Source: Nitrospirota bacterium (lineage in GTDB: Bacteria > Nitrospirota > Nitrospiria > Nitrospirales > Nitrospiraceae). From it: a DNA stretch of 64,000 nucleotides. Of the stretch, positions 1 through 64,000 are shown piece by piece. The stretch is taken from positions 96,001-160,000 of the forward strand of contig CAVPGK010000012.1 in NCBI GenBank assembly GCA_963703955.1, in the 5' to 3' direction. The notes under the pieces were generated by a model that ran no database searches, was not told where the DNA came from, and saw nothing but the letters and a program-made list of their open reading frames with translations. The stretch's first letter is position 1. The number at the start of each line of letters is the position of its first letter. A program made the position numbers and the translations under genes.

Positions 1-1
1 T

Positions 2-1750
2 GCGAGTAAGTATCCACCCTTCCAGCACCACGACGCCTACTGCGATTAGTGTTGGATAAATATACGTCTCCTTGGGAATCGGCGGCTCTAACACCGTATA
101 GTAGAAGGCCGACACCGCCATCTTTCGACCAACATCACCGTTGTGGCCATCCCACACGAAGAAGACTGAGGGGATATACTTGCCTGATTCAAAGTAGGTG
201 TCTTCGTCGTAGTCCGCCTTTAATGGCCGCTGGACGATAAGGGTCCAAAGACCGTCTTTCCATTCGGCCTTGAGGAGTTTCAGCTTCTCGGTGTAGTCAT
301 CACGTTCCTCAAAGTCCTGATCCCAACCCGTGCCCTTGAATGCTCTCAGCGAACCATCGGCGTCCCACTTCACGATATCGACCGAGTACTTCTGATCTCC
401 CCACAGAAACCGTGGCTTCTCCGGAGGAGGCAGCTCCTGCCACTTCACGGGGAACTCCATTGCAAATGCATCATTGTAGACGGTGTATTTGTTCTGGTTG
501 GCTGCGATCGATTCAGGCTCACCGGTCTTGGGCGCCTGCTCCTTGATTCCATATTCATCCAAATTCACTTCCATCGGCTGGAACGGTAGTTTCCCTTCCG
601 CAACGCTCTTTGACCGATCTTCCCACCGGAACATGAAGGCAATGTGCTTGTCGTTGTACAGGGACTTCACCCACATGTCGTCGATTCGGTTCACAAAGTT
701 ACGCGGCTTGTGGGTGATCTGCCCGCCAAGGGCCACTAAACGACGCTCTTGTTTCTGCCACATTTCACTCTCTGGATCGTCCGAGATCTCACCTTCGATT
801 GGACTGGACTTGAGGACGAAGCTGATCTTCGGCTTGTCCGTCAAAGGATCGATTGGAAGCGGCTCTCCCTTCGCGTCGCGCTCACACAGTGATTGGACGA
901 AGTTGGCAATATGCCACCGCTCTTCAACTGTGGTGTTGTCAGCGAACGACGGCATCGGCGTCCCGTTCACACCGGTCGAAAAGGTCCGGAAAATATTTTT
1001 CACGTTGTACGCATCCTGGCGGCTCCCTCTAAAGTTCCAGCACTTGTGCCAACTGGCCGGCTGGATGGGAAAGCCCCAGTCATCCTTCAAATTAAAGGCG
1101 TTTCCATCTCCACGCCCATTGACTCCATGGCACTCGATACATTTCTTGTCGACAACGAGCTGTGCGCCTTTCTCAATACTCTCTTTGGTCGGCGGGATCA
1201 CTTTCATGCTATCCAACTGAAGAACGGTCTGAGTTTCCGTTGCTTGGTCATCAAACTTCCGATCCTTCACAAGCTGCGACGTGACAAATGAAAGCACCTG
1301 AAGACGCTGTTCCTCCGACAGAATACCTTCCCATGACGGCATGGCTGATCCAGGCAGCCCGTGCGTGACGGTTTCAAACAGGTCATTCTGACCTGGGATG
1401 GGCTTCTTCGCATCGAAGAGCGGTAACTCTCCACTTGCCGTATGCCGGATCTTAAAGGTCCCCTGATTGAAATTGCGCGGGCGTGGCCACAGGCGATCGG
1501 CTGCCGGGCCGTCTCCCGCTCCATCAACCCCATGACACCAGACACACTTGGTAAAATACACGCGCTTGCCGGCCTCAATCATCTCCGCGGGAGGCAGGGG
1601 AGCCAGATCCCCTTTCTTGAAGCCCTCGGGAAGCCCGGAGCCACCTTCCTGGGCAAAGATTGACGGGCCTGTGCTACCCGAAACCATGATGACGCTCAGC
1701 GCGACGATCACGATCAAGAGCGGCTGAGTCTTAAACCGAAAGTACCTCAT
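2..1750 (-). CDS. Membrane-anchored diheme cytochrome c fused to an ethylbenzene-dehydrogenase-gamma (EbdC-like) heme b domain; candidate alternative NxrC-type subunit; 3' end runs off the window
   Basis: Not in the ORF track because there is no stop in the window. Hand translation from ATG 1750 gives MRYFRFKTQPLLIVIVALSVIM (signal), CVWCH, CIECH, the EbdC-like motif VFFVWDGHNGDVGRKMAVS and a C-terminal TM segment YPTLIAVGVVVLEGWIL. Confidence 0.85.
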   Translation of the reverse strand, partial: MRYFRFKTQPLLIVIVALSVIMVSGSTGPSIFAQEGGSGLPEGFKKGDLAPLPPAEMIEAGKRVYFTKCVWCHGVDGAGDGPAADRLWPRPRNFNQGTFKIRHTASGELPLFDAKKPIPGQNDLFETVTHGLPGSAMPSWEGILSEEQRLQVLSFVTSQLVKDRKFDDQATETQTVLQLDSMKVIPPTKESIEKGAQLVVDKKCIECHGVNGRGDGNAFNLKDDWGFPIQPASWHKCWNFRGSRQDAYNVKNIFRTFSTGVNGTPMPSFADNTTVEERWHIANFVQSLCERDAKGEPLPIDPLTDKPKISFVLKSSPIEGEISDDPESEMWQKQERRLVALGGQITHKPRNFVNRIDDMWVKSLYNDKHIAFMFRWEDRSKSVAEGKLPFQPMEVNLDEYGIKEQAPKTGEPESIAANQNKYTVYNDAFAMEFPVKWQELPPPEKPRFLWGDQKYSVDIVKWDADGSLRAFKGTGWDQDFEERDDYTEKLKLLKAEWKDGLWTLIVQRPLKADYDEDTYFESGKYIPSVFFVWDGHNGDVGRKMAVSAFYYTVLEPPIPKETYIYPTLIAVGVVVLEGWILTR

Positions 1751-1779
1751 GGCGACACCCCTTCACCGAATGTGTGGGA

Positions 1780-2733
1780 TTAATCCCAAGTCCTTGGATA
1801 ATAACCAGTGTGCCAATATTCAAACATCACGACCTTCCAGATCTCGTCCGTGGTCAGGTGCTGCTCCCAAGGCGGCATGACTGAGGCCCACGGGAACCCC
1901 TCGCGAGGCAATCCAATTCCACCCTTTGAGACGCGCCAAAAGATGAAGGTTTCTTGGAGCTGAGCAATCGTCCCTGGGTCGGTGAAATTCGCAGGAATAG
2001 GATTGAACGCAAAGGCATGCAGACCACGGCCGTTCAGGTTGTCACCATGACAGAAGTGACAATTCTGAAAGAAGATCTCTCCGCCCTCGCGAACGTACTT
2101 GAGATAGCCTTCCGCTTTCGGATCCCACGGATTGGCATCGGGTTTCAGCAAGCGGCCCATGCTCTGCTCGACAATGCGAGCATTGGTATAGTCCTGGTCG
2201 TATTTCCCTTCTCCGTTGACACGAAATGGGTTCGAGGATGTCTGCAGTACAAAGGTCTTCCCATGCACCTTCGTGCTCGCCGGAGGCGCCGGGTGGACCG
2301 TTCTCAATTCGATTGGTTCTTCGAGGTTCGGGAGAAATGAGTTGTAGGAAAACGCCCAAAACACGAAGGGCAGGATAATCAGATATCCCCATTTTAAAGC
2401 CTTATGGAACCCTGTCTTGCCATCCAAAACATTCAAGATAGGTTGCTTGAATTTCCTCCAATCTTCCTCGTTGCTGGACATCCACATGAAGACCGCGATC
2501 ATCGTGACGAAGCCATACATGGCGCGCACGCTGAACGGGATCGGGGGATAGATCCTGTACTTGAGGTACAACAGGATGAAGGCCACGAATCCGATCCCTT
2601 GCCACAGTCTTGGAATCCCCAGTCCACTCTTGTTGAGCAGATGACTGACGAGCGCAAACACGGCCACGCAGACTGCCAGCTCGAAGAGCATTTGCATCGG
2701 CATGTAACCTTCAACTAACTTCAAGGACGTCAT
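1780..2733 (-). CDS. Membrane-bound monoheme cytochrome c
   Basis: About 4 N-terminal TM helices, CHFCH heme motif, distal Met in VMPPW. Confidence 0.9.
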   Translation of the reverse strand: MTSLKLVEGYMPMQMLFELAVCVAVFALVSHLLNKSGLGIPRLWQGIGFVAFILLYLKYRIYPPIPFSVRAMYGFVTMIAVFMWMSSNEEDWRKFKQPILNVLDGKTGFHKALKWGYLIILPFVFWAFSYNSFLPNLEEPIELRTVHPAPPASTKVHGKTFVLQTSSNPFRVNGEGKYDQDYTNARIVEQSMGRLLKPDANPWDPKAEGYLKYVREGGEIFFQNCHFCHGDNLNGRGLHAFAFNPIPANFTDPGTIAQLQETFIFWRVSKGGIGLPREGFPWASVMPPWEQHLTTDEIWKVVMFEYWHTGYYPRTWD

Positions 2734-2778
2734 GATCGACTCTCCTTTTTAGGACAAAGCGATTCCCCAAGAGCGCGG

Positions 2779-4086
2779 CTAGATTTTCGGTGGCTCCTTC
2801 CCTTCCTCGATCTGTGACAGATAGTCCACTATCTTGTTGAGGGCTCCGGCGCTGAGCTTCTGCCCGAAGATCTTGGGCATCACACCGTCTTGGAATGGCT
2901 TGACCACGTATACGCTCGGGGCAATCACAGATTCAGTAATATATTCGCGCACCGTCTTGGCGGCCCCTTTGTAGCCGGGGTCTTTCAAGCGACTCGGCGC
3001 ATTGGTTTTTTCTACCAGCTTCGGACCGACGGTTCCCATGGCTCCAGGGATGCCGGGAATCGTATGGCAGACAATGCACTGAGCCTTCGCGAAAATTTGA
3101 TCGGTCGGCTCCGAGCCGTCAGCCAACAGCCCACCCCCTCCGGCGGCAGGTTTATCCTCTGTCTGCTTCGGACGATCGGCTTCAGGGATGAATTTCTCGT
3201 AGGCTTTGACGATCTCCTCGTAGCTTGGCGCATCTTTTCCTTCGCGGACATACATCCAGGTATCCACAGCCGCCAACTCGCCCAGCGACAACGATATGGG
3301 TGGTTTATGGATAGCCGGCATCGGGCTCTCTTTATCATTCGTCCCTTTCGTGCCGAATCCAGCTACGACATAGCAACTCGGACACGCGTGCGATTCAGAA
3401 ATGTATTCCTGCGCATTCTCAGCAGTCCCGGCACCGGGAAAAGATTCTTTTTGAGCAGAGTCGCGATCTTGCGGTTTACCCTTGTGATAACGGGCATCTT
3501 CGATCTGCTGCTTGGATCGATCCGGAATCCCGAACAGGTTCGGAGCACGTTCACTTAAAAAGCCCTGGTTGAATCCATGGCAGAGGGGACACTGTCCCTT
3601 GCCGATCGCCCCTTGCACCGCGCTCTGACCGATCCCGCCGAAGATAATCTTTTCCCCTTCATCAGCAAGCTGCTGGGCCGACATGCTCCCGAAATCCAGC
3701 TTCACCTCAGGTGGAGGAAACCCGCCTTCGACCTGGGGCAACCAATTGCCATAGCCGGAAAGCCCGGCGGCCACAAGAAACATGAATCCGCCGATCTTGA
3801 AGAGAGCGCCCACACTGGAGAAATACAGGCCCATCATAAAGGCGAGCGCTGTAATCATGAAGAGAGAAACGGGCAAGAGACGAGAATTACCAAAAAAGTT
3901 GATTTGGTAATTGGCAATCGCCATGAGCAACATGACTGTGGCGATCATACCGATGAAGGTCTTAAAAATGGCGCGCTTCTTTAGCGCCGGGTCTTCAATG
4001 CTGACCTGGAAGTAGACAATCAAACCTAAGAGTAGGACCAAAATCGGCCAACCGAGATCAAGCGCTGCCCCCAGTAACTCCGCCAC
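2779..4086 (-). CDS. Membrane-bound diheme cytochrome c
   Basis: N-terminal TM helices. Two repeated cytochrome c domains (CPLCH, CIVCH), each followed by EYIxES...YVV...MP. Confidence 0.9.
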   Translation of the reverse strand: MAELLGAALDLGWPILVLLLGLIVYFQVSIEDPALKKRAIFKTFIGMIATVMLLMAIANYQINFFGNSRLLPVSLFMITALAFMMGLYFSSVGALFKIGGFMFLVAAGLSGYGNWLPQVEGGFPPPEVKLDFGSMSAQQLADEGEKIIFGGIGQSAVQGAIGKGQCPLCHGFNQGFLSERAPNLFGIPDRSKQQIEDARYHKGKPQDRDSAQKESFPGAGTAENAQEYISESHACPSCYVVAGFGTKGTNDKESPMPAIHKPPISLSLGELAAVDTWMYVREGKDAPSYEEIVKAYEKFIPEADRPKQTEDKPAAGGGGLLADGSEPTDQIFAKAQCIVCHTIPGIPGAMGTVGPKLVEKTNAPSRLKDPGYKGAAKTVREYITESVIAPSVYVVKPFQDGVMPKIFGQKLSAGALNKIVDYLSQIEEGKEPPKI

Positions 4087-4158
4087 GTGGAAACCTCCTG
4101 GGCCGCTCTCCGGTTATTGCCGGATTGCGGCCCGTTAAGTCCTACAATGCGTAGAGAA

Positions 4159-6096
4159 TTAGTGAGCTGGCTCCGGAGCCCCTCCAGGAACCGGAGCTTT
4201 CGCTCCAACGGGCGCCTTCTTGGCCGCAAGCGTTCCGAGCCAGAAGACGAACATAATGCTGATCCAGAAGAAGAGTACGTTGAACGAGATCATATTGGCC
4301 CCGAATCCAACCGTATGGGTATAGGCCCATGGGGAATTGTCACGCATGATCTCATTGACGTGCCAGAACAGACGGACCGACGACCGAATGTATCCCATCA
4401 ATCCCATCATCCACGTAAATGCCGTCGCGAGCATGATGATCGCATACTGAGACCGGACCGAAATCTTCCCCCACTGAATTGGCCCGATCTCCTTGGCGCC
4501 TTTCAGCATAGCGATATTGAGCGCCGTCATGAAGAACAGACAGGAGAGCGTTGTCGCCACTTGGGGAACAGAGAGACCCACACGCACGTTTGCAGGAATG
4601 TAGTACCCGTAGATGGCGAGCCAGACAATATTCACGTAGGCCAAGAAGAAGAAACAGCCCATGAAAATATTCCCGAACTTCGCCCAGGATACAGCCGGTA
4701 TTTTGTTTCCTCGCTGATACCAAATGAAGCTCAGCACGGTTGTGGTGATAATCACATTGATGCCGCCGTTCTTGGCTGACATCACACCGTAATTACCCAA
4801 CACAGGGTGCTGCTGGCCGCCCATCGCCTTCAGCTCGGCCGGGGTCATCACGATCGTGTGCGGCGTAATAAAGACCAAGAATCCGCAGACCAGAATAAAC
4901 ACGAAATACTTGATCCAACGCTGGAACCGCTCTGCTCCGGTCATCCGGCCCAGTGCCTGCCACAGATAGTAGTTCGTGCTCAGGAACAGAATGCCGATCA
5001 TGGTGGCCTGGATAATAAAGAGCCACGCAAGCAAGCCACCCATCAGCGTAATGCCCATCTGTTGGCGGTAGGCATAGACCTCGCGCATCAACCAGTAACC
5101 TGCGAACGGAAGAGGAATGAGGAATGCCACACCGAGGGACATCGCGATATAGCCCATCCAGTCATAATGGGCGCGCTCCTCATCGTTCTTCGCGGACAAG
5201 AAACGATACGCGGCGTAGGCCGCGACCACGCCGCCCCCGAAGGCCATGTTTCCGAGGATACGGTGCACGTTCAGCGGATTCCAGAGAGCGGTATGAATAA
5301 CGTGCCAAATGTTGCCCAAGAAACGTCCCTGTTCATCCACGCCCGCCGGGGACATCATGAACCCGATCCAGGAATTGGCAAGCATCATCAACAGGGTGCC
5401 GATCACGTTGAGAATGACCGACATGCTCAAATGGACCCACTTCAACAGCCCCTCCTTCATCTTGTCCCAACCGTAATAGTAGATGTAGAGGGTTCCGCTC
5501 TCAGCCACGAACGTGAGCGCGTAGATGTGCATGACCGGGCGGAAGATACTCGACAGATACCCAAAGAAGGCCGGATAGAGCGTCAAGAACGTAAAGATCA
5601 GGATGCCGCCCAGAATAGCTGTTAAGGAATACGCGGTCAGGCTGATCTTGATGAAGTCATAGGCGAGCTGATCGTACTTCTTCGCCATCGCTTTATCCTT
5701 CGTCACCATACCCATGAACTCAATCACCATGCAGAAAATGGGGACCGCAAGAACAAAGCTGCCGTAGTAGAGGTGCTGTTGGTTCGCAAACCAGAGAAGC
5801 ACGCGACTCTCAAAGTTGTAACGGGGATAATCTTTGGGGCCGTCGGTGGTCTTCGGCGCCGGCGCCCCGGACACAATCCCTTCGGTCTTATAGTAGACGT
5901 CGCGAGACTTCTCGACCTTCTTCTCCGGCTCGGCGCCTGCCTTTTTGGCCACATCAGGAGGAGGGCCCCCGGCCGTCTCGCCCCCTCCACCGCTGGCAAG
6001 CGCAGGAATCGAAACAATGACCGGGAGCAGCAGAAGGCCGATCATTGCGCTCAACGCCATAATTGACAGCGTCTTCTTACGGGTTAAACTACCCAT
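4159..6096 (-). CDS. Cytochrome bd-like oxidase subunit I (CydA-like), copy 1
   Basis: CydA-like polytopic protein with QQHLYYGSFV and NVHRILGN His motifs. Start moved from the ORF-track 6201 to ATG 6096, which has a GAAGGAGG RBS. Confidence 0.88.
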   Translation of the reverse strand: MGSLTRKKTLSIMALSAMIGLLLLPVIVSIPALASGGGGETAGGPPPDVAKKAGAEPEKKVEKSRDVYYKTEGIVSGAPAPKTTDGPKDYPRYNFESRVLLWFANQQHLYYGSFVLAVPIFCMVIEFMGMVTKDKAMAKKYDQLAYDFIKISLTAYSLTAILGGILIFTFLTLYPAFFGYLSSIFRPVMHIYALTFVAESGTLYIYYYGWDKMKEGLLKWVHLSMSVILNVIGTLLMMLANSWIGFMMSPAGVDEQGRFLGNIWHVIHTALWNPLNVHRILGNMAFGGGVVAAYAAYRFLSAKNDEERAHYDWMGYIAMSLGVAFLIPLPFAGYWLMREVYAYRQQMGITLMGGLLAWLFIIQATMIGILFLSTNYYLWQALGRMTGAERFQRWIKYFVFILVCGFLVFITPHTIVMTPAELKAMGGQQHPVLGNYGVMSAKNGGINVIITTTVLSFIWYQRGNKIPAVSWAKFGNIFMGCFFFLAYVNIVWLAIYGYYIPANVRVGLSVPQVATTLSCLFFMTALNIAMLKGAKEIGPIQWGKISVRSQYAIIMLATAFTWMMGLMGYIRSSVRLFWHVNEIMRDNSPWAYTHTVGFGANMISFNVLFFWISIMFVFWLGTLAAKKAPVGAKAPVPGGAPEPAH

Positions 6097-6179
6097 GACT
6101 CCCTCCTTCAACAGTCGATGATGTTCTTCTGTAAGAGCACGGTTGAAACAGCAATAATCGGAACCTATGCGATGATGAT

Positions 6180-6302
6180 CTACTTCCTGAACAGATACCA
6201 ATAATCCAATCCCTGCATATCCATCAGGAAGTGATCGACCAGAGTAAAATAGACCAGAGAGATAGCCAATGACACGACGACGTATAACACTGTCTTTCCC
6301 AT
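6180..6302 (-). CDS. 40-aa single-TM microprotein MGKTVLYVVVSLAISLVYFTLVDHFLMDMQGLDYWYLFRK
   Basis: Hand-read ATG..TAG with a GGGGGG SD-like run upstream. Hydrophobic helix; operon position directly before the CydA-like gene. Confidence 0.7.
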   Translation of the reverse strand: MGKTVLYVVVSLAISLVYFTLVDHFLMDMQGLDYWYLFRK

Positions 6303-6350
6303 ACTGCGCCCCCCGATTAATTTAATTAGGCCGACGAACCGATACCTGTC

Positions 6351-6470
6351 CTAGCAAGGGCACTGGATTCCGGCAAACCAGTAAAAAAACCACAAACTAA
6401 CCGCGCACGTGGCATAGAAAATCATCTTCCCGATCTTGATCTTGATATCACTCTGAGCTACCGCTTCCAT
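6351..6470 (-). CDS. 39-aa single-TM microprotein MEAVAQSDIKIKIGKMIFYATCAVSLWFFYWFAGIQCPC
   Basis: Hand-read ATG..TAG with a strong AAGGAG RBS. First ORF after the consensus promoter; ends in CPC. Confidence 0.75.
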   Translation of the reverse strand: MEAVAQSDIKIKIGKMIFYATCAVSLWFFYWFAGIQCPC

Positions 6471-6612
6471 TTCATCTCCTTGCCGAAACCGTCGAATAGG
6501 TTAGAGCTGCTTAACCTCAACATTTCTTGACAGATTTGGACGGGTATGTTACCTATTTCTTTCTGTTAGGTAAAAAGGGCGGAACATGAAGAAAAATTCA
6601 AAATTGTTCGAC

Positions 6613-6641
6613 ATTATAGTTTTGGCAGGAATGGTTGTCAA
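6613..6641 (-). promoter_or_regulatory. Perfect-consensus sigma70 promoter of the microprotein/bd-like oxidase/cytochrome operon
   Basis: Minus strand TTGACA (6641-6636), 17 nt, TATAAT (6618-6613). Confidence 0.85.
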
Positions 6642-6660
6642 TATAATTTTGGCCGTGTTC

Positions 6661-7596
6661 CTAATCCTCTACTACTTTGATTTTCTTTGATTTTTCTACG
6701 ATTTTTTCCTCCTGAGCCGAGGCAGCGGCCAGGCCTCCATCGCGCGCAGAAACCGCACACCGAAAGCCGATAGTTTCATCACGGAAATCGGGAACCATCC
6801 GACTACGGCTTGTGATCCTGATATCGGTGCCGGTACTCGTGTATCCTCCCCCCCTGAGGACCTTAAACACGCCATGATCCGGTCCGTTAGGACTCTTATC
6901 AGTTGGAACGCGATAGGCATCTTCTGCGTACCAATCCGCCACCCATTCCATGACATTCCCTGCGCCGTCCGCGACACGAAACGGGCTGACGTCGCGTTGA
7001 AACGATCCCACCGGAGCGGTTACATCGAATCCATCCCGCGCAGAGTTCCAGTTTGAAGCCGTATAGTCGGGGTCATGTCCCCACGGCCACAACCGTCCAT
7101 CTGTTCCACGCATAGCCTTCTCCCATTCGGCTTCGGTTGGAAGACGCTTCCCTTTCCACCGACAATACGCATCCGCATCCTCCCACGACACATAGGTGAC
7201 CGGCTGGTTGACCCCGGACATCCGCGAGAGATTCTTGGCATATCGTGAAGGCGGAGCCGCTTTGCGATGGCCTGTCGCCGTTACGAAGGCCTGGTACTGA
7301 TGAGTCGTCACTTCGAAGCGGTCAATCGAAAACGCATCGAGGTAGATCTTCCGTTCTGGCTGCTCATCGTACCCCCCGACCATGGTCCCACGGATAAACG
7401 GACCTGCGGGGATCAGAACCATCTCTTCTTGAACAGGTGTGTCTTGTGCAGAGACGGGCGAAGATTCGCCTGAGGATTCCGAAAGCGATGGTTCCATCGG
7501 CGGCGGCGTGGTGCCTTTGAGAATCCCCATGACCGGCAAACTGGCCATGAAGAGCACGACCAGGAGGAAGGCGATTTTGAATTTCGTCTCTAGCAT
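6661..7596 (-). CDS. Formylglycine-generating enzyme (SUMF1/NirV-like) family protein, membrane-anchored
   Basis: RLPTEAEWEKA, GNVMEW, RGG and GFRC motifs. Lacks the catalytic Cys pair after RGG. Confidence 0.9.
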   Translation of the reverse strand: MLETKFKIAFLLVVLFMASLPVMGILKGTTPPPMEPSLSESSGESSPVSAQDTPVQEEMVLIPAGPFIRGTMVGGYDEQPERKIYLDAFSIDRFEVTTHQYQAFVTATGHRKAAPPSRYAKNLSRMSGVNQPVTYVSWEDADAYCRWKGKRLPTEAEWEKAMRGTDGRLWPWGHDPDYTASNWNSARDGFDVTAPVGSFQRDVSPFRVADGAGNVMEWVADWYAEDAYRVPTDKSPNGPDHGVFKVLRGGGYTSTGTDIRITSRSRMVPDFRDETIGFRCAVSARDGGLAAASAQEEKIVEKSKKIKVVED

Positions 7597-7620
7597 GCGT
7601 CGTCCACACCTCAGGCACGC

Positions 7621-8535
7621 TCAAGGGGCATTCTGATGATCCGATGAATCCGCGCTCTTCGCGCAGCGAATGCCGATCGTGCTGTCGGTTCGCCACATCT
7701 TGGCCTGGAATCGTTTCGAGAGCCGCGCATTATGCTGGGTTTCACGCCAGGAACCGCCACGGATGACCTTGTGCTGTCCGTGATCAGGCCCCTTTGGGTC
7801 CCGAAACGGGGTCTTTTGATAATATTGCTCGCCGTACGTATCAGCCACCCACTCGGCCACATTCCCCGTCATGTCATAGACGCCATACGGGCTTCGGCCG
7901 GATTCAAAGGAACCCGGAGGGGCTAGATACTTAAATCCATCTTCGTCGCTATCGACGTTGGCATGGCCCGATCCGAATTCGTCGCCCCAGGGGTATCGCC
8001 GCCTACCTTCTCCCCGTCCCGCTTTCTCCCATTCCGCTTCTGTCGGCAACCGCTTTCCAGCCCACATGCAATAGGCTTCGGCGTCCCCCCAGGACATACC
8101 CATCGCGGGCAGCTCGGGTTTCAGAATGAGCGACTGATCATCCTCGAACACAGGCACAAACGGCTTGCCCCGCTTGGTCATGCGTACGAAGCGATCGTAC
8201 TCAGCCTGCGTCACTTCCTTCTTATCGATGTAGTAGGCGGTGAGAAACACCTGATGCTCCGGGGTTTCATCCGGGTCGCCTTCTTTGCTCCCCATGATGA
8301 ATGGCCCTTCCGGAATCTCCACCATTTCGCGCCCATCATCGCCGACACTCGTCTTGTACATGGAAAAATCGCGAGGAGCGACCACCGAGGCCGGCTTTTT
8401 CTCGGTCACAATCGAAGCCACGAGTTCTCGCTGCTTCTTGGCTTTATAGGATTCGTAGACCAAGCCCACGATCATGAGGATAAATGAAGCAAACACGAAC
8501 ACGATCGACCCGATCAGGACACCTCGATTTTCCAT
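7621..8535 (-). CDS. Formylglycine-generating enzyme (SUMF1/NirV-like) family protein, membrane-anchored
   Basis: RLPTEAEWEKA, DMTGNVAEW, RGGSW and GIRC motifs; N-terminal TM helix. Confidence 0.9.
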   Translation of the reverse strand: MENRGVLIGSIVFVFASFILMIVGLVYESYKAKKQRELVASIVTEKKPASVVAPRDFSMYKTSVGDDGREMVEIPEGPFIMGSKEGDPDETPEHQVFLTAYYIDKKEVTQAEYDRFVRMTKRGKPFVPVFEDDQSLILKPELPAMGMSWGDAEAYCMWAGKRLPTEAEWEKAGRGEGRRRYPWGDEFGSGHANVDSDEDGFKYLAPPGSFESGRSPYGVYDMTGNVAEWVADTYGEQYYQKTPFRDPKGPDHGQHKVIRGGSWRETQHNARLSKRFQAKMWRTDSTIGIRCAKSADSSDHQNAP

Positions 8536-8595
8536 AATCCCCTACCGAAAGAGCCAGAACCCTCGCAACCGTACGGATACCCTGTGAGAAGGCAA

Positions 8596-8979
8596 TCAGG
8601 GTCCTCCGTCATGCGGCAGCGCCGCCCGCTTTCGTTCCGTCCACATGTCCAAGAGCATGGAGAATTGCACCCCCAGAAACCCTCCCATCGCCGCGCCGGC
8701 ACCCGCCCCTACAGTAATTTTCTCTGACCCTGCCAGCGCCCAGGCCAACACGCCGCCCAACACGCTGCCGATCAGAATGCTGATGAGAAAGCGGCGCCCC
8801 CCCAATACACCGACAACGGTGCCCAAGGCCACGCCGACACCGGCGGCCACAGCAGGAGCCTGGCCGCCCATCAGCAACCCGATCATAGTGCCAACGGCGC
8901 CCATCAGGATCGCGCCGAACACCATGTCGATGATCTTGCCGCGGGACAGTTGAGACGAATTGGTGCTCGGCTGATCCAC
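8596..8979 (-). CDS. Gly-rich small membrane protein (glycine-zipper-like helices)
   Basis: About 4 GxxxG-rich hydrophobic helices. GTG 8979 with GAGGA RBS preferred over the ORF-track start at 9069, which overlaps the upstream gene. Confidence 0.7.
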
Positions 8980-8996
8980 GAGCGAGTCCTCGAAGG

Positions 8997-9656
8997 TTAG
9001 GGAGTAGAAACCGTGATCGGTCCAAAATCCACTTCGACACCAGGCCCGCCTAGCAACGAGATGCCCCACGCTTTTTCAGCGGGCTCATGCTTATGAATGC
9101 GCTTGAAGTCCTCATACGCATTCACCCGTTCCTCGATCCATTCCCCAATGGGCTGCGCTCCGCTTCGAAGCACGATCTCGGACGCTCCGAAGGTTCCGCC
9201 TTCGGTCATCGTCCCAATGACCTTCGTCGCACTCCACACATACTTGGTCGTTACCGGAATGAACATGAGGTCCGTATCCAAGGAGACAAACACTGCCGCA
9301 ATCGGGTCAGCCTCGGCCGGAGCCGATTTCAGTCTCCAACGCCAGGTGACGATCGGCGTGGCCTTGGGATCCCACCCAATTTTCTTGTAGACCCGCTGAT
9401 CGGCCGCTTTTGCCGTTAGGAAAAAGGGGGTCTCATGATCCGATTTGACGCTGTAGGCCTCTTTCGCTTTCGTCTCGCTCCGCTGGGCTCTCCAGCCGGC
9501 CGGAAATCCAAGTTCATCCCTGTCGTGGAAATCCTCCAACACCGTTTGACCTGCTTCTTGCGCGTTTGCGGGAAGCGGTCCGGCAGACAAAAAGACCATC
9601 AAAAAGACGAGGTAGAGCAGTCTCATTCGTCGTGACAGGAGCGGTCGCCACTTCAT
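8997..9656 (-). CDS. DUF3047-like exported protein
   Basis: Signal peptide; [13 protein letters not shown] and LRSG..IGEWIEE pattern recognised from DUF3047. Confidence 0.7.
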
Positions 9657-11554
9657 GAAGGCTGCACCTCTTCAGAGGGAGATTGGATCAGGTTCGGTTG
9701 ATTCTCGGACGCGTGTTCCATGAGCGGAATGCGATGCTCATCTCTCCGGCTGATCCAAAATAATAGTAAGACGGCAAACCAGAAGACCACCATGTTGAAC
9801 GTCACCATCTTCGCGGCAAACCCGAGAGAGGGCGTGAAGGCCCATGGCGACACATCCGGCATGATCTCGTTCACGTGCCAAGACTGTCGTCCCGATGACC
9901 GGATATAGCCCATCAATCCCATCACCCATGTAAAGGAAGCTGCCAACGCAAACAAGGCCAGCATGCCTCGAGTGGAGATCTTTCCCCACTCAACCGGCCC
10001 GTGAATGATGGCCCCCCGCATCATGCTTCGATTCAATAAGAGCCCTCCGATGAGGACGGTGCACGTGGTAAAGGCCTGCGGCCAGGAGAGCCCCACCCGC
10101 ACACTCGCCGGTACGTAAAACCCATAGACCGCAAGCCAGATAATGTTGGCGATGCCGGTGCCGAAGAGAACCCCCAGCGCAATGTTTCCCGCGGAGGCCC
10201 AAGGGACGACCATTGTCCGGTTCGCTCGCCGATAGAAAAGATAGCTCAGCACCGTGAGGCAAATCATCACATTGATCGCCCCGTTCTTCGAGGACATCAC
10301 GCCATAATTCCCGATGACCGGATGCTGGGCCCCGCCCATGGCTTTGACTTCGCTCGCCGACATCACCAGGGTATGAGGGGTCAGCCAGACACAGAGACAC
10401 GCGATGAGGGCATACACCAAATACTTGAGATGATGCTGATATCGCTCCCCACCGCGGATTCGTCCCATGCTTTGCCACATATAGTAATTGACGCCCAAGA
10501 ACAATACCCCCACCAACAACGCCTGGACCACGAACAGCCAGGTCAGCAATCCCCCCATCATGGTCATGCCCATGCTCTGTCGGAACGCATAGACCGAGCG
10601 CATCAGCCAATAGCCGGCAAACGGCATCGGCAGCAGCGCACAGACGGTCACGAATAAGAAGACATACCCGACCCAGTCGTAGTAGGCGCGTTCGTCATCC
10701 GATCTGCTGGTTAGGAAACGGTACGAGGCGTATGCGATCACCACCGCTCCCCCCGACATCAAATCCGCCAAGAACCGGTGGACGTTGAGCGGGTTCCATA
10801 AGGCCGAATGCAGCAGGTGCCAGACATTGCCCAGGTAACGTCCGTGGTCGTCCACACCCGCCGGCGACATCATGAAGGCGGCCCAGGCATTCACCAGTAA
10901 GAGCAGTACGGCTCCGCATCCGTTCGCCACGACGCCGAGCGCGGCATGCACCCATTTTGACGCAGGTGTGCTGAGAGCGTCCCAACTGTAGTAGTACGCG
11001 ACCAGCAAGATCGTCTCGCCGAGGAAGACTAGGGCATAGAGGGGCATCATCGACTTGAAGGTGCCCCCCATGTAATTCATGAAGCTCGGGTAGAGCCCGA
11101 TAAACACACCCAGCATGATGCTGCCGACGACGGCCGTCAATGAAAGAGCCAGCAGCGCGACCTTCAGGAAATCGTGAGCCAGCCGGTCGTATCGTACCGC
11201 AGTGGACCGGTCTCGCGTGATCAGTCCCACAAACTCGATAATCACGCAGAAGATCGGCAGCGCGAGGACAAAGCCGCCGAAATACGTATGCTGCTGCGTC
11301 ACGAACCACAGCAGAATTCTGTTGTCCAGAGAGCCATAGCGCGGATAGACCATCGATTCCGAAGACGGCGCCGCCGGTCCGCTCGGTGTCCCGTTGGTCT
11401 TGTAATACACATCCTTGGCGGTTTGCGTCGCCTCGTGCGCAGACGTATCGATCGCCCCGCCTATGAAACCGATGAGGAGTACGGAGCAGAAGATCACCCG
11501 GACGATAGTCGGCATCATGACACCGCGTGCCCGCCTGCCCCGCAGCATCTCCAT
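9653..11554 (-). CDS. Cytochrome bd-like oxidase subunit I (CydA-like), copy 2
   Basis: Paralogue of 4159..6096 (QQHTYFGGF, NVHRFLAD, MGGAQHPVIGNYGVMS); GRQSW matches the CydA GRQPW motif. Confidence 0.88.
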   Translation of the reverse strand: MEMLRGRRARGVMMPTIVRVIFCSVLLIGFIGGAIDTSAHEATQTAKDVYYKTNGTPSGPAAPSSESMVYPRYGSLDNRILLWFVTQQHTYFGGFVLALPIFCVIIEFVGLITRDRSTAVRYDRLAHDFLKVALLALSLTAVVGSIMLGVFIGLYPSFMNYMGGTFKSMMPLYALVFLGETILLVAYYYSWDALSTPASKWVHAALGVVANGCGAVLLLLVNAWAAFMMSPAGVDDHGRYLGNVWHLLHSALWNPLNVHRFLADLMSGGAVVIAYASYRFLTSRSDDERAYYDWVGYVFLFVTVCALLPMPFAGYWLMRSVYAFRQSMGMTMMGGLLTWLFVVQALLVGVLFLGVNYYMWQSMGRIRGGERYQHHLKYLVYALIACLCVWLTPHTLVMSASEVKAMGGAQHPVIGNYGVMSSKNGAINVMICLTVLSYLFYRRANRTMVVPWASAGNIALGVLFGTGIANIIWLAVYGFYVPASVRVGLSWPQAFTTCTVLIGGLLLNRSMMRGAIIHGPVEWGKISTRGMLALFALAASFTWVMGLMGYIRSSGRQSWHVNEIMPDVSPWAFTPSLGFAAKMVTFNMVVFWFAVLLLFWISRRDEHRIPLMEHASENQPNLIQSPSEEVQPS

Positions 11555-12702
11555 CAGCTTCGCCTTCCTGATTCACCCAACGCCATCTCCGTTGGGGAAA
11601 GGATCTTGTCATGGCTTCCTCGGCCATTCTTCGAGAGGATGCCCATGACGAAAGGACAACGCAGTAGCGATGACGGAACGGTCTGTTGAATGCGGTCCTC
11701 GTGATGACGGCGATGTCCCAGGTAATAGCCGTAGAGCGCCATCAGACCGGTAACCAACCCGGCCATCAGACCTTGACCCCACAGCGCCGCTTCCTGCTTC
11801 AGCACGAACAGGACGATGCCTAAGACCACCAGATAATACGTGGCCCCGAAGGCCAGCCCAGGCCACCACCAGAACTGAAAAAGCTCCGCCCAACCGACTC
11901 CCGTCAGCCCGTCCGGCCGGCCGTCGAAACGCCCCTCTCCAGCGAGGTATGTCGCCAATGCAATACTCCCCGCCACCCCGGTGACGAGGATGAATTGGGC
12001 CAACTCGCTTCGTCCTGCCTCGCCTAGAAGCGCAAGCCCGACTGCCGACAGGAAGCCGGCCGCCCCCGAGAGGAGCACCCAGGGCGCGAGCCGCCGGGGC
12101 TGCTCGAAGATGAGCGCGCGCAACGGCGCGCCATGAGGAAACGTCAGAACCGGATCGCCACGTTGCTGAAGTTTTCTGACGTGCCCGATCTCGAAGGCGT
12201 CGCGTGCCACGGAGGTACAGGCAATGATGACGGCCATCATGGCGGGACCGTCCGGATGACGGAGGAAATCATAGTGAGCCAGGACTCTCAGGAGAGCCAG
12301 AACCAGCAGTGATAGTTGAATGCCATACACGAATCCAATCCAACCGATGACCCAACTTAACTTCTTGAGGCCGTCTTGTTGCCAGAGCAACGAGACAGGA
12401 GCTTCGCGCCCCATCCGATATGCCCACGCCGCGGCGAGGGCCGAAATCAACCCACTGACCCCGAGCAACAGCAACGGATCGGAGAGCGGATCGACCTGCT
12501 TGATGACTCGGAAGGTGGCAAACGCCACCAAGCCCGGAACGAGCATGACCAGTCGTTTTCGTTTTCGAACCTGCGCCTCGGTGACCGACAAGGTCAGACT
12601 CGGTAGGACGCGGAGGGCAAGCCTGTGGAGCATAGACAACCTAACGATAAACGCAGAATGATGAAGGAAAAACAGACTCCAAGACTTTCTCCAGGTATCC
12701 AT
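11554..12702 (-). CDS. Polytopic membrane protein, unknown function
   Basis: About 9-10 hydrophobic segments; abuts the downstream gene. Alternative start at 12633. Confidence 0.75.
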   Translation of the reverse strand: MDTWRKSWSLFFLHHSAFIVRLSMLHRLALRVLPSLTLSVTEAQVRKRKRLVMLVPGLVAFATFRVIKQVDPLSDPLLLLGVSGLISALAAAWAYRMGREAPVSLLWQQDGLKKLSWVIGWIGFVYGIQLSLLVLALLRVLAHYDFLRHPDGPAMMAVIIACTSVARDAFEIGHVRKLQQRGDPVLTFPHGAPLRALIFEQPRRLAPWVLLSGAAGFLSAVGLALLGEAGRSELAQFILVTGVAGSIALATYLAGEGRFDGRPDGLTGVGWAELFQFWWWPGLAFGATYYLVVLGIVLFVLKQEAALWGQGLMAGLVTGLMALYGYYLGHRRHHEDRIQQTVPSSLLRCPFVMGILSKNGRGSHDKILSPTEMALGESGRRS

Positions 12703-12705
12703 TTC

Positions 12706-13221
12706 TCATCGTTCATCACTCATGGACTTGGAAGCGAACAGGCCGAAATATCGCGCCTTCACCTCTTCCATCAATAGGATCGTCACCTTGGACTCCCCCC
12801 GATCCAACGCGGTGCGCTCCAGTTCCATGCGCGCCATCGTTCGCACCGGGGCCGGTATCTTGTCCAGCCGCTGTTCGGCGTCGAGGTCCCAAGACACCGT
12901 GGCGCCTTGTCGAGCTTGGGCCAATGACGCGAAGGTAACGACCCGCTGCCCCTTCACCCTGGCAAACTCTTCGGCCTCGTGTTTGACCAACGGCGAGACA
13001 TACGGAGGCATTCGATCCAGAGCATGCCGCGCATCATCCGTCCACATCAATCGATCCACAAAACGGATCGCTTCCCCGTCGGGCGCGAAGGCCCCCAGGC
13101 GGAAACCGCACGCCCGGCACTCGGACCGGACCAACCAGCACGGCGATCCGGACTCGTCTGTGTGCTCATCGACCCCCTCGGTATGCATCAAATGGCCGCA
13201 ACCACAGATAATCATTGCCAT
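12706..13221 (-). CDS. Protein with an N-terminal CxCxH/CxxC metal-binding motif and two PCP_red-like (BchB C-terminal) repeats
   Basis: CGCGH...CRAC, followed by repeats WTDDARHALDRMPPYV and WDLDAEQRLDKIPAPVR. Confidence 0.75.
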   Translation of the reverse strand: MAMIICGCGHLMHTEGVDEHTDESGSPCWLVRSECRACGFRLGAFAPDGEAIRFVDRLMWTDDARHALDRMPPYVSPLVKHEAEEFARVKGQRVVTFASLAQARQGATVSWDLDAEQRLDKIPAPVRTMARMELERTALDRGESKVTILLMEEVKARYFGLFASKSMSDER

Positions 13222-13254
13222 CCGTTTTTCCCTGATGTTCAACAGGGCTCATTA

Positions 13255-13340
13255 CACCCGCCCACCCCAGGCGCGCCAAGACGCGCCCCTTCCCGTACGA
13301 GGCCGCAGCCGTAGAAACCTCGCAGGCGTACCCTGCGGGA
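13255..13340 (+). repeat. CCAAGA-hairpin repeat unit joined to a MITE core fragment
   Basis: cacccgcccaccccaGGCGCGccaagaCGCGCCccttcccgt followed by GAGGCCGCAG-N15-AGGCGTAC, which is shared with the element at 46681. Confidence 0.85.
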
Positions 13341-13396
13341 GCGAAGGATAAGGCGGATAGGTGCACCCGGACGAGAAAACCTTGTCCACATCCTGC

Positions 13397-14113
13397 TTAA
13401 CCGATCTTTCCGGGATAGAGGATGTACAGCATCGTATACGTGACACTGCCGGTTACGAAGAGGACACAATAAACGACCATCGTGAAACGACCCAGTACGC
13501 GGTGCCGTCGTTCACCGTTCGGCCAGATTCGCTGGATCACAATCTCCACCGCAAACACAATCGCGACCAACACCAACAGCCCGAGATAGACCACTAATTT
13601 GCGGGAAGAAAACCCCGCCGTGGCGACGCGTGAAAGAAAGAGCAACAGAACCAGGGCGGTAACTCCTCCGAAGATCGTTCCGATCTTTGCCCAGGACGTC
13701 TGCAAAAGCCCGCTCCGCAATGTCCGCCGCCCTCCGTTGGTCGTCTGCGCGCGGAATCCAAGCACAATCATGTAGACCGCCATCACCAAGCCGACGACGA
13801 CCAGCATAATATGGAACGTCAGGAGCGGAATGAAGACGCGATCGTAGAGCGCCTGCGAGCCACCGAACCCTGCCTTCCCCTCAAATGCCAATACGCCCAA
13901 TTTCCGAAAAAGATAATAGCTGACGAAGAACGCCAGCATCGCTCCCATCCCTCCCAACATCAACCAATGGTGGTTGGTTCCTTGCTGCTTCTTAGCCTGA
14001 ACCCAACCGATTATGAACAGGAAGGTAAACAATGCCGCCATGGTCTGGCTCAGATCCGCTCCAATTGTCGCGTGCGTGCCGAAAAACCCAGGTTGCTTAA
14101 GCCATTCCTCCAT
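13397..14113 (-). CDS. DUF420-family membrane protein
   Basis: HHWLM, FHIML and RHRVLGRFTMVVY...TG..TY motifs typical of DUF420. Confidence 0.8.
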   Translation of the reverse strand: MEEWLKQPGFFGTHATIGADLSQTMAALFTFLFIIGWVQAKKQQGTNHHWLMLGGMGAMLAFFVSYYLFRKLGVLAFEGKAGFGGSQALYDRVFIPLLTFHIMLVVVGLVMAVYMIVLGFRAQTTNGGRRTLRSGLLQTSWAKIGTIFGGVTALVLLLFLSRVATAGFSSRKLVVYLGLLVLVAIVFAVEIVIQRIWPNGERRHRVLGRFTMVVYCVLFVTGSVTYTMLYILYPGKIG

Positions 14114-14128
14114 AAATCGACGATCTCC

Positions 14129-15112
14129 TTAGTCCTGTTTGATCCCTTGAATGACCGCGGTCCGTTCAATTTCAGTGACAGACTGAAATCCGGCCCGAAC
14201 CATCCATTGTGTTGCGTCGGAAACGCGATAGCAGCGGCCCCGCTCCGTGTTCACCAGAATGTGAACGGCGAAGGCCGCTACCCATGCCGGAGCCGTCCCT
14301 GTCTCGTCGAGGAATCGATCTTTGATGATCAACCGCCCCCCCTCTTCAAGATGACCGAATACCTTCCTCACCAGCGCCGCGTTCGCTTCGGGCCCTTGGT
14401 AATGGAGAATGTCGGACATCAGCACGGCCTCGTAGGGCCCTCCCAACGAATCCCGGTTGAAATCTCCGGCGCGTAACTCGATTCTGGATTCGAGGTTCGC
14501 CTCCTTCACCATCCGCTCGGCCATCTTCAGCGTCTGGGGCAAATCAAACACCGTGGCCCGTATGCGGGGATACATGCGACAGAAGGTGATCGCGTTCGTT
14601 GCGGCCCCGCCTCCCAAATCGAGAAGTCGTTGTACTCCGTCCAGCTTCAATCGCTTGGCGAGTTCCGGTCCGCTCTGCTGTCCGATTCGATCCAAGACAG
14701 AGAGGACGCTCGCTCCCAATTCCGGATCGGTTTCGAATACATGGCGATTCACCGGTGAATGTCCGGTCCGAACCGTTTCTTCCAGCTTGCCCCAATTTTG
14801 CCACTCGGCATCATGGAGCAGCAACAGATGCCCGACGTAGTTCGGCGACGTCCTGATCAAATGCATGGTTCCGACCTGCGTATTTTCAAACCGGTCGGTC
14901 TTCTTCCCTAGGACTCTCATGGCCACCAGAGCGTTCATCACGATTCCAAGGATTTCCGCATTGGCTCCGATCCGCTTCGCCACCTCGTCGACAGTGAGGG
15001 CTTTGGTGTCAAGGACTGTAAAGAGATCCAGCTTGACCGCCGTCAGCAGAATCTTGGTTTCCCAGTAGTAGCCAAGCTCGAAAATATCGGCAAGGGAGAG
15101 CTCACGTGGCAC
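14129..15112 (-). CDS. SAM-dependent O-methyltransferase (Methyltransf_2 with dimerisation domain)
   Basis: TAVKLDLF N-terminus, LLDLGGG, VFDLP, AGDF, ILH. Confidence 0.9.
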   Translation of the reverse strand: MPRELSLADIFELGYYWETKILLTAVKLDLFTVLDTKALTVDEVAKRIGANAEILGIVMNALVAMRVLGKKTDRFENTQVGTMHLIRTSPNYVGHLLLLHDAEWQNWGKLEETVRTGHSPVNRHVFETDPELGASVLSVLDRIGQQSGPELAKRLKLDGVQRLLDLGGGAATNAITFCRMYPRIRATVFDLPQTLKMAERMVKEANLESRIELRAGDFNRDSLGGPYEAVLMSDILHYQGPEANAALVRKVFGHLEEGGRLIIKDRFLDETGTAPAWVAAFAVHILVNTERGRCYRVSDATQWMVRAGFQSVTEIERTAVIQGIKQD

Positions 15113-15114
15113 TA

Positions 15115-15190
15115 TTCCACCCGCCCATACCCTTCACCTGCCGTTGCACCCGTCCAATCCCCGGGCACGCCAAGACGTGCCCTTCTCCTT
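15115..15190 (+). repeat. Diverged CCAAGA-hairpin repeat
   Basis: cacccgccc leaders and hairpin GGGCACG-CCAAGA-CGTGCCC (15163-15182). Confidence 0.75.
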
Positions 15191-15402
15191 TCCGCAGTCC
15201 TCAACAGCGTTCAAGGTCAATGAATTTTTGATATTACTCAGTTCAATCTCAGAAACGCAAGAAGGGAAAGGGGTTGTCAAAGCGGATCGGACGCGCGCAG
15301 GTGGAGGAAGTCCGTTACCGGAGGTAGAAAGACAGCAGTTGATCTTCAGTCGGGGAGTTTTCCAAACAGGGAACGAGCGTGAAGCTTTTACAGCGGTCCC
15401 AC

Positions 15403-15444
15403 AAATGAAAAGGGCAACGGCCGGATGCCCGGCCGCTGCCCTTT
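15403..15444 (-). terminator. Probable intrinsic terminator after the 15484 gene
   Basis: Minus strand AAAGGGCAGCGGCCGG-gcat-CCGGCCGTTGCCCTTTT. Confidence 0.7.
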
Positions 15445-15483
15445 GAAGGCTGGCCACGAAGAAGCCTTCGCCGCAGCGAGAAG

Positions 15484-16275
15484 TTACTTCTTTTTGATCT
15501 CGAACTTGGCCTGAGCGCTGCCTCCCTCCGGCACATCCACTTCAGCCTCGACCTTGCCGGCAAATGGATGCCAGGCGACCAGCTTGTGCTTGCCGGCCGG
15601 AATGTCCTTGATTTCGAACGTGCCGTCTTCCTTCACGACTGCATAGTGCGGGTTCGACACCGGGAGGAAGAAGCTTTGCATGAACTCATGTTGGTCGCAC
15701 TGCAACCGGAACATGGAGCCCTGCTTGTCCTTGCGCAGGACCACCGGCTTGTCCAGTTTCGATCCTTTTTCCGCGAGACCGATGTTGAACACGGTGCTGG
15801 AGCTGGGTCCCAGCACTTCAAAGGAGTGGGGGTTGTGCAACACACCCTTCACCGACTTCGGGTCATCCGGATCGTTATCGTGGTTCTCCACATGGAAGTT
15901 TTTCTGCTTGACGACCACACCGGTATAGGGCAGAAATTCACAAAATTCCGCCACCACGTCGGTTCCCTTGTACCCATCCACAAAGGCCTTGTCCTCAACA
16001 TCCGTCACGGCTACCACGGCGGCCTTCAGCGCCCCGTCTTTGCCCACCTCAATCGTCGGCAGGATTCGCTTTTCCCCTCTGATCAGTTCCTTCTTGGGGA
16101 TCTTCGGGCAGAACTTCGGATTGGGGAACTTGGAGAACAGGAATTCCTTCTCCTCCGCCTTGCCGCTAAAGGTCACCTTCCCCGTGACCGTCCCTCCCGC
16201 GAAGGACGCAAGGGGTGCCAGTAGGAACGCCCCCATAACAAGCCCTGATGTGACCAGAAACACTCTCTTCTTCAT
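15484..16275 (-). CDS. Exported protein with a cupredoxin-like type-1 Cu motif inside a carboxypeptidase-regulatory-like beta domain (paralogue 3)
   Basis: Signal peptide MKKRVF; FLP...N.D...LHN...CDQHEFM; C-terminal DGTFEIKDIPAG...AWHP. AAGGAGG RBS before ATG 16275. Confidence 0.8.
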   Translation of the reverse strand: MKKRVFLVTSGLVMGAFLLAPLASFAGGTVTGKVTFSGKAEEKEFLFSKFPNPKFCPKIPKKELIRGEKRILPTIEVGKDGALKAAVVAVTDVEDKAFVDGYKGTDVVAEFCEFLPYTGVVVKQKNFHVENHDNDPDDPKSVKGVLHNPHSFEVLGPSSSTVFNIGLAEKGSKLDKPVVLRKDKQGSMFRLQCDQHEFMQSFFLPVSNPHYAVVKEDGTFEIKDIPAGKHKLVAWHPFAGKVEAEVDVPEGGSAQAKFEIKKK

Positions 16276-16479
16276 GGTACTGCCTCCTTGTGATTGAAAC
16301 GATAGGTCATAATACCTCATGATTTACAGCCCGGACCATCACTCGCGTGATCCAATCCTACGTACTCCGAGCCAGCGTGATTTCGGAGGGAGAGGCGATG
16401 CCATTGAACGTTTCGCGCTCGATGAAAACCCGTTGGTCCGACAGTCCTGGAGGGGCCGTCCTAGAGGTTGAGAATGATC

Positions 16480-16509
16480 CTTATAGCAGTAACCGACAAC
16501 GGGTGTCAA
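16480..16509 (-). promoter_or_regulatory. Possible sigma70 promoter
   Basis: TTGACA, 18 nt, TATAAG with an extended-10 TG. Confidence 0.45.
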
Positions 16510-16530
16510 GGAGAATTCGCCGGCGTCCTA

Positions 16531-17913
16531 TTACCGTTTTTTCAATGGCTTGTCGTGAATATCGGCAGGCGTTAGTATCCGGCCCAACGCGCCGCCCGCC
16601 GTTGCCCGGACGGCTTCATCCTGGTCATGGAGGGCTTCCTTCAATAGAGGGGCGACCGTCTCCTTGCCGATGTGGCCAAGCGCGCGCGCGGCCGCAATAC
16701 GAGGACGAGGCAGCGGATCAGCCAGAAGGACACGCAACGCCTCGATCGCTTCCAGATCCTGGCTTCTTGCCAACGCTCTCGCCGCCGTCGCTCGCAGACC
16801 TGGATCGGGGTTTTGAGTCAACTCCCGAACCACCTCGCGCACGTCTTGGTACGGAGCGCCCAGATGCAGCAGCGCAGAGATGGTCGCTGCGCGGACCGCC
16901 GGATTGGCATCCTGCAGAGCGCTCTTTAGAGCGGGCGCTGACTCGGGTACTTGAAGTTCTCCCAGGCTCACAGCCGCCACCGCTCGAACCGCGGGAACGG
17001 GATCACTCAAGAGCGTCGCAAGTGCGGTCCCATTTGCTGGATCCGCCAGGTCACCGAGTGCCGCCGCCGCGGCACCCCGTACCGACGGCTGATTGTCCCC
17101 CAATGCCTTCTGCAGTATCGGAAGAGCCTCACGGTCACGAAGATCGCCCAGCATGCGGAGCCCCGCCGCGCGTTCCTCAGGGTTTCTAGACTCAGCCGCC
17201 TCACGGACATGGGACAGCGCCTCAGTCCGGCCAAGCTTGACCAGCCCACCGGCGGCCGCCACCCGAACGGTCGCCTGTTCATCATTGAGGGCAGCTTCCA
17301 TCAGAGGAATATTCGAAGGATCCTGTGACCGTCCCAGCGCCTTCAACGCCGCTGCACGCACGATTGCAGCCTGATCTCCCACTGCTTTCCGGAGGCGAGG
17401 AGACCGGCGGCCTGCGGGAAGCCTTCCCAACCCTTCTACGGCAAGCGCACGGACCAAACCGGCTCCATCGCTCAACCCATCCTCCAAGTACGGGATGGTC
17501 TCGTCAGATTCCAATTCCTTCAGCGCCGTGTAGGCCGCCCCGCGCATCTGCTCCCGCATATCGGTCAGCAATGGCGTGATAAAGCCAACGGCCACCTCGC
17601 GCAACAGTGGTCTATCATCCGACCGAGTCAATGCGATCAGCCGTTCATATTCCACCAGCGCCTCTTTCGGCCTCTCAAGACGAACCAAGCTCTGCACCTT
17701 GAGACGCCGCGCATCGAGAGGACCACCGTCGGTGCCAACAACGGTTCGAGCAACTGGAGCGTCCGCTCAAACTGCTTGCGGTCAAAGGCCAGCCGAGCCT
17801 CTTTGAGTGGGTCTGCCTGCGCAGACGGCTCTGAAACGGCCACGACTGGTCCGAGAGCAGAGCACAGCAAGGCCAGAGCCTTGCACAGCTCTCCGGCGGA
17901 TGATCAATAGCAC
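16531..17913 (-). CDS. Exported HEAT-repeat (PBS lyase-like) protein; 5' part frameshifted
   Basis: About 10 VRxAAAxALG repeats. The signal/TPR-like N-terminus lies in other frames (ORF 17637..17870; GTG 17913 with GGAGG). Confidence 0.8.
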
Positions 17914-17981
17914 TCGTGCGGTTCCTCCCCCAGAGGCGGGTAAGCTTCAAGATGAGACAGCGAGGATAAGCTCGGGCATCT

Positions 17982-18920
17982 TCATCGCTGACGTTCGACG
18001 AACGGGACGATCTCCAACGGTCGGCCCAAGATGCCCGCTCCGAACCGCGGATTTTCCATCACCTCATAGGCGGTCCGGTGTCCAAGGGGAGCCTGGAGGG
18101 AAAGATTCACCACCGCGAGCCCTTTCGGCGGCACGGTGACAATCCGTTCTTGAAACGGACCGGTCTGCGGATGCCAGGCGATCAGGCGGTAGGTTCCCGG
18201 CGGGACATGATCGATGGCAAACGCGCCAGTGGGATTCGTGATATCGTAATACGGATTCCTGACGACGAACGCCCAACTCTCCATAAACGCATGGAATCCG
18301 CACTGCATCACAAACACGCGGCGTCCCTTGGTCAGATGAATACGCTCCAGCATGGATGGACCGGGCAGGTGGCGATGGGTAGCGTGCAGATCTCCTCGTT
18401 TGTGATGCTCATTCATCGGAAGCGGAGAATTGAACAAGACGCGGGTCCCCAACTCGTAAGAAGTCTCATAGGCCTGGACATCGTGCATGATCGGGTCCAT
18501 GTTGACCACTTCCACGGCATGCTCATCACGGACCACAGTCACGAAGGGCCCGAAGATGCAGTCACGCGCCTCCACACGCGGGACGGAGAAATCGAAGGGT
18601 TTGCCGGCCTCGATCCCCTCCAACACCACGACAACATCCTTGAGCCCTTCGATGCCGCCTTCCTGACTCACCGTAAAGTCCCGGAGCAGCCTCCAGCCGC
18701 TCCCGTTTGAGATTCGACCACAATATTCCGGATCTGGAAAGGTCACGAGATTGAAGGCCTTCGGGGCCGGCGCCGGGCCTCTCAAGGTCACGATTCCCGT
18801 CACGGTTCCCCCGTTGTTGACATCCACCACTTCATACGCATGAGTCGATGGAACGAGGAGGGAACACAACGCCAGGCAGATCACGACCGTCGCAAGAGGC
18901 CGGCTCGGTAACCTGTTCAC
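17982..18920 (-). CDS. Exported cupredoxin-like/carboxypeptidase-regulatory-like protein (paralogue 2) with a His-rich loop
   Basis: Signal peptide; NMDPIMHD, HHKRGDLHATHRH, CGFHAFM, AWHP. Confidence 0.8.
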   Translation of the reverse strand: MNRLPSRPLATVVICLALCSLLVPSTHAYEVVDVNNGGTVTGIVTLRGPAPAPKAFNLVTFPDPEYCGRISNGSGWRLLRDFTVSQEGGIEGLKDVVVVLEGIEAGKPFDFSVPRVEARDCIFGPFVTVVRDEHAVEVVNMDPIMHDVQAYETSYELGTRVLFNSPLPMNEHHKRGDLHATHRHLPGPSMLERIHLTKGRRVFVMQCGFHAFMESWAFVVRNPYYDITNPTGAFAIDHVPPGTYRLIAWHPQTGPFQERIVTVPPKGLAVVNLSLQAPLGHRTAYEVMENPRFGAGILGRPLEIVPFVERQR

Positions 18921-18931
18921 ATCCGTCTCCC

Positions 18932-19864
18932 CTAGGGAATTTGACGTTCTAATGTCGGCAAGATTTCAACCGGCTTTCCTAACGATTCAAGGCCGAAATG
19001 GGGATTCTCCACCACTTCATGAGCGCTCCGGTGGCCCGTGGGAGCCTTAAACTCAAAATCGGCCGTCACGCTTCCTTTCGCCGGCACCGTGATCGTCCGT
19101 TCCAACGTCGGGCCGGTTTCTGGGTGCCATGCGACCATTGTGTATTCGCCCGGAGGGACATCCGACATGGAGAATGTGCCATCTTGACCCGTCACCGCAT
19201 AGTAGGGACTATCCACCGCCATTCCCCAGCTCACCATATACGCGTGAAACCCACACTGCATGACAAAGATTCGCCGGTCCTTGGTCATGTGGACGGTCTG
19301 GGTCATCGGCTCACCGGCCAAATGCTCATGGCTATGGGCGGTGACCTCCCGCTTGTGGTGCGGATTCATAGGCAGGGGAGTATTGAACAGCACTCGAGGT
19401 CCCAGATGCGACGTCTCGTACGCTTGGATGTCGTGCATCACTGGATCCATGTTGATGACGACTACTTGATCATGGTCACGCACCGTCGTGACGAACGGCA
19501 AGAATCGGCAATCCCGTGCTTCAATTCGAGGAGGGGTGAAGGTGAACGGCTTGCCTTTCGGCACTTCCGCCAGCCACACCACGACTTCTTTCAGTCCGCC
19601 GTCAGGGCTGGTAGTGAACTCTTCCAACAGGCGCCATCCCGTGCCGGTCGAGATCCTTCCGCAATAGACAGGGTCGGGAAACGTGATCAAGTTAAACCCT
19701 TTCGGGATCGGCTTCCCGCCGGTCAACGTGACCTTTCCAGTGACGGTGCCGCCGTCCGTCACGGTGACTTCTTCATAGGACCACGCCGGCCCCGCTATCA
19801 GACACGTCAGGAGAGCGAAGGTTGCAATCCATATTCTTGGAATTCTTGGGTTGAAAGAACGCAT
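18932..19864 (-). CDS. Exported cupredoxin-like/carboxypeptidase-regulatory-like protein (paralogue 1) with a His-rich loop
   Basis: GGAGGA RBS; NMDPVMHD, HHKREVTAHSHEH, CGFHAYM, AWHP. Confidence 0.8.
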   Translation of the reverse strand: MRSFNPRIPRIWIATFALLTCLIAGPAWSYEEVTVTDGGTVTGKVTLTGGKPIPKGFNLITFPDPVYCGRISTGTGWRLLEEFTTSPDGGLKEVVVWLAEVPKGKPFTFTPPRIEARDCRFLPFVTTVRDHDQVVVINMDPVMHDIQAYETSHLGPRVLFNTPLPMNPHHKREVTAHSHEHLAGEPMTQTVHMTKDRRIFVMQCGFHAYMVSWGMAVDSPYYAVTGQDGTFSMSDVPPGEYTMVAWHPETGPTLERTITVPAKGSVTADFEFKAPTGHRSAHEVVENPHFGLESLGKPVEILPTLERQIP

Positions 19865-19934
19865 ACATCCTCCGAATGCCTGTAGCCTTGAACGGATCAT
19901 TCACCTATTCCCAATAGTACCCAACGCATCGTGT

Positions 19935-19967
19935 AAAAAAAAGGGGGGAGCACAACAGCTCCCCCCT
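19935..19967 (-). terminator. Rho-independent terminator after the multicopper oxidase
   Basis: Minus strand GGGGGGAGC-tgttgt-GCTCCCCCC-TTTTTTTT. Confidence 0.9.
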
Positions 19968-19988
19968 GAATCTGCCGACAGCAGGCCG

Positions 19989-22900
19989 TTACCGTGAAGC
20001 GACCGGAACAGCTTGCGACGAGACAGGCGGCTCGGTTTCGGCCTTCTTTACCCCTGCCGCGGCGCCGCTGAGCGGCAACAGACTCTGATCGCCGACCGGC
20101 AACACCCGCAGATAGCCCCACTGTCCCGACTGTGAGTATGGGAGCCGCTGGTTGCTCCAGACATAATCCCCCGGCAGCCGATACGGCCCGCCCGCTGAAC
20201 CGATGAACGCGTCGATCGTCTCGGATCCGGAGAACTCCACGACACTGATCTCATCAGCCCCGCGCATGAACGGCTCGATCGGCCACTCATGCTTCTCGAC
20301 GCTGAACATCTGGTTTTGTTCGTTGTTCGCACCGAACACGTGGATCCGCACCGGATCTCCGGCATGCGTCTCGATGATCGGCGTCACCGGATCCTCCGGC
20401 TTGTCTGCGACACAGGGCTGGAACATCTTGCCCAAAGAGCAGCCCGCCTCCTCCCGGTACTTGTATGGTTCCGACCGGTAGTTGACCCCGGTGAGGCCAG
20501 CGACGTTTTGCACATAGGGCATGAAGCTGGTCCCGATGATGTTGTCCTCATCCTGGAAGAACAGTGAGGCGTCTCGATAATTGACGCGCGTCTCGTTTCC
20601 TGGAATCGTCCGGTCGATGATCACATCGGCCACCCAACTGTTCTTATTGGAAAGATCTGCCCCGGTCTTCGGGTCACGATACTTCGAGCCACGCGGCCCG
20701 ATAACCACGGCTCCGAACAACCCGTTACGCGGATTGGTCATGACGTTCCCCCAATCCCACACAAGGGAGCTAATCTCCCCCAGGAACGGATCGGCATAGT
20801 ACGTGTACGTCCGGCTCTCCCCGGGAGCGATGGTTTGATCGCCGGGGTTGTTGCCCACGTTCGCTCCCAGCGAGTCTTTCGGATCAAACGCCAGGCTGAT
20901 GGCCGAGAACGAAGCACGGCTTTCTTTCATCTTGTTTTTCAGATTGACCTTGATGCAGTCCCCGATGTTCGCGCGAATCGTCAGCGGCATCGGCTGCAAT
21001 CCTTCAGCGACTTTGGAGGCCTCTTCCTCCAACGTGTAGATCTTCGCCTCGGGGTTCGCGATTTGGATCTTCCGCTCGAAGTCCACCTCGATAGCTTCAG
21101 GTGCCTTCTGGTTGAACTTCATGTTCGGGAAGTCCTGCGCCACGACATTGAAGGTCTTGACCGGCGCGCCAGTCGGGCAGACCGGCTGCTTCTCCGGAAT
21201 CTCATTACGATGGGAGTAGCCCGCCGGCAGCTTCTGCAGATCCGGCGCGTCTTTATCCAACACCCGAACGATCCCCCAGGCGCCTTCCGAGAACTTCGAA
21301 GAGCGACCGTTGAAGTGGATGTAGTCACCGGCTTGCAGCCTCGGTCCGCCGGCCTGCGGCACGACGAGGTCATACCGCTCGGCAATGCCGATGTGAATCG
21401 AGTTCTTCCGATTCGGCGTCGCCCGCATACCGTTCCGACAGGAAGGTGTGACCCGACAGCGTCCAGGTCATCGTCTCGTTCATGAGGGTATGGAGCAACC
21501 GAAACACCATCGTGTCCCCAACATAGGCCCGTAACAATGGTGTGTAGGGATCCCCATGGATCTGGCTATTAAAGATTTGCGACACATCCGGATTGACGGC
21601 CAACCGCTCAGCGATCGGTCCGGCCCGGAAGTTCAGTCCGCTCCCCGTCGTATGGGTCCCGCCATTCAGGAACGGCATCGGTGACGAATAGATTTTATCC
21701 GGCATCATGAACGACACGGTCTTCCCGGCTTCCAGAGCCACCTCGACCGGTTGTCCAGGAGGATTGCCCGCTGTGACGATGTTCACCGTATGCGGGACTG
21801 TATCGTGCACCTGGACCATCAGTTCCCGGAAGCTGCCGTTCACACCATGTCCCACCGGCTCCACGGTCCGAATGTCGGCAATAGGACCACTCCGAATTTC
21901 CTTGCCGGTCTTGGGATCGTGATACGTAGATCCAACGGGCTCGGCAAGGAAGGTGCCGAAGCCACCGTGAGGCCAGGTGGTCGCCCCAAAGGCGTGATCG
22001 TGCCAGAACACCGTCCCCACGTCGGCATCCACCCAGAACCGTTGCCGCACGAACTCCACGGTGATGATATCGTTCGCCGGGTGGTCAAACTTCAGCGGCT
22101 TGCGTGAGGGTGATCGTATTGCCCTTGATCTCCTTGACGCGGGCAACCTCGTTCCCGTTCACGTTATCCGCACCGACCAGGATTTCAGTGTTCGCATGGT
22201 ATGGCGCGGCATTCTTGACAGTCACGGTGCTCGCACCTTTCTTGGCCGGCGCAGTGAGCACCGTGTTCATCGGCAACGGAAGCCCCTTCTTGTTCTTTTT
22301 CTCCAGCATCGTGAATGGCCGCACCGACTGCTCATAGGAAAAGCCGCTGATCACGCCGTCCGACGCCTGGTTGTCGAACTGCAGGAAATGCCAGTGCGTG
22401 TTGATCTTGGAGGACTGGAAGTTCGTGTAGTCGTCATCCTCCCATTCGCTAGTCAGCATCCAGTCTATGCAGTCATAAATATTCCCGCGGACGACGAGCG
22501 GATATTTCAGGTCATCGTTCTTGCGAATGGCGGCCTCCTCCTCATGCAGGACATAGATCAAGCCGGTTTGGTCGATCACGGCAGGTTCCTTGCCCTCCGC
22601 CTTGGCGATCTTGATCGGGAGCTTAATGAAGTGAACGTTGAAAGACTTGCGACCGGCGTTTTCCGGACACAGACTCCAGCGCCCCTGCTCGCCAGGCTTG
22701 GCCTGCTCAAGGCTCGGCTCACCATTCTCGTCCCTGGCGATCATATCCAACCATGGCGCGCCGACGTGCCTCGGCGAGAACATCACCCGCTTGCCGAAAT
22801 GCGGCGTCAGGTGCGGCCAGGCCACCTTCCCGGTAGTCGCCTCAAAGAGGATCGGCCGTCGCTGACCAGGGGTTGGCGACTTGTACTTGGGATTGTCGAT

Positions 22901-24860
22901 CGTGCTTTCTTTTTCGGTCATCGCCCGATTGCCGTTCCAAGCCCAGTCCAACACGGTCGCATCATACGACACGATCTGTCCCTTCTCATCATCCTTGTGA
23001 CCAGGCTTCCCTCGGGTGGGTAACTGCATCTCAACCCAATCTTTGATGTTGATCACGGCTGGGTTGGACTTCCAGTTGCTCTTTCCCTTGTCCACGATCT
23101 GAAACGTCTTGCCGAACCAGTCCATGGTCTTACCGACCAACTGGTCGGAACTGACGCCCGCCTTCATGCGGCCCTTGCGGTCCGGCAGTTCTCTGAAGAT
23201 CGGGCATGACATCATTCCGAGAATCCCCGACTTGCAGGGTGTTATACACACGCCAGTAGCCCCACATGCCCGCGACGTAGTGGTGCGCCACGTGGCAGTG
23301 GAACAGGAAGTCGCCGGCCAACTGCTGACACAGGCCTGAACCGCACTCGGTTTCCAGATCCAGCGCTTCCGACGGTCCAATGACTTCCACGTCCACCCGA
23401 TCTGTCTTAGCCCTGATCACCGGATACTTGACCGGGCCGTTCGTGGCCGTCGCCCAGAGGTTCATATCGTCGATGGCCCGCGGGCTTCGCGGCCAACGAA
23501 TCGACCCACCGTGTGGGTGGTGCGAATGAAAGACCTCCGAACCGCCATGCACAAGTCGGTACTTGGCCGGATCGCCCATGTAGGAACGAGGAATCGTCGT
23601 CGGCGCATCGCCGAACGTATAGGAGCTGTAGCCCATCGACTCGTCCTCGAACCCAAAGTACTCATGCTGCACATGCATATTGTTGATGCCGAACGGCTCG
23701 CTGCGGTAGTTCAGCGCACGGCCACCCGGGCGATAGGCATCGGTTAACGGGTCCCGTTGCGGGAGGAATTCCCCCTTCCTATTCACGGGGCGGAAGGCCT
23801 CATCGCCCACCTCATGGTAGATGATGACGAACTCGCGGAAGTCCGGACCGGTTCCATTCTTGATGATTGCTTGCCAACCACTCTTCATTGGAGTCGCATC
23901 ACCAGTACCGAGCGGATCAAGGTACTCCGACCCCTTGGGCTCAACAACAAAGGTGCCGAACAGTCCCATCACGGTGAGCTCGCGGTCATTACTGTAACTG
24001 TGAAACTGACGGCCACCCTCCTGTGCGCTAGGGTGAATATACCATTCAAGATCCTGCGCCTTCCCTTGCGCGACGATCGAATCCGGGTTGGTGGTGGTTG
24101 CAATCTTCCCGGTCGCACTGATGATCATGCTAGAACCGTGGATGTGCAAGCTGACATCCTCGCCGCCTTCCAGCTTGTTCTGAAGCTTGACTTTGACGCA
24201 ATCGCCTTGATTGGCTCGAATGACCAAGGGCTGAATCCACTGGTTCTGCAAGCCATTCATCACGGCACCGGGATCGTACCCCTCTTTTTCACGTGCTGCC
24301 TTGTTCTTGGCCTCTTCTTCTCTCACCCTGTCAAGGTTCTCGGTCAACACATACATGTAGCCGGGATAGTAATCCAGCCACTGATTGAGCGAGATCTCAA
24401 CATTAATTGCGGAGATATCATAGGCTCTGACCGGTGCGCCTGCCGGACATCGACCACCCTGCATCGAAACCGGTTCGTTCCGCGGATCCGACACAAGGAG
24501 CATGTCCTGACCGCCAGCTCCATACTGGTGCATCATCGACATGTTGTTGTAGAGCCCGTCCGTGTGTTGCATCTGCGCATCCTGCCCCATCTGAAGCATG
24601 ATCCGCTCATGTTGCCGTTCCACCATCGCTGCCCGTTCCGGCCGCCCTTCCATGGTGTCTTCGACAACGGTTTGTCCTTTGAGCTTTTCTGCCCACGTCT
24701 GGGCCTGGTCGGGCATGGCAACCTGCTGCGCCGAGACGTGTCCTTCATGCGAGGATGAAGGTTCGGCTGAGGCAACAAGCGGCAAGCACACCAGCACGCC
24801 GCCGGCTACGACGCCGGTGACACGCCTGAGGAAGTGAGAGGGAACAGTGGTGTAATGCAT
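19989..24860 (-). CDS. Very large (~1620 aa) exported multicopper oxidase, MnxG-like; split by three +1 frameshifts (~23192, ~22102, ~21414)
   Basis: Motifs LHIHG, HSHHPHG, FHCHVAHHYVAGMWG, THWHF and FWHDH. Four ORF-track pieces join seamlessly after removing one base at each junction. AAGGAGG RBS at ATG 24860. Confidence 0.85.
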
Positions 24861-25027
24861 GACCGGCCTCCTTAACATAAGATTAGGTCTGGATGAACCG
24901 ACTGTAGTGAGTCTTCGTCTTATTTCGTCTTAGGTGGCGGTAAGCTTTTTACGATAGCTCCCGATTCCTTACTCTCTAGCACGCGAACGTCCTGCCGAGA
25001 GGCTCATTCGCCCCTCCGGGAGGGCTC

Positions 25028-25056
25028 AACATACTCGCGTTGAAATTCTCTGTCAA
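25028..25056 (-). promoter_or_regulatory. Sigma70-like promoter of the multicopper oxidase operon
   Basis: TTGACA (25056-25051), 17 nt, TATGTT (25033-25028). Confidence 0.6.
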
Positions 25057-25271
25057 CCCCATATACTCAGTGCCATCCGCATGTTTTTTCCTCCTTATCT
25101 TCGGGACCATTTCCCAGACCCCGCAAGATCCAGACCATGCAGACCCGGCATGGTCGGCCCTACCTGCATGCACACCCAAGGCAACTAGGTCCTGCCCCTT
25201 CCTTGCTCCCCTCGCCCCACGAATCCTGTGAGGAGCATGAAGTTACGCACTGTCTTGTGAGATAATGGACC

Positions 25272-27095
25272 ATGGTTCTGAAGCGCTGGTTAGTAGGGCC
25301 GGCCCTGAAGACAACTCAGGCGGCCGATGAGCGGTTATCGAAGCGTCTGGCCCTGGCCGTTTTTTCCTCCGATGCTCTTTCCTCGGTCGCCTATGCGACT
25401 GAAGAAATCCTCCTCGTTCTCGTCTTGGCCGGGTCCGCCGCTGTGACCTGGTCCATTCCCGTAAGCGTAATGATCGTCACCCTGCTGGCGATCCTCACAA
25501 TCTCATACCGGGAGATCATCTTCGAGTACCCTTCGGGGGGCGGCGCCTATATCGTGGCGAAATCCAATTTAGGTGAGATGCCCGGACTCATCGCCGCCGC
25601 CGCGCTGATTATCGATTACGTCCTGACCGTTGCGGTCAGCGTGGCGGCGGGAGTCGCCGCCGTGACTTCGGCCATCCCGGTCCTGTTTCCCCACCGCGAG
25701 GCGTTGGGGCTGACGGCGATCATCGTGGTGTTGATCGTCAACCTACGGGGGGTACGTGAGTCCGGTCGAATTTTCGCCGTTCCGACCTATGTGTTTATCG
25801 GTTCGATTCTGCTGATGCTGGGCGCCGGTTTCATGCAGATCTTCCTGGGTCACAGCGTGCCGGTTGCTCAGGGACCGGCCGTTGCGAAGGACACGATCAC
25901 CGAAGGGCTGACTTTGTTCCTGCTCTTGCGTGCCTTCTCTTCGGGCTGTGCCGCATTGACGGGAGTCGAAGTGATTTCAAACGGTGTCGCCGTCTTTAGG
26001 CGACCCGAATCCAAGAATGCGGCGACCACCATGGCGGGGATGGCCACAATCCTGGCGATACTTTTTCTCGGGATCACGATGCTCGCCTATCATTTTGGGG
26101 TGCTGCCAAAGGAAGATGAAACGGTTGTCTCGCAAATCGCCCGCGCGACGTTCGGTGGCGGTCCGCTCTACTATCTCGTCCAAGCATCCACGATGGCTAT
26201 TTTGATTCTCGCTGCCAACAGCAGCTTTGCCGGATTCCCGCGCCTCGCATCGATCCTGGCCCACGACGGCTATATGCCGCAGCAAATGAGAGCCCGTGGG
26301 GATCGGTTGGTCTTTTCGAACGGGATCATCATCCTCGGCCTTTTTGCCTGCGCGTTGATCATTGTCTTCCGCGGGGATACCCACGCACTCATTCCGCTCT
26401 ATGCCGTTGGCGTCTTTTTGTCCTTTACGTTGTCCCAAACAGGCATGGTGAAACACTGGCTGGTCAAGCGAGGCCGGCACTGGCGCAAGCGCCTCACGAT
26501 CAACGGCTTAGGGGCACTGGCGACTGGGCTCGCGACCCTGATCATCGCCGGCACCAAATTCATGAACGGCGCGTGGATTGTGATCGGCCTTCTTCCTCTG
26601 CTCATTACCTGCTTCCGGGCGATTCACCGGCACTATGTGATCGCCGGGAAGCAGGTTGAGTTGGAGCGGGACCATCGTCCTCCCCAACCGAAGCGGAACA
26701 CAGTGGTCATCCCGATCAGCGGCGTGAATCGGGCCGTTCTGCGCGCGCTCGACTATGCACGAAGCCATTCCTCGACGATACGGGCGGTCCTGGTCAACGT
26801 CGATAAGGAAGAAACCGCACTGACTGAGATCAAGTGGGCTCAATGGGGATGCGGCGTGAACCTCGTGGTGCTTCCCTCGCCGTACCGTTCCGTGTTGAGA
26901 TCGCTGTTGGATTACATCGAGGATTTGCTCCAGAAGGATCCCAACGGCTGGGTCACCGTCGTCATTCCTGAAATTCTTCCGGCACGATGGTGGCAGAATA
27001 TCCTGCACAACCAGCGAGCTCTCATGCTGAAGGCAGCATTGCTTTTTAAAGAGAGGGTGATTCTCATCGACGTGCCATTTCATTTAGAGAGGTGA
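25272..27095 (+). CDS. APC-family permease, KimA/YdaO-like (probable K+ transporter)
   Basis: SSDALSSVAYATEE, YPSGGGAY, ALTGVEVISNG, LIPLYAVGVF, plus a C-terminal cytoplasmic domain with LHNQ. Confidence 0.85.
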   Translation: MVLKRWLVGPALKTTQAADERLSKRLALAVFSSDALSSVAYATEEILLVLVLAGSAAVTWSIPVSVMIVTLLAILTISYREIIFEYPSGGGAYIVAKSNLGEMPGLIAAAALIIDYVLTVAVSVAAGVAAVTSAIPVLFPHREALGLTAIIVVLIVNLRGVRESGRIFAVPTYVFIGSILLMLGAGFMQIFLGHSVPVAQGPAVAKDTITEGLTLFLLLRAFSSGCAALTGVEVISNGVAVFRRPESKNAATTMAGMATILAILFLGITMLAYHFGVLPKEDETVVSQIARATFGGGPLYYLVQASTMAILILAANSSFAGFPRLASILAHDGYMPQQMRARGDRLVFSNGIIILGLFACALIIVFRGDTHALIPLYAVGVFLSFTLSQTGMVKHWLVKRGRHWRKRLTINGLGALATGLATLIIAGTKFMNGAWIVIGLLPLLITCFRAIHRHYVIAGKQVELERDHRPPQPKRNTVVIPISGVNRAVLRALDYARSHSSTIRAVLVNVDKEETALTEIKWAQWGCGVNLVVLPSPYRSVLRSLLDYIEDLLQKDPNGWVTVVIPEILPARWWQNILHNQRALMLKAALLFKERVILIDVPFHLER

Positions 27096-27102
27096 TAGCG
27101 CA

Positions 27103-28164
27103 ATGCAACGTAACAAGCTAAAGGCAAGAAGTACAAAGCTGGTCCTGAGCTTTTGCCTTTTTGCTTTTACCTATTGCCTGTTGGCCCGCACCGAACATGC
27201 GCTGGCCTTTAGGATCATAAGCCCGACCGAAGGCAGCGCCTTGAAGGCAGGTGAAACTGTGCAGGCCAAGGTAGACCTCGGGAACGACCCCGGTGTCGTC
27301 CAAGTTCGGTATTACTGGTACGCCGAGATGGATGAGACACTGGTTGAAAAAGAGGAAGTCTCCTCCACCGGCTCTATCGTCGCAAAACCCGGGCTGGTCG
27401 CGACGGCATCGGACGACCCGCCGTTCAGCGGCAAACTGCGAGTCCCGGAGGAAGCCATCGGGACCATGCGCCTACTTGCCGTCGCGGATATCTCACGCGG
27501 GCGCCTCGGAGGCCGATCGGCCTTTGACGAAATTTTGGTGAAAGTTGAACCCGAAGCCGAGATCACATCTATCGAATTCGAAACGGACAAACCACTGCGC
27601 CTCGGGAGGGCCGGGCAGGCCGCGACCTATGGTCAGGTTGACTCTCTGGGCAAGATCTTCGAGCTTCCGGTCGTGGCGTTGTTCTCCGACGGCGTCCTTC
27701 GGTCGATACGGCAGCCGGGCACAGGAACTTCATATCGATCCTCTAACGAGAAGGTCATCAAAGTCCATTCCGGAGGACTTCTTCAAGTGGTCGGAAACGG
27801 GAGATCCACCCTTACGGTAAGCAATCGCGGCAAGCAGGCTGAACTCGATGTGATCGTGGAGGTTAATGAAGAGCCGAATGACCCGCCAATCGCCGACGCC
27901 GGAATGAGTCGGACCGTCAAGGCAGGGACTCGCGTGGAGCTGAATGGGATCAGAAGCCGGGATCCTGAAGGGGAGGCGTTGTTTTATTCATGGAGCCAGG
28001 TAAAAGGCAGCAAGGTGCCGTTGCTCGATGTCAACATGCCCAAGGCCTCCTTCGTGGCGCCACAGGTTTCAGAAAAGCGTCCTTTCCGATTCAAGCTGCG
28101 GGTAACCGACAAGTTAGGCGCGGACAGTTTACCGGCCTATGTCGATATTGACGTGGAACCATAG
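27103..28164 (+). CDS. Exported Ig-like (Big_2) + PKD domain protein
   Basis: Signal peptide; YRSSNEKVIKV..G.L..VGNG; NDPPIADAG...LNG..SRDPEG...YSWSQ. Confidence 0.75.
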   Translation: MQRNKLKARSTKLVLSFCLFAFTYCLLARTEHALAFRIISPTEGSALKAGETVQAKVDLGNDPGVVQVRYYWYAEMDETLVEKEEVSSTGSIVAKPGLVATASDDPPFSGKLRVPEEAIGTMRLLAVADISRGRLGGRSAFDEILVKVEPEAEITSIEFETDKPLRLGRAGQAATYGQVDSLGKIFELPVVALFSDGVLRSIRQPGTGTSYRSSNEKVIKVHSGGLLQVVGNGRSTLTVSNRGKQAELDVIVEVNEEPNDPPIADAGMSRTVKAGTRVELNGIRSRDPEGEALFYSWSQVKGSKVPLLDVNMPKASFVAPQVSEKRPFRFKLRVTDKLGADSLPAYVDIDVEP

Positions 28165-28193
28165 CGGCATTTCGAACCTGAGTTCACCGTTGG

Positions 28194-28472
28194 TCAGGAT
28201 GCCAGCATCAGATTCGCCGCCGGTTCGTTCCCTTTCAGGGAGACCAGATAGTCGCCCCGCTGCCGATGCCACAGCAGGACTTGGCCCGAACGGCTGAGCC
28301 GATCGACGGCTAAGAAGAACTGCGCCCAGTTCACGCCAGGTAACGAATCGGCCAGTTGGTCCAATGTCTGCGCACCTTTTCCCTTCAAAAGCCCAATGAT
28401 CCACTCATCCACTGAAGGTCTTTCCTGCATCGCCGTGGCATTCGAACGTCGGTCGTCAACTGAGGCGCTCAT
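28194..28472 (-). CDS. Small hypothetical protein, winged-helix-like
   Basis: GGAGG RBS; TLDQLADSLP..NWAQFFLAVDRLSRSGQV pattern. Confidence 0.6.
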   Translation of the reverse strand: MSASVDDRRSNATAMQERPSVDEWIIGLLKGKGAQTLDQLADSLPGVNWAQFFLAVDRLSRSGQVLLWHRQRGDYLVSLKGNEPAANLMLAS

Positions 28473-28554
28473 GTTCGACCTCCATTTCTCGGCCCGCGAT
28501 TTGACGCTTGTGAAAAGCTCCAATGATGTGACAGTTGTCGAGTGACAAGATACT

Positions 28555-28583
28555 ACAATAATTAGACCAGTGAGTCATGTCAA
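28555..28583 (-). promoter_or_regulatory. Sigma70-like promoter
   Basis: TTGACA, 17 nt, TATTGT upstream of 28472. Confidence 0.55.
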
Positions 28584-28726
28584 TATCGGGTAATTACTTT
28601 CTTGTGTAAGCTGGCGCCGAAGATGATCCCCCGCATACTGACGTTGTTCCTTCTGTCCTACCCCTCGTAAATGTTTCTTTCGCGGCATCGATACTCCCAG
28701 CATGAAGCGCCATGAGATCTTGCGAG

Positions 28727-28945
28727 CTATGTTGATGTCGGCTGCGATCGACTTCTTCCAGCCATTTGGTTAAGGCTGTGTTGACTGGCTTTTTCACAGT
28801 CGGTCTCGCGTTCCTCGACGGGTGTGCCTTCTATCCCACCCGGCCTACCTGGGCTCGGCGTTTCATGCTCCTCGACCGGCGTTCCTTCGATCACGCCACG
28901 CTGATCGGCACGATCTTCATCGTGTTCGTTCTGTGTTTCCTTCAT
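28727..28945 (-). CDS. Small acidic protein with a duplicated IEGTPVEE(H/R)ET motif
   Basis: The peptide repeat is conserved with different synonymous codons (atcgaaggaacgccggtc vs atagaaggcacacccgtc); GAGG RBS. Confidence 0.5.
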   Translation of the reverse strand: MKETQNEHDEDRADQRGVIEGTPVEEHETPSPGRPGGIEGTPVEERETDCEKASQHSLNQMAGRSRSQPTST

Positions 28946-28993
28946 ACCCACCTCTCATCCTGCTCTCATGTTGAGGATTTGCGGAAGTACGTG

Positions 28994-29317
28994 TCATGCA
29001 ACCCACCGCATGAACTCGGACGTCTGGCGCCGTACTTTCTTCCCGTGGGCGCATCCGTACAACTGTTTACTGCGGTTGCGACGGATGACCGGATCGACGA
29101 CATCACCGCACTGCACACAGCGCTCGGCCACAAACTCCAACTGTCCTGTGTCGTCCTGCAAATCCATGTACCGTGTGGGCGCCAGAAATCCCCCGCAACG
29201 AAGGCATTCTCCGATCGCCCGTTGTTGAATGACTAGGCCAGGCCCCTTCGCCTCCACACCATCTTCATGTGCGACCTCGTCCTCAACCACTTGAAGTGCC
29301 ATATTTTGAGATGCCAT
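28994..29317 (-). CDS. Small Zn-ribbon protein
   Basis: CLRCGG...RCVQCG; GGAGG RBS. Confidence 0.7.
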   Translation of the reverse strand: MASQNMALQVVEDEVAHEDGVEAKGPGLVIQQRAIGECLRCGGFLAPTRYMDLQDDTGQLEFVAERCVQCGDVVDPVIRRNRSKQLYGCAHGKKVRRQTSEFMRWVA

Positions 29318-29899
29318 ATCGAACCTCCTCTCCTTTCGGATCCCGTCCATGAGAAGGATGCATTGAGGTCGGAGACTGCAAATGTTGCACCCCACGGCAT
29401 CTTTTCCACGGAAGAAATCATCGATGAATGAATTCTCAACGAGATAGAGAAAGAGCAGCCTTTATGGCGTGATATCGTAGCGATTCAGCAATTTGGAGCG
29501 TCTTGTCAAGCGGCCTCGGGTAAGACCAAGATGAATTGACTTGCAGTACGCAAGTTTCTGGCAACCTCCCAGCTTGTCCGGAAGAGGACAGACCGCTCCG
29601 CTATGGGATAGCTGATCCTTCTCCTCGTCAGACAACTCCCTGCATGGAGCAGAGAAAAAAGATGACACCGAGCGACCGACGTGCTGATTTCACCTGCGTG
29701 GAAAGGCAGCTAACAATAGCAGACACGGGGATCGTCTTGGGCATGGATCACGATAACGTTCGGCTTCGTCATTACATTAGCGGACGGGCGATCAGCAATC
29801 AGCCACGGCCGACGCGGAACTGAAGGAACAAGGAAAAGCAGCGACTTACCCACCAAAGTTAGGGATCAAATCACCTTATCAGGAAATAAGGGAGGTGCC

Positions 29900-30580
29900 A
29901 TGGAAATGACTAGGGAGGCCCAGTTGGGAAAGCACGAAACATCGGTGAGCCAATATGAGAAAGCGAAGGCGTCCTTCGCCGTCGGAAAGATGGACAGCAT
30001 TGCATCGACCGCAGGCGAGAAGCTGGAAGCTGCGGCGAGCCAGCTCGAAGAACGGGTACAGGAGACCATGCGAGAAGTCAAAATGTCCGTCCTCGATATC
30101 GTGGACCATGTGAGAGATACGGCCGAAAGCTTTATCGACAGGACAGAGAAAGTGGTTGAACAAACAAAGCAGGGGCTTGATCCTCGATATCAAACGAACC
30201 GCCACCCTTGGCTGATGATGGGAGCCGCTGTTCTAGCCGGCTTCGTCATAGGCACGATCGAACAGCGGCGAACCTCCGGTCGGCCCGTGGGTTCTTCCCG
30301 CTACGCTTACCAAGGTCCACCTTATGGTCGAGGCTCCCGTCTCGTCCCACGAACGAATATTTGGGACGGCGTTGTTGGGAAGGTTCAAGAGGAAATCGAG
30401 TACGCCAAAAGAGCGTTGATTAAGGAGGGAAGAACCTTTATTCACGATTTCTTCCAGCAAGTCCTCCCCGCGTTGCTTACGCCCCTCCATCCGAGACGTC
30501 CGCAGGGATCGACGTCCTCGTCGAGGCTCTGTGACGAGGCTCAGGATGATGGATCACACTCTTCCCGCCTCAGAGGCTAA
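29900..30580 (+). CDS. Hypothetical ElaB/DUF883-like stress protein
   Basis: GGAGG RBS; amphipathic helices followed by HPWLMMGAAVLAGFVIG. Confidence 0.65.
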   Translation: MEMTREAQLGKHETSVSQYEKAKASFAVGKMDSIASTAGEKLEAAASQLEERVQETMREVKMSVLDIVDHVRDTAESFIDRTEKVVEQTKQGLDPRYQTNRHPWLMMGAAVLAGFVIGTIEQRRTSGRPVGSSRYAYQGPPYGRGSRLVPRTNIWDGVVGKVQEEIEYAKRALIKEGRTFIHDFFQQVLPALLTPLHPRRPQGSTSSSRLCDEAQDDGSHSSRLRG

Positions 30581-30662
30581 GCGGTCGTACAGGCGATGAA
30601 AGGTCGTGCGGGTCTTGCATAATCAGGTGTAACTTGCACAGCCTTTCCGTGGCACATCATCT

Positions 30663-31181
30663 ATGGATACCTTTCATGATCTGGCCCGACAGGTGACCGC
30701 CTTCGCACCACGTCTGGCCATCGGTGCATTCGTTTTTCTGATCTTCTGCCTGGCCAGTGTCGTCACACGTCGGCTTATTCTTCGTGTCAGTAAAACTGCG
30801 GACGTCAATACACGCTTCATCATCAGACTCGCAGGTCGAACAGCGGCCATCGCGCTACTGGCGTTTGGAACGGTCAGTGCGCTCGGTACGATGGGCATCA
30901 ATGTGTCGGCGCTCGTGGCTGGATTGGGGCTGACTGGTTTCGCGCTGGGATTTGCGCTCAAAGACGTGTTGTCGAATTTCTTGGCGGGAGTCTTGATCCT
31001 TCTCTACCGACCCTTCGAACTCAATGACTACATTGTCGTAGCGGGATCAGACGGGGTCGTCACCGAAATCGATCTGCGTTATACCACCCTGCAGAAGGAG
31101 GGACAGAGGTTTCTGATTCCCAATTCAGTACTCATCACCAACAGCATCAGCGTCCTCGAGAAGAATATGGGGGCAAAGTGA
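30663..31181 (+). CDS. Short MscS-family mechanosensitive channel (lacks the C-terminal domain)
   Basis: AGLGLTGFALGFALKDVLSNFLAG...RPF...IPNS. Confidence 0.85.
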   Translation: MDTFHDLARQVTAFAPRLAIGAFVFLIFCLASVVTRRLILRVSKTADVNTRFIIRLAGRTAAIALLAFGTVSALGTMGINVSALVAGLGLTGFALGFALKDVLSNFLAGVLILLYRPFELNDYIVVAGSDGVVTEIDLRYTTLQKEGQRFLIPNSVLITNSISVLEKNMGAK

Positions 31182-31273
31182 TAAGGCAATGGCGGACAGA
31201 TGAAGAAACAAAGACGACCAGAACCGTTCAATCCTGCTCTACGCCATTATCTGCCTAGCTCTTTTGCCCTACC

Positions 31274-31783
31274 TCACAAAGTCTGCGTTTTCGAGTCAGC
31301 CGGCCGCTTGCCCGCCGACTCTAATAGGTCTCTCCCCACCAGAATCGGCGCCTTGAAGTGAACGGCCAGCGCAATCGAGTCGGAGGACCGGCTATCGAAG
31401 ACCTTGATCGTGTCTTTCATGGCAACCGTCAAGGCCCCGTAGAACACGCCGTCCTTTAACGAAATGACAGTCTGCGTGACCTTCCCACCGAACGAATCCA
31501 GAATCGTGCGCATGAGATCGTGCGACAGCGGTCGGCTCAGCTTCTGCCCGGTGAGTGCTGCCTGTATGGATCCGGCCACTGTCGCATCAACGAAAATTGG
31601 GATAATCCGATCCTCCGCTTTTAGGAGAACCACCGGGCCATGGTCCGAAAGACGGACCTCCACATCCCTAATCTGTACCTGGCCGTCTTGAGGATCACCC
31701 TCAGCGCCGGAAAACGACCCGGGCAACACGAGAAAGAGACAGACACCAAAGAGCGCCGGTATTGTGTGCAGGTACTTCATCAT
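31274..31783 (-). CDS. Bifunctional nuclease (DUF151) family protein with a signal peptide
   Basis: IIPIF, RPLSHDL and DSRSSDSIALA motifs. GGAGG RBS at ATG 31783; the ORF-track start is too far upstream. Confidence 0.8.
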   Translation of the reverse strand: MMKYLHTIPALFGVCLFLVLPGSFSGAEGDPQDGQVQIRDVEVRLSDHGPVVLLKAEDRIIPIFVDATVAGSIQAALTGQKLSRPLSHDLMRTILDSFGGKVTQTVISLKDGVFYGALTVAMKDTIKVFDSRSSDSIALAVHFKAPILVGRDLLESAGKRPADSKTQTL

Positions 31784-31826
31784 TTCCTCCTTCGGCGTCG
31801 AGATCCGGCAAAGTTTCGGTCTCATC

Positions 31827-32480
31827 TCACTCGCATCTGATGAAGGGATTATATTCCCTTTCGAACCCGATCTCCGTCTCCGGCCCGTGACCGGTAATGA
31901 CCTGGGTGTCCTCGGGCAAGGAATACAGCCGTTCGCGAATCGAGCGCTCGATCGAGTCAAAATTCCCGCCCCAGAGGTCCGTTCTGCCGATCCCGCTTCG
32001 AAACAGTGTATCCCCCGATAGCAGGAGCTTCTCCGCTTGAAATACAAAGCACATCGAGCCCGGGGAGTGCCCCGGCGTATGCAGAGCGGTCCCCGCCAAG
32101 CTGCCCAGCACGATCTTCTCCTCATCCTGCAACCAGTACTCCGGCGCCGGAACCGGCACGTAGGGCACGCCGAACGTGCGGCACTGGACCTCCAACAGGT
32201 CCCAGAGCGGTTGATCGGCCGGGTGCAAACAAAGCGTGGCACCGGTCGCCTTCTTGATCTCTCCGGAAGCAAGGAAATGATCAAAGTGCGCATGGGTGTG
32301 CAGGACGCTGACGATGGACAAGCCCAGGTCTCGAACCTGTTTCAAGATCTGCTCATGCGCGCCGCCCGGATCGACGACGATCGCCTGTCTGGTGATCGGA
32401 TCACCGAGGATCGAACAATTACATCCTAGGGGCGGCACCGAGAATGTCCTTCGAATCATCGTCGGCATGCGGCTCTCCAT
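31827..32480 (-). CDS. MBL-fold metallo-hydrolase (glyoxalase II/YcbL-like)
   Basis: THAHFDH, TPGHSPG, SGDTLF, GHG. Confidence 0.92.
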   Translation of the reverse strand: MESRMPTMIRRTFSVPPLGCNCSILGDPITRQAIVVDPGGAHEQILKQVRDLGLSIVSVLHTHAHFDHFLASGEIKKATGATLCLHPADQPLWDLLEVQCRTFGVPYVPVPAPEYWLQDEEKIVLGSLAGTALHTPGHSPGSMCFVFQAEKLLLSGDTLFRSGIGRTDLWGGNFDSIERSIRERLYSLPEDTQVITGHGPETEIGFEREYNPFIRCE

Positions 32481-32563
32481 GCGGCTATTGTCTCATGCTC
32501 CGCTCGATCTCGCCACCCCCTGCCCCGGAGGCGGCACGCAGGCGAACGACGCCATGTTCTTTT

Positions 32564-33221
32564 CTAGCGCCGTCGCTCCACGTGAGCCGTCCAGATCACT
32601 TCCGTATCCAGAATCTCCCAGGCTCGATCGCGTCGACTCAGAAGAACCAGAAATCCAGCTCCGCTGCCGTCTTGGCGATAGTTACCGACATAGACCAAGC
32701 CGAGATCTTCCCGTGGACTGAATGCGACGCGTGACAATTCCAGCTTGATGCTCGACGCATCGTAATCGGTCTGCCAGAATGTCACAGGAAGCGGAGCCAG
32801 CGAAACCTCGGATCCATCATCTTCTTGGCCCGGATACGAGCCGGTAGCGCACGCCGAAGCTAAACTTCGGCTCGAGCCGCGAAGGACGCCGTAGCTTCAT
32901 GAGGAAATCCGTCACGAGAGCCGGCTGGAGACTGCCGTCGAAGAATTCATTCTCCTTGAAGAACCGGCGAGGGTCCGGTTCCTCCTCCGGCCCCAACTGA
33001 GTGACCGTTAACCGGTTAATCATCACAAGCCTCGTGTCCGAGGTCAGGAACTTAGACTGGATCACGAGATCGTAGATAGGATATTCCTCCACCTGAACGA
33101 GATCCGGTTGATTCGACGGAACTTCTCCGAGCGTGATCGTTCCATCACAGATCACCACCAAAGCAAAGACAGCGGCCGACAGCCCGAACTGCAAAGAGCA
33201 GTGGTTAGAACACGGACGCAT
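32564..33221 (-). CDS. Exported hypothetical protein, frameshifted near 32825
   Basis: ORFs 32817..33248 and 32564..32785 read as one continuous protein. Confidence 0.55.
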
Positions 33222-33269
33222 AGCGCGAGAATAGCGTGCCCGCTCCATCCGGTCAATTGGAGGCTATCC

Positions 33270-33610
33270 ATTTCACCCGCCCACCCCAGGCGCGCCAAGA
33301 CGCGCCCTTTCCCGATTTCACCCGCCCACCCCAGGCGCGCCAAGACGCGCCCTTTCCCGAGTACACCCGCCCACCCCAGGCGTCATTTCACCCACCCACC
33401 CCCACGCTGGCCAAGACCAGCTCCTTCCCGAAGGACGCGCTCCTCCCCGTTGCTCACCCCACTCCCCTGGCACCCTTTCACCCGCCCGCCCCGAGCTGGC
33501 CAAAGACCAACTCCTTGCCGTTTGCACCCGCCCTCCCCAGGCGTCATTTCACCCCCCCACCCCCACGCCTGCCAAGACAGGCTCTTTGCCCGAAGGACGC
33601 GCCCCCGCCC
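33270..33610 (+). repeat. Mosaic tandem array of CCAAGA-hairpin repeats (array 1)
   Basis: Two identical 45-nt units (33270-33314, 33315-33359), then variant or partial units with GCTGG/CCAGC and GCCTG/CAGGC stems. Confidence 0.9.
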
Positions 33611-33664
33611 GAGGAATATTTGCATAAAATTCCAAACCATCCTAAAATCCCCGCCCAATAGACG

Positions 33665-34408
33665 ATGACCAATCTGTGGTTGAGACATCGCCCCGGGGGT
33701 GGAAGCGCAATAGTTCTGATCCTGTCTTTATTCGTTCCGATCAGCTGCCAGCAGGACGAATCGCCACTGAAGAATGAAAACGAAACCCTGCGTAAGCAGC
33801 TTGCCACGCAGGAGTCCGTGGTGGTTTCCCTGCAGGAAGGCAACAAGGTCATGCAGCAGCAGATCGACCTCCTGAATCGGGAGCTGCGGGAAGCTAAGGA
33901 ACAGGTCGAGCGCGTGCTTACCGAGCGAACAGCCCTTACCAACCAACTTGACGCCCAGGAAGGCAAAAATCGGAAATTAGCCGCTGATGCGCAGCGCGTG
34001 GCCGAGAAGGTCACACAGTTGGGTCAGGCGTTGCACGTAAATGATAAGGACGGCGCCGCCGATCAGCTTCCGCATCCACTGCCGGCAGTCATGAAAGCCG
34101 CCGAGGATGCGTTGGCCCGAAACGGCTATGCGATCCGCCTAAGCGTGAAGACCGATCAGAAAGTGGTGTATATAACCGATCGCAAGGTGTCGGCGCCCGC
34201 CTCGATCGAAGCGGCGGGGTTTCGTAATCAATACCTGGTTTCACTCCAGCCTCTCTCTACCACCAGCACCCGTCTGGTCGTGAAAGCTGAATTTGAGCGC
34301 ATGACGCACGGAAACCGCGTGCTTCCCTCCGGACCGGACGAGACTGCTGAAATCGAAATGCGATTCATTGCCGACATCCGTAAGTCCCTCACGTCGGGAA
34401 AAACGTAA
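33665..34408 (+). CDS. Coiled-coil lipoprotein
   Basis: Lipobox-like VPISC, a long heptad region and a C-terminal alpha/beta domain. Confidence 0.7.
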   Translation: MTNLWLRHRPGGGSAIVLILSLFVPISCQQDESPLKNENETLRKQLATQESVVVSLQEGNKVMQQQIDLLNRELREAKEQVERVLTERTALTNQLDAQEGKNRKLAADAQRVAEKVTQLGQALHVNDKDGAADQLPHPLPAVMKAAEDALARNGYAIRLSVKTDQKVVYITDRKVSAPASIEAAGFRNQYLVSLQPLSTTSTRLVVKAEFERMTHGNRVLPSGPDETAEIEMRFIADIRKSLTSGKT

Positions 34409-34585
34409 TCGACCTGCCCCTCAGCGTTTTCTCTCAGTCTGCAGATGTATCGGACCACGTTTGCTTGCATAACCCCACGCAAATCCATTGCTTTGTCCTA
34501 CTTCACCCCATGCTTGGTCGCAACGCGCCGCTTCAGCTATACTTATCAGAAGAAAGCCTTTGACTTTGCCTGCTTAGGAGATCTC

Positions 34586-36016
34586 ATGGCGAAAACAAAG
34601 TCGTCCGATTCTGCCCACACCCGGGTGAAAGTCTTCGACTCGACGAATGAAATCAGTCAAGCTATTGAGAAGTTACGCAGCAAGATCGTGCAGGTTGAAG
34701 AACTCAAGAAAGATGGTCTTCCCTATCGCGATGCGTTGAAGGTGACCACGGAGTACCAAATCCGGGATACGATCCGAGAGGTCTTCGGAGCTCACTCGCC
34801 TGAATTTCACGAACATCAACACCATCGGATCAGAGTGAACAGCAAGGCTGGTGTCGATGACACCATTACGCTCCTACAAAATCTCGTTTTGGCCCTCGAA
34901 GAAAAAAGACTTCATTTGCTGGGGTTCCGGCCTCGCCCCGCTGCAGTAGTAACCCCTGAAGACAATGGGCATGATACCCCCGCCCCGGACGCGCCACCCC
35001 AACCCCAACCGCCACAACAGACGGCTCAAACCATACCAGCTCCAGCGGCCCCCGTGCAGACGGCTGAGGTTGAGGCTCCAGCCCCCGCCCCCCCTTCACC
35101 CGCGCCTCTCGTAGCTCAACACAATCCGTCCCCTCCCGCACCACGCGAAGCAGAGCGAGCAGCGATTCCCCATCCATCGCATTCGCACCATACGCGCAAG
35201 GGAAGATCGTCGGGGGAATCTCGTATGAAAGAGGCTGCACCACCTCCCCCTGTAGTCTCACAGCCAGTGGTTGCCGTTGCTCCTCCGATCGCTACGGTTT
35301 CCGCGGGGATTGCTCCCCAGCCCGTCCTTGCTACACCTCCGCCCCAACCTCAGGTAGTCCCCCCCATTCCAGTGAGTGCTCCTCCACCCGTGGTCGCCCC
35401 GCCTCCGTCCCCAGAGCCCGTCGCTCAGCAAGCTACGACCGATGCGATCGACGTGAGTGACCAGACGCCTGTTCAGCAACACACAGAGATGAACGTTGAG
35501 GTGACAATGCCCCCGACTACAGCGCCGCCGTCTGAGCACCCCAGTCCCAGACCTGACATGGACACCGTGACCCTCATTCAAAGAATTTGCACGCGTTTTC
35601 ATAGTGTGGCGCGGCAACTTCGACAACGAAGTGATGATCGGTCAACACTCGAAGTCGAGGACGAGGTTGACGTGCAGGACGTGTTGCGCGCCGTCCTGTG
35701 CGCTCAGTTTGATGATATCCACACAGAGACTTGGAATCCCGCCTATGCCAACGGGATGCCCCGGGCCGACCTCGTTTTGAGGCAGGATGGGATTGTCATC
35801 GTGGCGAAGAAGACCAAGCAGGGAGTAGGAGCCAAGACCCTGACCGAGCAGCTTGGCGTGGACATCCAGCGCTACATGAACCACTCCCTCTGTAAGACCC
35901 TTGTGTGTTTCATCTACGACCCGGAGGGACGCATCGGCAATCCGGACGCTCTCGAAGCCAGTCTCGTTCGTCAACGGAGCGCACGCCGGATTGAAGTCAT
36001 CATTTCACCCAGGTAG
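34586..36016 (+). CDS. Protein with a Pro-rich linker and a C-terminal PD-(D/E)XK REase-like (DpnII-MboI-like) domain
   Basis: AGGAG RBS; EVDVQDVL...FDDI...RADLVL...IVIVAKK...EQL..DIQRY...CKTLVCFIYDPEGRIGNP. Confidence 0.75.
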   Translation: MAKTKSSDSAHTRVKVFDSTNEISQAIEKLRSKIVQVEELKKDGLPYRDALKVTTEYQIRDTIREVFGAHSPEFHEHQHHRIRVNSKAGVDDTITLLQNLVLALEEKRLHLLGFRPRPAAVVTPEDNGHDTPAPDAPPQPQPPQQTAQTIPAPAAPVQTAEVEAPAPAPPSPAPLVAQHNPSPPAPREAERAAIPHPSHSHHTRKGRSSGESRMKEAAPPPPVVSQPVVAVAPPIATVSAGIAPQPVLATPPPQPQVVPPIPVSAPPPVVAPPPSPEPVAQQATTDAIDVSDQTPVQQHTEMNVEVTMPPTTAPPSEHPSPRPDMDTVTLIQRICTRFHSVARQLRQRSDDRSTLEVEDEVDVQDVLRAVLCAQFDDIHTETWNPAYANGMPRADLVLRQDGIVIVAKKTKQGVGAKTLTEQLGVDIQRYMNHSLCKTLVCFIYDPEGRIGNPDALEASLVRQRSARRIEVIISPR

Positions 36017-36131
36017 TTCCGTCTTCATCCGTTTCAAAGCTTCCGTCTGGGCCTACATCACTTTTCCCTCACCTCTCTATCTTTCCCCGCCGCCAAAGTA
36101 CTAAGCTCGTAACGTCCGAGTAAGAACGCCA

Positions 36132-36455
36132 ATGATCAGCTTGCTCCATGCAGCAGTGTTGTGTCTTCTGTTGGGGATGCCTTCGGCTTGGGGGCAAAGC
36201 CCTTTATCCGTTCAGTCTTCAACAGAAATGTTTACCGGAACCATTGAAGCGATTGATCACGACCTCCTTAAAATCATCGTCAAGACCGACGTCGGAAGGG
36301 AGGTCGCTGTACCACTTAAAGGTCCGGAACTCTTGACGGGTTTGACGAAGGGCGACCGGGTCACCGTTCAACTCGATGACCGGCACACAGCCACCAAGAT
36401 CATGAAGGCCGCCATTCCGGAACTCACACCCCCTCCCGCGGATACGGGTTACTGA
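36132..36455 (+). CDS. Small exported OB-fold-like protein
   Basis: Signal peptide; GTIEAID...LTKGDRVTV. Confidence 0.6.
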   Translation: MISLLHAAVLCLLLGMPSAWGQSPLSVQSSTEMFTGTIEAIDHDLLKIIVKTDVGREVAVPLKGPELLTGLTKGDRVTVQLDDRHTATKIMKAAIPELTPPPADTGY

Positions 36456-36514
36456 CAATCAATCTCCAGCTGAATGCTCTTACACCGGTCGGAAGATGGT
36501 GATGTCCCGTCGGC

Positions 36515-37589
36515 TCATGAAGGTCTTCTGAAAAACAGCTCGGCAATTACTGTGCATTCCACGCCAAACGGGAGATAACCGGCATATCCAAGGAGAGGCA
36601 TTTCGAAAATTTGAGCACGATGGACGTACGGCACGACATATTCCCAGTGGGCCAGGCTGTTTACATTCCACATCTCCCAAAAGAAGCCGCAGACCAATCC
36701 CGCGAGCGCCGGTAGCCAGATCGGCCTCCAGTCCCCCTTGCTCACGCGTGAGAAGACAGTGGACTCCCCGAGCATAGCTTGAAGTGACGTGATGATGATC
36801 AGGGGGGCAAGCCAGAGAAGCGGAAAGAGATAATCCGGCCAGATTCCGATTCCTATCAGACCGACACTCGCTAGAAGGAATCCGAGCCAGCCCACCACTT
36901 TGGCATGTCGGATCCTTATCGGCCACAGGTTGCGCCAAGCTTCGTTCAGTCGAGGGAAGGATGCCAGCCACTCCGTCGTACTGATCACCGCCGGCAGCAC
37001 CGTCGAAAAAGGCAGGGTGGCATGGAGGAAATACTCCCATGCCGAGAACTCGCTGATACCGGCGTAATACCAATTCTGCACGAATCGGTTAAGGTACTCA
37101 AAGAACCACCAGAACGCCGCGCTGAGCGGAAACAACCCCAAGAAATACCGGGGCCGATCCCGCATCAGGCAAGAGCCGGTCCGGCCGACCGTCAGCGCAT
37201 TGACGATGAGAATGTACCCTATCCACAGCGGAGTGAACGTAAACGGCTGCAGGTCGGCAAACCAAGGGAAACGAGTCCATGCCAGCATCCACGCGACAGC
37301 GACAACACCGACTCCGGCCCATCCCCACCATGGAAAGGGTTCGGTGCGATCGATCGTCACACCATTCGGGTTTCACCTGAGAGACACGGATAAGAAACGG
37401 GGTGGTGATGGTCCCGACGAGGACAGCGAGACCGATGAAGGCAGCCCATGAAAATGGCGCATGGTCAACATATCTCGTGAGAGGAGGAAACTCGAGGTAT
37501 CGTTCCAATGGATGCCCGGCCATGGCCACACCAAGCAACGGCAGGCCGACCAACAATGCGAGGACACAGATGATCATGGGTGAGTTCAC
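36515..37589 (-). CDS. Trp-rich polytopic membrane protein, frameshifted near 37365
   Basis: FWWFFEYLN..VQNW and GFFWEMWN...IFEMPLLGY repeats; the N-terminal part lies in ORF 37098..37589. Confidence 0.7.
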
Positions 37590-37692
37590 TGCTCAACCCT
37601 TCCTGTAGTGAAACGGGGTCAGCTTGACCGCGAACCTGGAAGAAGGGGTCCCGCGTGGAAGCCCTCATTTGAGTGTCACAATGACGGATCGG

Positions 37693-38690
37693 CTAACTGA
37701 GTGGGCGAACGCGAAATGGTTCGAAAAACGGCTGGCCCTTCATTCCGGGTCGATACGCCCGTTTTGCCGCCGCTTGGGCCTGCTCACAACTCGCGCGCAC
37801 TTGAGCGTCCGTCTTCCTGTTCGCCGACACGGCATTTTGGTAGAGTTTGGCAACCATGCACTGTACGCCCAAGAATGTCGTCTGGCGGGTGCTTGAGGGA
37901 TCAAGACTGAACACTTCCTGAACCGGGTCGGCAGGTTTGGCACCTTCGCACTTGCAGTAGCGACAGGACATCAGCTGAGGGATGACCTGGGCGCTGAAAA
38001 TGACATGTTGGACTTGCCACGGATCTCCGCTTTCCGCATAGGCCGACGGATCAGCGGCAATGGGAATTGCTCGAAGGAGAAGCCGCGCCACGGCGATATG
38101 CTCATCGTGCCCGCTCACACCGCAATGGTCGTCCATCGCTACCACCACATCGGGCTTTCGTTGGCGCAGGAGGGTAACAATATATCCGACCGGATCTCCT
38201 TCTGTGCTCCATTTGGCAATCACGTCGTCGGACGTCGCCTTAGCCGTCCAGTCGCGGGAGGAGCAGTGGCCGGCATAGAGTCAAGAGCGGTCAGAGAATG
38301 AGGCCCGTTGATGAAAGGGCCGATGTCGTGACCGTCTGCTTGAAGCAGAGACGCAGACTTCTCAAACAACTCAGCACGGGCGGCTCCAATTTCGGATCCC
38401 CGACGCAATCCGCCCCATAGCTTGTCGCTGTTCTCCCCTTTGGTGAGGGTGGCCATGAAGAGCGATCCCGACACTTCTTTACTACGGGCGAGCAAACCGC
38501 TTGCAGACGTTTCATCATCAGGATGAGCGGCCAGCCAAAGCACCCGTTGTGAACTGGCTAATATCTCCAAAACAGTTGTAGGGGTAGAGGGCTGTGTTTC
38601 CCCCTCCCCCGCATAGACGGTCGCCGTCACGATCAACAGGGTAGTGAAGAGTCCGGTCGTTTTCTTGAGGCGATCACTGCATATCAACAT
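37693..38690 (-). CDS. PIG-L/LmbE-family deacetylase, exported, frameshifted near 38250
   Basis: AHPDDE, TKGE and GHDEH motifs split across two ORFs. Confidence 0.8.
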
Positions 38691-39083
38691 GAGTGTTCCC
38701 CTTCCTCCTCATTGAGGCGTTCTTGATCCCTCACGCTACTACTGTACGATCCAGGTCTTCAATGGGCCGTCGTCAAGCATGGGTCGCCATCTACATGGCC
38801 GGCTACCGGGCAGACTTGCCGCCACTCCGCCCATAACCATTCTTTTGGTGTTCGAGAATTTGAAGAAGACTGCTCACCGCGCGGAGAGTGGGCAGGAGAG
38901 AAACGAGATGGTCAGCCTTTATGCGCGATGTGTTTGAGGCAGCGCCACCGAGATCTGACCTGTTTTCCGCCTTGACGGCGCTCGGTGGCCCGCCTGCGTC
39001 CCAAACCCGGCCGGACCGCCATGTGATCGCTCGCATCCATCTGAGCTTTTTTCGATCGGCGTCTCGCGCTTCGCTCTTCGTCG

Positions 39084-40523
39084 TTATGCAGACCCCTTTA
39101 CCGACTTGCCCGCGCTAAGATACCGGTCAATGCCTGCAGCCGCTTTTCGGCCTTCGGATATCGCCCACACGATCAGGGAGGCCCCTCGCTTCGTATCACC
39201 CGCGGCAAAGACGCCGTCGACGTTTGTCATGAAGTTGATGTCCACGGCTACGCTCCCGCGGGCATCGTACTTCACTCCTAATCCGTCCAACAGCCCGTTC
39301 TTCACCGGACCGGTGAAGCCCATGGCGAGCAGGACCAGGTCCACCTCCATGTCGAAATCGCGTGTTCGGGATCGGCGTGAACTGCGCCGTTCTCGAACGC
39401 GACCCGGTGCGCGTGCAGTTTGGTGACGTGACCGTTGCGGCCGGTAAACTTGGTCGTCGAGACGCTCCACTGGCGATCGCACCCTTCTTCGTGCGCGTGA
39501 GACGTGCGAAGCTGCATCGGCCAGAGAGGCCATGGCGTGGAAGAGGCTCGCTCGGGTGGAGGTTCCGGGAGGAGTTCAAATTGGTGGACTTCGCTGCAGC
39601 CTTGCCGATGCGTCGTTCCCAGACAGTCCGAGCCGGTGTCGCCGCCGCCGATGATCACGACCCGCTTGCCCTTGGCCGTGATCGGTTCGTCGGTCAAGGA
39701 GTCGCCCGGCATTGCGCTTGTTCTGCTGCGTGAGATACTCCATCGCCGGATGAATGCCCTTGAGTTCCCGTCCGGGGACCGGCAGTTCGCGCGCCTGCTC
39801 GGCGCCCATGGCCAGGCAGACGGCGTCGTATTGGCGCCGCAGGGTCTTCGCCGTCGACGTCCACGCCGACATGAACATTCGTTTTGAACTCGACCCCCTC
39901 GGCCCTCATCTGCTCCAAGCCGCCGGTCGACGACCCATTTCTCCATCTTGAAATCCGGGATCCCATAACGCAACAAGGCCACCGATCCGATCGGCTTTTT
40001 CAAAGCACCGTCACGCGGTGTCCGGCGCGGATAGCTGCTGGGCCGCGGCCAGACCGGCCGGGCCTGACCCGACGACGGCCACGGACTTCCCGGATTGCGA
40101 GACCGGTAGGATCGGCTCCACCCATCCCTCGTCGAACCCCTTGTCGATGATGTTCCACTCGATGACCCGAATGGAGACCGGCGCCTCATTGATCCCGAGC
40201 ACGCAGGCCGATTCGCACGGCGCCGGACACAGACGGCCGGTGAACTCCGGAAAGTTGTTAGTCGTGTGCAAGGCTTTCAACGCATCTTTCCAGCGACCGC
40301 GGTGCACGAGGTCGTTCCACTCCGGAATCAGATTGACCACCGGACAGCCGTTGTGGCTCTGGCAAAACGGAACCCCGCAATCCATACAGCGCGCGCCCTG
40401 CGCCTTGAGCGCCTCTTCCGGCATCGGCTCGTAGAATTCCTTCCAGTCCTGGATCCGAAGCTCAACCGGCCGGCGCTTGGGGCCCTCACGGGGATATTTC
40501 ATGAAGCCCTTCGGATCAGCCAT
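39084..40523 (-). CDS. gltD: Glutamate synthase small subunit, multiple frameshifts
   Basis: [55 protein letters not shown]. Confidence 0.93.
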
Positions 40524-43500
40524 GGGCCACCATATCCTTCCGGGCCCGTCCCTTGGCCACCGCGGCTTTGCTCTCAGCCAGCACCCGCTTGTAATCGATC
40601 GGCATGACCTTCACGAATTTCGGCAGCATTGTCTTCCAGTGATCGAGCACTGTCTTCGCCTTGCGACTCCCCGTATATTGGAGATGAGACTCGATCAGTT
40701 CCGCAAGAGCGTTCTTGTCCTTCGGCAGTGGAGACCTTTTCCAGTTCGACCATCCCCAGGTTGCAGCGTTGTTCGAACTTGCCGTCCTCGTTGAAAACAA
40801 ACGCGATGCCGCCTGACATCCCGGCCGCGAAATTGCGCCCGGTCTTGCCGAGGACGACGACCACGACTCCGCCCGTCATGTATTCGCAGCCGTGATCGCC
40901 GGTGCCTTCGATGACCGCGCGCACGCCCGCTGTTGCGAACCGCGAACCGTTCGCCTGCCATGCCGTAGAAGTAGGCCTCACCTTGCGTCGCACCGTACAG
41001 TGAGGTGTTGCCGATCAGAATGGTGTCCTCGGGGACTGAATGTGGAGCCCTTCGGCGGGTACCACGATGATCCTTCCGCCGGAGAGCCCCTTGCCCAGGT
41101 AGTCGTTGGACTCTCCTTCCAGGGTCAGCGTGACGCCTCTGGCGAGAAACGCGCCGAACGACTGACCTGCGGATCCGGTGAACTTGATGTGATCGTATCC
41201 GACGGGAGCCCCTCGAGCCCATACCGCTCTGGCAATATGACTGGACAGGACTGTCCCCACTGGTGCGGTTGATATTGCGGATCGGTAGATCCAGCCGCCA
41301 CCGGCTTTGGCCTCGGTCAAGGGCCGATCGCGCAGAGTTCGACAAGCTTATAATCCAGAGCCTCGTGCCAGACCGTGGTCCTGCTTCTCGACGCAGTGCG
41401 TGGCGACCTCGGGGCCGACGTTCGGCTGTGCAGGAGCGGAGACAGATCCAGTCCCTTCGCCTTCCAGTGATCGACGGCCTTCTGCGCCTTGAGTTTGTCG
41501 ACACGCCCGATCATCTCGTCGAGTTTACGGAAGCCTAGTCGTGGCCATCAGCTCGCGCACTTCTTCGGCGACAAAAAAGAAATAGTTGACGACGTGCTCC
41601 GGCTGGCCGGTGAACTTCTTTCGCGAGGACAGGGTCCTGCGTGGCGATGCCGACCGGGCAGGTGTTCAGATGGCATTTGCGCATCATGATGCAGCCTTCA
41701 ACGATCAGCGGCGCGGTCGAAAAGCCGAATTCCTCGGCGCCGAGGAGCGCGGCGATGACCACGTCGCGGCCGGTCTTCATCTGCCCGTCGGTCTCGACGC
41801 GGATGCGCCCGCGCAGATTATTCAGGACCAGGGTCTGCTGCGTTTCGGCCAAGTCCCAACTCCCACGGAATGCCGGCATACTTGATGGAGGAGAGCGGAG
41901 AAGCGCCGGTCCCGCCGGAGTCGCCGCTGATCAGAATCTTGTCGGCATGGGCTTTGGCCACGCCGGCGGCCACCGTCCCGACGCCGACTTCGGCCACGAG
42001 CTTCACCGAGATGTCCGCCTCGGGGTTCGCGTTCTTCAGGTCAAAGATCAGCTGGGCCAGGTCTTCGATCGAATAGATGTCGTGATGAGGCGGCGGTGAG
42101 ATGAGCTGAACGCCGGGAGTCGAATACCGGAGTCGGGCGATGGTCTCGTCCACCTTGTGGCCGGGCAGTTGTCCGCCCTCGCCCGGCTTGGCGCCCTGGG
42201 CCATCTTGATCTGGAGTTCCCTCGCGTTGACCAGGTAATGAGTCGTGACGCCGAAGCGGGCCGAGGCGACCTGCTTGATCGCGCTGTTCTTGGAATCGCC
42301 GTTGGGCAGGGGAATGAAGCGCTCCGGGTCCTCGCCGCCTTCGCCCGTGTTGCTTTTGCCGCCGATCCGGTTCATCGCGATCGCCAGCGTTTCGTGGGCC
42401 TCTTTGCTGATGCGCGCCGAACGACATCGCCCCGGTGGTGAACCGCTTGACGATCTCGGTGCCGGCTCGACCTCGTCGAGCGGAATCGGTGTTCGGCGAA
42501 CCGTGAAGCTCGAGCAGTCCCGCGCAGATTCGGACGCGACGCTTGCTCTCGTCGTTGACCAATGCCGCAAATTCCTTGTAGGTCTTCGGGTCGTTCGCTT
42601 GGGCGGCGTGCTGGAGCTTCGAAGATCGTCTCCGGGTTCCAGTTGTGGTGCTCGCCCTGGACGCGGTAATGGAATTCCCCGCCGAAGTCGAGCTGCCGGA
42701 TCGGAGCCGGATCGATAGGCCATCGCGTGACGGCGCAGGGTCTCCTCGCCGATCTCGTCGATCCCGATCCCCTCGATGCGGGACGGCGTGCCGGTGAAGT
42801 AGCGGTCGATCAGATCATGGTTCAGCCCGATCGCCTCGAAGATCTGCGCGCCGCAGTAGGACTGCACCGTGGAGATGCCCATCTTCGAAAAGATCTTCAG
42901 CAGACCCTTGTTGATGGCCTTGATGAACTTCGACCTCGGCCGTGGCGGCATCGACGCCTTCGGGCAGGTATCCTTCTCGCTCCATGTCGATCAGCGTCTC
43001 GAACACCAGATACGGATTGATGGTTCCGGCGCCGTAGCCGATCAAGGCGGCGAAATGATGGACATCGCGTGGCTCCCCGGTTTCGACGATCAGTCCCACT
43101 TCCGTGCGCGTGCACTCACGGATGAGATGGTGGTGTACGGCCGAGATGCCGAGCAGGCTCGGAATCGGCGCCCATTCTTCATTGACGCCTCGGTCGCTGA
43201 GGATCAGGAACTTATAGCCGTCCTTGATGGCCTCGGAGGCCTGCCGGCAGAGTTCATCGACGGCCGCCTTCAACCCGTCCGGTCCTTCGGCCACGCGGAA
43301 CAGCATCCGCAGGGTCTTGCTCTTGAAATGCGGATCGGCGATCACGCGGATTTTTTCGAGATCCGCATTGGTCAGGATCGGCTGCTGCACCTTGATCCGG
43401 CGGCAGGATTCCGGCGCTCTCTTCCATGACGTTCGGCTTCGGACCGATGTTCGTCACAAGCGACATCACCAATTGCTCGCGGATCGGATCGATCGGCGGG

Positions 43501-45083
43501 TTGGTGACCTGCGCGAAGAGTTGCTTGAAGTACTTGAACAGGAGCTGAGGCCGATCGGATAGCACCGCGAGCGGAGTATCGGTCCCCATGGACGAGACCG
43601 GTTCCTCGCCTGTCACGACCATCGGGGTGACGACCATCTTCAGCTCTTCGACCGTGTAGCCGAACGCTTGCTGGCGCTGGCGGATCGTCGGATGATCCGG
43701 CTGCGGTACGTTGAGCGGTTCCGGCAGCTCATCAAGGGACATGCCATACTGCCTGACCCACGCTCCGTAGGGCTTCTGCTTGACGATTTCGGCCTTGATC
43801 TCCTCGTCATCGATGATCCGGCCCTGGACCGTGTCCACAAGGAACATGCGCCCGGGTTGGAGGCGGCCTTTTTGGCGGATGCTTTGAACATCAGCCGGCA
43901 GCACCCCGGCCTCGGACGCAAGCACCACGAGATCGTCGGTCGTCACCTGATATCGACAGGGACGTAGGCCGTTCCGATCGAGCGTCGCACCGATGAGCTT
44001 GCCGTCGGTAAAACAGACGGCCGCCGGACCATCCCACGGCTCCATCATCGCCGCGTGGTACTGGTAGAATCCGCGCCGTTGCAAGTCCATCTGCGGATTG
44101 GCGACCCAAGGCTCTGGAATCAACATCATCATGGCGTGCGGCAGCGAACGGCCACCAAGTACGAGAAACTCGAGCGCATTATCGAGGCAGGCCGAATCGC
44201 TCTGCCGGTCATAGACGATCGGAAAGAGCTTCGGGATATCGTCACCGAACAGGTCGGACTGCAGACGGCCCTGCCGCGCCCGCATCCAGTTGACGTTGCC
44301 CTTCAGCGTATTAATCTCGCCGTTGTGGCAGATGTACCGGTACGGATGCGCCAGCGGCCAGGTGGGAAAGGTGTTGGTGCTGAACCGCGAATGGACGAGG
44401 GCCAGCGCGCTGGTCACACTGGATTCTTTGAGATCCAGATAGTACGCCGACATCTGGCTCGGCAGCAGCAATCCCTTGTAGACGATGGTCTGGCCGGACA
44501 GGCTGGGAATGTAGAAATGCTCGCGCCCTTCGATGGCCGATTCGCGGACGGCCCGCTCGGCGCGCTTGCGGATTACGTAGAGCTTTCTTTCGAACTGGTC
44601 TTCATTCAGGATATCGCGGGCGATGAAGAGTTGCCGAATGACCGGTTCCGTCCGGCGAGCCTGTACACCGATCGCGTCGCTGTTGACCGGCACGTCCCGC
44701 CATCCGAGAAACCGGGCCCGTTCTTCGGCAACCACTTTTTCCAGGAGCGTCTCGCACGATTTTCGCTGAGCCGTGTCCCTGGGCAGGAACGCCATGCCGA
44801 CGCCGTACTCTCCCGCATTTGGCAATTTGACGCGCACACTCGCCGCCGCGCGCTTGAGAAAGTCATGTGGAACCTGAAAGAGAATACCGGCACCGTCCCC
44901 TGTACAGGGATCGCATCCTTGGGCGCCGCGATGGAACAGATTCTCCAACACCTGGAGACCTTGCTGGACGATGCGGTGGGACTTTCGGCCTTGAATATTG
45001 ACCACAAAGCCGATGCCGCAGTTGTCCTTTTCAAATTGAGGGTCGTAGAGTCCCTGTTTCGGAGGAAGGCCCGGAACGTCCAT
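40516..45083 (-). CDS. gltB: Glutamate synthase large subunit, many frameshifts in the 3' half
   Basis: [59 protein letters not shown]. Confidence 0.95.
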
Positions 45084-45164
45084 CTCGCACCTGTTCAACT
45101 AGTTGTGAAACCGACGGTTTCGGCCGAACGAAATCGGAGAGGAAGACCGCGTCGTTGAACGGTC

Positions 45165-45194
45165 ACGATACTGGATGCCGCCTTCTTCTGTCAA
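45165..45194 (-). promoter_or_regulatory. Possible sigma70 promoter of gltBD
   Basis: TTGACA, 18 nt, TATCGT. Confidence 0.45.
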
Positions 45195-45235
45195 CAAGAA
45201 GAGTACCATTCGGGGCAGACGCTCCTTTTCCTTTT

Positions 45236-45630
45236 TCACTCACCCACCTCGCGCCTCTGTAGCCGCGAAGTCACGGCTGAGCGGCGTTCAAATAGCGCCC
45301 TGTTCACTATTCTCACCCGCCGCGCCGGGCGATTAATGTCACCCGCTATTTCACCCTCCCAATCCCCATCCGCGCCGAGACGCAGCTTCTTCCCATGGCC
45401 CGAGCTGGCCAAGACCAGCTCTCTTGCCAATTTCACCCACCCGGCCCCAAGCGTCATTCCCCCACCCACCCCACGCCTGCCAAGACAGGCTCTTTGACCG
45501 TGGGACGCGCTCCTTCCCGAAGGACGCGCCCTTTTCTTTTTTCACCCGCCCACCCCGGGCGCCATTCTCACCCACCCACCCCGAGCTGGCCAAGACCAGC
45601 TCTCTTCCCGTGGCACGCGCCCTTTGCCCG
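45236..45630 (+). repeat. Mosaic array of CCAAGA-hairpin repeats (array 2)
   Basis: Repeated tcaccc(g/a)ccc leaders; hairpins at 45372 (CCGAGA loop), 45402, 45475 and 45583. Confidence 0.88.
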
Positions 45631-45635
45631 GTAGC

Positions 45636-45665
45636 TTGACATTAAAGTCGCGGCTGACCTAGTAT
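45636..45665 (+). promoter_or_regulatory. Sigma70-like promoter of ispB
   Basis: TTGACA (45636), 18 nt, TAGTAT (45660). Confidence 0.6.
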
Positions 45666-45671
45666 CCCCGC

Positions 45672-46676
45672 ATGCAAGAAGGACCGATGACCTCTTCCAT
45701 TCAGACCATGGCGGACGTCTGGGACGCCTATCGTGGGGAACTGGAAGGGGTCGAAGATCAGGTCCGAAAAAATCTCGATTCCTCAGTGGCGCTGGTCAAC
45801 ACCGTAGCCGCCCACATCCTCAGCAGCGGAGGCAAGCGTATTCGCCCCTTGCTGCTGCTCCTCTCAGCCCGTCTCTGCGGTTACTCCGGGCAGGAAGATT
45901 TGCTCCTGGGAAGCCTCGTCGAGTTTATCCACACTGCCACGCTTCTCCATGATGATGTGGTCGACGAGGCAGATCTTCGGCGCGGCCGGCGGACCGCCCG
46001 GAGGGTGTGGGGAAACCAGATCAGCATCCTGGTCGGTGATTATCTCTATTCGAAAGCCATCTGCCAAATCGTGGGGTTTCGGAGCCAAGGCATCAATGAA
46101 GTCCTGTCGGAAGCCTGTCGAAAGATGGCGGAAGGTGAGGTTCTCCAACTCTATTACAACGGCAATCCTTCGATCACGGAAGCCGAATACCTTCGCATCA
46201 TCGAACACAAGACGGCGGGATTGATCGCCGCCTCCTGTCGAATCGGTGCCATCATCGCGAACGCCTCCCCCGACAGGCAGACCGCCCTCTTCCGCTTCGG
46301 ACAACACATCGGCGTCGCGTTTCAGTTGGTCGACGATACCCTTGACTACGTCGCCAATGGGGATCGACTTGGAAAGACTCTCGGGCAGGACCTCCGACAG
46401 GGAAAGGCCACGCTTCCGCTCCTGCATCTCCTGCACCATTGTTCGGACTACGACAAGCAGATGATCAAAGACCGCATGGAGACCCGCACACTGACCGAAG
46501 CGGATCTTCTGCGGATCATCAACCTGATGCAGGAGTATGGGTCCATCAGCTACGCCATGGAGCGTGCCCGAACGTTTGTGCTTGCGGCCAACCTGGCTCT
46601 TGCCTCATTCGTGGAGTCTTCGCCGAAGAGAGCCCTCACCATTGTGGCAGACTATATGGTCAATCGGGACCGTTGA
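45672..46676 (+). CDS. ispB: Polyprenyl (octaprenyl-type) diphosphate synthase
   Basis: GGKRIRP, LLHDDVVD..RRG, FQLVDD..D, GK.TLP. Confidence 0.92.
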   Translation: MQEGPMTSSIQTMADVWDAYRGELEGVEDQVRKNLDSSVALVNTVAAHILSSGGKRIRPLLLLLSARLCGYSGQEDLLLGSLVEFIHTATLLHDDVVDEADLRRGRRTARRVWGNQISILVGDYLYSKAICQIVGFRSQGINEVLSEACRKMAEGEVLQLYYNGNPSITEAEYLRIIEHKTAGLIAASCRIGAIIANASPDRQTALFRFGQHIGVAFQLVDDTLDYVANGDRLGKTLGQDLRQGKATLPLLHLLHHCSDYDKQMIKDRMETRTLTEADLLRIINLMQEYGSISYAMERARTFVLAANLALASFVESSPKRALTIVADYMVNRDR

Positions 46677-46680
46677 CTTC

Positions 46681-46805
46681 GCAGGCCGCTGAAAATGGTC
46701 CCCAACTTCGTTCTCAGTCGCGCGTCCCCCTCAACGTACGTGCCCTGTACGCCTCGGGGTCCACGCTCTCTGCGGCCTCGCTGCGAATCATTTTGAGCGG
46801 CGTGC
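46681..46805. mobile_element. 125-bp MITE-like element with terminal inverted repeats
   Basis: Left end gcaggccgctgaaaatggt vs reverse complement of the right end gcacgccgctcaaaatgat (16/19 match); no ORF. Confidence 0.7.
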
Positions 46806-46850
46806 CAAGGGATAGCCATCCGATTTGTTTCTCCAACTCCATGGGGCATC

Positions 46851-48194
46851 ATGGCGAATCTGATTCCATTCCGAGGCGTGCTGTACGATGCGGCGGTGGT
46901 GAAGGACATTGCAAACGTGGTGGCCCCTCCCTACGACGTGATCGATTCCGACTATCAACACACCTTGCATGCGCGCCATCCGTACAATGTCATCCGTCTC
47001 GAGCTGGGGTTGGATCAGCCGAATGACGGACCGTCGCACAATCGGTACACGCGTGCTGCGGATCTGCTGAGTGCCTGGATGAAGAGCGGGGCGCTCCGGC
47101 GCGATGCCGAGCCGGCCATATACCTCTACACCATCGAGTACCGGCCGCCGTCCACGGGAAAGGAGTCCGACCAGACCTCCACGAAGACTCTCAAAGGTTT
47201 TCTCTGCACTGTCGAATTGGAAGAGTTCGGGACCGGCCGCATATTTCCTCACGAGAACACCCGGTCCGCAGCCAAGGCCGACCGTCTGGAACTGCTCAAG
47301 GCCTGCCGTTCCAATTTCAGCCCGATCTTTTCGCTCTTTTCGGACCCCGAAGGAACCGTCTTGCGATTATTGGAGAAATCGATCAATGCCGATAAGCCCC
47401 ATATCGATTTTCGCGACGACTCCGCATTTCGTCAGCGGCTCTGGGCCATCACCGACCCGCAGGTACTTCGCGAGATCGTCGCCGCCATGAAGCCGAAGCC
47501 GCTCTTCATCGCCGACGGCCATCATCGGTATGAAACCGCCCTCGCGTATCGAAAGCTGAGACGGGACGACCCCGGCGGAGAGATAAGTTCAAGCGGAAGT
47601 CCCCGGCCCTATGACCAGGTGCTCATGCTGTTTGCAAGTCTCGAAGATCCCGGACTGACTGTCCTGCCGACGCACCGCGTGCTCTCCGCGCCCATACCGG
47701 CGGTCAGTGATATCAAGCAACATCTGCGCGACCCGTTCGAGACCGAGGAATTTGCCTTTGACGGTCGGTCGGAGGCACAGACGCGCGCGCGCTTTCTCAA
47801 AAGTCTGCGGCTTCAAGGACAGACTGGACCGGCCTTCGGCCTCGCGGTGCGAGGGACGGACGCGTACTTTGTGTTGGCCTTGCGCCCCAGTCACCGACCG
47901 AAGGCGGGGGCGTCCGAGCGAGACAAGTTGGACGTCTCCATCCTGCAAGCCCAGGTTCTTCAAACGCTCTGCCCGACGCCGGCCGAGCAGGAAGCGATTG
48001 TCTATACCAAGGACGACGATGAAGCCCTCGACCTTGTACGACGCGGTAACGCACAGGCTGCGTTGCTGCTCAATCCGACGAAGGTCAGCGAAGTCCGGGC
48101 GGTCGCGGCCTCCGGCGGCAGAATGCCGCATAAGTCCACATATTTCTTTCCCAAGCCGCTCACGGGGCTGGTGTTGAATGTCATGGAAGCGTGA
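46851..48194 (+). CDS. DUF1015 family protein
   Basis: PFRG, APPYDVI, PHENT, IADGHHRYETA, PTHR, MPHKSTYFFPK. Confidence 0.9.
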   Translation: MANLIPFRGVLYDAAVVKDIANVVAPPYDVIDSDYQHTLHARHPYNVIRLELGLDQPNDGPSHNRYTRAADLLSAWMKSGALRRDAEPAIYLYTIEYRPPSTGKESDQTSTKTLKGFLCTVELEEFGTGRIFPHENTRSAAKADRLELLKACRSNFSPIFSLFSDPEGTVLRLLEKSINADKPHIDFRDDSAFRQRLWAITDPQVLREIVAAMKPKPLFIADGHHRYETALAYRKLRRDDPGGEISSSGSPRPYDQVLMLFASLEDPGLTVLPTHRVLSAPIPAVSDIKQHLRDPFETEEFAFDGRSEAQTRARFLKSLRLQGQTGPAFGLAVRGTDAYFVLALRPSHRPKAGASERDKLDVSILQAQVLQTLCPTPAEQEAIVYTKDDDEALDLVRRGNAQAALLLNPTKVSEVRAVAASGGRMPHKSTYFFPKPLTGLVLNVMEA

Positions 48195-48218
48195 CGAGAA
48201 GGGGTGAGGAGTAGCGCC

Positions 48219-49616
48219 ATGAAGCAGAAAATTCTCGTGGTGGACGACGATCCTGATATCGTCATGACGCTCACAGATCGTCTCAACTCCCTCGACTACG
48301 ACACCTTGACCGCAAGCGACGGGATGGCGGCCCTGCAGACGATCGAGCGTGAGACTCCCAGCCTGATGCTCCTGGATCTGGAAATGCCGCGGCTGTCGGG
48401 GCTCGAACTCTTGAAGAAACTCTCACAGGGGAGACAGAGTGCCCGCGATGGGTACGATCTTCCCGTCATTGTGATGACCGCGCACGGAACCATCGGCAAA
48501 GCGGTGGAAGCGATGAAGGAGGGCGCTCATGACTTCTTGACCAAGCCCTTCGATGTGGACCACTTATCGATCACGATCAAGAAGGCGCTGGAGCGGGAAT
48601 CCCTCAAACGCCATGTGGCCATTCTGCGCACGGAGGTCGAGACACGATACGCGACTATTATCGGCAAGAGCGCGAAGACCCAGTCCATGATCGAGTTAGC
48701 GCGACGGGCGGCCAATTCCGACGCCAGCGTCCTGCTGTTGGGAGAAAGCGGAACCGGAAAGGAGCTGTTTGCGCGCTCCATCCACCAGTGGAGCCCCCGA
48801 CACACCGCGCCGTTCGTCGTCATTAACTGCGTGGCCCTCACGGACACCTTGCTGGAAAACGAGCTCTTCGGGCACGAGAAGGGCGCGTTCACGGGCGCGG
48901 ACCGTCTGGAAAAAGGCAAGATCGAGATGGCGGACGGCGGCACGATTTTTTTGGACGAGATCGGGGACATGCCGCAAGGCTTGCAGGCGAAACTGCTGCG
49001 CATCCTACAGGATCATGAATTCACGAGGGTCGGGGGAACCCGCCTGGTGCGGGTCAACATCCGCGTAATCGCCGCCACCAATAGGGACCTGAAACAAGCC
49101 GTGAAGGCGGGAGCCTTTCGCGAAGATCTCTACTTCCGCCTCAATGTGGTCAACATCACGCTGCCTCCGCTTCGGGAACGGGCCGACGATATCCCGCAAC
49201 TAGCCGAGTTCTTCCTGAAACGGCACGCTCACGACGCCAAGAGACCTCATGTATCCCTCACGCCGGACGCGATGGAGGCGTTGAGCCGCTATCCCTGGCC
49301 GGGGAATATTCGTGAGCTGGATAACATCCTCGCGCGCGCCGTGATCCTGAGCCCCCACGATGAGATCGGAGTCGAACAGTTACCGCTCGCGACGGCTGAG
49401 ATGGCTGCGGACGGGGAGTCGGTAGCAGGATCTCAGCAACTGCCTTACCATGAGTCGATGGAGCAATACAGCCGCATGATCATCTTGCGGGCGCTCCGAA
49501 TCGCCAACGGCAGCCAAACCAAGGCGGCCGAGCAGCTCCAACTCCAGCGCACCTACCTGGCCCGCCTGATCCGGCAGAAGAAAATCGACGTCGAACCCGA
49601 ACCTCCAACCGGCTAA
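48219..49616 (+). CDS. Sigma54-dependent response regulator (NtrC/AtoC family)
   Basis: Receiver domain VVDDD/DLEMP, GESGTGKE, GAFTGA, LDEIG, C-terminal Fis HTH. Confidence 0.95.
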   Translation: MKQKILVVDDDPDIVMTLTDRLNSLDYDTLTASDGMAALQTIERETPSLMLLDLEMPRLSGLELLKKLSQGRQSARDGYDLPVIVMTAHGTIGKAVEAMKEGAHDFLTKPFDVDHLSITIKKALERESLKRHVAILRTEVETRYATIIGKSAKTQSMIELARRAANSDASVLLLGESGTGKELFARSIHQWSPRHTAPFVVINCVALTDTLLENELFGHEKGAFTGADRLEKGKIEMADGGTIFLDEIGDMPQGLQAKLLRILQDHEFTRVGGTRLVRVNIRVIAATNRDLKQAVKAGAFREDLYFRLNVVNITLPPLRERADDIPQLAEFFLKRHAHDAKRPHVSLTPDAMEALSRYPWPGNIRELDNILARAVILSPHDEIGVEQLPLATAEMAADGESVAGSQQLPYHESMEQYSRMIILRALRIANGSQTKAAEQLQLQRTYLARLIRQKKIDVEPEPPTG

Positions 49617-49687
49617 GAATGTGCCTGCCGGGGGCGTTCTCAGTGCGTGCGAGATACGAGAACTCCTCCGCTGCCCATTCTTTCCGG

Positions 49688-49938
49688 CTAGTATTGCTGC
49701 CTACTCGTGCGATGCTGCCGGCATTCCTCTGGCGTCAATTGCCGAGCCGCTGCTTGGCTAATTCGAGAAGCTCGTCAAGAGACCCGCACAGTTCACACCG
49801 AAACACCCGCGCCGTCCGATCGTCACTCGCCGTCACCACCCAGCGCCCATCCGGACTGAATGCCGCCCGCCTCACGCCGCCGGTGTGGCCGCGCAGCACC
49901 GCGACCTCCTTCCCCGTGGCCGCCTCTCACACTCGTGC
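49688..49938 (-). pseudogene. Remnant of the C-terminus of a WD40-repeat protein
   Basis: [45 protein letters not shown], then a frameshifted RQLTPEECRQ tail. Confidence 0.8.
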
Positions 49939-50011
49939 GCATTATAGGCTCTTGACTGGGTTGATTTTGGCCTTGGCCATGTTAGTAAGATAGGATAGCT
50001 GGGGTGGAAGC

Positions 50012-52777
50012 ATGGCCATTGATCCTGTGTGCGGCATGACGGTGGACGAATCACGGGCGCCGGCGAAAGCGGAGCACGCAGGCAAGACCTACTACTTTTG
50101 CGCGCCTGGCTGTAAGCGGACCTTTGAAGCGAATCCTGAACAGGTTCTGCGTCAAGGTCCCAAGGGCATGGCGGCCACGCCGGTGCAGATGGTTAATCTC
50201 ACCCGCCCACCCCAGGCGCGCCAAGACGCGCCCCTTCCCGTGACACCATCTCGGCAAAAACCGGCTGTGAGTCCGGCGGCTCCCGCCGTCAAGACTGGTC
50301 CGCCTTCGACCTCCCTCACGATCCCGATCGAAGGCATGTCCTGCGCCTCGTGCGTGGCGAGGATCGAGCAAGGACTACGCGCGATTCCAGGTGTCGTGAA
50401 TGCATCCGTGAATCTGGCGACCGAGAAGGCCGCTGTCACCTATCAGCCCGAGGTCATCAAGCCGGCGGCGATCCGCGAGGCAATCCGCTCGCTCGGCTAT
50501 ACGCCGGGAGCCGAACCTGAGGCGCCGCTCTCCGGCGTCTCTGTGGCTTCCATGACGATCCCGATCGAAGGCATGTCGTGCGCGTCCTGCGTGGCGAAGC
50601 TTGAACAGGGACTGCGCGCCATCCCGGGCGTCATCGGGGCATCCGTAAATCTGGCCACGGAGAAGGCTACGGTGAACTATCAGCCAGGTCTCACCAATCC
50701 GGCCGCGATCCACGACACGATCCGCTCACTCGGTTACACACCGTTGGCCGAAGCGTTCACCTCGACAGTCTTGACCGAACCGCGAGAAGGCCACGTCCGC
50801 GCTCTCATCCGAAACTTTTGGATCGCCGCTGCCCTTACCGTGCCGATCATGATCCTGGGCATGGGCGAGCATCTGGGACTGACTATTCCCCGATCGACCT
50901 CCTACTGGCTGCAATTGATTCTAGCGACCCCCGTACAATTTTGGGCCGGCTGGCGATTTTACAAGGGCGCCTTCACCGTCGCGCGGCACGGTTCCACCGA
51001 TATGAACACGCTCATCGCGGTAGGAACATCGGCAGCATACGGGTACAGCGTCGCTGCCACGATCGCCCCACAATGGTTCACGGCCGGAGGGGTGACTCCC
51101 GCGGTGTACTTCGACACTTCCGCGGCCATCATTACCCTGATCTTGTTCGGGCGCGTGATGGAAACGCGCGCAAAAGGACGCGCGTCCGAAGCGATCCGCA
51201 AGCTGGCCGGCCTTCAGCCGAAAGAAGCGCGGGTCATCCGGAACGGGCGGGAGATGGATATTCCCATTGCGGACGTCGTGGCGGGGGACCTGGTCGTGGT
51301 GCGGCCCGGTGAGAAGATCCCGGTGGACGGGATCGTGCGCCACGGCGCCTCGGCCGTGGATGAGTCGATGGTGACCGGTGAAAGCGTGCCGATCGACAAG
51401 AAACCAGGCGATGCCGTCATCGGCGCCACACTCAACCGCACCGGCAGCGTCAGAGTCGAAGCCACAGGGGTTGGTCGCGACAGCGCGCTGGCCCGCATCA
51501 TGAAGATCGTGGAAGAGGCGCAGGCCGCGAAGCCGCCGCTGGCTCGATTGGCGGATCGAATCGCGTCGTATTTTGTTCCGGCCGTCATCGCCGTCGCGGG
51601 TCTGACCTTCCTCCTCTGGCTTCTGTTTGGGCCGGAGCCGGCCCTGACCCATGCCGTGATCAATTTTGTCGCGGTGCTGATCATCGCCTGTCCCTGCGCC
51701 TTGGGCCTGGCCACCCCGACGTCCATCATGGTCGGCATCGGAAAAGGAGCCGAGCATGGCATCCTCATTCGAAACGGGATCGCTTTGGAGCGCGCACACC
51801 AACTGACCACGGTTGTCCTGGATAAAACCGGGACGCTGACCCGCGGCCGGATCTCCGTGCGCTCGGTGGTCCCACTCGCGCCGGGCTGGACGTCGGAACG
51901 AGTTGTGGCGGTTGCGGCGGCAGTCGAGCGTGGATCGGAACATCCGGTCGGGGCAGCGATCGTTCGGCACGCGCAAGAAGAGTTGCGACTCGCACTCGAC
52001 GACGCAACCGACTTTCGCGCCGTGCCGGGCCACGGCGTTCGCGCCACGGTCGGCAGGCTTTCGGTGTCCCTCGGTAATCTGCGCTTGATGGAGACCGATG
52101 GGGTCCCGGTCGGTCCCGACGCCGGGGCGACCGCCGAGAAGCTGGCAGGAGAGGGGCTGACTCCGATGTATATGGCCGTTCGAGAGGCCGGTGAGGAGAT
52201 CCCTCGACTCGTCGGCGTGGTTGCCGTAGCTGATACGGTCAAGGATCATTCTCGCGAAGCGGTCGAGTCCTTACACCGGCTCGGCCTCGAGGTGGTGATG
52301 CTGACCGGTGATAATCCTCGCACGGCCAAGGCGATTGCAGATGAGGTCCATATCGACCGCGTCCTGGCCGAGGTTCTTCCCGAACAGAAGGCGCGTGAGA
52401 TCGCACGGCTGCAGGAGCAGGGTAAGGTCGTGGCTATGGTCGGCGACGGCATCAATGACGCCCCGGCTCTGGCGCAGGCCGATATCGGGATCGCCATCGG
52501 AACGGGCGCCGATGTCGCGATGGAGGCCGCCGATGTGACGTTGATCAGCGGAGACCTCCGTGGCGTCGCCACCGCGATCGCGCTCTCGCGCGAGACGACG
52601 AAGAATATCAAACAGAACTTGTTTGCCGCCTTCATCTATAATATTCTTCTGATCCCAGCGGCCGCTCTCGGATTCCTCAATCCGATTTGGGCCGCGGCGG
52701 CGATGGCTCTCTCTTCGGTATCCGTGGTCGGGAACGCGCTCCGCTTGCGCAGATTCAAACCACCGGCCCATGCCTAG
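50012..52777 (+). CDS. copA: Cu(I)-exporting P1B-1 ATPase with a YHS domain and two HMA domains
   Basis: DPVCGM...YYFC, GMSCASC twice, TGES, CPCALG, DKTGT, YN, MALSS. Confidence 0.95.
50200..50241 (+). repeat. CCAAGA-hairpin repeat translated in frame within copA
   Basis: 42/42 identical to 13255-13296. Confidence 0.92.
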
Positions 52778-52862
52778 GATTTCTGCAACGACACAACACG
52801 CTTCATCCCCATTCGCTCCGCATTCCAGCAGTGACCGGACTGAACCACTGTAGAGGGAGGTC

Positions 52863-54970
52863 ATGAAAAAAATCCTGCTCGGCATGGGCGCGCTGCTGGT
52901 TCTTCTTGTCGTCCTGGCCATTCTCCTCCCCTTTATCATTGACCTGAACAAGTACCAAGACCGCTATCGCCCGCTGATCGAGGACGCCCTCAACCGGAAA
53001 GTCTCCCTCACCGATATGCGGCTCACGATCCTCCCCCGCCTCGGGGTTCGGATCGCGGGGTTTACGGTCATGGACGATTCCGCCTTCAGCGCCGGCGCCT
53101 TCGCCTCCCTGACCGCCTTGGATGTCGGCGTGAAGTTGTTGCCGTTGTTGACCGGACGCGTCGAGGTCGAAGAAATTACCCTTCAGGACCCGGTGATCAC
53201 GGTCATCAAGAATCGCCAGGGCGTGCTGAACGTGTCGACCTTGGGCGCGACTAGGGCGAGCCGGAGATTCGCGAGCCACAAGTCCCGCCTCCCCCTGCCG
53301 AGGAAGGGCCCTTGCGAGCGTTAGCCCTGCTCGCCGTGGATGAGGTCTCTCTGACTGGCGGCCGCCTGGCGTACGAGGATCACTCTTCCAAGACGCCGAC
53401 GGAATATCGCATCCACGATCTCAGGGTTCATGTGCATTCGGTACGACTCGGGGAGACGCCTCGCCTGCACATGGCGGCAACCGTACAACCCTATAACCTT
53501 CCGGTCACAATCGACGGCGAGTTCGGGCCGCTTGCTGAAACGCTGGACCTCAAGGTGATCGATATCGCCATCGCCCTCGGCAAGACCATCCTGGCCATGA
53601 AGGGAAGCGTGGTCGGAGGCCATGTGCAACTGGTCCTGACCTCTCCGACGATCAACACGGCCGATCTACCCATCACACTCCCGCTGACAAAACCCGTTCA
53701 GGTCAAGGATCTTCGGATTGCGACAGAAGGTAGTTATCCGCCGAAAGAAGGAATCCCGATTGAAAGAGCCGTCGATGTCAAGTCTTTGAATCTTGCCGTC
53801 GTGCTCGGCGCATCAGTTGTAGCACTGGAGGGAAGCGCCGTTGGCGGAGAGGCCAAAATCAAGGCCAGTTCGCCCAGCATCAACTCCGCCGATCTGCCGA
53901 TCGACCTCCCGCTCACAAAACCGGTTCTCGTGAAGGATCTTCTTCTGCAGGCAAAGGCCAAATATCCATTGAGAGAAGGCATCCCGCCGCAAGAGGTGGC
54001 GGATGTCACTGCGCTTGATTTCCGAGTTGTGTTGGGAAACTCCTCACTCGTGGTCAAAGGCAGCGCGATCGACGGCGATGTCAAATTGACCGCCTCGTCG
54101 CCGGCTATCAATACGGCAGACCTGCCTGTCACGCTTCCCCTTCGGAAGCCGATCGAGGCGAAGAACGTCCGCATGGCGGCCGGCATGAAAGGCTCGGAGG
54201 CCCGGCTTCAGAGCTTGGCATTGGACCTGTTCAATGGCCGGCTCTTCGCGCAGGGAGGTCTCACGATCGGGACCACCAGCCCTCCGTTTGATGGGAACGT
54301 CATTCTTGAGAAAGCGCAACTCGGCCCGATCCTCGACGCCGTGACAGATATGGTGTCGGCCAGCGGCACGGTTGGGCTACAAGCCGTTGTGCGAGGACGC
54401 GGCTTTACCATGGCGGAATTGACCAGGTCACTCGCAGGGACCAGTCACTTCGCCGTCAAAGATGGCAAGCTTGAGGGCGTCAATCTGGTTCAAGATCTGT
54501 TGGACACGCTGAAAGCCGCCGGTGTCCGGCGGGAGAACGTCAAGGCGACCATCTTTTCCACGGTCGAAGGAGATCTGACGATCAAAGGCGGCCTGGTCAA
54601 CGTCGACCGCTTGCTGGTGGACAGCCATGACTTTCAGGCCACAGCCAAGGGGACGGTCGGCTTCGATCAGACCCTAAACCTCAGAGCCAACGTGAATCTG
54701 TCCGAGAGCCTCAGCAAACAGATCGCCGGGACATCGCCGGTCACCAAACTAGCGCTTAGCAAAGGCCGGATGACCGTTCCTCTGATCGTTGCCGGCACTG
54801 CTCAGTCACCATCGTACGCGATCGACGGCAAGGCGATCGGCGCCAAAGTGACGGAACAGGTGAAGGAGCAGGTGAAAGAGGCGGTGGGAGAACTGTTAAA
54901 GGGCAAGGATGGTAAAGGTCTGGACCTCGAAAAGGGCGCGGAGACGCTGAAGAAATTTTTCGGGCAGTAG
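52863..54970 (+). CDS. AsmA-family protein with three internal 76-aa repeats; frameshifted near 53250-53310
   Basis: N-terminal anchor DLNKY...LLPLLTG; AsmA_2-like C-terminus (DGKLEGVNL, FSTVEGD, VPLIVAGT..SP). Confidence 0.82.
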
Positions 54971-55035
54971 CAGGCCAGGCAGGGCCTGCTCTTGCCCGTT
55001 CGACCGGACACGCAGACACGACAGGAGGGAATGGC

Positions 55036-55836
55036 ATGTCGACGAAAGATCTCACCGTCGATCTTATGGTCCGTTACGGCTTTCAGGTGCTCGGGGCGAT
55101 TGTCATCGTCGCGGCCGGCGTTTTCTTTGCCAAGTGGATCGGCAATGTCGTCCGGCGACGGCTCGAACGCCAGGAGATGGAACCGCCGGTCCGCATGTTG
55201 CTCGTGCGCATCGTCCGAGTCGTCGTCCTGCTCCTCACCCTCATGGTCGCGCTCGACAAGCTCGGATTTCAGATCGCCCCCCTCATCGCGGGGATCGGCG
55301 TGGCCGGGATCGGGATCGGAATCGCGCTTCAAGGCGTGCTGAGTAACGTCATCGCCGGACTCTCGATCATCTTCACCAAACCGTATCGTGTCGGGGAGCA
55401 CATTTCGCTCCTCGACGTCCATGGTGACGTCACCGCCATCGATATTTTCTCGACCACCCTGATGCATCCAGACAAATCCCGCATCGTCATTCCCAACCGC
55501 AAGGTCGTGGGTGAGATCCTTCATAACTTCGGCACCATTCGTCAGCTCGACCTACGCGTCGGCGTCTCGTACGGGACCGATTTGGCCAAGGCGTTGGCGA
55601 TCGTCCGCGACCTGCTTGCTCAAAACCCCCGCGTGCTCAAGGACCCGTCGCCGCTCGTGGGCGTCTCCGCGTTGGGCGATTCCGCGATCACCATCGCGAT
55701 CCAACCGTGGGTGGCCGCCCTAGACTATGGCCCCGCGCAAGCCGAACTCAATCAGTCGGTCATCGAACGATTCCGCACCACCCAGATTGAGATCCCCTTC
55801 CCACAGCGCGAGGTCCGCTTGCTGAGGGAAGCCTAG
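55036..55836 (+). CDS. mscS: Small-conductance mechanosensitive channel
   Basis: GIGIALQGVLSNVIAG, KPYRVG, IPN, IEIPFPQR. Confidence 0.9.
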   Translation: MSTKDLTVDLMVRYGFQVLGAIVIVAAGVFFAKWIGNVVRRRLERQEMEPPVRMLLVRIVRVVVLLLTLMVALDKLGFQIAPLIAGIGVAGIGIGIALQGVLSNVIAGLSIIFTKPYRVGEHISLLDVHGDVTAIDIFSTTLMHPDKSRIVIPNRKVVGEILHNFGTIRQLDLRVGVSYGTDLAKALAIVRDLLAQNPRVLKDPSPLVGVSALGDSAITIAIQPWVAALDYGPAQAELNQSVIERFRTTQIEIPFPQREVRLLREA

Positions 55837-55855
55837 TTGCGACTGATGAGGAGTA

Positions 55856-56212
55856 TTAGCCCGATTGACGGGCCAAGACGCGAAGCGCCTGCTTGGCGGC
55901 TTCGGCGACCTGAGGATCGGGGTCGTCACGAAAGCGCCGGATTGCTCCCTCGAGAGCCTTGTCACCAAGGTCGGCTAAGATTGTCAGAACGATGGTCAGA
56001 TGACGCCGTTCCGCCATCGCGCTTTCCAAGAGCGGTCTTGCTTGTCGGCCGGCTCGCGCCAGCAGAATCCCCGCGACACTACGCACGGTCTCGCGACTGT
56101 CACCGAGAGCGTCGACCAGAATGCTCCCTCCGGCTCCCGTTAGGCGCCACAGGAAGTAGACGATAGCCAGACGAACCGTTCCGAGTAGGATCGAGAGCCG
56201 ATTCCAGCCCAT
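55856..56212 (-). CDS. Small HEAT-repeat protein
   Basis: LVDALGD..ETVRSVAG, DPDPQVAEAA. Confidence 0.65.
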   Translation of the reverse strand: MGWNRLSILLGTVRLAIVYFLWRLTGAGGSILVDALGDSRETVRSVAGILLARAGRQARPLLESAMAERRHLTIVLTILADLGDKALEGAIRRFRDDPDPQVAEAAKQALRVLARQSG

Positions 56213-56217
56213 AGGAG

Positions 56218-57354
56218 TTACAGCATCGACGGCACGTCGTACTTCTTCCACACTTCTGGGTCATGAGGGGCGCTGTGGTCGAACCAGATGGGAAGGACAT
56301 GCTCGGTGATCTTCGGGTGCGAAAAACGCTGGCCGCCACGATCAGCGAGGATGACCAGATCGGCTCTCACCCGAATCGAGACGACCTTGGATACCTGTGA
56401 GAAGTTCGGCAGATACTTCGGAACATGGACCGGGCACGCGAGCAGAACCAATTCCTTCATCGTGACTCGAGCATCGTGGGACGCGAGCATAGCCACGCTG
56501 CCTCCGTGACTATGCGCGAATAGATCAGCCCCTTTCGCGGATTTTTCCACTAGCCAATCGGCCAGATCCGCTCCTCCCACGCTTCTCGCGGCATCGCTAT
56601 ACCCGCCGGACCATTCGAACCGATCGGGTTCGGAATAGAGATCCGGTCGAACGGTTGTGAGCAGGTACGTATGAAAATCCCCACCGGGCTGCCACCAACT
56701 CTCTGTCCGGGCCCACGTGCCATGAACGAGCAAGCTGGTTTGCGGCAGGCTGTTCTCCGCCTGAGAAAGGCCCTGTCGGACCAGCTCGAGCAGGCGAGGA
56801 TGTTCAGGAGCCACCTGCGCGAGCGCTGTGAGCGCGACCTCGGCCGTCAGCCGATTCCCGCTGTAGGTGCCTTGCGCGAGAATGGCCAGCAGTTCCCGCG
56901 GCTCCGTCGTGAGATCGAAATACGACGCCGCAGCCGCCACGCGGGTGAGTTCGTCCGGATCCGAGAGGCAGGCTTCGAGGAGCTGCGCACCGGTTGATTG
57001 GCTCGGTGTCTTATGAAAAGCTCGGGCTATTTTCCCGACTCGGCGCCGGCGTTCGGACGGCTCCTGAGAGGGCAGTTCGCGCAGGTCACGGCGGGCGCCT
57101 TGGATCTCTCTTCGGCTGTAGCGTTCGCCTGACGGCCTGATCTCCGGAGACCCCAGAACATCCCGATCTTCCTGGGGCATTGCTCGACTCTTTTTCGTAC
57201 GCTGGGGCGGGAGTGCTTGAAGCGCCGAGCTATCCCCTCGTATATCCATACCCAAGAGAAGCAATTGTGCGGCTCGCGACAGCACCGCACGCCGAGAAGT
57301 CTCTCTAAACGCCCGAGCGCCGGAGGCTGGTTTCTTGATCAATTCACTCGGCAT
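56218..57354 (-). CDS. HEAT-repeat + alpha/beta-hydrolase fusion
   Basis: DPDELTRVAAA; LVHGTW; nucleophile elbow AHSHGG; late Asp (ADLV) and His (DHS). Confidence 0.75.
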   Translation of the reverse strand: MPSELIKKPASGARAFRETSRRAVLSRAAQLLLLGMDIRGDSSALQALPPQRTKKSRAMPQEDRDVLGSPEIRPSGERYSRREIQGARRDLRELPSQEPSERRRRVGKIARAFHKTPSQSTGAQLLEACLSDPDELTRVAAAASYFDLTTEPRELLAILAQGTYSGNRLTAEVALTALAQVAPEHPRLLELVRQGLSQAENSLPQTSLLVHGTWARTESWWQPGGDFHTYLLTTVRPDLYSEPDRFEWSGGYSDAARSVGGADLADWLVEKSAKGADLFAHSHGGSVAMLASHDARVTMKELVLLACPVHVPKYLPNFSQVSKVVSIRVRADLVILADRGGQRFSHPKITEHVLPIWFDHSAPHDPEVWKKYDVPSML

Positions 57355-57371
57355 GGCGGCGCCATTATAGC

Positions 57372-58163
57372 TCAAGCCGTTCCAGACTCTTCAAGCAATT
57401 CCTTCAAAAGCCGCGCGTTCTTGACTGCGTACCCACGCGCATCGTTGTTGAAGTAGACGAAGACTTCGATGCGCTCCCGCAGATAGCGCGTCAACTTCTG
57501 GGCTTCCTTCGCCAGCTCGTTCTTTGTGTAACTGGACGCGAATAATTCATTGCGGCCATGGAACCGAACGTACGTCCAGTCGGTCGTCAGCACGTCCTTG
57601 CGTGGATAGCGAGGCGAGTCGGCAATGCATAGGGCCGCGCCATGCCGCTTCAACAGGCGATAGATTTCGTCCGTAAACCACGACTCGTGGCGGAACTCGA
57701 AGACGAGCCGAAGGCGGCAATGCTCGGAGGTCCCAACTTCTATCTCAAGGAATTCGGACAGACGGTCTCTGTCCTTTCGAAAGCTCGGTGGAAACTGCAG
57801 CAGAATCGGACCGAGACGGTTCCCCAATGTGAGGGCGTTGCCGACAAAGGTGCGCCATGCCTCTTCCACGTCAAGCAGCCGCTTCGTGTGGGTCATGAGC
57901 CGGCTGGCTTTCACCGAAAAGAGAAACTCATCGGGCACTAGCCTGGCCCACTTTGCATAGGTCTGTGGACGAGGAAGATGGTAGAAGGAATAGTTCACCT
58001 CCGTGGTGGAAAACTCGCGCGCATAGAACTCGAGATAGCGCCGACTTGGCAAATCGTCTGGATAGAACGGGCCCTTCCAGCTTGAATAGGTCCACCCGGA
58101 CGTGCCGATCCAGATGCGCGCTGCTGTCTCACTCTTCCTTGCTTGATTCGGAGCCGCAGCCAT
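57372..58163 (-). CDS. DUF72 family protein
   Basis: IGTSGW, EVNYSFY, LLQFPPSF, EFRHESW, YVRFHG, YFNN. Confidence 0.93.
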   Translation of the reverse strand: MAAAPNQARKSETAARIWIGTSGWTYSSWKGPFYPDDLPSRRYLEFYAREFSTTEVNYSFYHLPRPQTYAKWARLVPDEFLFSVKASRLMTHTKRLLDVEEAWRTFVGNALTLGNRLGPILLQFPPSFRKDRDRLSEFLEIEVGTSEHCRLRLVFEFRHESWFTDEIYRLLKRHGAALCIADSPRYPRKDVLTTDWTYVRFHGRNELFASSYTKNELAKEAQKLTRYLRERIEVFVYFNNDARGYAVKNARLLKELLEESGTA

Positions 58164-58334
58164 GGTCGGGTGACGCCATCCCTAGGAACTCATGCAACCG
58201 ACTGAGGAAGACACTCCGGAGAGTGACATCATGAAGTCGCCGAGATCATGGGGACCTTACCATGAGCAGCACAAACCTCGATACGTTGCAAGGCCGCGCG
58301 GTCTCACCCAACCTCCATTTCGCCGCTGCACAAC

Positions 58335-58493
58335 TCAGACGAGGTTCTGGTATTCGGGCCGATAGGCCTGCGCCTCAATGAAGGCTCGTACAACCCGCGG
58401 TTTCTCCACGCGCGCCAGACCACGCGCGAAGATGACTGCGGGGGGATACAGCAGCCCGGACTCCAGTTCTTCCGGAGTGACCTGTTCCACCAC
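58335..58493 (-). pseudogene. C-terminal remnant of a malic enzyme (MaeA-type)
   Basis: VEQVTPEELESGLLYPP|AVIFARGLARVEKP..VRAFIEAQAYRPEY; the helix normally found after YPP is missing. Confidence 0.6.
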
Positions 58494-58719
58494 GCAAGAT
58501 CAACTTGCCCAAGTCAGACAAGAATTCTTGTCGCGACTGAGCTGACCAGCACGGATCAAACTGGCTGTCAGAGGAAGCTGGATCGGTTCAGAGAAGAATC
58601 GTTCTTCTTGGTCGCAGCGGCAGGCCCAAGCGCTGTGTTCGATCGCTGAAGGTTATCACGATCGGCAGGCGTTCGGTCAATCAGCGGGGTCTCACGGAGG
58701 GGAATCTTGGCTTGCCATT

Positions 58720-59112
58720 CTACCTTTGCATCACGGCCATGCTTGAGCAGGTGCCTGCTGCCGTGTCCACTGCGCGATCTACAATCTTCACGTCGCGCAG
58801 CAGTTCGTGCACGTCCTCCTCTCGCACGATCTCAATATCCTGTTGGGCATTCTGCCCCGTTCGTTCCCGCAGCCGATCGCTCATATGCTCCTTGACCAGA
58901 ACACGAATCTGCTTCGCGAGGTCCGCCCTGGCTACCAGCTCGGCTACACGCTGGCAGACCACCCGTCCCTTGGACAGATCCCCTTGCCCCACGCCGATGA
59001 TGTACTTCCCCTCAGAGTAATGGCTCTCGGCTTCAGCCGCGGAAGCGCTCTCGTCCGAATACCACAGCATGAGCATCGTGAGGAACAGCATTCCGATCCC
59101 AAGATTTTTCAT
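58720..59112 (-). CDS. Exported LPP20-like protein
   Basis: MKNLGIGMLFL signal; AELVARADLAKQIRV. ATGA overlap with the upstream stop at 59109. Confidence 0.6.
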   Translation of the reverse strand: MKNLGIGMLFLTMLMLWYSDESASAAEAESHYSEGKYIIGVGQGDLSKGRVVCQRVAELVARADLAKQIRVLVKEHMSDRLRERTGQNAQQDIEIVREEDVHELLRDVKIVDRAVDTAAGTCSSMAVMQR

Positions 59113-60123
59113 CGTCTGCCTCGGGCACGCCCACCGTACGATCGAGGCGGCGCGGCGTGTGGGGCGCGAAAAGGTCGATAATACGTCATGGGCGGAGCAG
59201 CCGAGGGAACCTGGTGCAAGGTCGGCGGAAGCCGTACTGGTGGGCGGAAGCGCGGGAAGGGCACGGAAGCAGCAGCGTGCCGAGACACCGGTGCCTGCAT
59301 GGGTAACACGGGCCGAATCTGCGGTGCAGGACCTGCGGCTGTAACCGCGGGCACCGGGCGAGCGACGGGGAGCTTGGACCGGGAGCACGCGCTGCAGCAC
59401 GACCAAGTGTGGATTGGTCGGATAGAGCACCCATGCGCGACCCCATAGCAGTTGCGCTTGATTGATCCCGATCCACGGTATCGCATAACCGGTCGGTGAT
59501 CCCACCAGCGCCCAGTCCGTCCATGCCTGCCCGAGCACGTCATTCGATTGCACCCGCCTCAGCATGTCCTGGCGCTGTTGCGTCACCAACTGCACCTGCT
59601 CGGGCGATGTCGCGGCGGCCAGCTTGGCATTCGTTTCCTCGAGCTGCTGGTGCAACTCATCCACTTCGGTACGCAGGAGCTGGACCTGCTGTCGCGCGTC
59701 TTCGTTTTGGCGCAGGGCGATGACCGCCTGGGTCACTTCATCGGGATCCACTTGCGCCGTCAGACCGACATGGATCACGACTGTCTCTCCCTCGAGCCAC
59801 GTGCTGACTCGATGGTCGGTCACCCGCACCACGCCGGCCGTGTACGTGCGAATCTCATCTCTTGTGATATCAAGGGCATTCGCCACGGTCACACTCTCGA
59901 CGTAGGTGGCTACCTGTTCGAGGACATTTCGTTTCGCGGCTTCGGTGGCCAAACGAATCGCGTCTTCTCGGGTGTCCCGGTCGCCCATGCGGTATTCGCC
60001 TTCGCCGATCACCGCCTGTAGCGTGGCAGAGACCGAAGAGGGGATGGAACACGTCATGAGGGGGATGACGACAAGAAGGATGAGAACGAGAGGGGCGCGG
60101 GTGCGAAGCGTGAACAGACCCAT
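59109..60123 (-). CDS. Exported protein (LPP20/FlgT-N-like domain, coiled coil, Pro-rich tail); frameshift at GGGG 59367-59370
   Basis: AIRLATEAAKRNVLEQVATYVES. Removing one base continues the protein as VARPVPAV... to TGA 59109. Confidence 0.6.
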
Positions 60124-60201
60124 GGTCAGCCTCTCCCGTGGGTTAGCGGACGCTTATATTTTACTCTAGTCTCATCAGCAATTGACAGTAGGTGTATTCC
60201 A

Positions 60202-61878
60202 TCAGCTCGACTCCAATCGGACGAGGATGCCTTCTTCCGGTCCCAGTCTGACCGCCAGCGGATCGAAGCGGCTGCCGGAAGACGCCGGGTCTGTCGAGAG
60301 AAGAATAACGCCGGTTCGCTTCACGGTACTCAGGCCAAACCGTTGGGTTTCTCCGCTGAAGTTGACCGCGATGAGCATGCACTCGCCCATCCCATCCGGC
60401 GTGGACTCCTCGCGGAGGTAGATCACGCAATCGAGTGGCCCGCCCTCTATTTCCTGGTAACGACCGACTGTCAAGGCGGGGGACGCCTTCCTGAAGTGAA
60501 TGAGCCGGCGATAGAGAGACAGAAGCGAATGCGGATCTTGGCTTTCGCGCCCCCAATTGACGGACCGGTAATCAGGCGAGACCGGCAACCACGGCGCGCC
60601 GCTCGTGAATCCTGCCTGTGGCGTCTCATCCCACTGCATCGGAGTCCGGGCGGGATCGCGCCCTGTGAAAAACGGCCAATAGCGGCGCGTATAGGGATCG
60701 TGAAGCTGGCCGTAGCGCAAGCGGACGTCGCGCATGCCTATTTCTTCGCCGTAATAAAGAAACGGTGTGCCGCGCAGTGTGAGCAGCAAGAGCGCCGCCG
60801 CGCGCGCCCGCCGCGCCGTCGTGTTCGGATTTCGGGGCCTGCCGTACCGCGTGTAATGACGCGACTGGTCGTGGTTGCTCAGCACCTGCGTTGGCCACCC
60901 GCCCGGTGGGACCGCCCGATCCCAGTCACGAATGAGTCGCCGGAACCCATTAGCGCCCCAGCGGGATTTCAGCAGCTTGAAGTTGAAGACCAGGTGCAAC
61001 TCATCCGAGCCAGTGCCGTAGAAGGCCGCCGGTCCGCCCGGGGTGTCCGAGGACGCCTCGCCGACCAGCACGGCGTCGGGATACTCTTTCAGCAGGGCAC
61101 GCAGCGCGCGCAACGCTTCATGGGTCATCGGCAAGTCGCGGTCATAGAGGTGAATCTGCCGCTGATACGACCGCAACCCTACCCGCCTAGGATTATTCGG
61201 CCAGGTGACGTCTTTTCCGATCCAATTGATGGCGTCCAGGCGAAACCCGTCTACGCCGCGATCGAGCCAAAACCGGACGGCCTCGAAGATCGCCTGGCGG
61301 ACCTCCGGATTCCGCCAATTCAAATCCGGCTGCTCTGTGAGAAACGAGTGCAGATAATACTGCCCTGTCGCCCTGTCCCACTCCCAGGCCGATCCCCCGA
61401 ACACCGCGCTCCAGTTGCTCGGGCGACCGCCGTCCGGTCCCGGGTCGGCCCAGAGGTACCAATCCCGCTTCGCCGATCGGCGAGAGGATCGGGATTCCAG
61501 AAACCACGGATGCTGATCCGATGTGTGGTTGAGGACCAAGTCCATGAGAAGGCGAATGCCGCGCCGGTGCGCCGCATGAAGCAAGCGATCGAAATCGGCC
61601 AGAGTCCCGAAGCGCGGATCGACGTTACAATAATCGGCGACGTCATAACCGAAGTCTCTCATCGGGGAAGGATAAATGGGCGAGAGCCAGATGGCATCGA
61701 TGCCCAGGGATGTCGGCGAGCCGTCGTTGAGCGAATCCAGCCGGCTGATGATTCCCGGAAGATCGCCGATGCCATCCCCGTTGGAGTCCTGAAAACTCCA
61801 CGGATAGATTTGATAGATAACCGCGCGCTGCCACCAGAGCGGATCGCGCGCCAGTCCGTTCCTCGTTTCTTCCTTCAT
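60202..61878 (-). CDS. GH13 alpha-glucosidase / oligo-1,6-glucosidase family
   Basis: YQIYPWSF.DSNGDGIGD, NHTSDQHPWF, GFRLDA, VGE, SNHD, YYGEEIG. Confidence 0.93.
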   Translation of the reverse strand: MKEETRNGLARDPLWWQRAVIYQIYPWSFQDSNGDGIGDLPGIISRLDSLNDGSPTSLGIDAIWLSPIYPSPMRDFGYDVADYCNVDPRFGTLADFDRLLHAAHRRGIRLLMDLVLNHTSDQHPWFLESRSSRRSAKRDWYLWADPGPDGGRPSNWSAVFGGSAWEWDRATGQYYLHSFLTEQPDLNWRNPEVRQAIFEAVRFWLDRGVDGFRLDAINWIGKDVTWPNNPRRVGLRSYQRQIHLYDRDLPMTHEALRALRALLKEYPDAVLVGEASSDTPGGPAAFYGTGSDELHLVFNFKLLKSRWGANGFRRLIRDWDRAVPPGGWPTQVLSNHDQSRHYTRYGRPRNPNTTARRARAAALLLLTLRGTPFLYYGEEIGMRDVRLRYGQLHDPYTRRYWPFFTGRDPARTPMQWDETPQAGFTSGAPWLPVSPDYRSVNWGRESQDPHSLLSLYRRLIHFRKASPALTVGRYQEIEGGPLDCVIYLREESTPDGMGECMLIAVNFSGETQRFGLSTVKRTGVILLSTDPASSGSRFDPLAVRLGPEEGILVRLESS

Positions 61879-62082
61879 CTATTTACCCTTCGCGTGACCT
61901 TCACCCATAACTATACCAAGGTTCCGAGAGAGCGCGCCTTAGGTGGTCCCCGCCCGGCAGTCCGGGGACAGCTCGGCATCGAAACCTGTTCGGTGCTGTT
62001 CATGAAAAGTCGGGAGAAAAGGGCGATGGCGAGATCAAGCCATTGGGGAAAGTGGTTACGCTAGGAGGACTCGGACACTCGA

Positions 62083-62820
62083 TCACAGTCGTTCCGCCAG
62101 CGTGATCAGACCGGCTTCGGCGTCGCGGTCAGCTTCCGCATAGCGGTCGGGCGTGCCGATATCGGACCAATAGCCGTGCATGGTGAATCCGCTCACCCGC
62201 TCACCCCGTTGAATCTCGCGAACATAGGCATCAATGATCGACGACTCCCGACCCACCGGAACATCTCGGAGCAGCTTCGGGTGCAGAATGTGAATGCCGG
62301 CAAACATTTTCTTGCCGCGAGGGGGAAAAGTCTCCGGCGAAAGTCCACGACCGCCAATTCTCACGAGCCGTTGGTCCTGATCCACCTCGACGGCGCCCCA
62401 ACGGTCTGCATCCACATCGTCTCTCACGACCATCGTGGCCAGCGGACTCCGTTCGCGGTGAAAGGCCAACACAATGCTCAGATTGAGGTCCACCAACGTA
62501 TCTCCGTTCAGCACAAAAAAGGGTTCACCGTGAAAGAATGACTCGGCTTGTTTCAGGCCCCCGCCGGTACCCAGAATGACGGGTTCTTGTGAGTACTGCA
62601 GACGCATGCCGAACTGTGAGCCGTCACCGAGTTCTTTTTCGATCAGATGGCCGAGGTGGTGTAAATTGATGATCACCTCCATCACCCCGTGCTTCCGGAG
62701 CAAGAGGAGATTCCATACGATCAACGGCGTGCCCGCAATCGGCAGGAGTGGCTTGGGAGTCGTATTGGTGAGCGGACGGAGGCGGGTACCGAAACCCGCT
62801 GCCAGGATCATGGCTTTCAT
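62083..62820 (-). CDS. murU: Sugar-phosphate nucleotidyltransferase, probably MurNAc-1P uridylyltransferase
   Basis: MKAMILAAGFGTRLRPLT..TPKPL, NGD, WSDIGTP; adjacent to an amgK-like gene. Confidence 0.75.
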   Translation of the reverse strand: MKAMILAAGFGTRLRPLTNTTPKPLLPIAGTPLIVWNLLLLRKHGVMEVIINLHHLGHLIEKELGDGSQFGMRLQYSQEPVILGTGGGLKQAESFFHGEPFFVLNGDTLVDLNLSIVLAFHRERSPLATMVVRDDVDADRWGAVEVDQDQRLVRIGGRGLSPETFPPRGKKMFAGIHILHPKLLRDVPVGRESSIIDAYVREIQRGERVSGFTMHGYWSDIGTPDRYAEADRDAEAGLITLAERL

Positions 62821-62847
62821 AACACTCTCATTCAGCCTTCCTGATGG

Positions 62848-63930
62848 CTACTGCAACTCCGATACATAGGGCGCGAGGTGCTTTTGGAGTGTCGCCAGTT
62901 CAGGGTATTTCGCCAGATTGCGGCGGACATACCCGAGAACGCGCGGGATATCGGCCAGAAACTTGGGATTCCCCTTCACGCGATCGATGTACACAAAGCG
63001 CCCCGCCGCCTTCAGGTTCCGCTGGATGCTCATGAGGTCGAAGTGCCGCAGAAACGCCGCGCGGTCGGAAAATTCCCGCTCGTGGCCGGCCATGCGATCC
63101 AGATAATACACGATCAGCTCATCAATGAGTGCCTCATCCAGCGCGATATAGGCATCGCGTAGCAATGAGGCCAGATCATACACGGCCGGCCCCATCAGCG
63201 CATCCTGAAAATCAATCACGCCTAACCGCCCACCATCGACCATGAGGTTGCGGGAATGGTAATCCCGGTGGGTGAACACCCGCGGCTGCGCCGCCAGCAG
63301 TTCGGCGATCTTTTGAAACTCGCAGCGCACCGGCTGCTCGTCCCCCGCACGCATCGGTTTCCCCTGTCGAGCCACGACCCCATACTCCAGAAAATGATCG
63401 AACTCCCACATCAGCAGCGGCACATCAAACCCTCGACCGAAGGCGATGCAGGCAGGATTCGCCGGGGCCGTCGCGCGGGTGTGGATCAGAACAAGCGTGT
63501 CGATGGCCTGTCGATACAAGGTGGCGATCATCTCACTCGCTGCCGTCTGGCACGCCTCGGTCAACGTGAGGTCACCGAAATCTTCCAGGTACAGCAATCC
63601 CGCCGTCTGGTCGAAATGATGGAGAACCGGCACCGCGACATCGGCCTTGGCGAGATGATTTAACACGTTGACGAACGGCAGCTCCGTGATGTTCGAAGTA
63701 GCTCTGCTGACCGCCTCCTCCGACTGCTTAAACGCCTCCGGTGAGGCAAGTTGCATCAGAACTAACGATCGAGGCGGACCACCGACCAACTCGAGGCGAA
63801 AGTACCGTCGGTTGGAGGCGTCGCCGGCGAGGGGAGCTAGGGTAATGAGTTCCGCCAAGAAGGGAAGTTTCGTTCGAACCGTCTGGGCGACATGAGTCTG
63901 ATCGGGTGGAGGAGGAACAGCAGGAGTCAT
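62848..63930 (-). CDS. amgK: APH-family sugar kinase, probably anomeric MurNAc/GlcNAc kinase
   Basis: LAGDASNRRYFR, LEDFGD, HRDYHSRNLM, IDFQDA, YDLASLLRD, QRNLKA.G.F. Confidence 0.8.
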   Translation of the reverse strand: MTPAVPPPPDQTHVAQTVRTKLPFLAELITLAPLAGDASNRRYFRLELVGGPPRSLVLMQLASPEAFKQSEEAVSRATSNITELPFVNVLNHLAKADVAVPVLHHFDQTAGLLYLEDFGDLTLTEACQTAASEMIATLYRQAIDTLVLIHTRATAPANPACIAFGRGFDVPLLMWEFDHFLEYGVVARQGKPMRAGDEQPVRCEFQKIAELLAAQPRVFTHRDYHSRNLMVDGGRLGVIDFQDALMGPAVYDLASLLRDAYIALDEALIDELIVYYLDRMAGHEREFSDRAAFLRHFDLMSIQRNLKAAGRFVYIDRVKGNPKFLADIPRVLGYVRRNLAKYPELATLQKHLAPYVSELQ

Positions 63931-64000
63931 CGAAGGGAAATTATACCGATCAGTCTTGATATTGTCACGTTATGGCTTGTCCCTGTGCCCCTTGTCATGA

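Follow-up and report, generated by a model that had tools for sequence, protein, structure and literature searches.

Among described elements, the kind closest to the repeat analyzed here appears to comprise the small dispersed repeats (SDRs) of cyanobacteria together with Rickettsia-type coding insertions, the comparison with SDRs being one of descriptions rather than of sequences. SDR1–8 of Nostoc punctiforme, reportedly described by Elhai et al. in 2008, are said to measure 21–27 nt, to carry compensatory changes in their stems, and to nest within themselves and within minitransposons; their mobilizer was reportedly not identified. To our knowledge, the movement of elements of <50 nt without inverted repeats, target duplication, or an enzyme of their own has been unsettled since. 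The Nitrospirales unit resembles SDRs in being very short, non-coding and dispersed, in the compensatory changes of a shared hairpin, and in nesting within itself and within minitransposons without target duplication. It differs in being about twice as long (45 vs. 21–27 nt), in its C/G-tract leader and asymmetric tail, in its occurrence in Nitrospirales as opposed to Nostocaceae, and in its loose target and many in-frame copies within conserved genes. Precise insertion of a repeat module has likewise been described for SDR5 in HIP1 (PMC4390886, PMC5861425).

Rickettsia RPEs are stem-loops of 105–146 bp with terminal inverted repeats that lie in frame in protein genes and add peptide (PMC2229807). 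Our unit likewise enters conserved protein genes in frame and adds peptide, but is 45 nt long, has no inverted ends, and grows within genes by nesting (90, 135, ~190 nt). REP/REPIN–RAYT (TnpA-REP) systems share with it a short hairpin, many copies, arrays, and a probable single-strand substrate (PMC6006769, PMC3479197). The unit departs from them in its conserved loop and frequent coding insertions and has no GT(A/G)G foot, no flanked RAYT and, as a rule, no inverted doublets; nor is it largely extragenic, as 16 of its 87 clusters lie in predicted open reading frames (ORFs). Like bacterial MITEs it is non-autonomous and dispersed, but it has no terminal inverted repeat, shows no visible target duplication, and inserts outside the type A MITE (see below) as well as inside. 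Compared with non-autonomous IS200/IS605 ends, it has one hairpin instead of two subterminal ones and no fixed target tetranucleotide.

Unit architecture

The window is a 64,000-nt stretch of a Nitrospiraceae contig (CAVPGK010000012.1). Each of the 12 hairpins that a sequence-only reading had placed there was recovered in its place on the plus strand by reading the sequence directly. Its loop counts held (ten CCAAGA, one CCGAGA at 45375, and one CCAAAGA at 33500), yet the loop is CC(A/G)AGA and not the near-invariant CCAAGA it had proposed. All four stems it named are present, although pairing is not perfect everywhere: no more than three perfect pairs adjoin the loop in the copies with CCGAGA and CCAAAGA. 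A C-rich leader precedes most hairpins, as it had noted, with the exception of that at 45402, which has no C-tract leader. What it had overlooked is the mobile unit of fixed length to which the hairpin belongs and which enters coding sequence, other repeats and itself.

This unit spans ~45 nt (42–45 nt) and consists of a C-tract leader, a 6–7-bp stem with its loop in the middle, and a pyrimidine tail. A weight-matrix scan of the source genome returned 112 units in 87 clusters, and none in the reversed genome used as a control. CCAAGA was the top-ranked hexamer within perfect stems of at least 5 bp (46 of 2419 genome occurrences vs. ~2.4 expected, far in excess of chance), followed genome-wide by CCGAGA (24 of 2565). 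Among 105 distinct units, the third loop position alternated freely between A and G (68 A, 34 G, 3 T), while the remaining five were kept in 95–102. A leader-anchored search, independent of the loop, again found CC(A/G)AGA in 46 of 66 well-paired hairpins.

The stem covaries. Across 81 units from the window and foreign loci, we counted 86 cells with double-sided changes, covering five of the six pairs, against 21 in shuffles; none of 500 shuffles scored as high, a figure that is no probability as the rows are related. Loop conservation and covariation thus bear out the earlier proposal that a structure formed by one strand, and specific in the sequence of its loop, is under constraint. On the C-rich strand, the outermost pair read A·C in 41 and G·T in 2 of the 105 units, which translates into G·T/G·U wobble on the G-rich strand; the latter therefore appears to be the folded strand, and the C-rich strand seen by the sequence-only reading probably is not. 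Strand asymmetry over stem pairs 1–6 was non-significant (29 vs. 18).

Of the 105 own units, 67 contain four CCC tracts, as do 108 of 167 foreign ones. The G4Hunter-type score was 1.29, and ViennaRNA with G-quadruplexes enabled retained the hairpin alone. The G-rich strand has a ragged 3′ end, and the two ends of the unit are not inverted copies of each other, with complementarity at 2 of 10 end bases. A loop-to-leader pseudoknot was dropped on inspection, there being no covarying partner. No Rfam family matched at gathering score in the window; the 33.1–33.8 kb array reached at best 19 bits against a cut-off of 37.5.

Insertion sites

All copies in the window lie on the plus strand in the C-rich reading. 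The first (13251..13295), flanked by two genes of the minus strand, lies within the left end of a host MITE, a decayed type A copy (plus strand, 13234..13335, ends approximate) whose terminal repeat resembles that of an IS5-type element of the same genome. In 15114..15189, an incomplete leader precedes a unit whose stem is GGGCACG. The next array opens with two head-to-tail units with a period of exactly 45 nt (33270..33359), and continues with a self-nested composite (33360..33449), in which the loop of the outer unit is split by an inner one (33385–33430, GCTGG stem), a degenerate unit with a 7-nt loop (33475..33520), and a second self-nested composite (33521..33612; inner unit 33546–33591, GCCTG stem). 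Near 45 kb, a decayed outer unit carries a different module of ~40 nt, 'D', in its loop (45237..45300, ends approximate), followed by the CCGAGA-loop unit and, after it, a leaderless GCTGG hairpin at 45402–45421 (both within 45348..45428) and two more self-nested composites (45430..45630; inner units 45455–45499 and 45565–45609). The idea that module D shares the unit's loop was abandoned, as D folds differently.

The last copy (50196..50240) is not extragenic but lies in frame inside a gene for a copA-type heavy-metal P-ATPase (YHS, two HMA, E1–E2 and HAD domains; plus strand, 50012..52777), where it encodes a proline-rich peptide of 14 codons net in the YHS–HMA linker. The unit is absent from copA of 12 other genomes, and in one contig of run X5 the 47 letters 50194–50240 are replaced by five others, a net difference of 42 nt.

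Comparison with orthologues confirmed eight of the genes carrying in-frame units, with net gains of 42, 45, 42, 51, 90, 126 and 135 nt in seven and ~190 nt in glmU. New insertions have thus entered conserved genes: a kbl-like gene (+45 nt vs. 11 orthologues), a short-chain dehydrogenase (+42 nt vs. 2), an aminotransferase V (+51 nt vs. 8), a carboxyltransferase (+135 nt or 3 × 45, vs. 2), and an alpha/beta hydrolase (+90 nt vs. 3, one nested composite of 2 × 45), whose orthologue in genome G303 harbors an independent in-frame composite at another site. A metallo-beta-lactamase-fold protein gained 126 nt relative to seven empty orthologues; its G302 orthologue has just one layer of 42 nt there, and in our gene further layers follow directly past the loop of that unit. 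The corresponding GlmU segment measures 86 residues, compared with 22–32 in 26 orthologues.

No target duplication was visible at the kbl, dehydrogenase, hydrolase or copA junctions, although old short ones could have eroded, the empty alleles being from other genera. Junctions fall short of base resolution, since the only sources of empty alleles are other genera and one low-depth contig. Their contexts vary from gene to gene, and the loose target and few-base junction variation are unlike clean Y1 transposition.

Units also reside inside an IS5-derived MITE, other repeats and their own loop, having inserted into the loops of themselves and of two other repeat families. Host repeats occur both filled and empty, differing by ~41–50 nt. 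The type A host repeat is a MITE, as its terminal inverted repeats correspond to those of an element with a transposase; in other Nitrospira, many copies travel passively within it. Whichever end of the MITE it occupies, the unit points inward, away from the terminal repeat there, indicating that polarity is set by the target. Empty host repeats carry an orientation bias of their own (20:1 for type B), so part of the unit's polarity may be inherited or selected. We conclude that the repeat is very probably a mobile unit of ~45 nt.

Distribution and orientation

Units were present in 33 of 37 and 21 of 21 genomes of two Nitrospirales families, with copy numbers from 0 to >60 inside one family. 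Conservation between families reached 100% over 42 nt, where copA genes are ~75% alike. Searches of plasmids and phages gave no match. One viral contig carries two units. The suggestion that the system is undescribed stood, in that the literature searched held no description of the repeat, although ISfinder and the supplements of RepRanger could contain one; the REP-like part of that suggestion did not. In the RepRanger paper, N. moscoviensis figures in a table only and the main text has neither loop word (PMC12306157).

In gaps between co-directional genes, the G-rich strand was sense at 45 of 53 own, 35 of 48 foreign genome and 28 of 35 metagenome loci (108/136 in total). It also lay on the skew-positive strand in 61 of 87 clusters; genes on the lagging strand, however, still had it as sense in 8 of 10 cases, and transcription explains the bias better than replication. 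Inside genes of the source genome orientation was balanced (5:5, vs. 45:8 intergenic; p = 0.025), as would be expected if selection against C-rich untranslated RNA alone set the orientation, whereas foreign copies within genes, at 2:2 and 8:2 (some ORFs doubtful), tend to have the G-rich strand as sense.

Search for a mobilizing enzyme

The GTAG foot of classical REPs had been noted as missing, and indeed none of 106 units has GT(A/G)G 5′ of the hairpin foot on the C-rich strand, and two have it on the G-rich strand. Neither the source genome (82% complete) nor several unit-rich, near-complete genomes (e.g. G177, G065) yielded a Y1 gene; 120 of 200 family genomes encode one. A REPtron, i.e. 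a unit-flanked Y1 gene as the sequence-only reading had envisaged, was found neither in the source genome nor in five unit-rich relatives nor among the 68 further loci scanned in a search of 200 family genomes. Among 78 Y1/RAYT-like loci scanned, out of >300 matches in relatives, two had a unit within ~1.5 kb, on one side only and both inside a MITE; the 28 best-scoring Y1 loci (L285–L312) had none. With foot, gene and neighborhood all wanting, the REP/RAYT reading found no support. IS91-type (Y2) elements have the nick motif CTTG/CTCG; the Y2 profile PF04986 matched nothing in the source genome, and the control matched nowhere either.

Units were likewise missing beside all 54 reverse transcriptase (RT), IS110, TnpB and Ku loci and all 30 IS5-type loci inspected. 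Viewed from the unit, 157 foreign loci had three transposases of three families as neighbors, none recurrent, and clustering the neighbors at 80 genome loci yielded housekeeping genes only. An IS5-type fragment, an IS110 gene and a Mutator-type gene adjoining units did not recur. No mobilizing enzyme emerged among Y1, RT, IS110, TnpB, Ku and IS5-type loci or the unit neighbors.

Discussion

The best explanation, which we hold to be somewhat likely, is a non-coding mobile unit of ~45 nt that reached many unrelated sites without inverted ends or visible target duplication and that likely travels as its G-rich single strand. Strand transfer would be carried out in trans by an enzyme that is most likely of HUH-like type; the HUH-like single-stranded DNA route as such is a tentative assignment. 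The putative enzyme would read the hairpin, the YCTYGG-type loop and the G-tracts, with the G-rich strand as substrate. Stem and loop would stay conserved if only intact copies move. Targets may be exposed single strands, e.g. hairpin tips and transcribed regions, and within genes subsequent selection would retain frame-preserving copies only. Against it, besides the missing Y1 genes and the loose target, counts that known Y1 enzymes recognize the base of the stem and a tetranucleotide on the 5′ side, not the loop (PMC3479197). A bolder and rather unlikely version is an order-wide, still active 45-nt element served by undescribed single-strand machinery that would read loop and G-tracts, possibly as a quadruplex–duplex hybrid, without inverted repeats, target duplication or linked transposase, and that would build loops of 14–64 residues in conserved enzymes (GlmU, CopA).

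Alternatively, the G-rich strand could be excised from transcripts and copied back into DNA by an RT, of the group II intron type or other; a similar RNA route was reportedly proposed earlier for cyanobacterial SDRs. The sense bias of the G-rich strand (108/136), an outer stem pair compatible with G·U, the ragged 3′ end, and RT genes in 39 of 101 order genomes, with a broken copy in the source genome, all speak for such a route. We nevertheless deem it unlikely: copy number does not track RT presence (medians 18 vs. 11, p = 0.23), none of the RT loci inspected has a unit nearby, and in-gene orientation in the source genome is 5:5, even if foreign cases lean G-rich.

Less likely again, host repair could act with no dedicated enzyme, either end joining of the Ku type or template switching by a polymerase capturing or copying a stall-prone hairpin and G-tract into breaks, and template switching inside the quasi-palindrome 'repairing' the stems. 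Loose targets, junction variation, the preference for hairpin tips and the four CCC tracts in 67 of 105 units would suit it, and Ku was present in 7 of 8 genomes with at least 60 units, compared with 6 of 51 others, in the order sample. This correlation, strong in that sample, is kept as a weak lead only: with one genus collapsed and the source genome dropped it fell to p = 0.09, it was not repeated in G304 and G317 (Ku-positive, 11 and 1 units) or G303 (Ku-negative, 51 units), and Ku is missing from most unit-bearing genomes. Repair alone, moreover, leaves the fixed 45-nt length and conserved loop unexplained, and ViennaRNA favored the hairpin over a quadruplex.

It is very improbable that the repeat serves primarily in host regulation (as an RNA hairpin bound by a protein, a terminator or a stability element) or is a classical REP whose RAYT escaped detection, with dispersal as a side effect: order-wide conservation, strong orientation relative to transcription, and the presence of Rho in the source genome, by which a C-rich transcript could be counter-selected, would fit, but copies occupy unrelated genes of all functions, in reading frames both ways, nested, and at sites unshared by orthologues, their number ranges from 0 to >60 inside one family, and the REP tests (foot, Y1 gene, Y1 loci) failed.

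The ends of the unit are defined, its stem covaries, its invariant loop and its tracts lend themselves to mutation, its strands have a polarity, and several coding sites exist both filled and empty. The family thereby renders the question of how very small mobile elements spread testable, and the unit is a test case for it. Should the enzyme prove small and target-tolerant, it might serve as a tool for scarless short inserts. For annotation, the unit is a pitfall that creates false long ORFs and odd termini. For the nitrifiers themselves, it is a steady supply of in-frame peptide insertions in their enzymes.

The repeat unit and its constraint

Direct reading of the sequence recovered, each in its place on the plus strand and with loop and stem as claimed, all 12 hairpins that the sequence-only reading had reported. 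Their loop, described there as a near-invariant CCAAGA, most frequently takes that form, the true consensus being CC(A/G)AGA. Genome-wide, 46 of 2419 CCAAGA occurrences are enclosed by a perfect stem of at least five pairs (~2.4 expected), which ranks this hexamer first and CCGAGA second. A weight-matrix scan called 112 units in 87 clusters, one of them counted double (it is repeated on contigs C8 and C20), and none in the reversed genome. Neither an Rfam family at threshold nor, in a literature search that covered passages of PMC12306157 and PMC2884548, any description of the family was found. The repeat family is real.

The hairpin forms the center of a ~45-nt unit. Four variable, T-rich bases precede a 14-nt leader, in which C tracts are separated by variable spacers of one base; the hairpin follows, its two 7-nt arms enclosing the 6-nt loop, and after it comes a pyrimidine tail whose last bases are CCC(G/A). 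Tandem units in the window have a period of exactly 45 nt. Within the genome, the closing stem pair is almost invariant, and pairs 2 and 3 are perfectly paired in ten different forms. The proposed compensatory stems were borne out by two-sided changes in five of the six pairs (86 cells vs. 21 in shuffles, with slid controls far lower), a descriptive result, as the 81 units, picked for diversity from the window and 167 foreign units, are related. On the C-rich strand the outermost pair is A·C in 41 and G·T in 2 of 105 units, which corresponds to wobble pairing if the G-rich strand is the one that folds; for the inner pairs, strand asymmetry was not significant. Up to four GGG tracts are present on the G-rich strand (four in 67 of 105 units), for which structure prediction did not favor a quadruplex over the hairpin. 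The structure of the unit is under constraint.

A covariance model detected the unit in 33 of 37 genomes of the host's own family (Nitrospiraceae) and in every one of the 21 from a sister family; a third family gave 9 of 37, among them six weak cases, and a fourth gave 0 of 5. Copy numbers near 60 in these counts are lower bounds. A strict pattern search found none in 249 genomes of the phylum outside the first two families, and among the matches listed in a species-genome scan all 80 records were Nitrospirota or unnamed bacteria. The plasmids and phages searched gave no match; one viral contig (L031) has units at 3001–3032 and 5490–5522, among phage tail genes, one of them where the tape-measure gene starts and the other between head-tail genes.

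Insertion into other repeats and into itself

One host of the unit is a MITE (type A), which has copies at either end as well as in its middle. The terminal repeat of this MITE and the left end of an IS5-type element (366 aa, DUF772 plus DDE_Tnp_1) match. The element, present in two copies (C6:156140–157455 and C15 near 162050), is a likely mobilizer of the MITE. The unit itself is not a MITE. It also sits in the loop of a second host repeat (type B), and host repeats with and without it differ by ~41–50 nt. Many other Nitrospira genomes have the majority of their sampled copies at type A ends, and these copies probably travel with the MITE. Type A also contains other modules of ~70–90 nt, and a unit-free remnant lies at 46688–46805 of the window, where contigs from sequencing runs X1 and X5 align on either side of 46753–46838, not across. 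Where a thiS-like gene reaches its 3′ end (C1:17123–17226), a type B repeat holds two units in opposite orientation, and the result is a long, nearly perfect palindrome.

The arrays at 33270–33612 and 45237–45630 consist of tandem units and self-nested composites, where the loop of one unit is interrupted by another, inner unit. A different, ~40-nt module occupies the same site (45255–45300 in the window; C2:1436, C6:2537, C17:248294, C18:31056 and C23:109232). Directly downstream of the first array, 34445–36016 (+) encodes a protein of 523 aa whose C-terminal domain is of the DpnII/MboI restriction type.

Insertion into genes

Sixteen of the 87 clusters fall in ORFs that were called with an in-house hexamer model and include doubtful cases and gene ends. 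Comparison with orthologues revealed a net in-frame gain of 45 nt in a kbl-like gene (with anchor matches at 11 of 18 loci), and likewise in-frame gains of 42 nt in a dehydrogenase (2/5 loci), 90 nt in a hydrolase (3/5), 135 nt in a carboxyltransferase (2/3), 51 nt in an aminotransferase (8/8) and 126 nt in a lactamase-fold protein, for which seven of nine loci were empty, one had a single 42-nt layer and one was unmatched. The lactamase-fold orthologue in the relative G302, with one 42-nt layer, is an intermediate, and in another relative (G303) the hydrolase gene carries an independent composite at a different site. A glmU segment spans 86 aa vs. 22–32 aa in 26 of 29 orthologue loci; the gene (C22:6009–7802) carries an array of ~4 in-frame units, which adds ~64 Gly/Arg-rich residues to the loop that follows the GYGR motif, and further extra sequence lies near residues 70–100. 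Insertion sizes cluster at multiples of 42–45 nt, with a 45-nt quantum across eight genes; an Lhr site, in a variable linker, was left out of the gene count. No target duplication was visible in comparison with the (distant) empty alleles.

The copA unit of the window is absent from 12 other genomes. The filled form is seen in contigs of run X2, and in an X5 contig (depth 4.3) five other letters replace 50194–50240, a net difference of 42 nt, although this contig, aligned at 82% likeness, may come from another species. Elsewhere in the window, the gene for the large subunit of glutamate synthase is broken into at least four ORFs in different frames (40011–45098, −), and a multicopper oxidase (19989–24878), PIG-L (37693–38690) and asmA (52863–54970) also look split, through assembly indels or decay.

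Strand polarity

Where the flanking genes are co-directional, the unit between them has its G-rich strand as the sense strand in 45 of 53 cases in the genome under study; the corresponding counts are 35 of 48 for foreign genomes and 28 of 35 for metagenome loci. Polarity tracks transcription, not replication; Rho is encoded in the genome. Empty type B repeats show the same bias (20:1), type A right ends without a unit favor the opposite orientation (15:3), and free and self-nested clusters alone give 25:4. Within genes, orientation is mixed (5:5 in the own genome; 2:2 and 8:2 elsewhere). Insertion bias, selection or both may produce this pattern.

Candidate mobilizers and mechanism

An enzyme survey covering Y1, RT, IS110, TnpB, Ku, IS5-type elements and neighbors found no mobilizer of the unit. 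The flanked RAYT-like transposase envisaged earlier did not materialize: no Y1 gene was found in the genome, which is 82% complete, and a unit accompanies 2 of 78 Y1 loci in relatives, both inside a MITE. No units were found at the RT, IS110, TnpB, Ku or IS5-type loci examined. Among 299 foreign neighbors from 157 loci, 102 lacked a homologue in the own genome; a Pfam scan of 88 of these plus one IS110 gave three transposases, all different and none recurrent. An IS110-family element with AT-rich ends, present as two identical copies of 1189 bp (L200 and L203, on C10 and C26), has no link to the unit. The suggested REP-like identity was not supported either: by criteria from PMC6006769 and PMC3479197, the unit is not a REP because it has no foot (its absence had been noted correctly) and no REPtron was found.

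A unit of fixed length has inserted repeatedly, units nest at hairpin tips, and at MITE ends the target sets their polarity. The substrate is likely the single-stranded G-rich unit, which a trans-acting enzyme would join flush. We rank an HUH-like route first, giving it slightly less than an even chance. It is consistent with the absence of duplication, with the fixed polarity and with the hairpin size, but hard to square with a loop that is conserved, a target that is loose and a gene that is missing. Movement through RNA is a less likely alternative; RT presence did not track copy number. Host repair is another; Ku presence tracked copy number in one sample and did not in a repeat sample. 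A Ku gene at C17:226097–227769 lies close to a probable recombinase fragment; a probable MerR-like gene comes after it, no LigD is recognizable beside it, and the region looks like an accessory island.

In its workings the unit resembles cyanobacterial SDRs, which are cited in PMC3116915 and discussed in PMC4390886 and PMC5861425, and in its coding insertions it resembles RPEs (PMC2229807).
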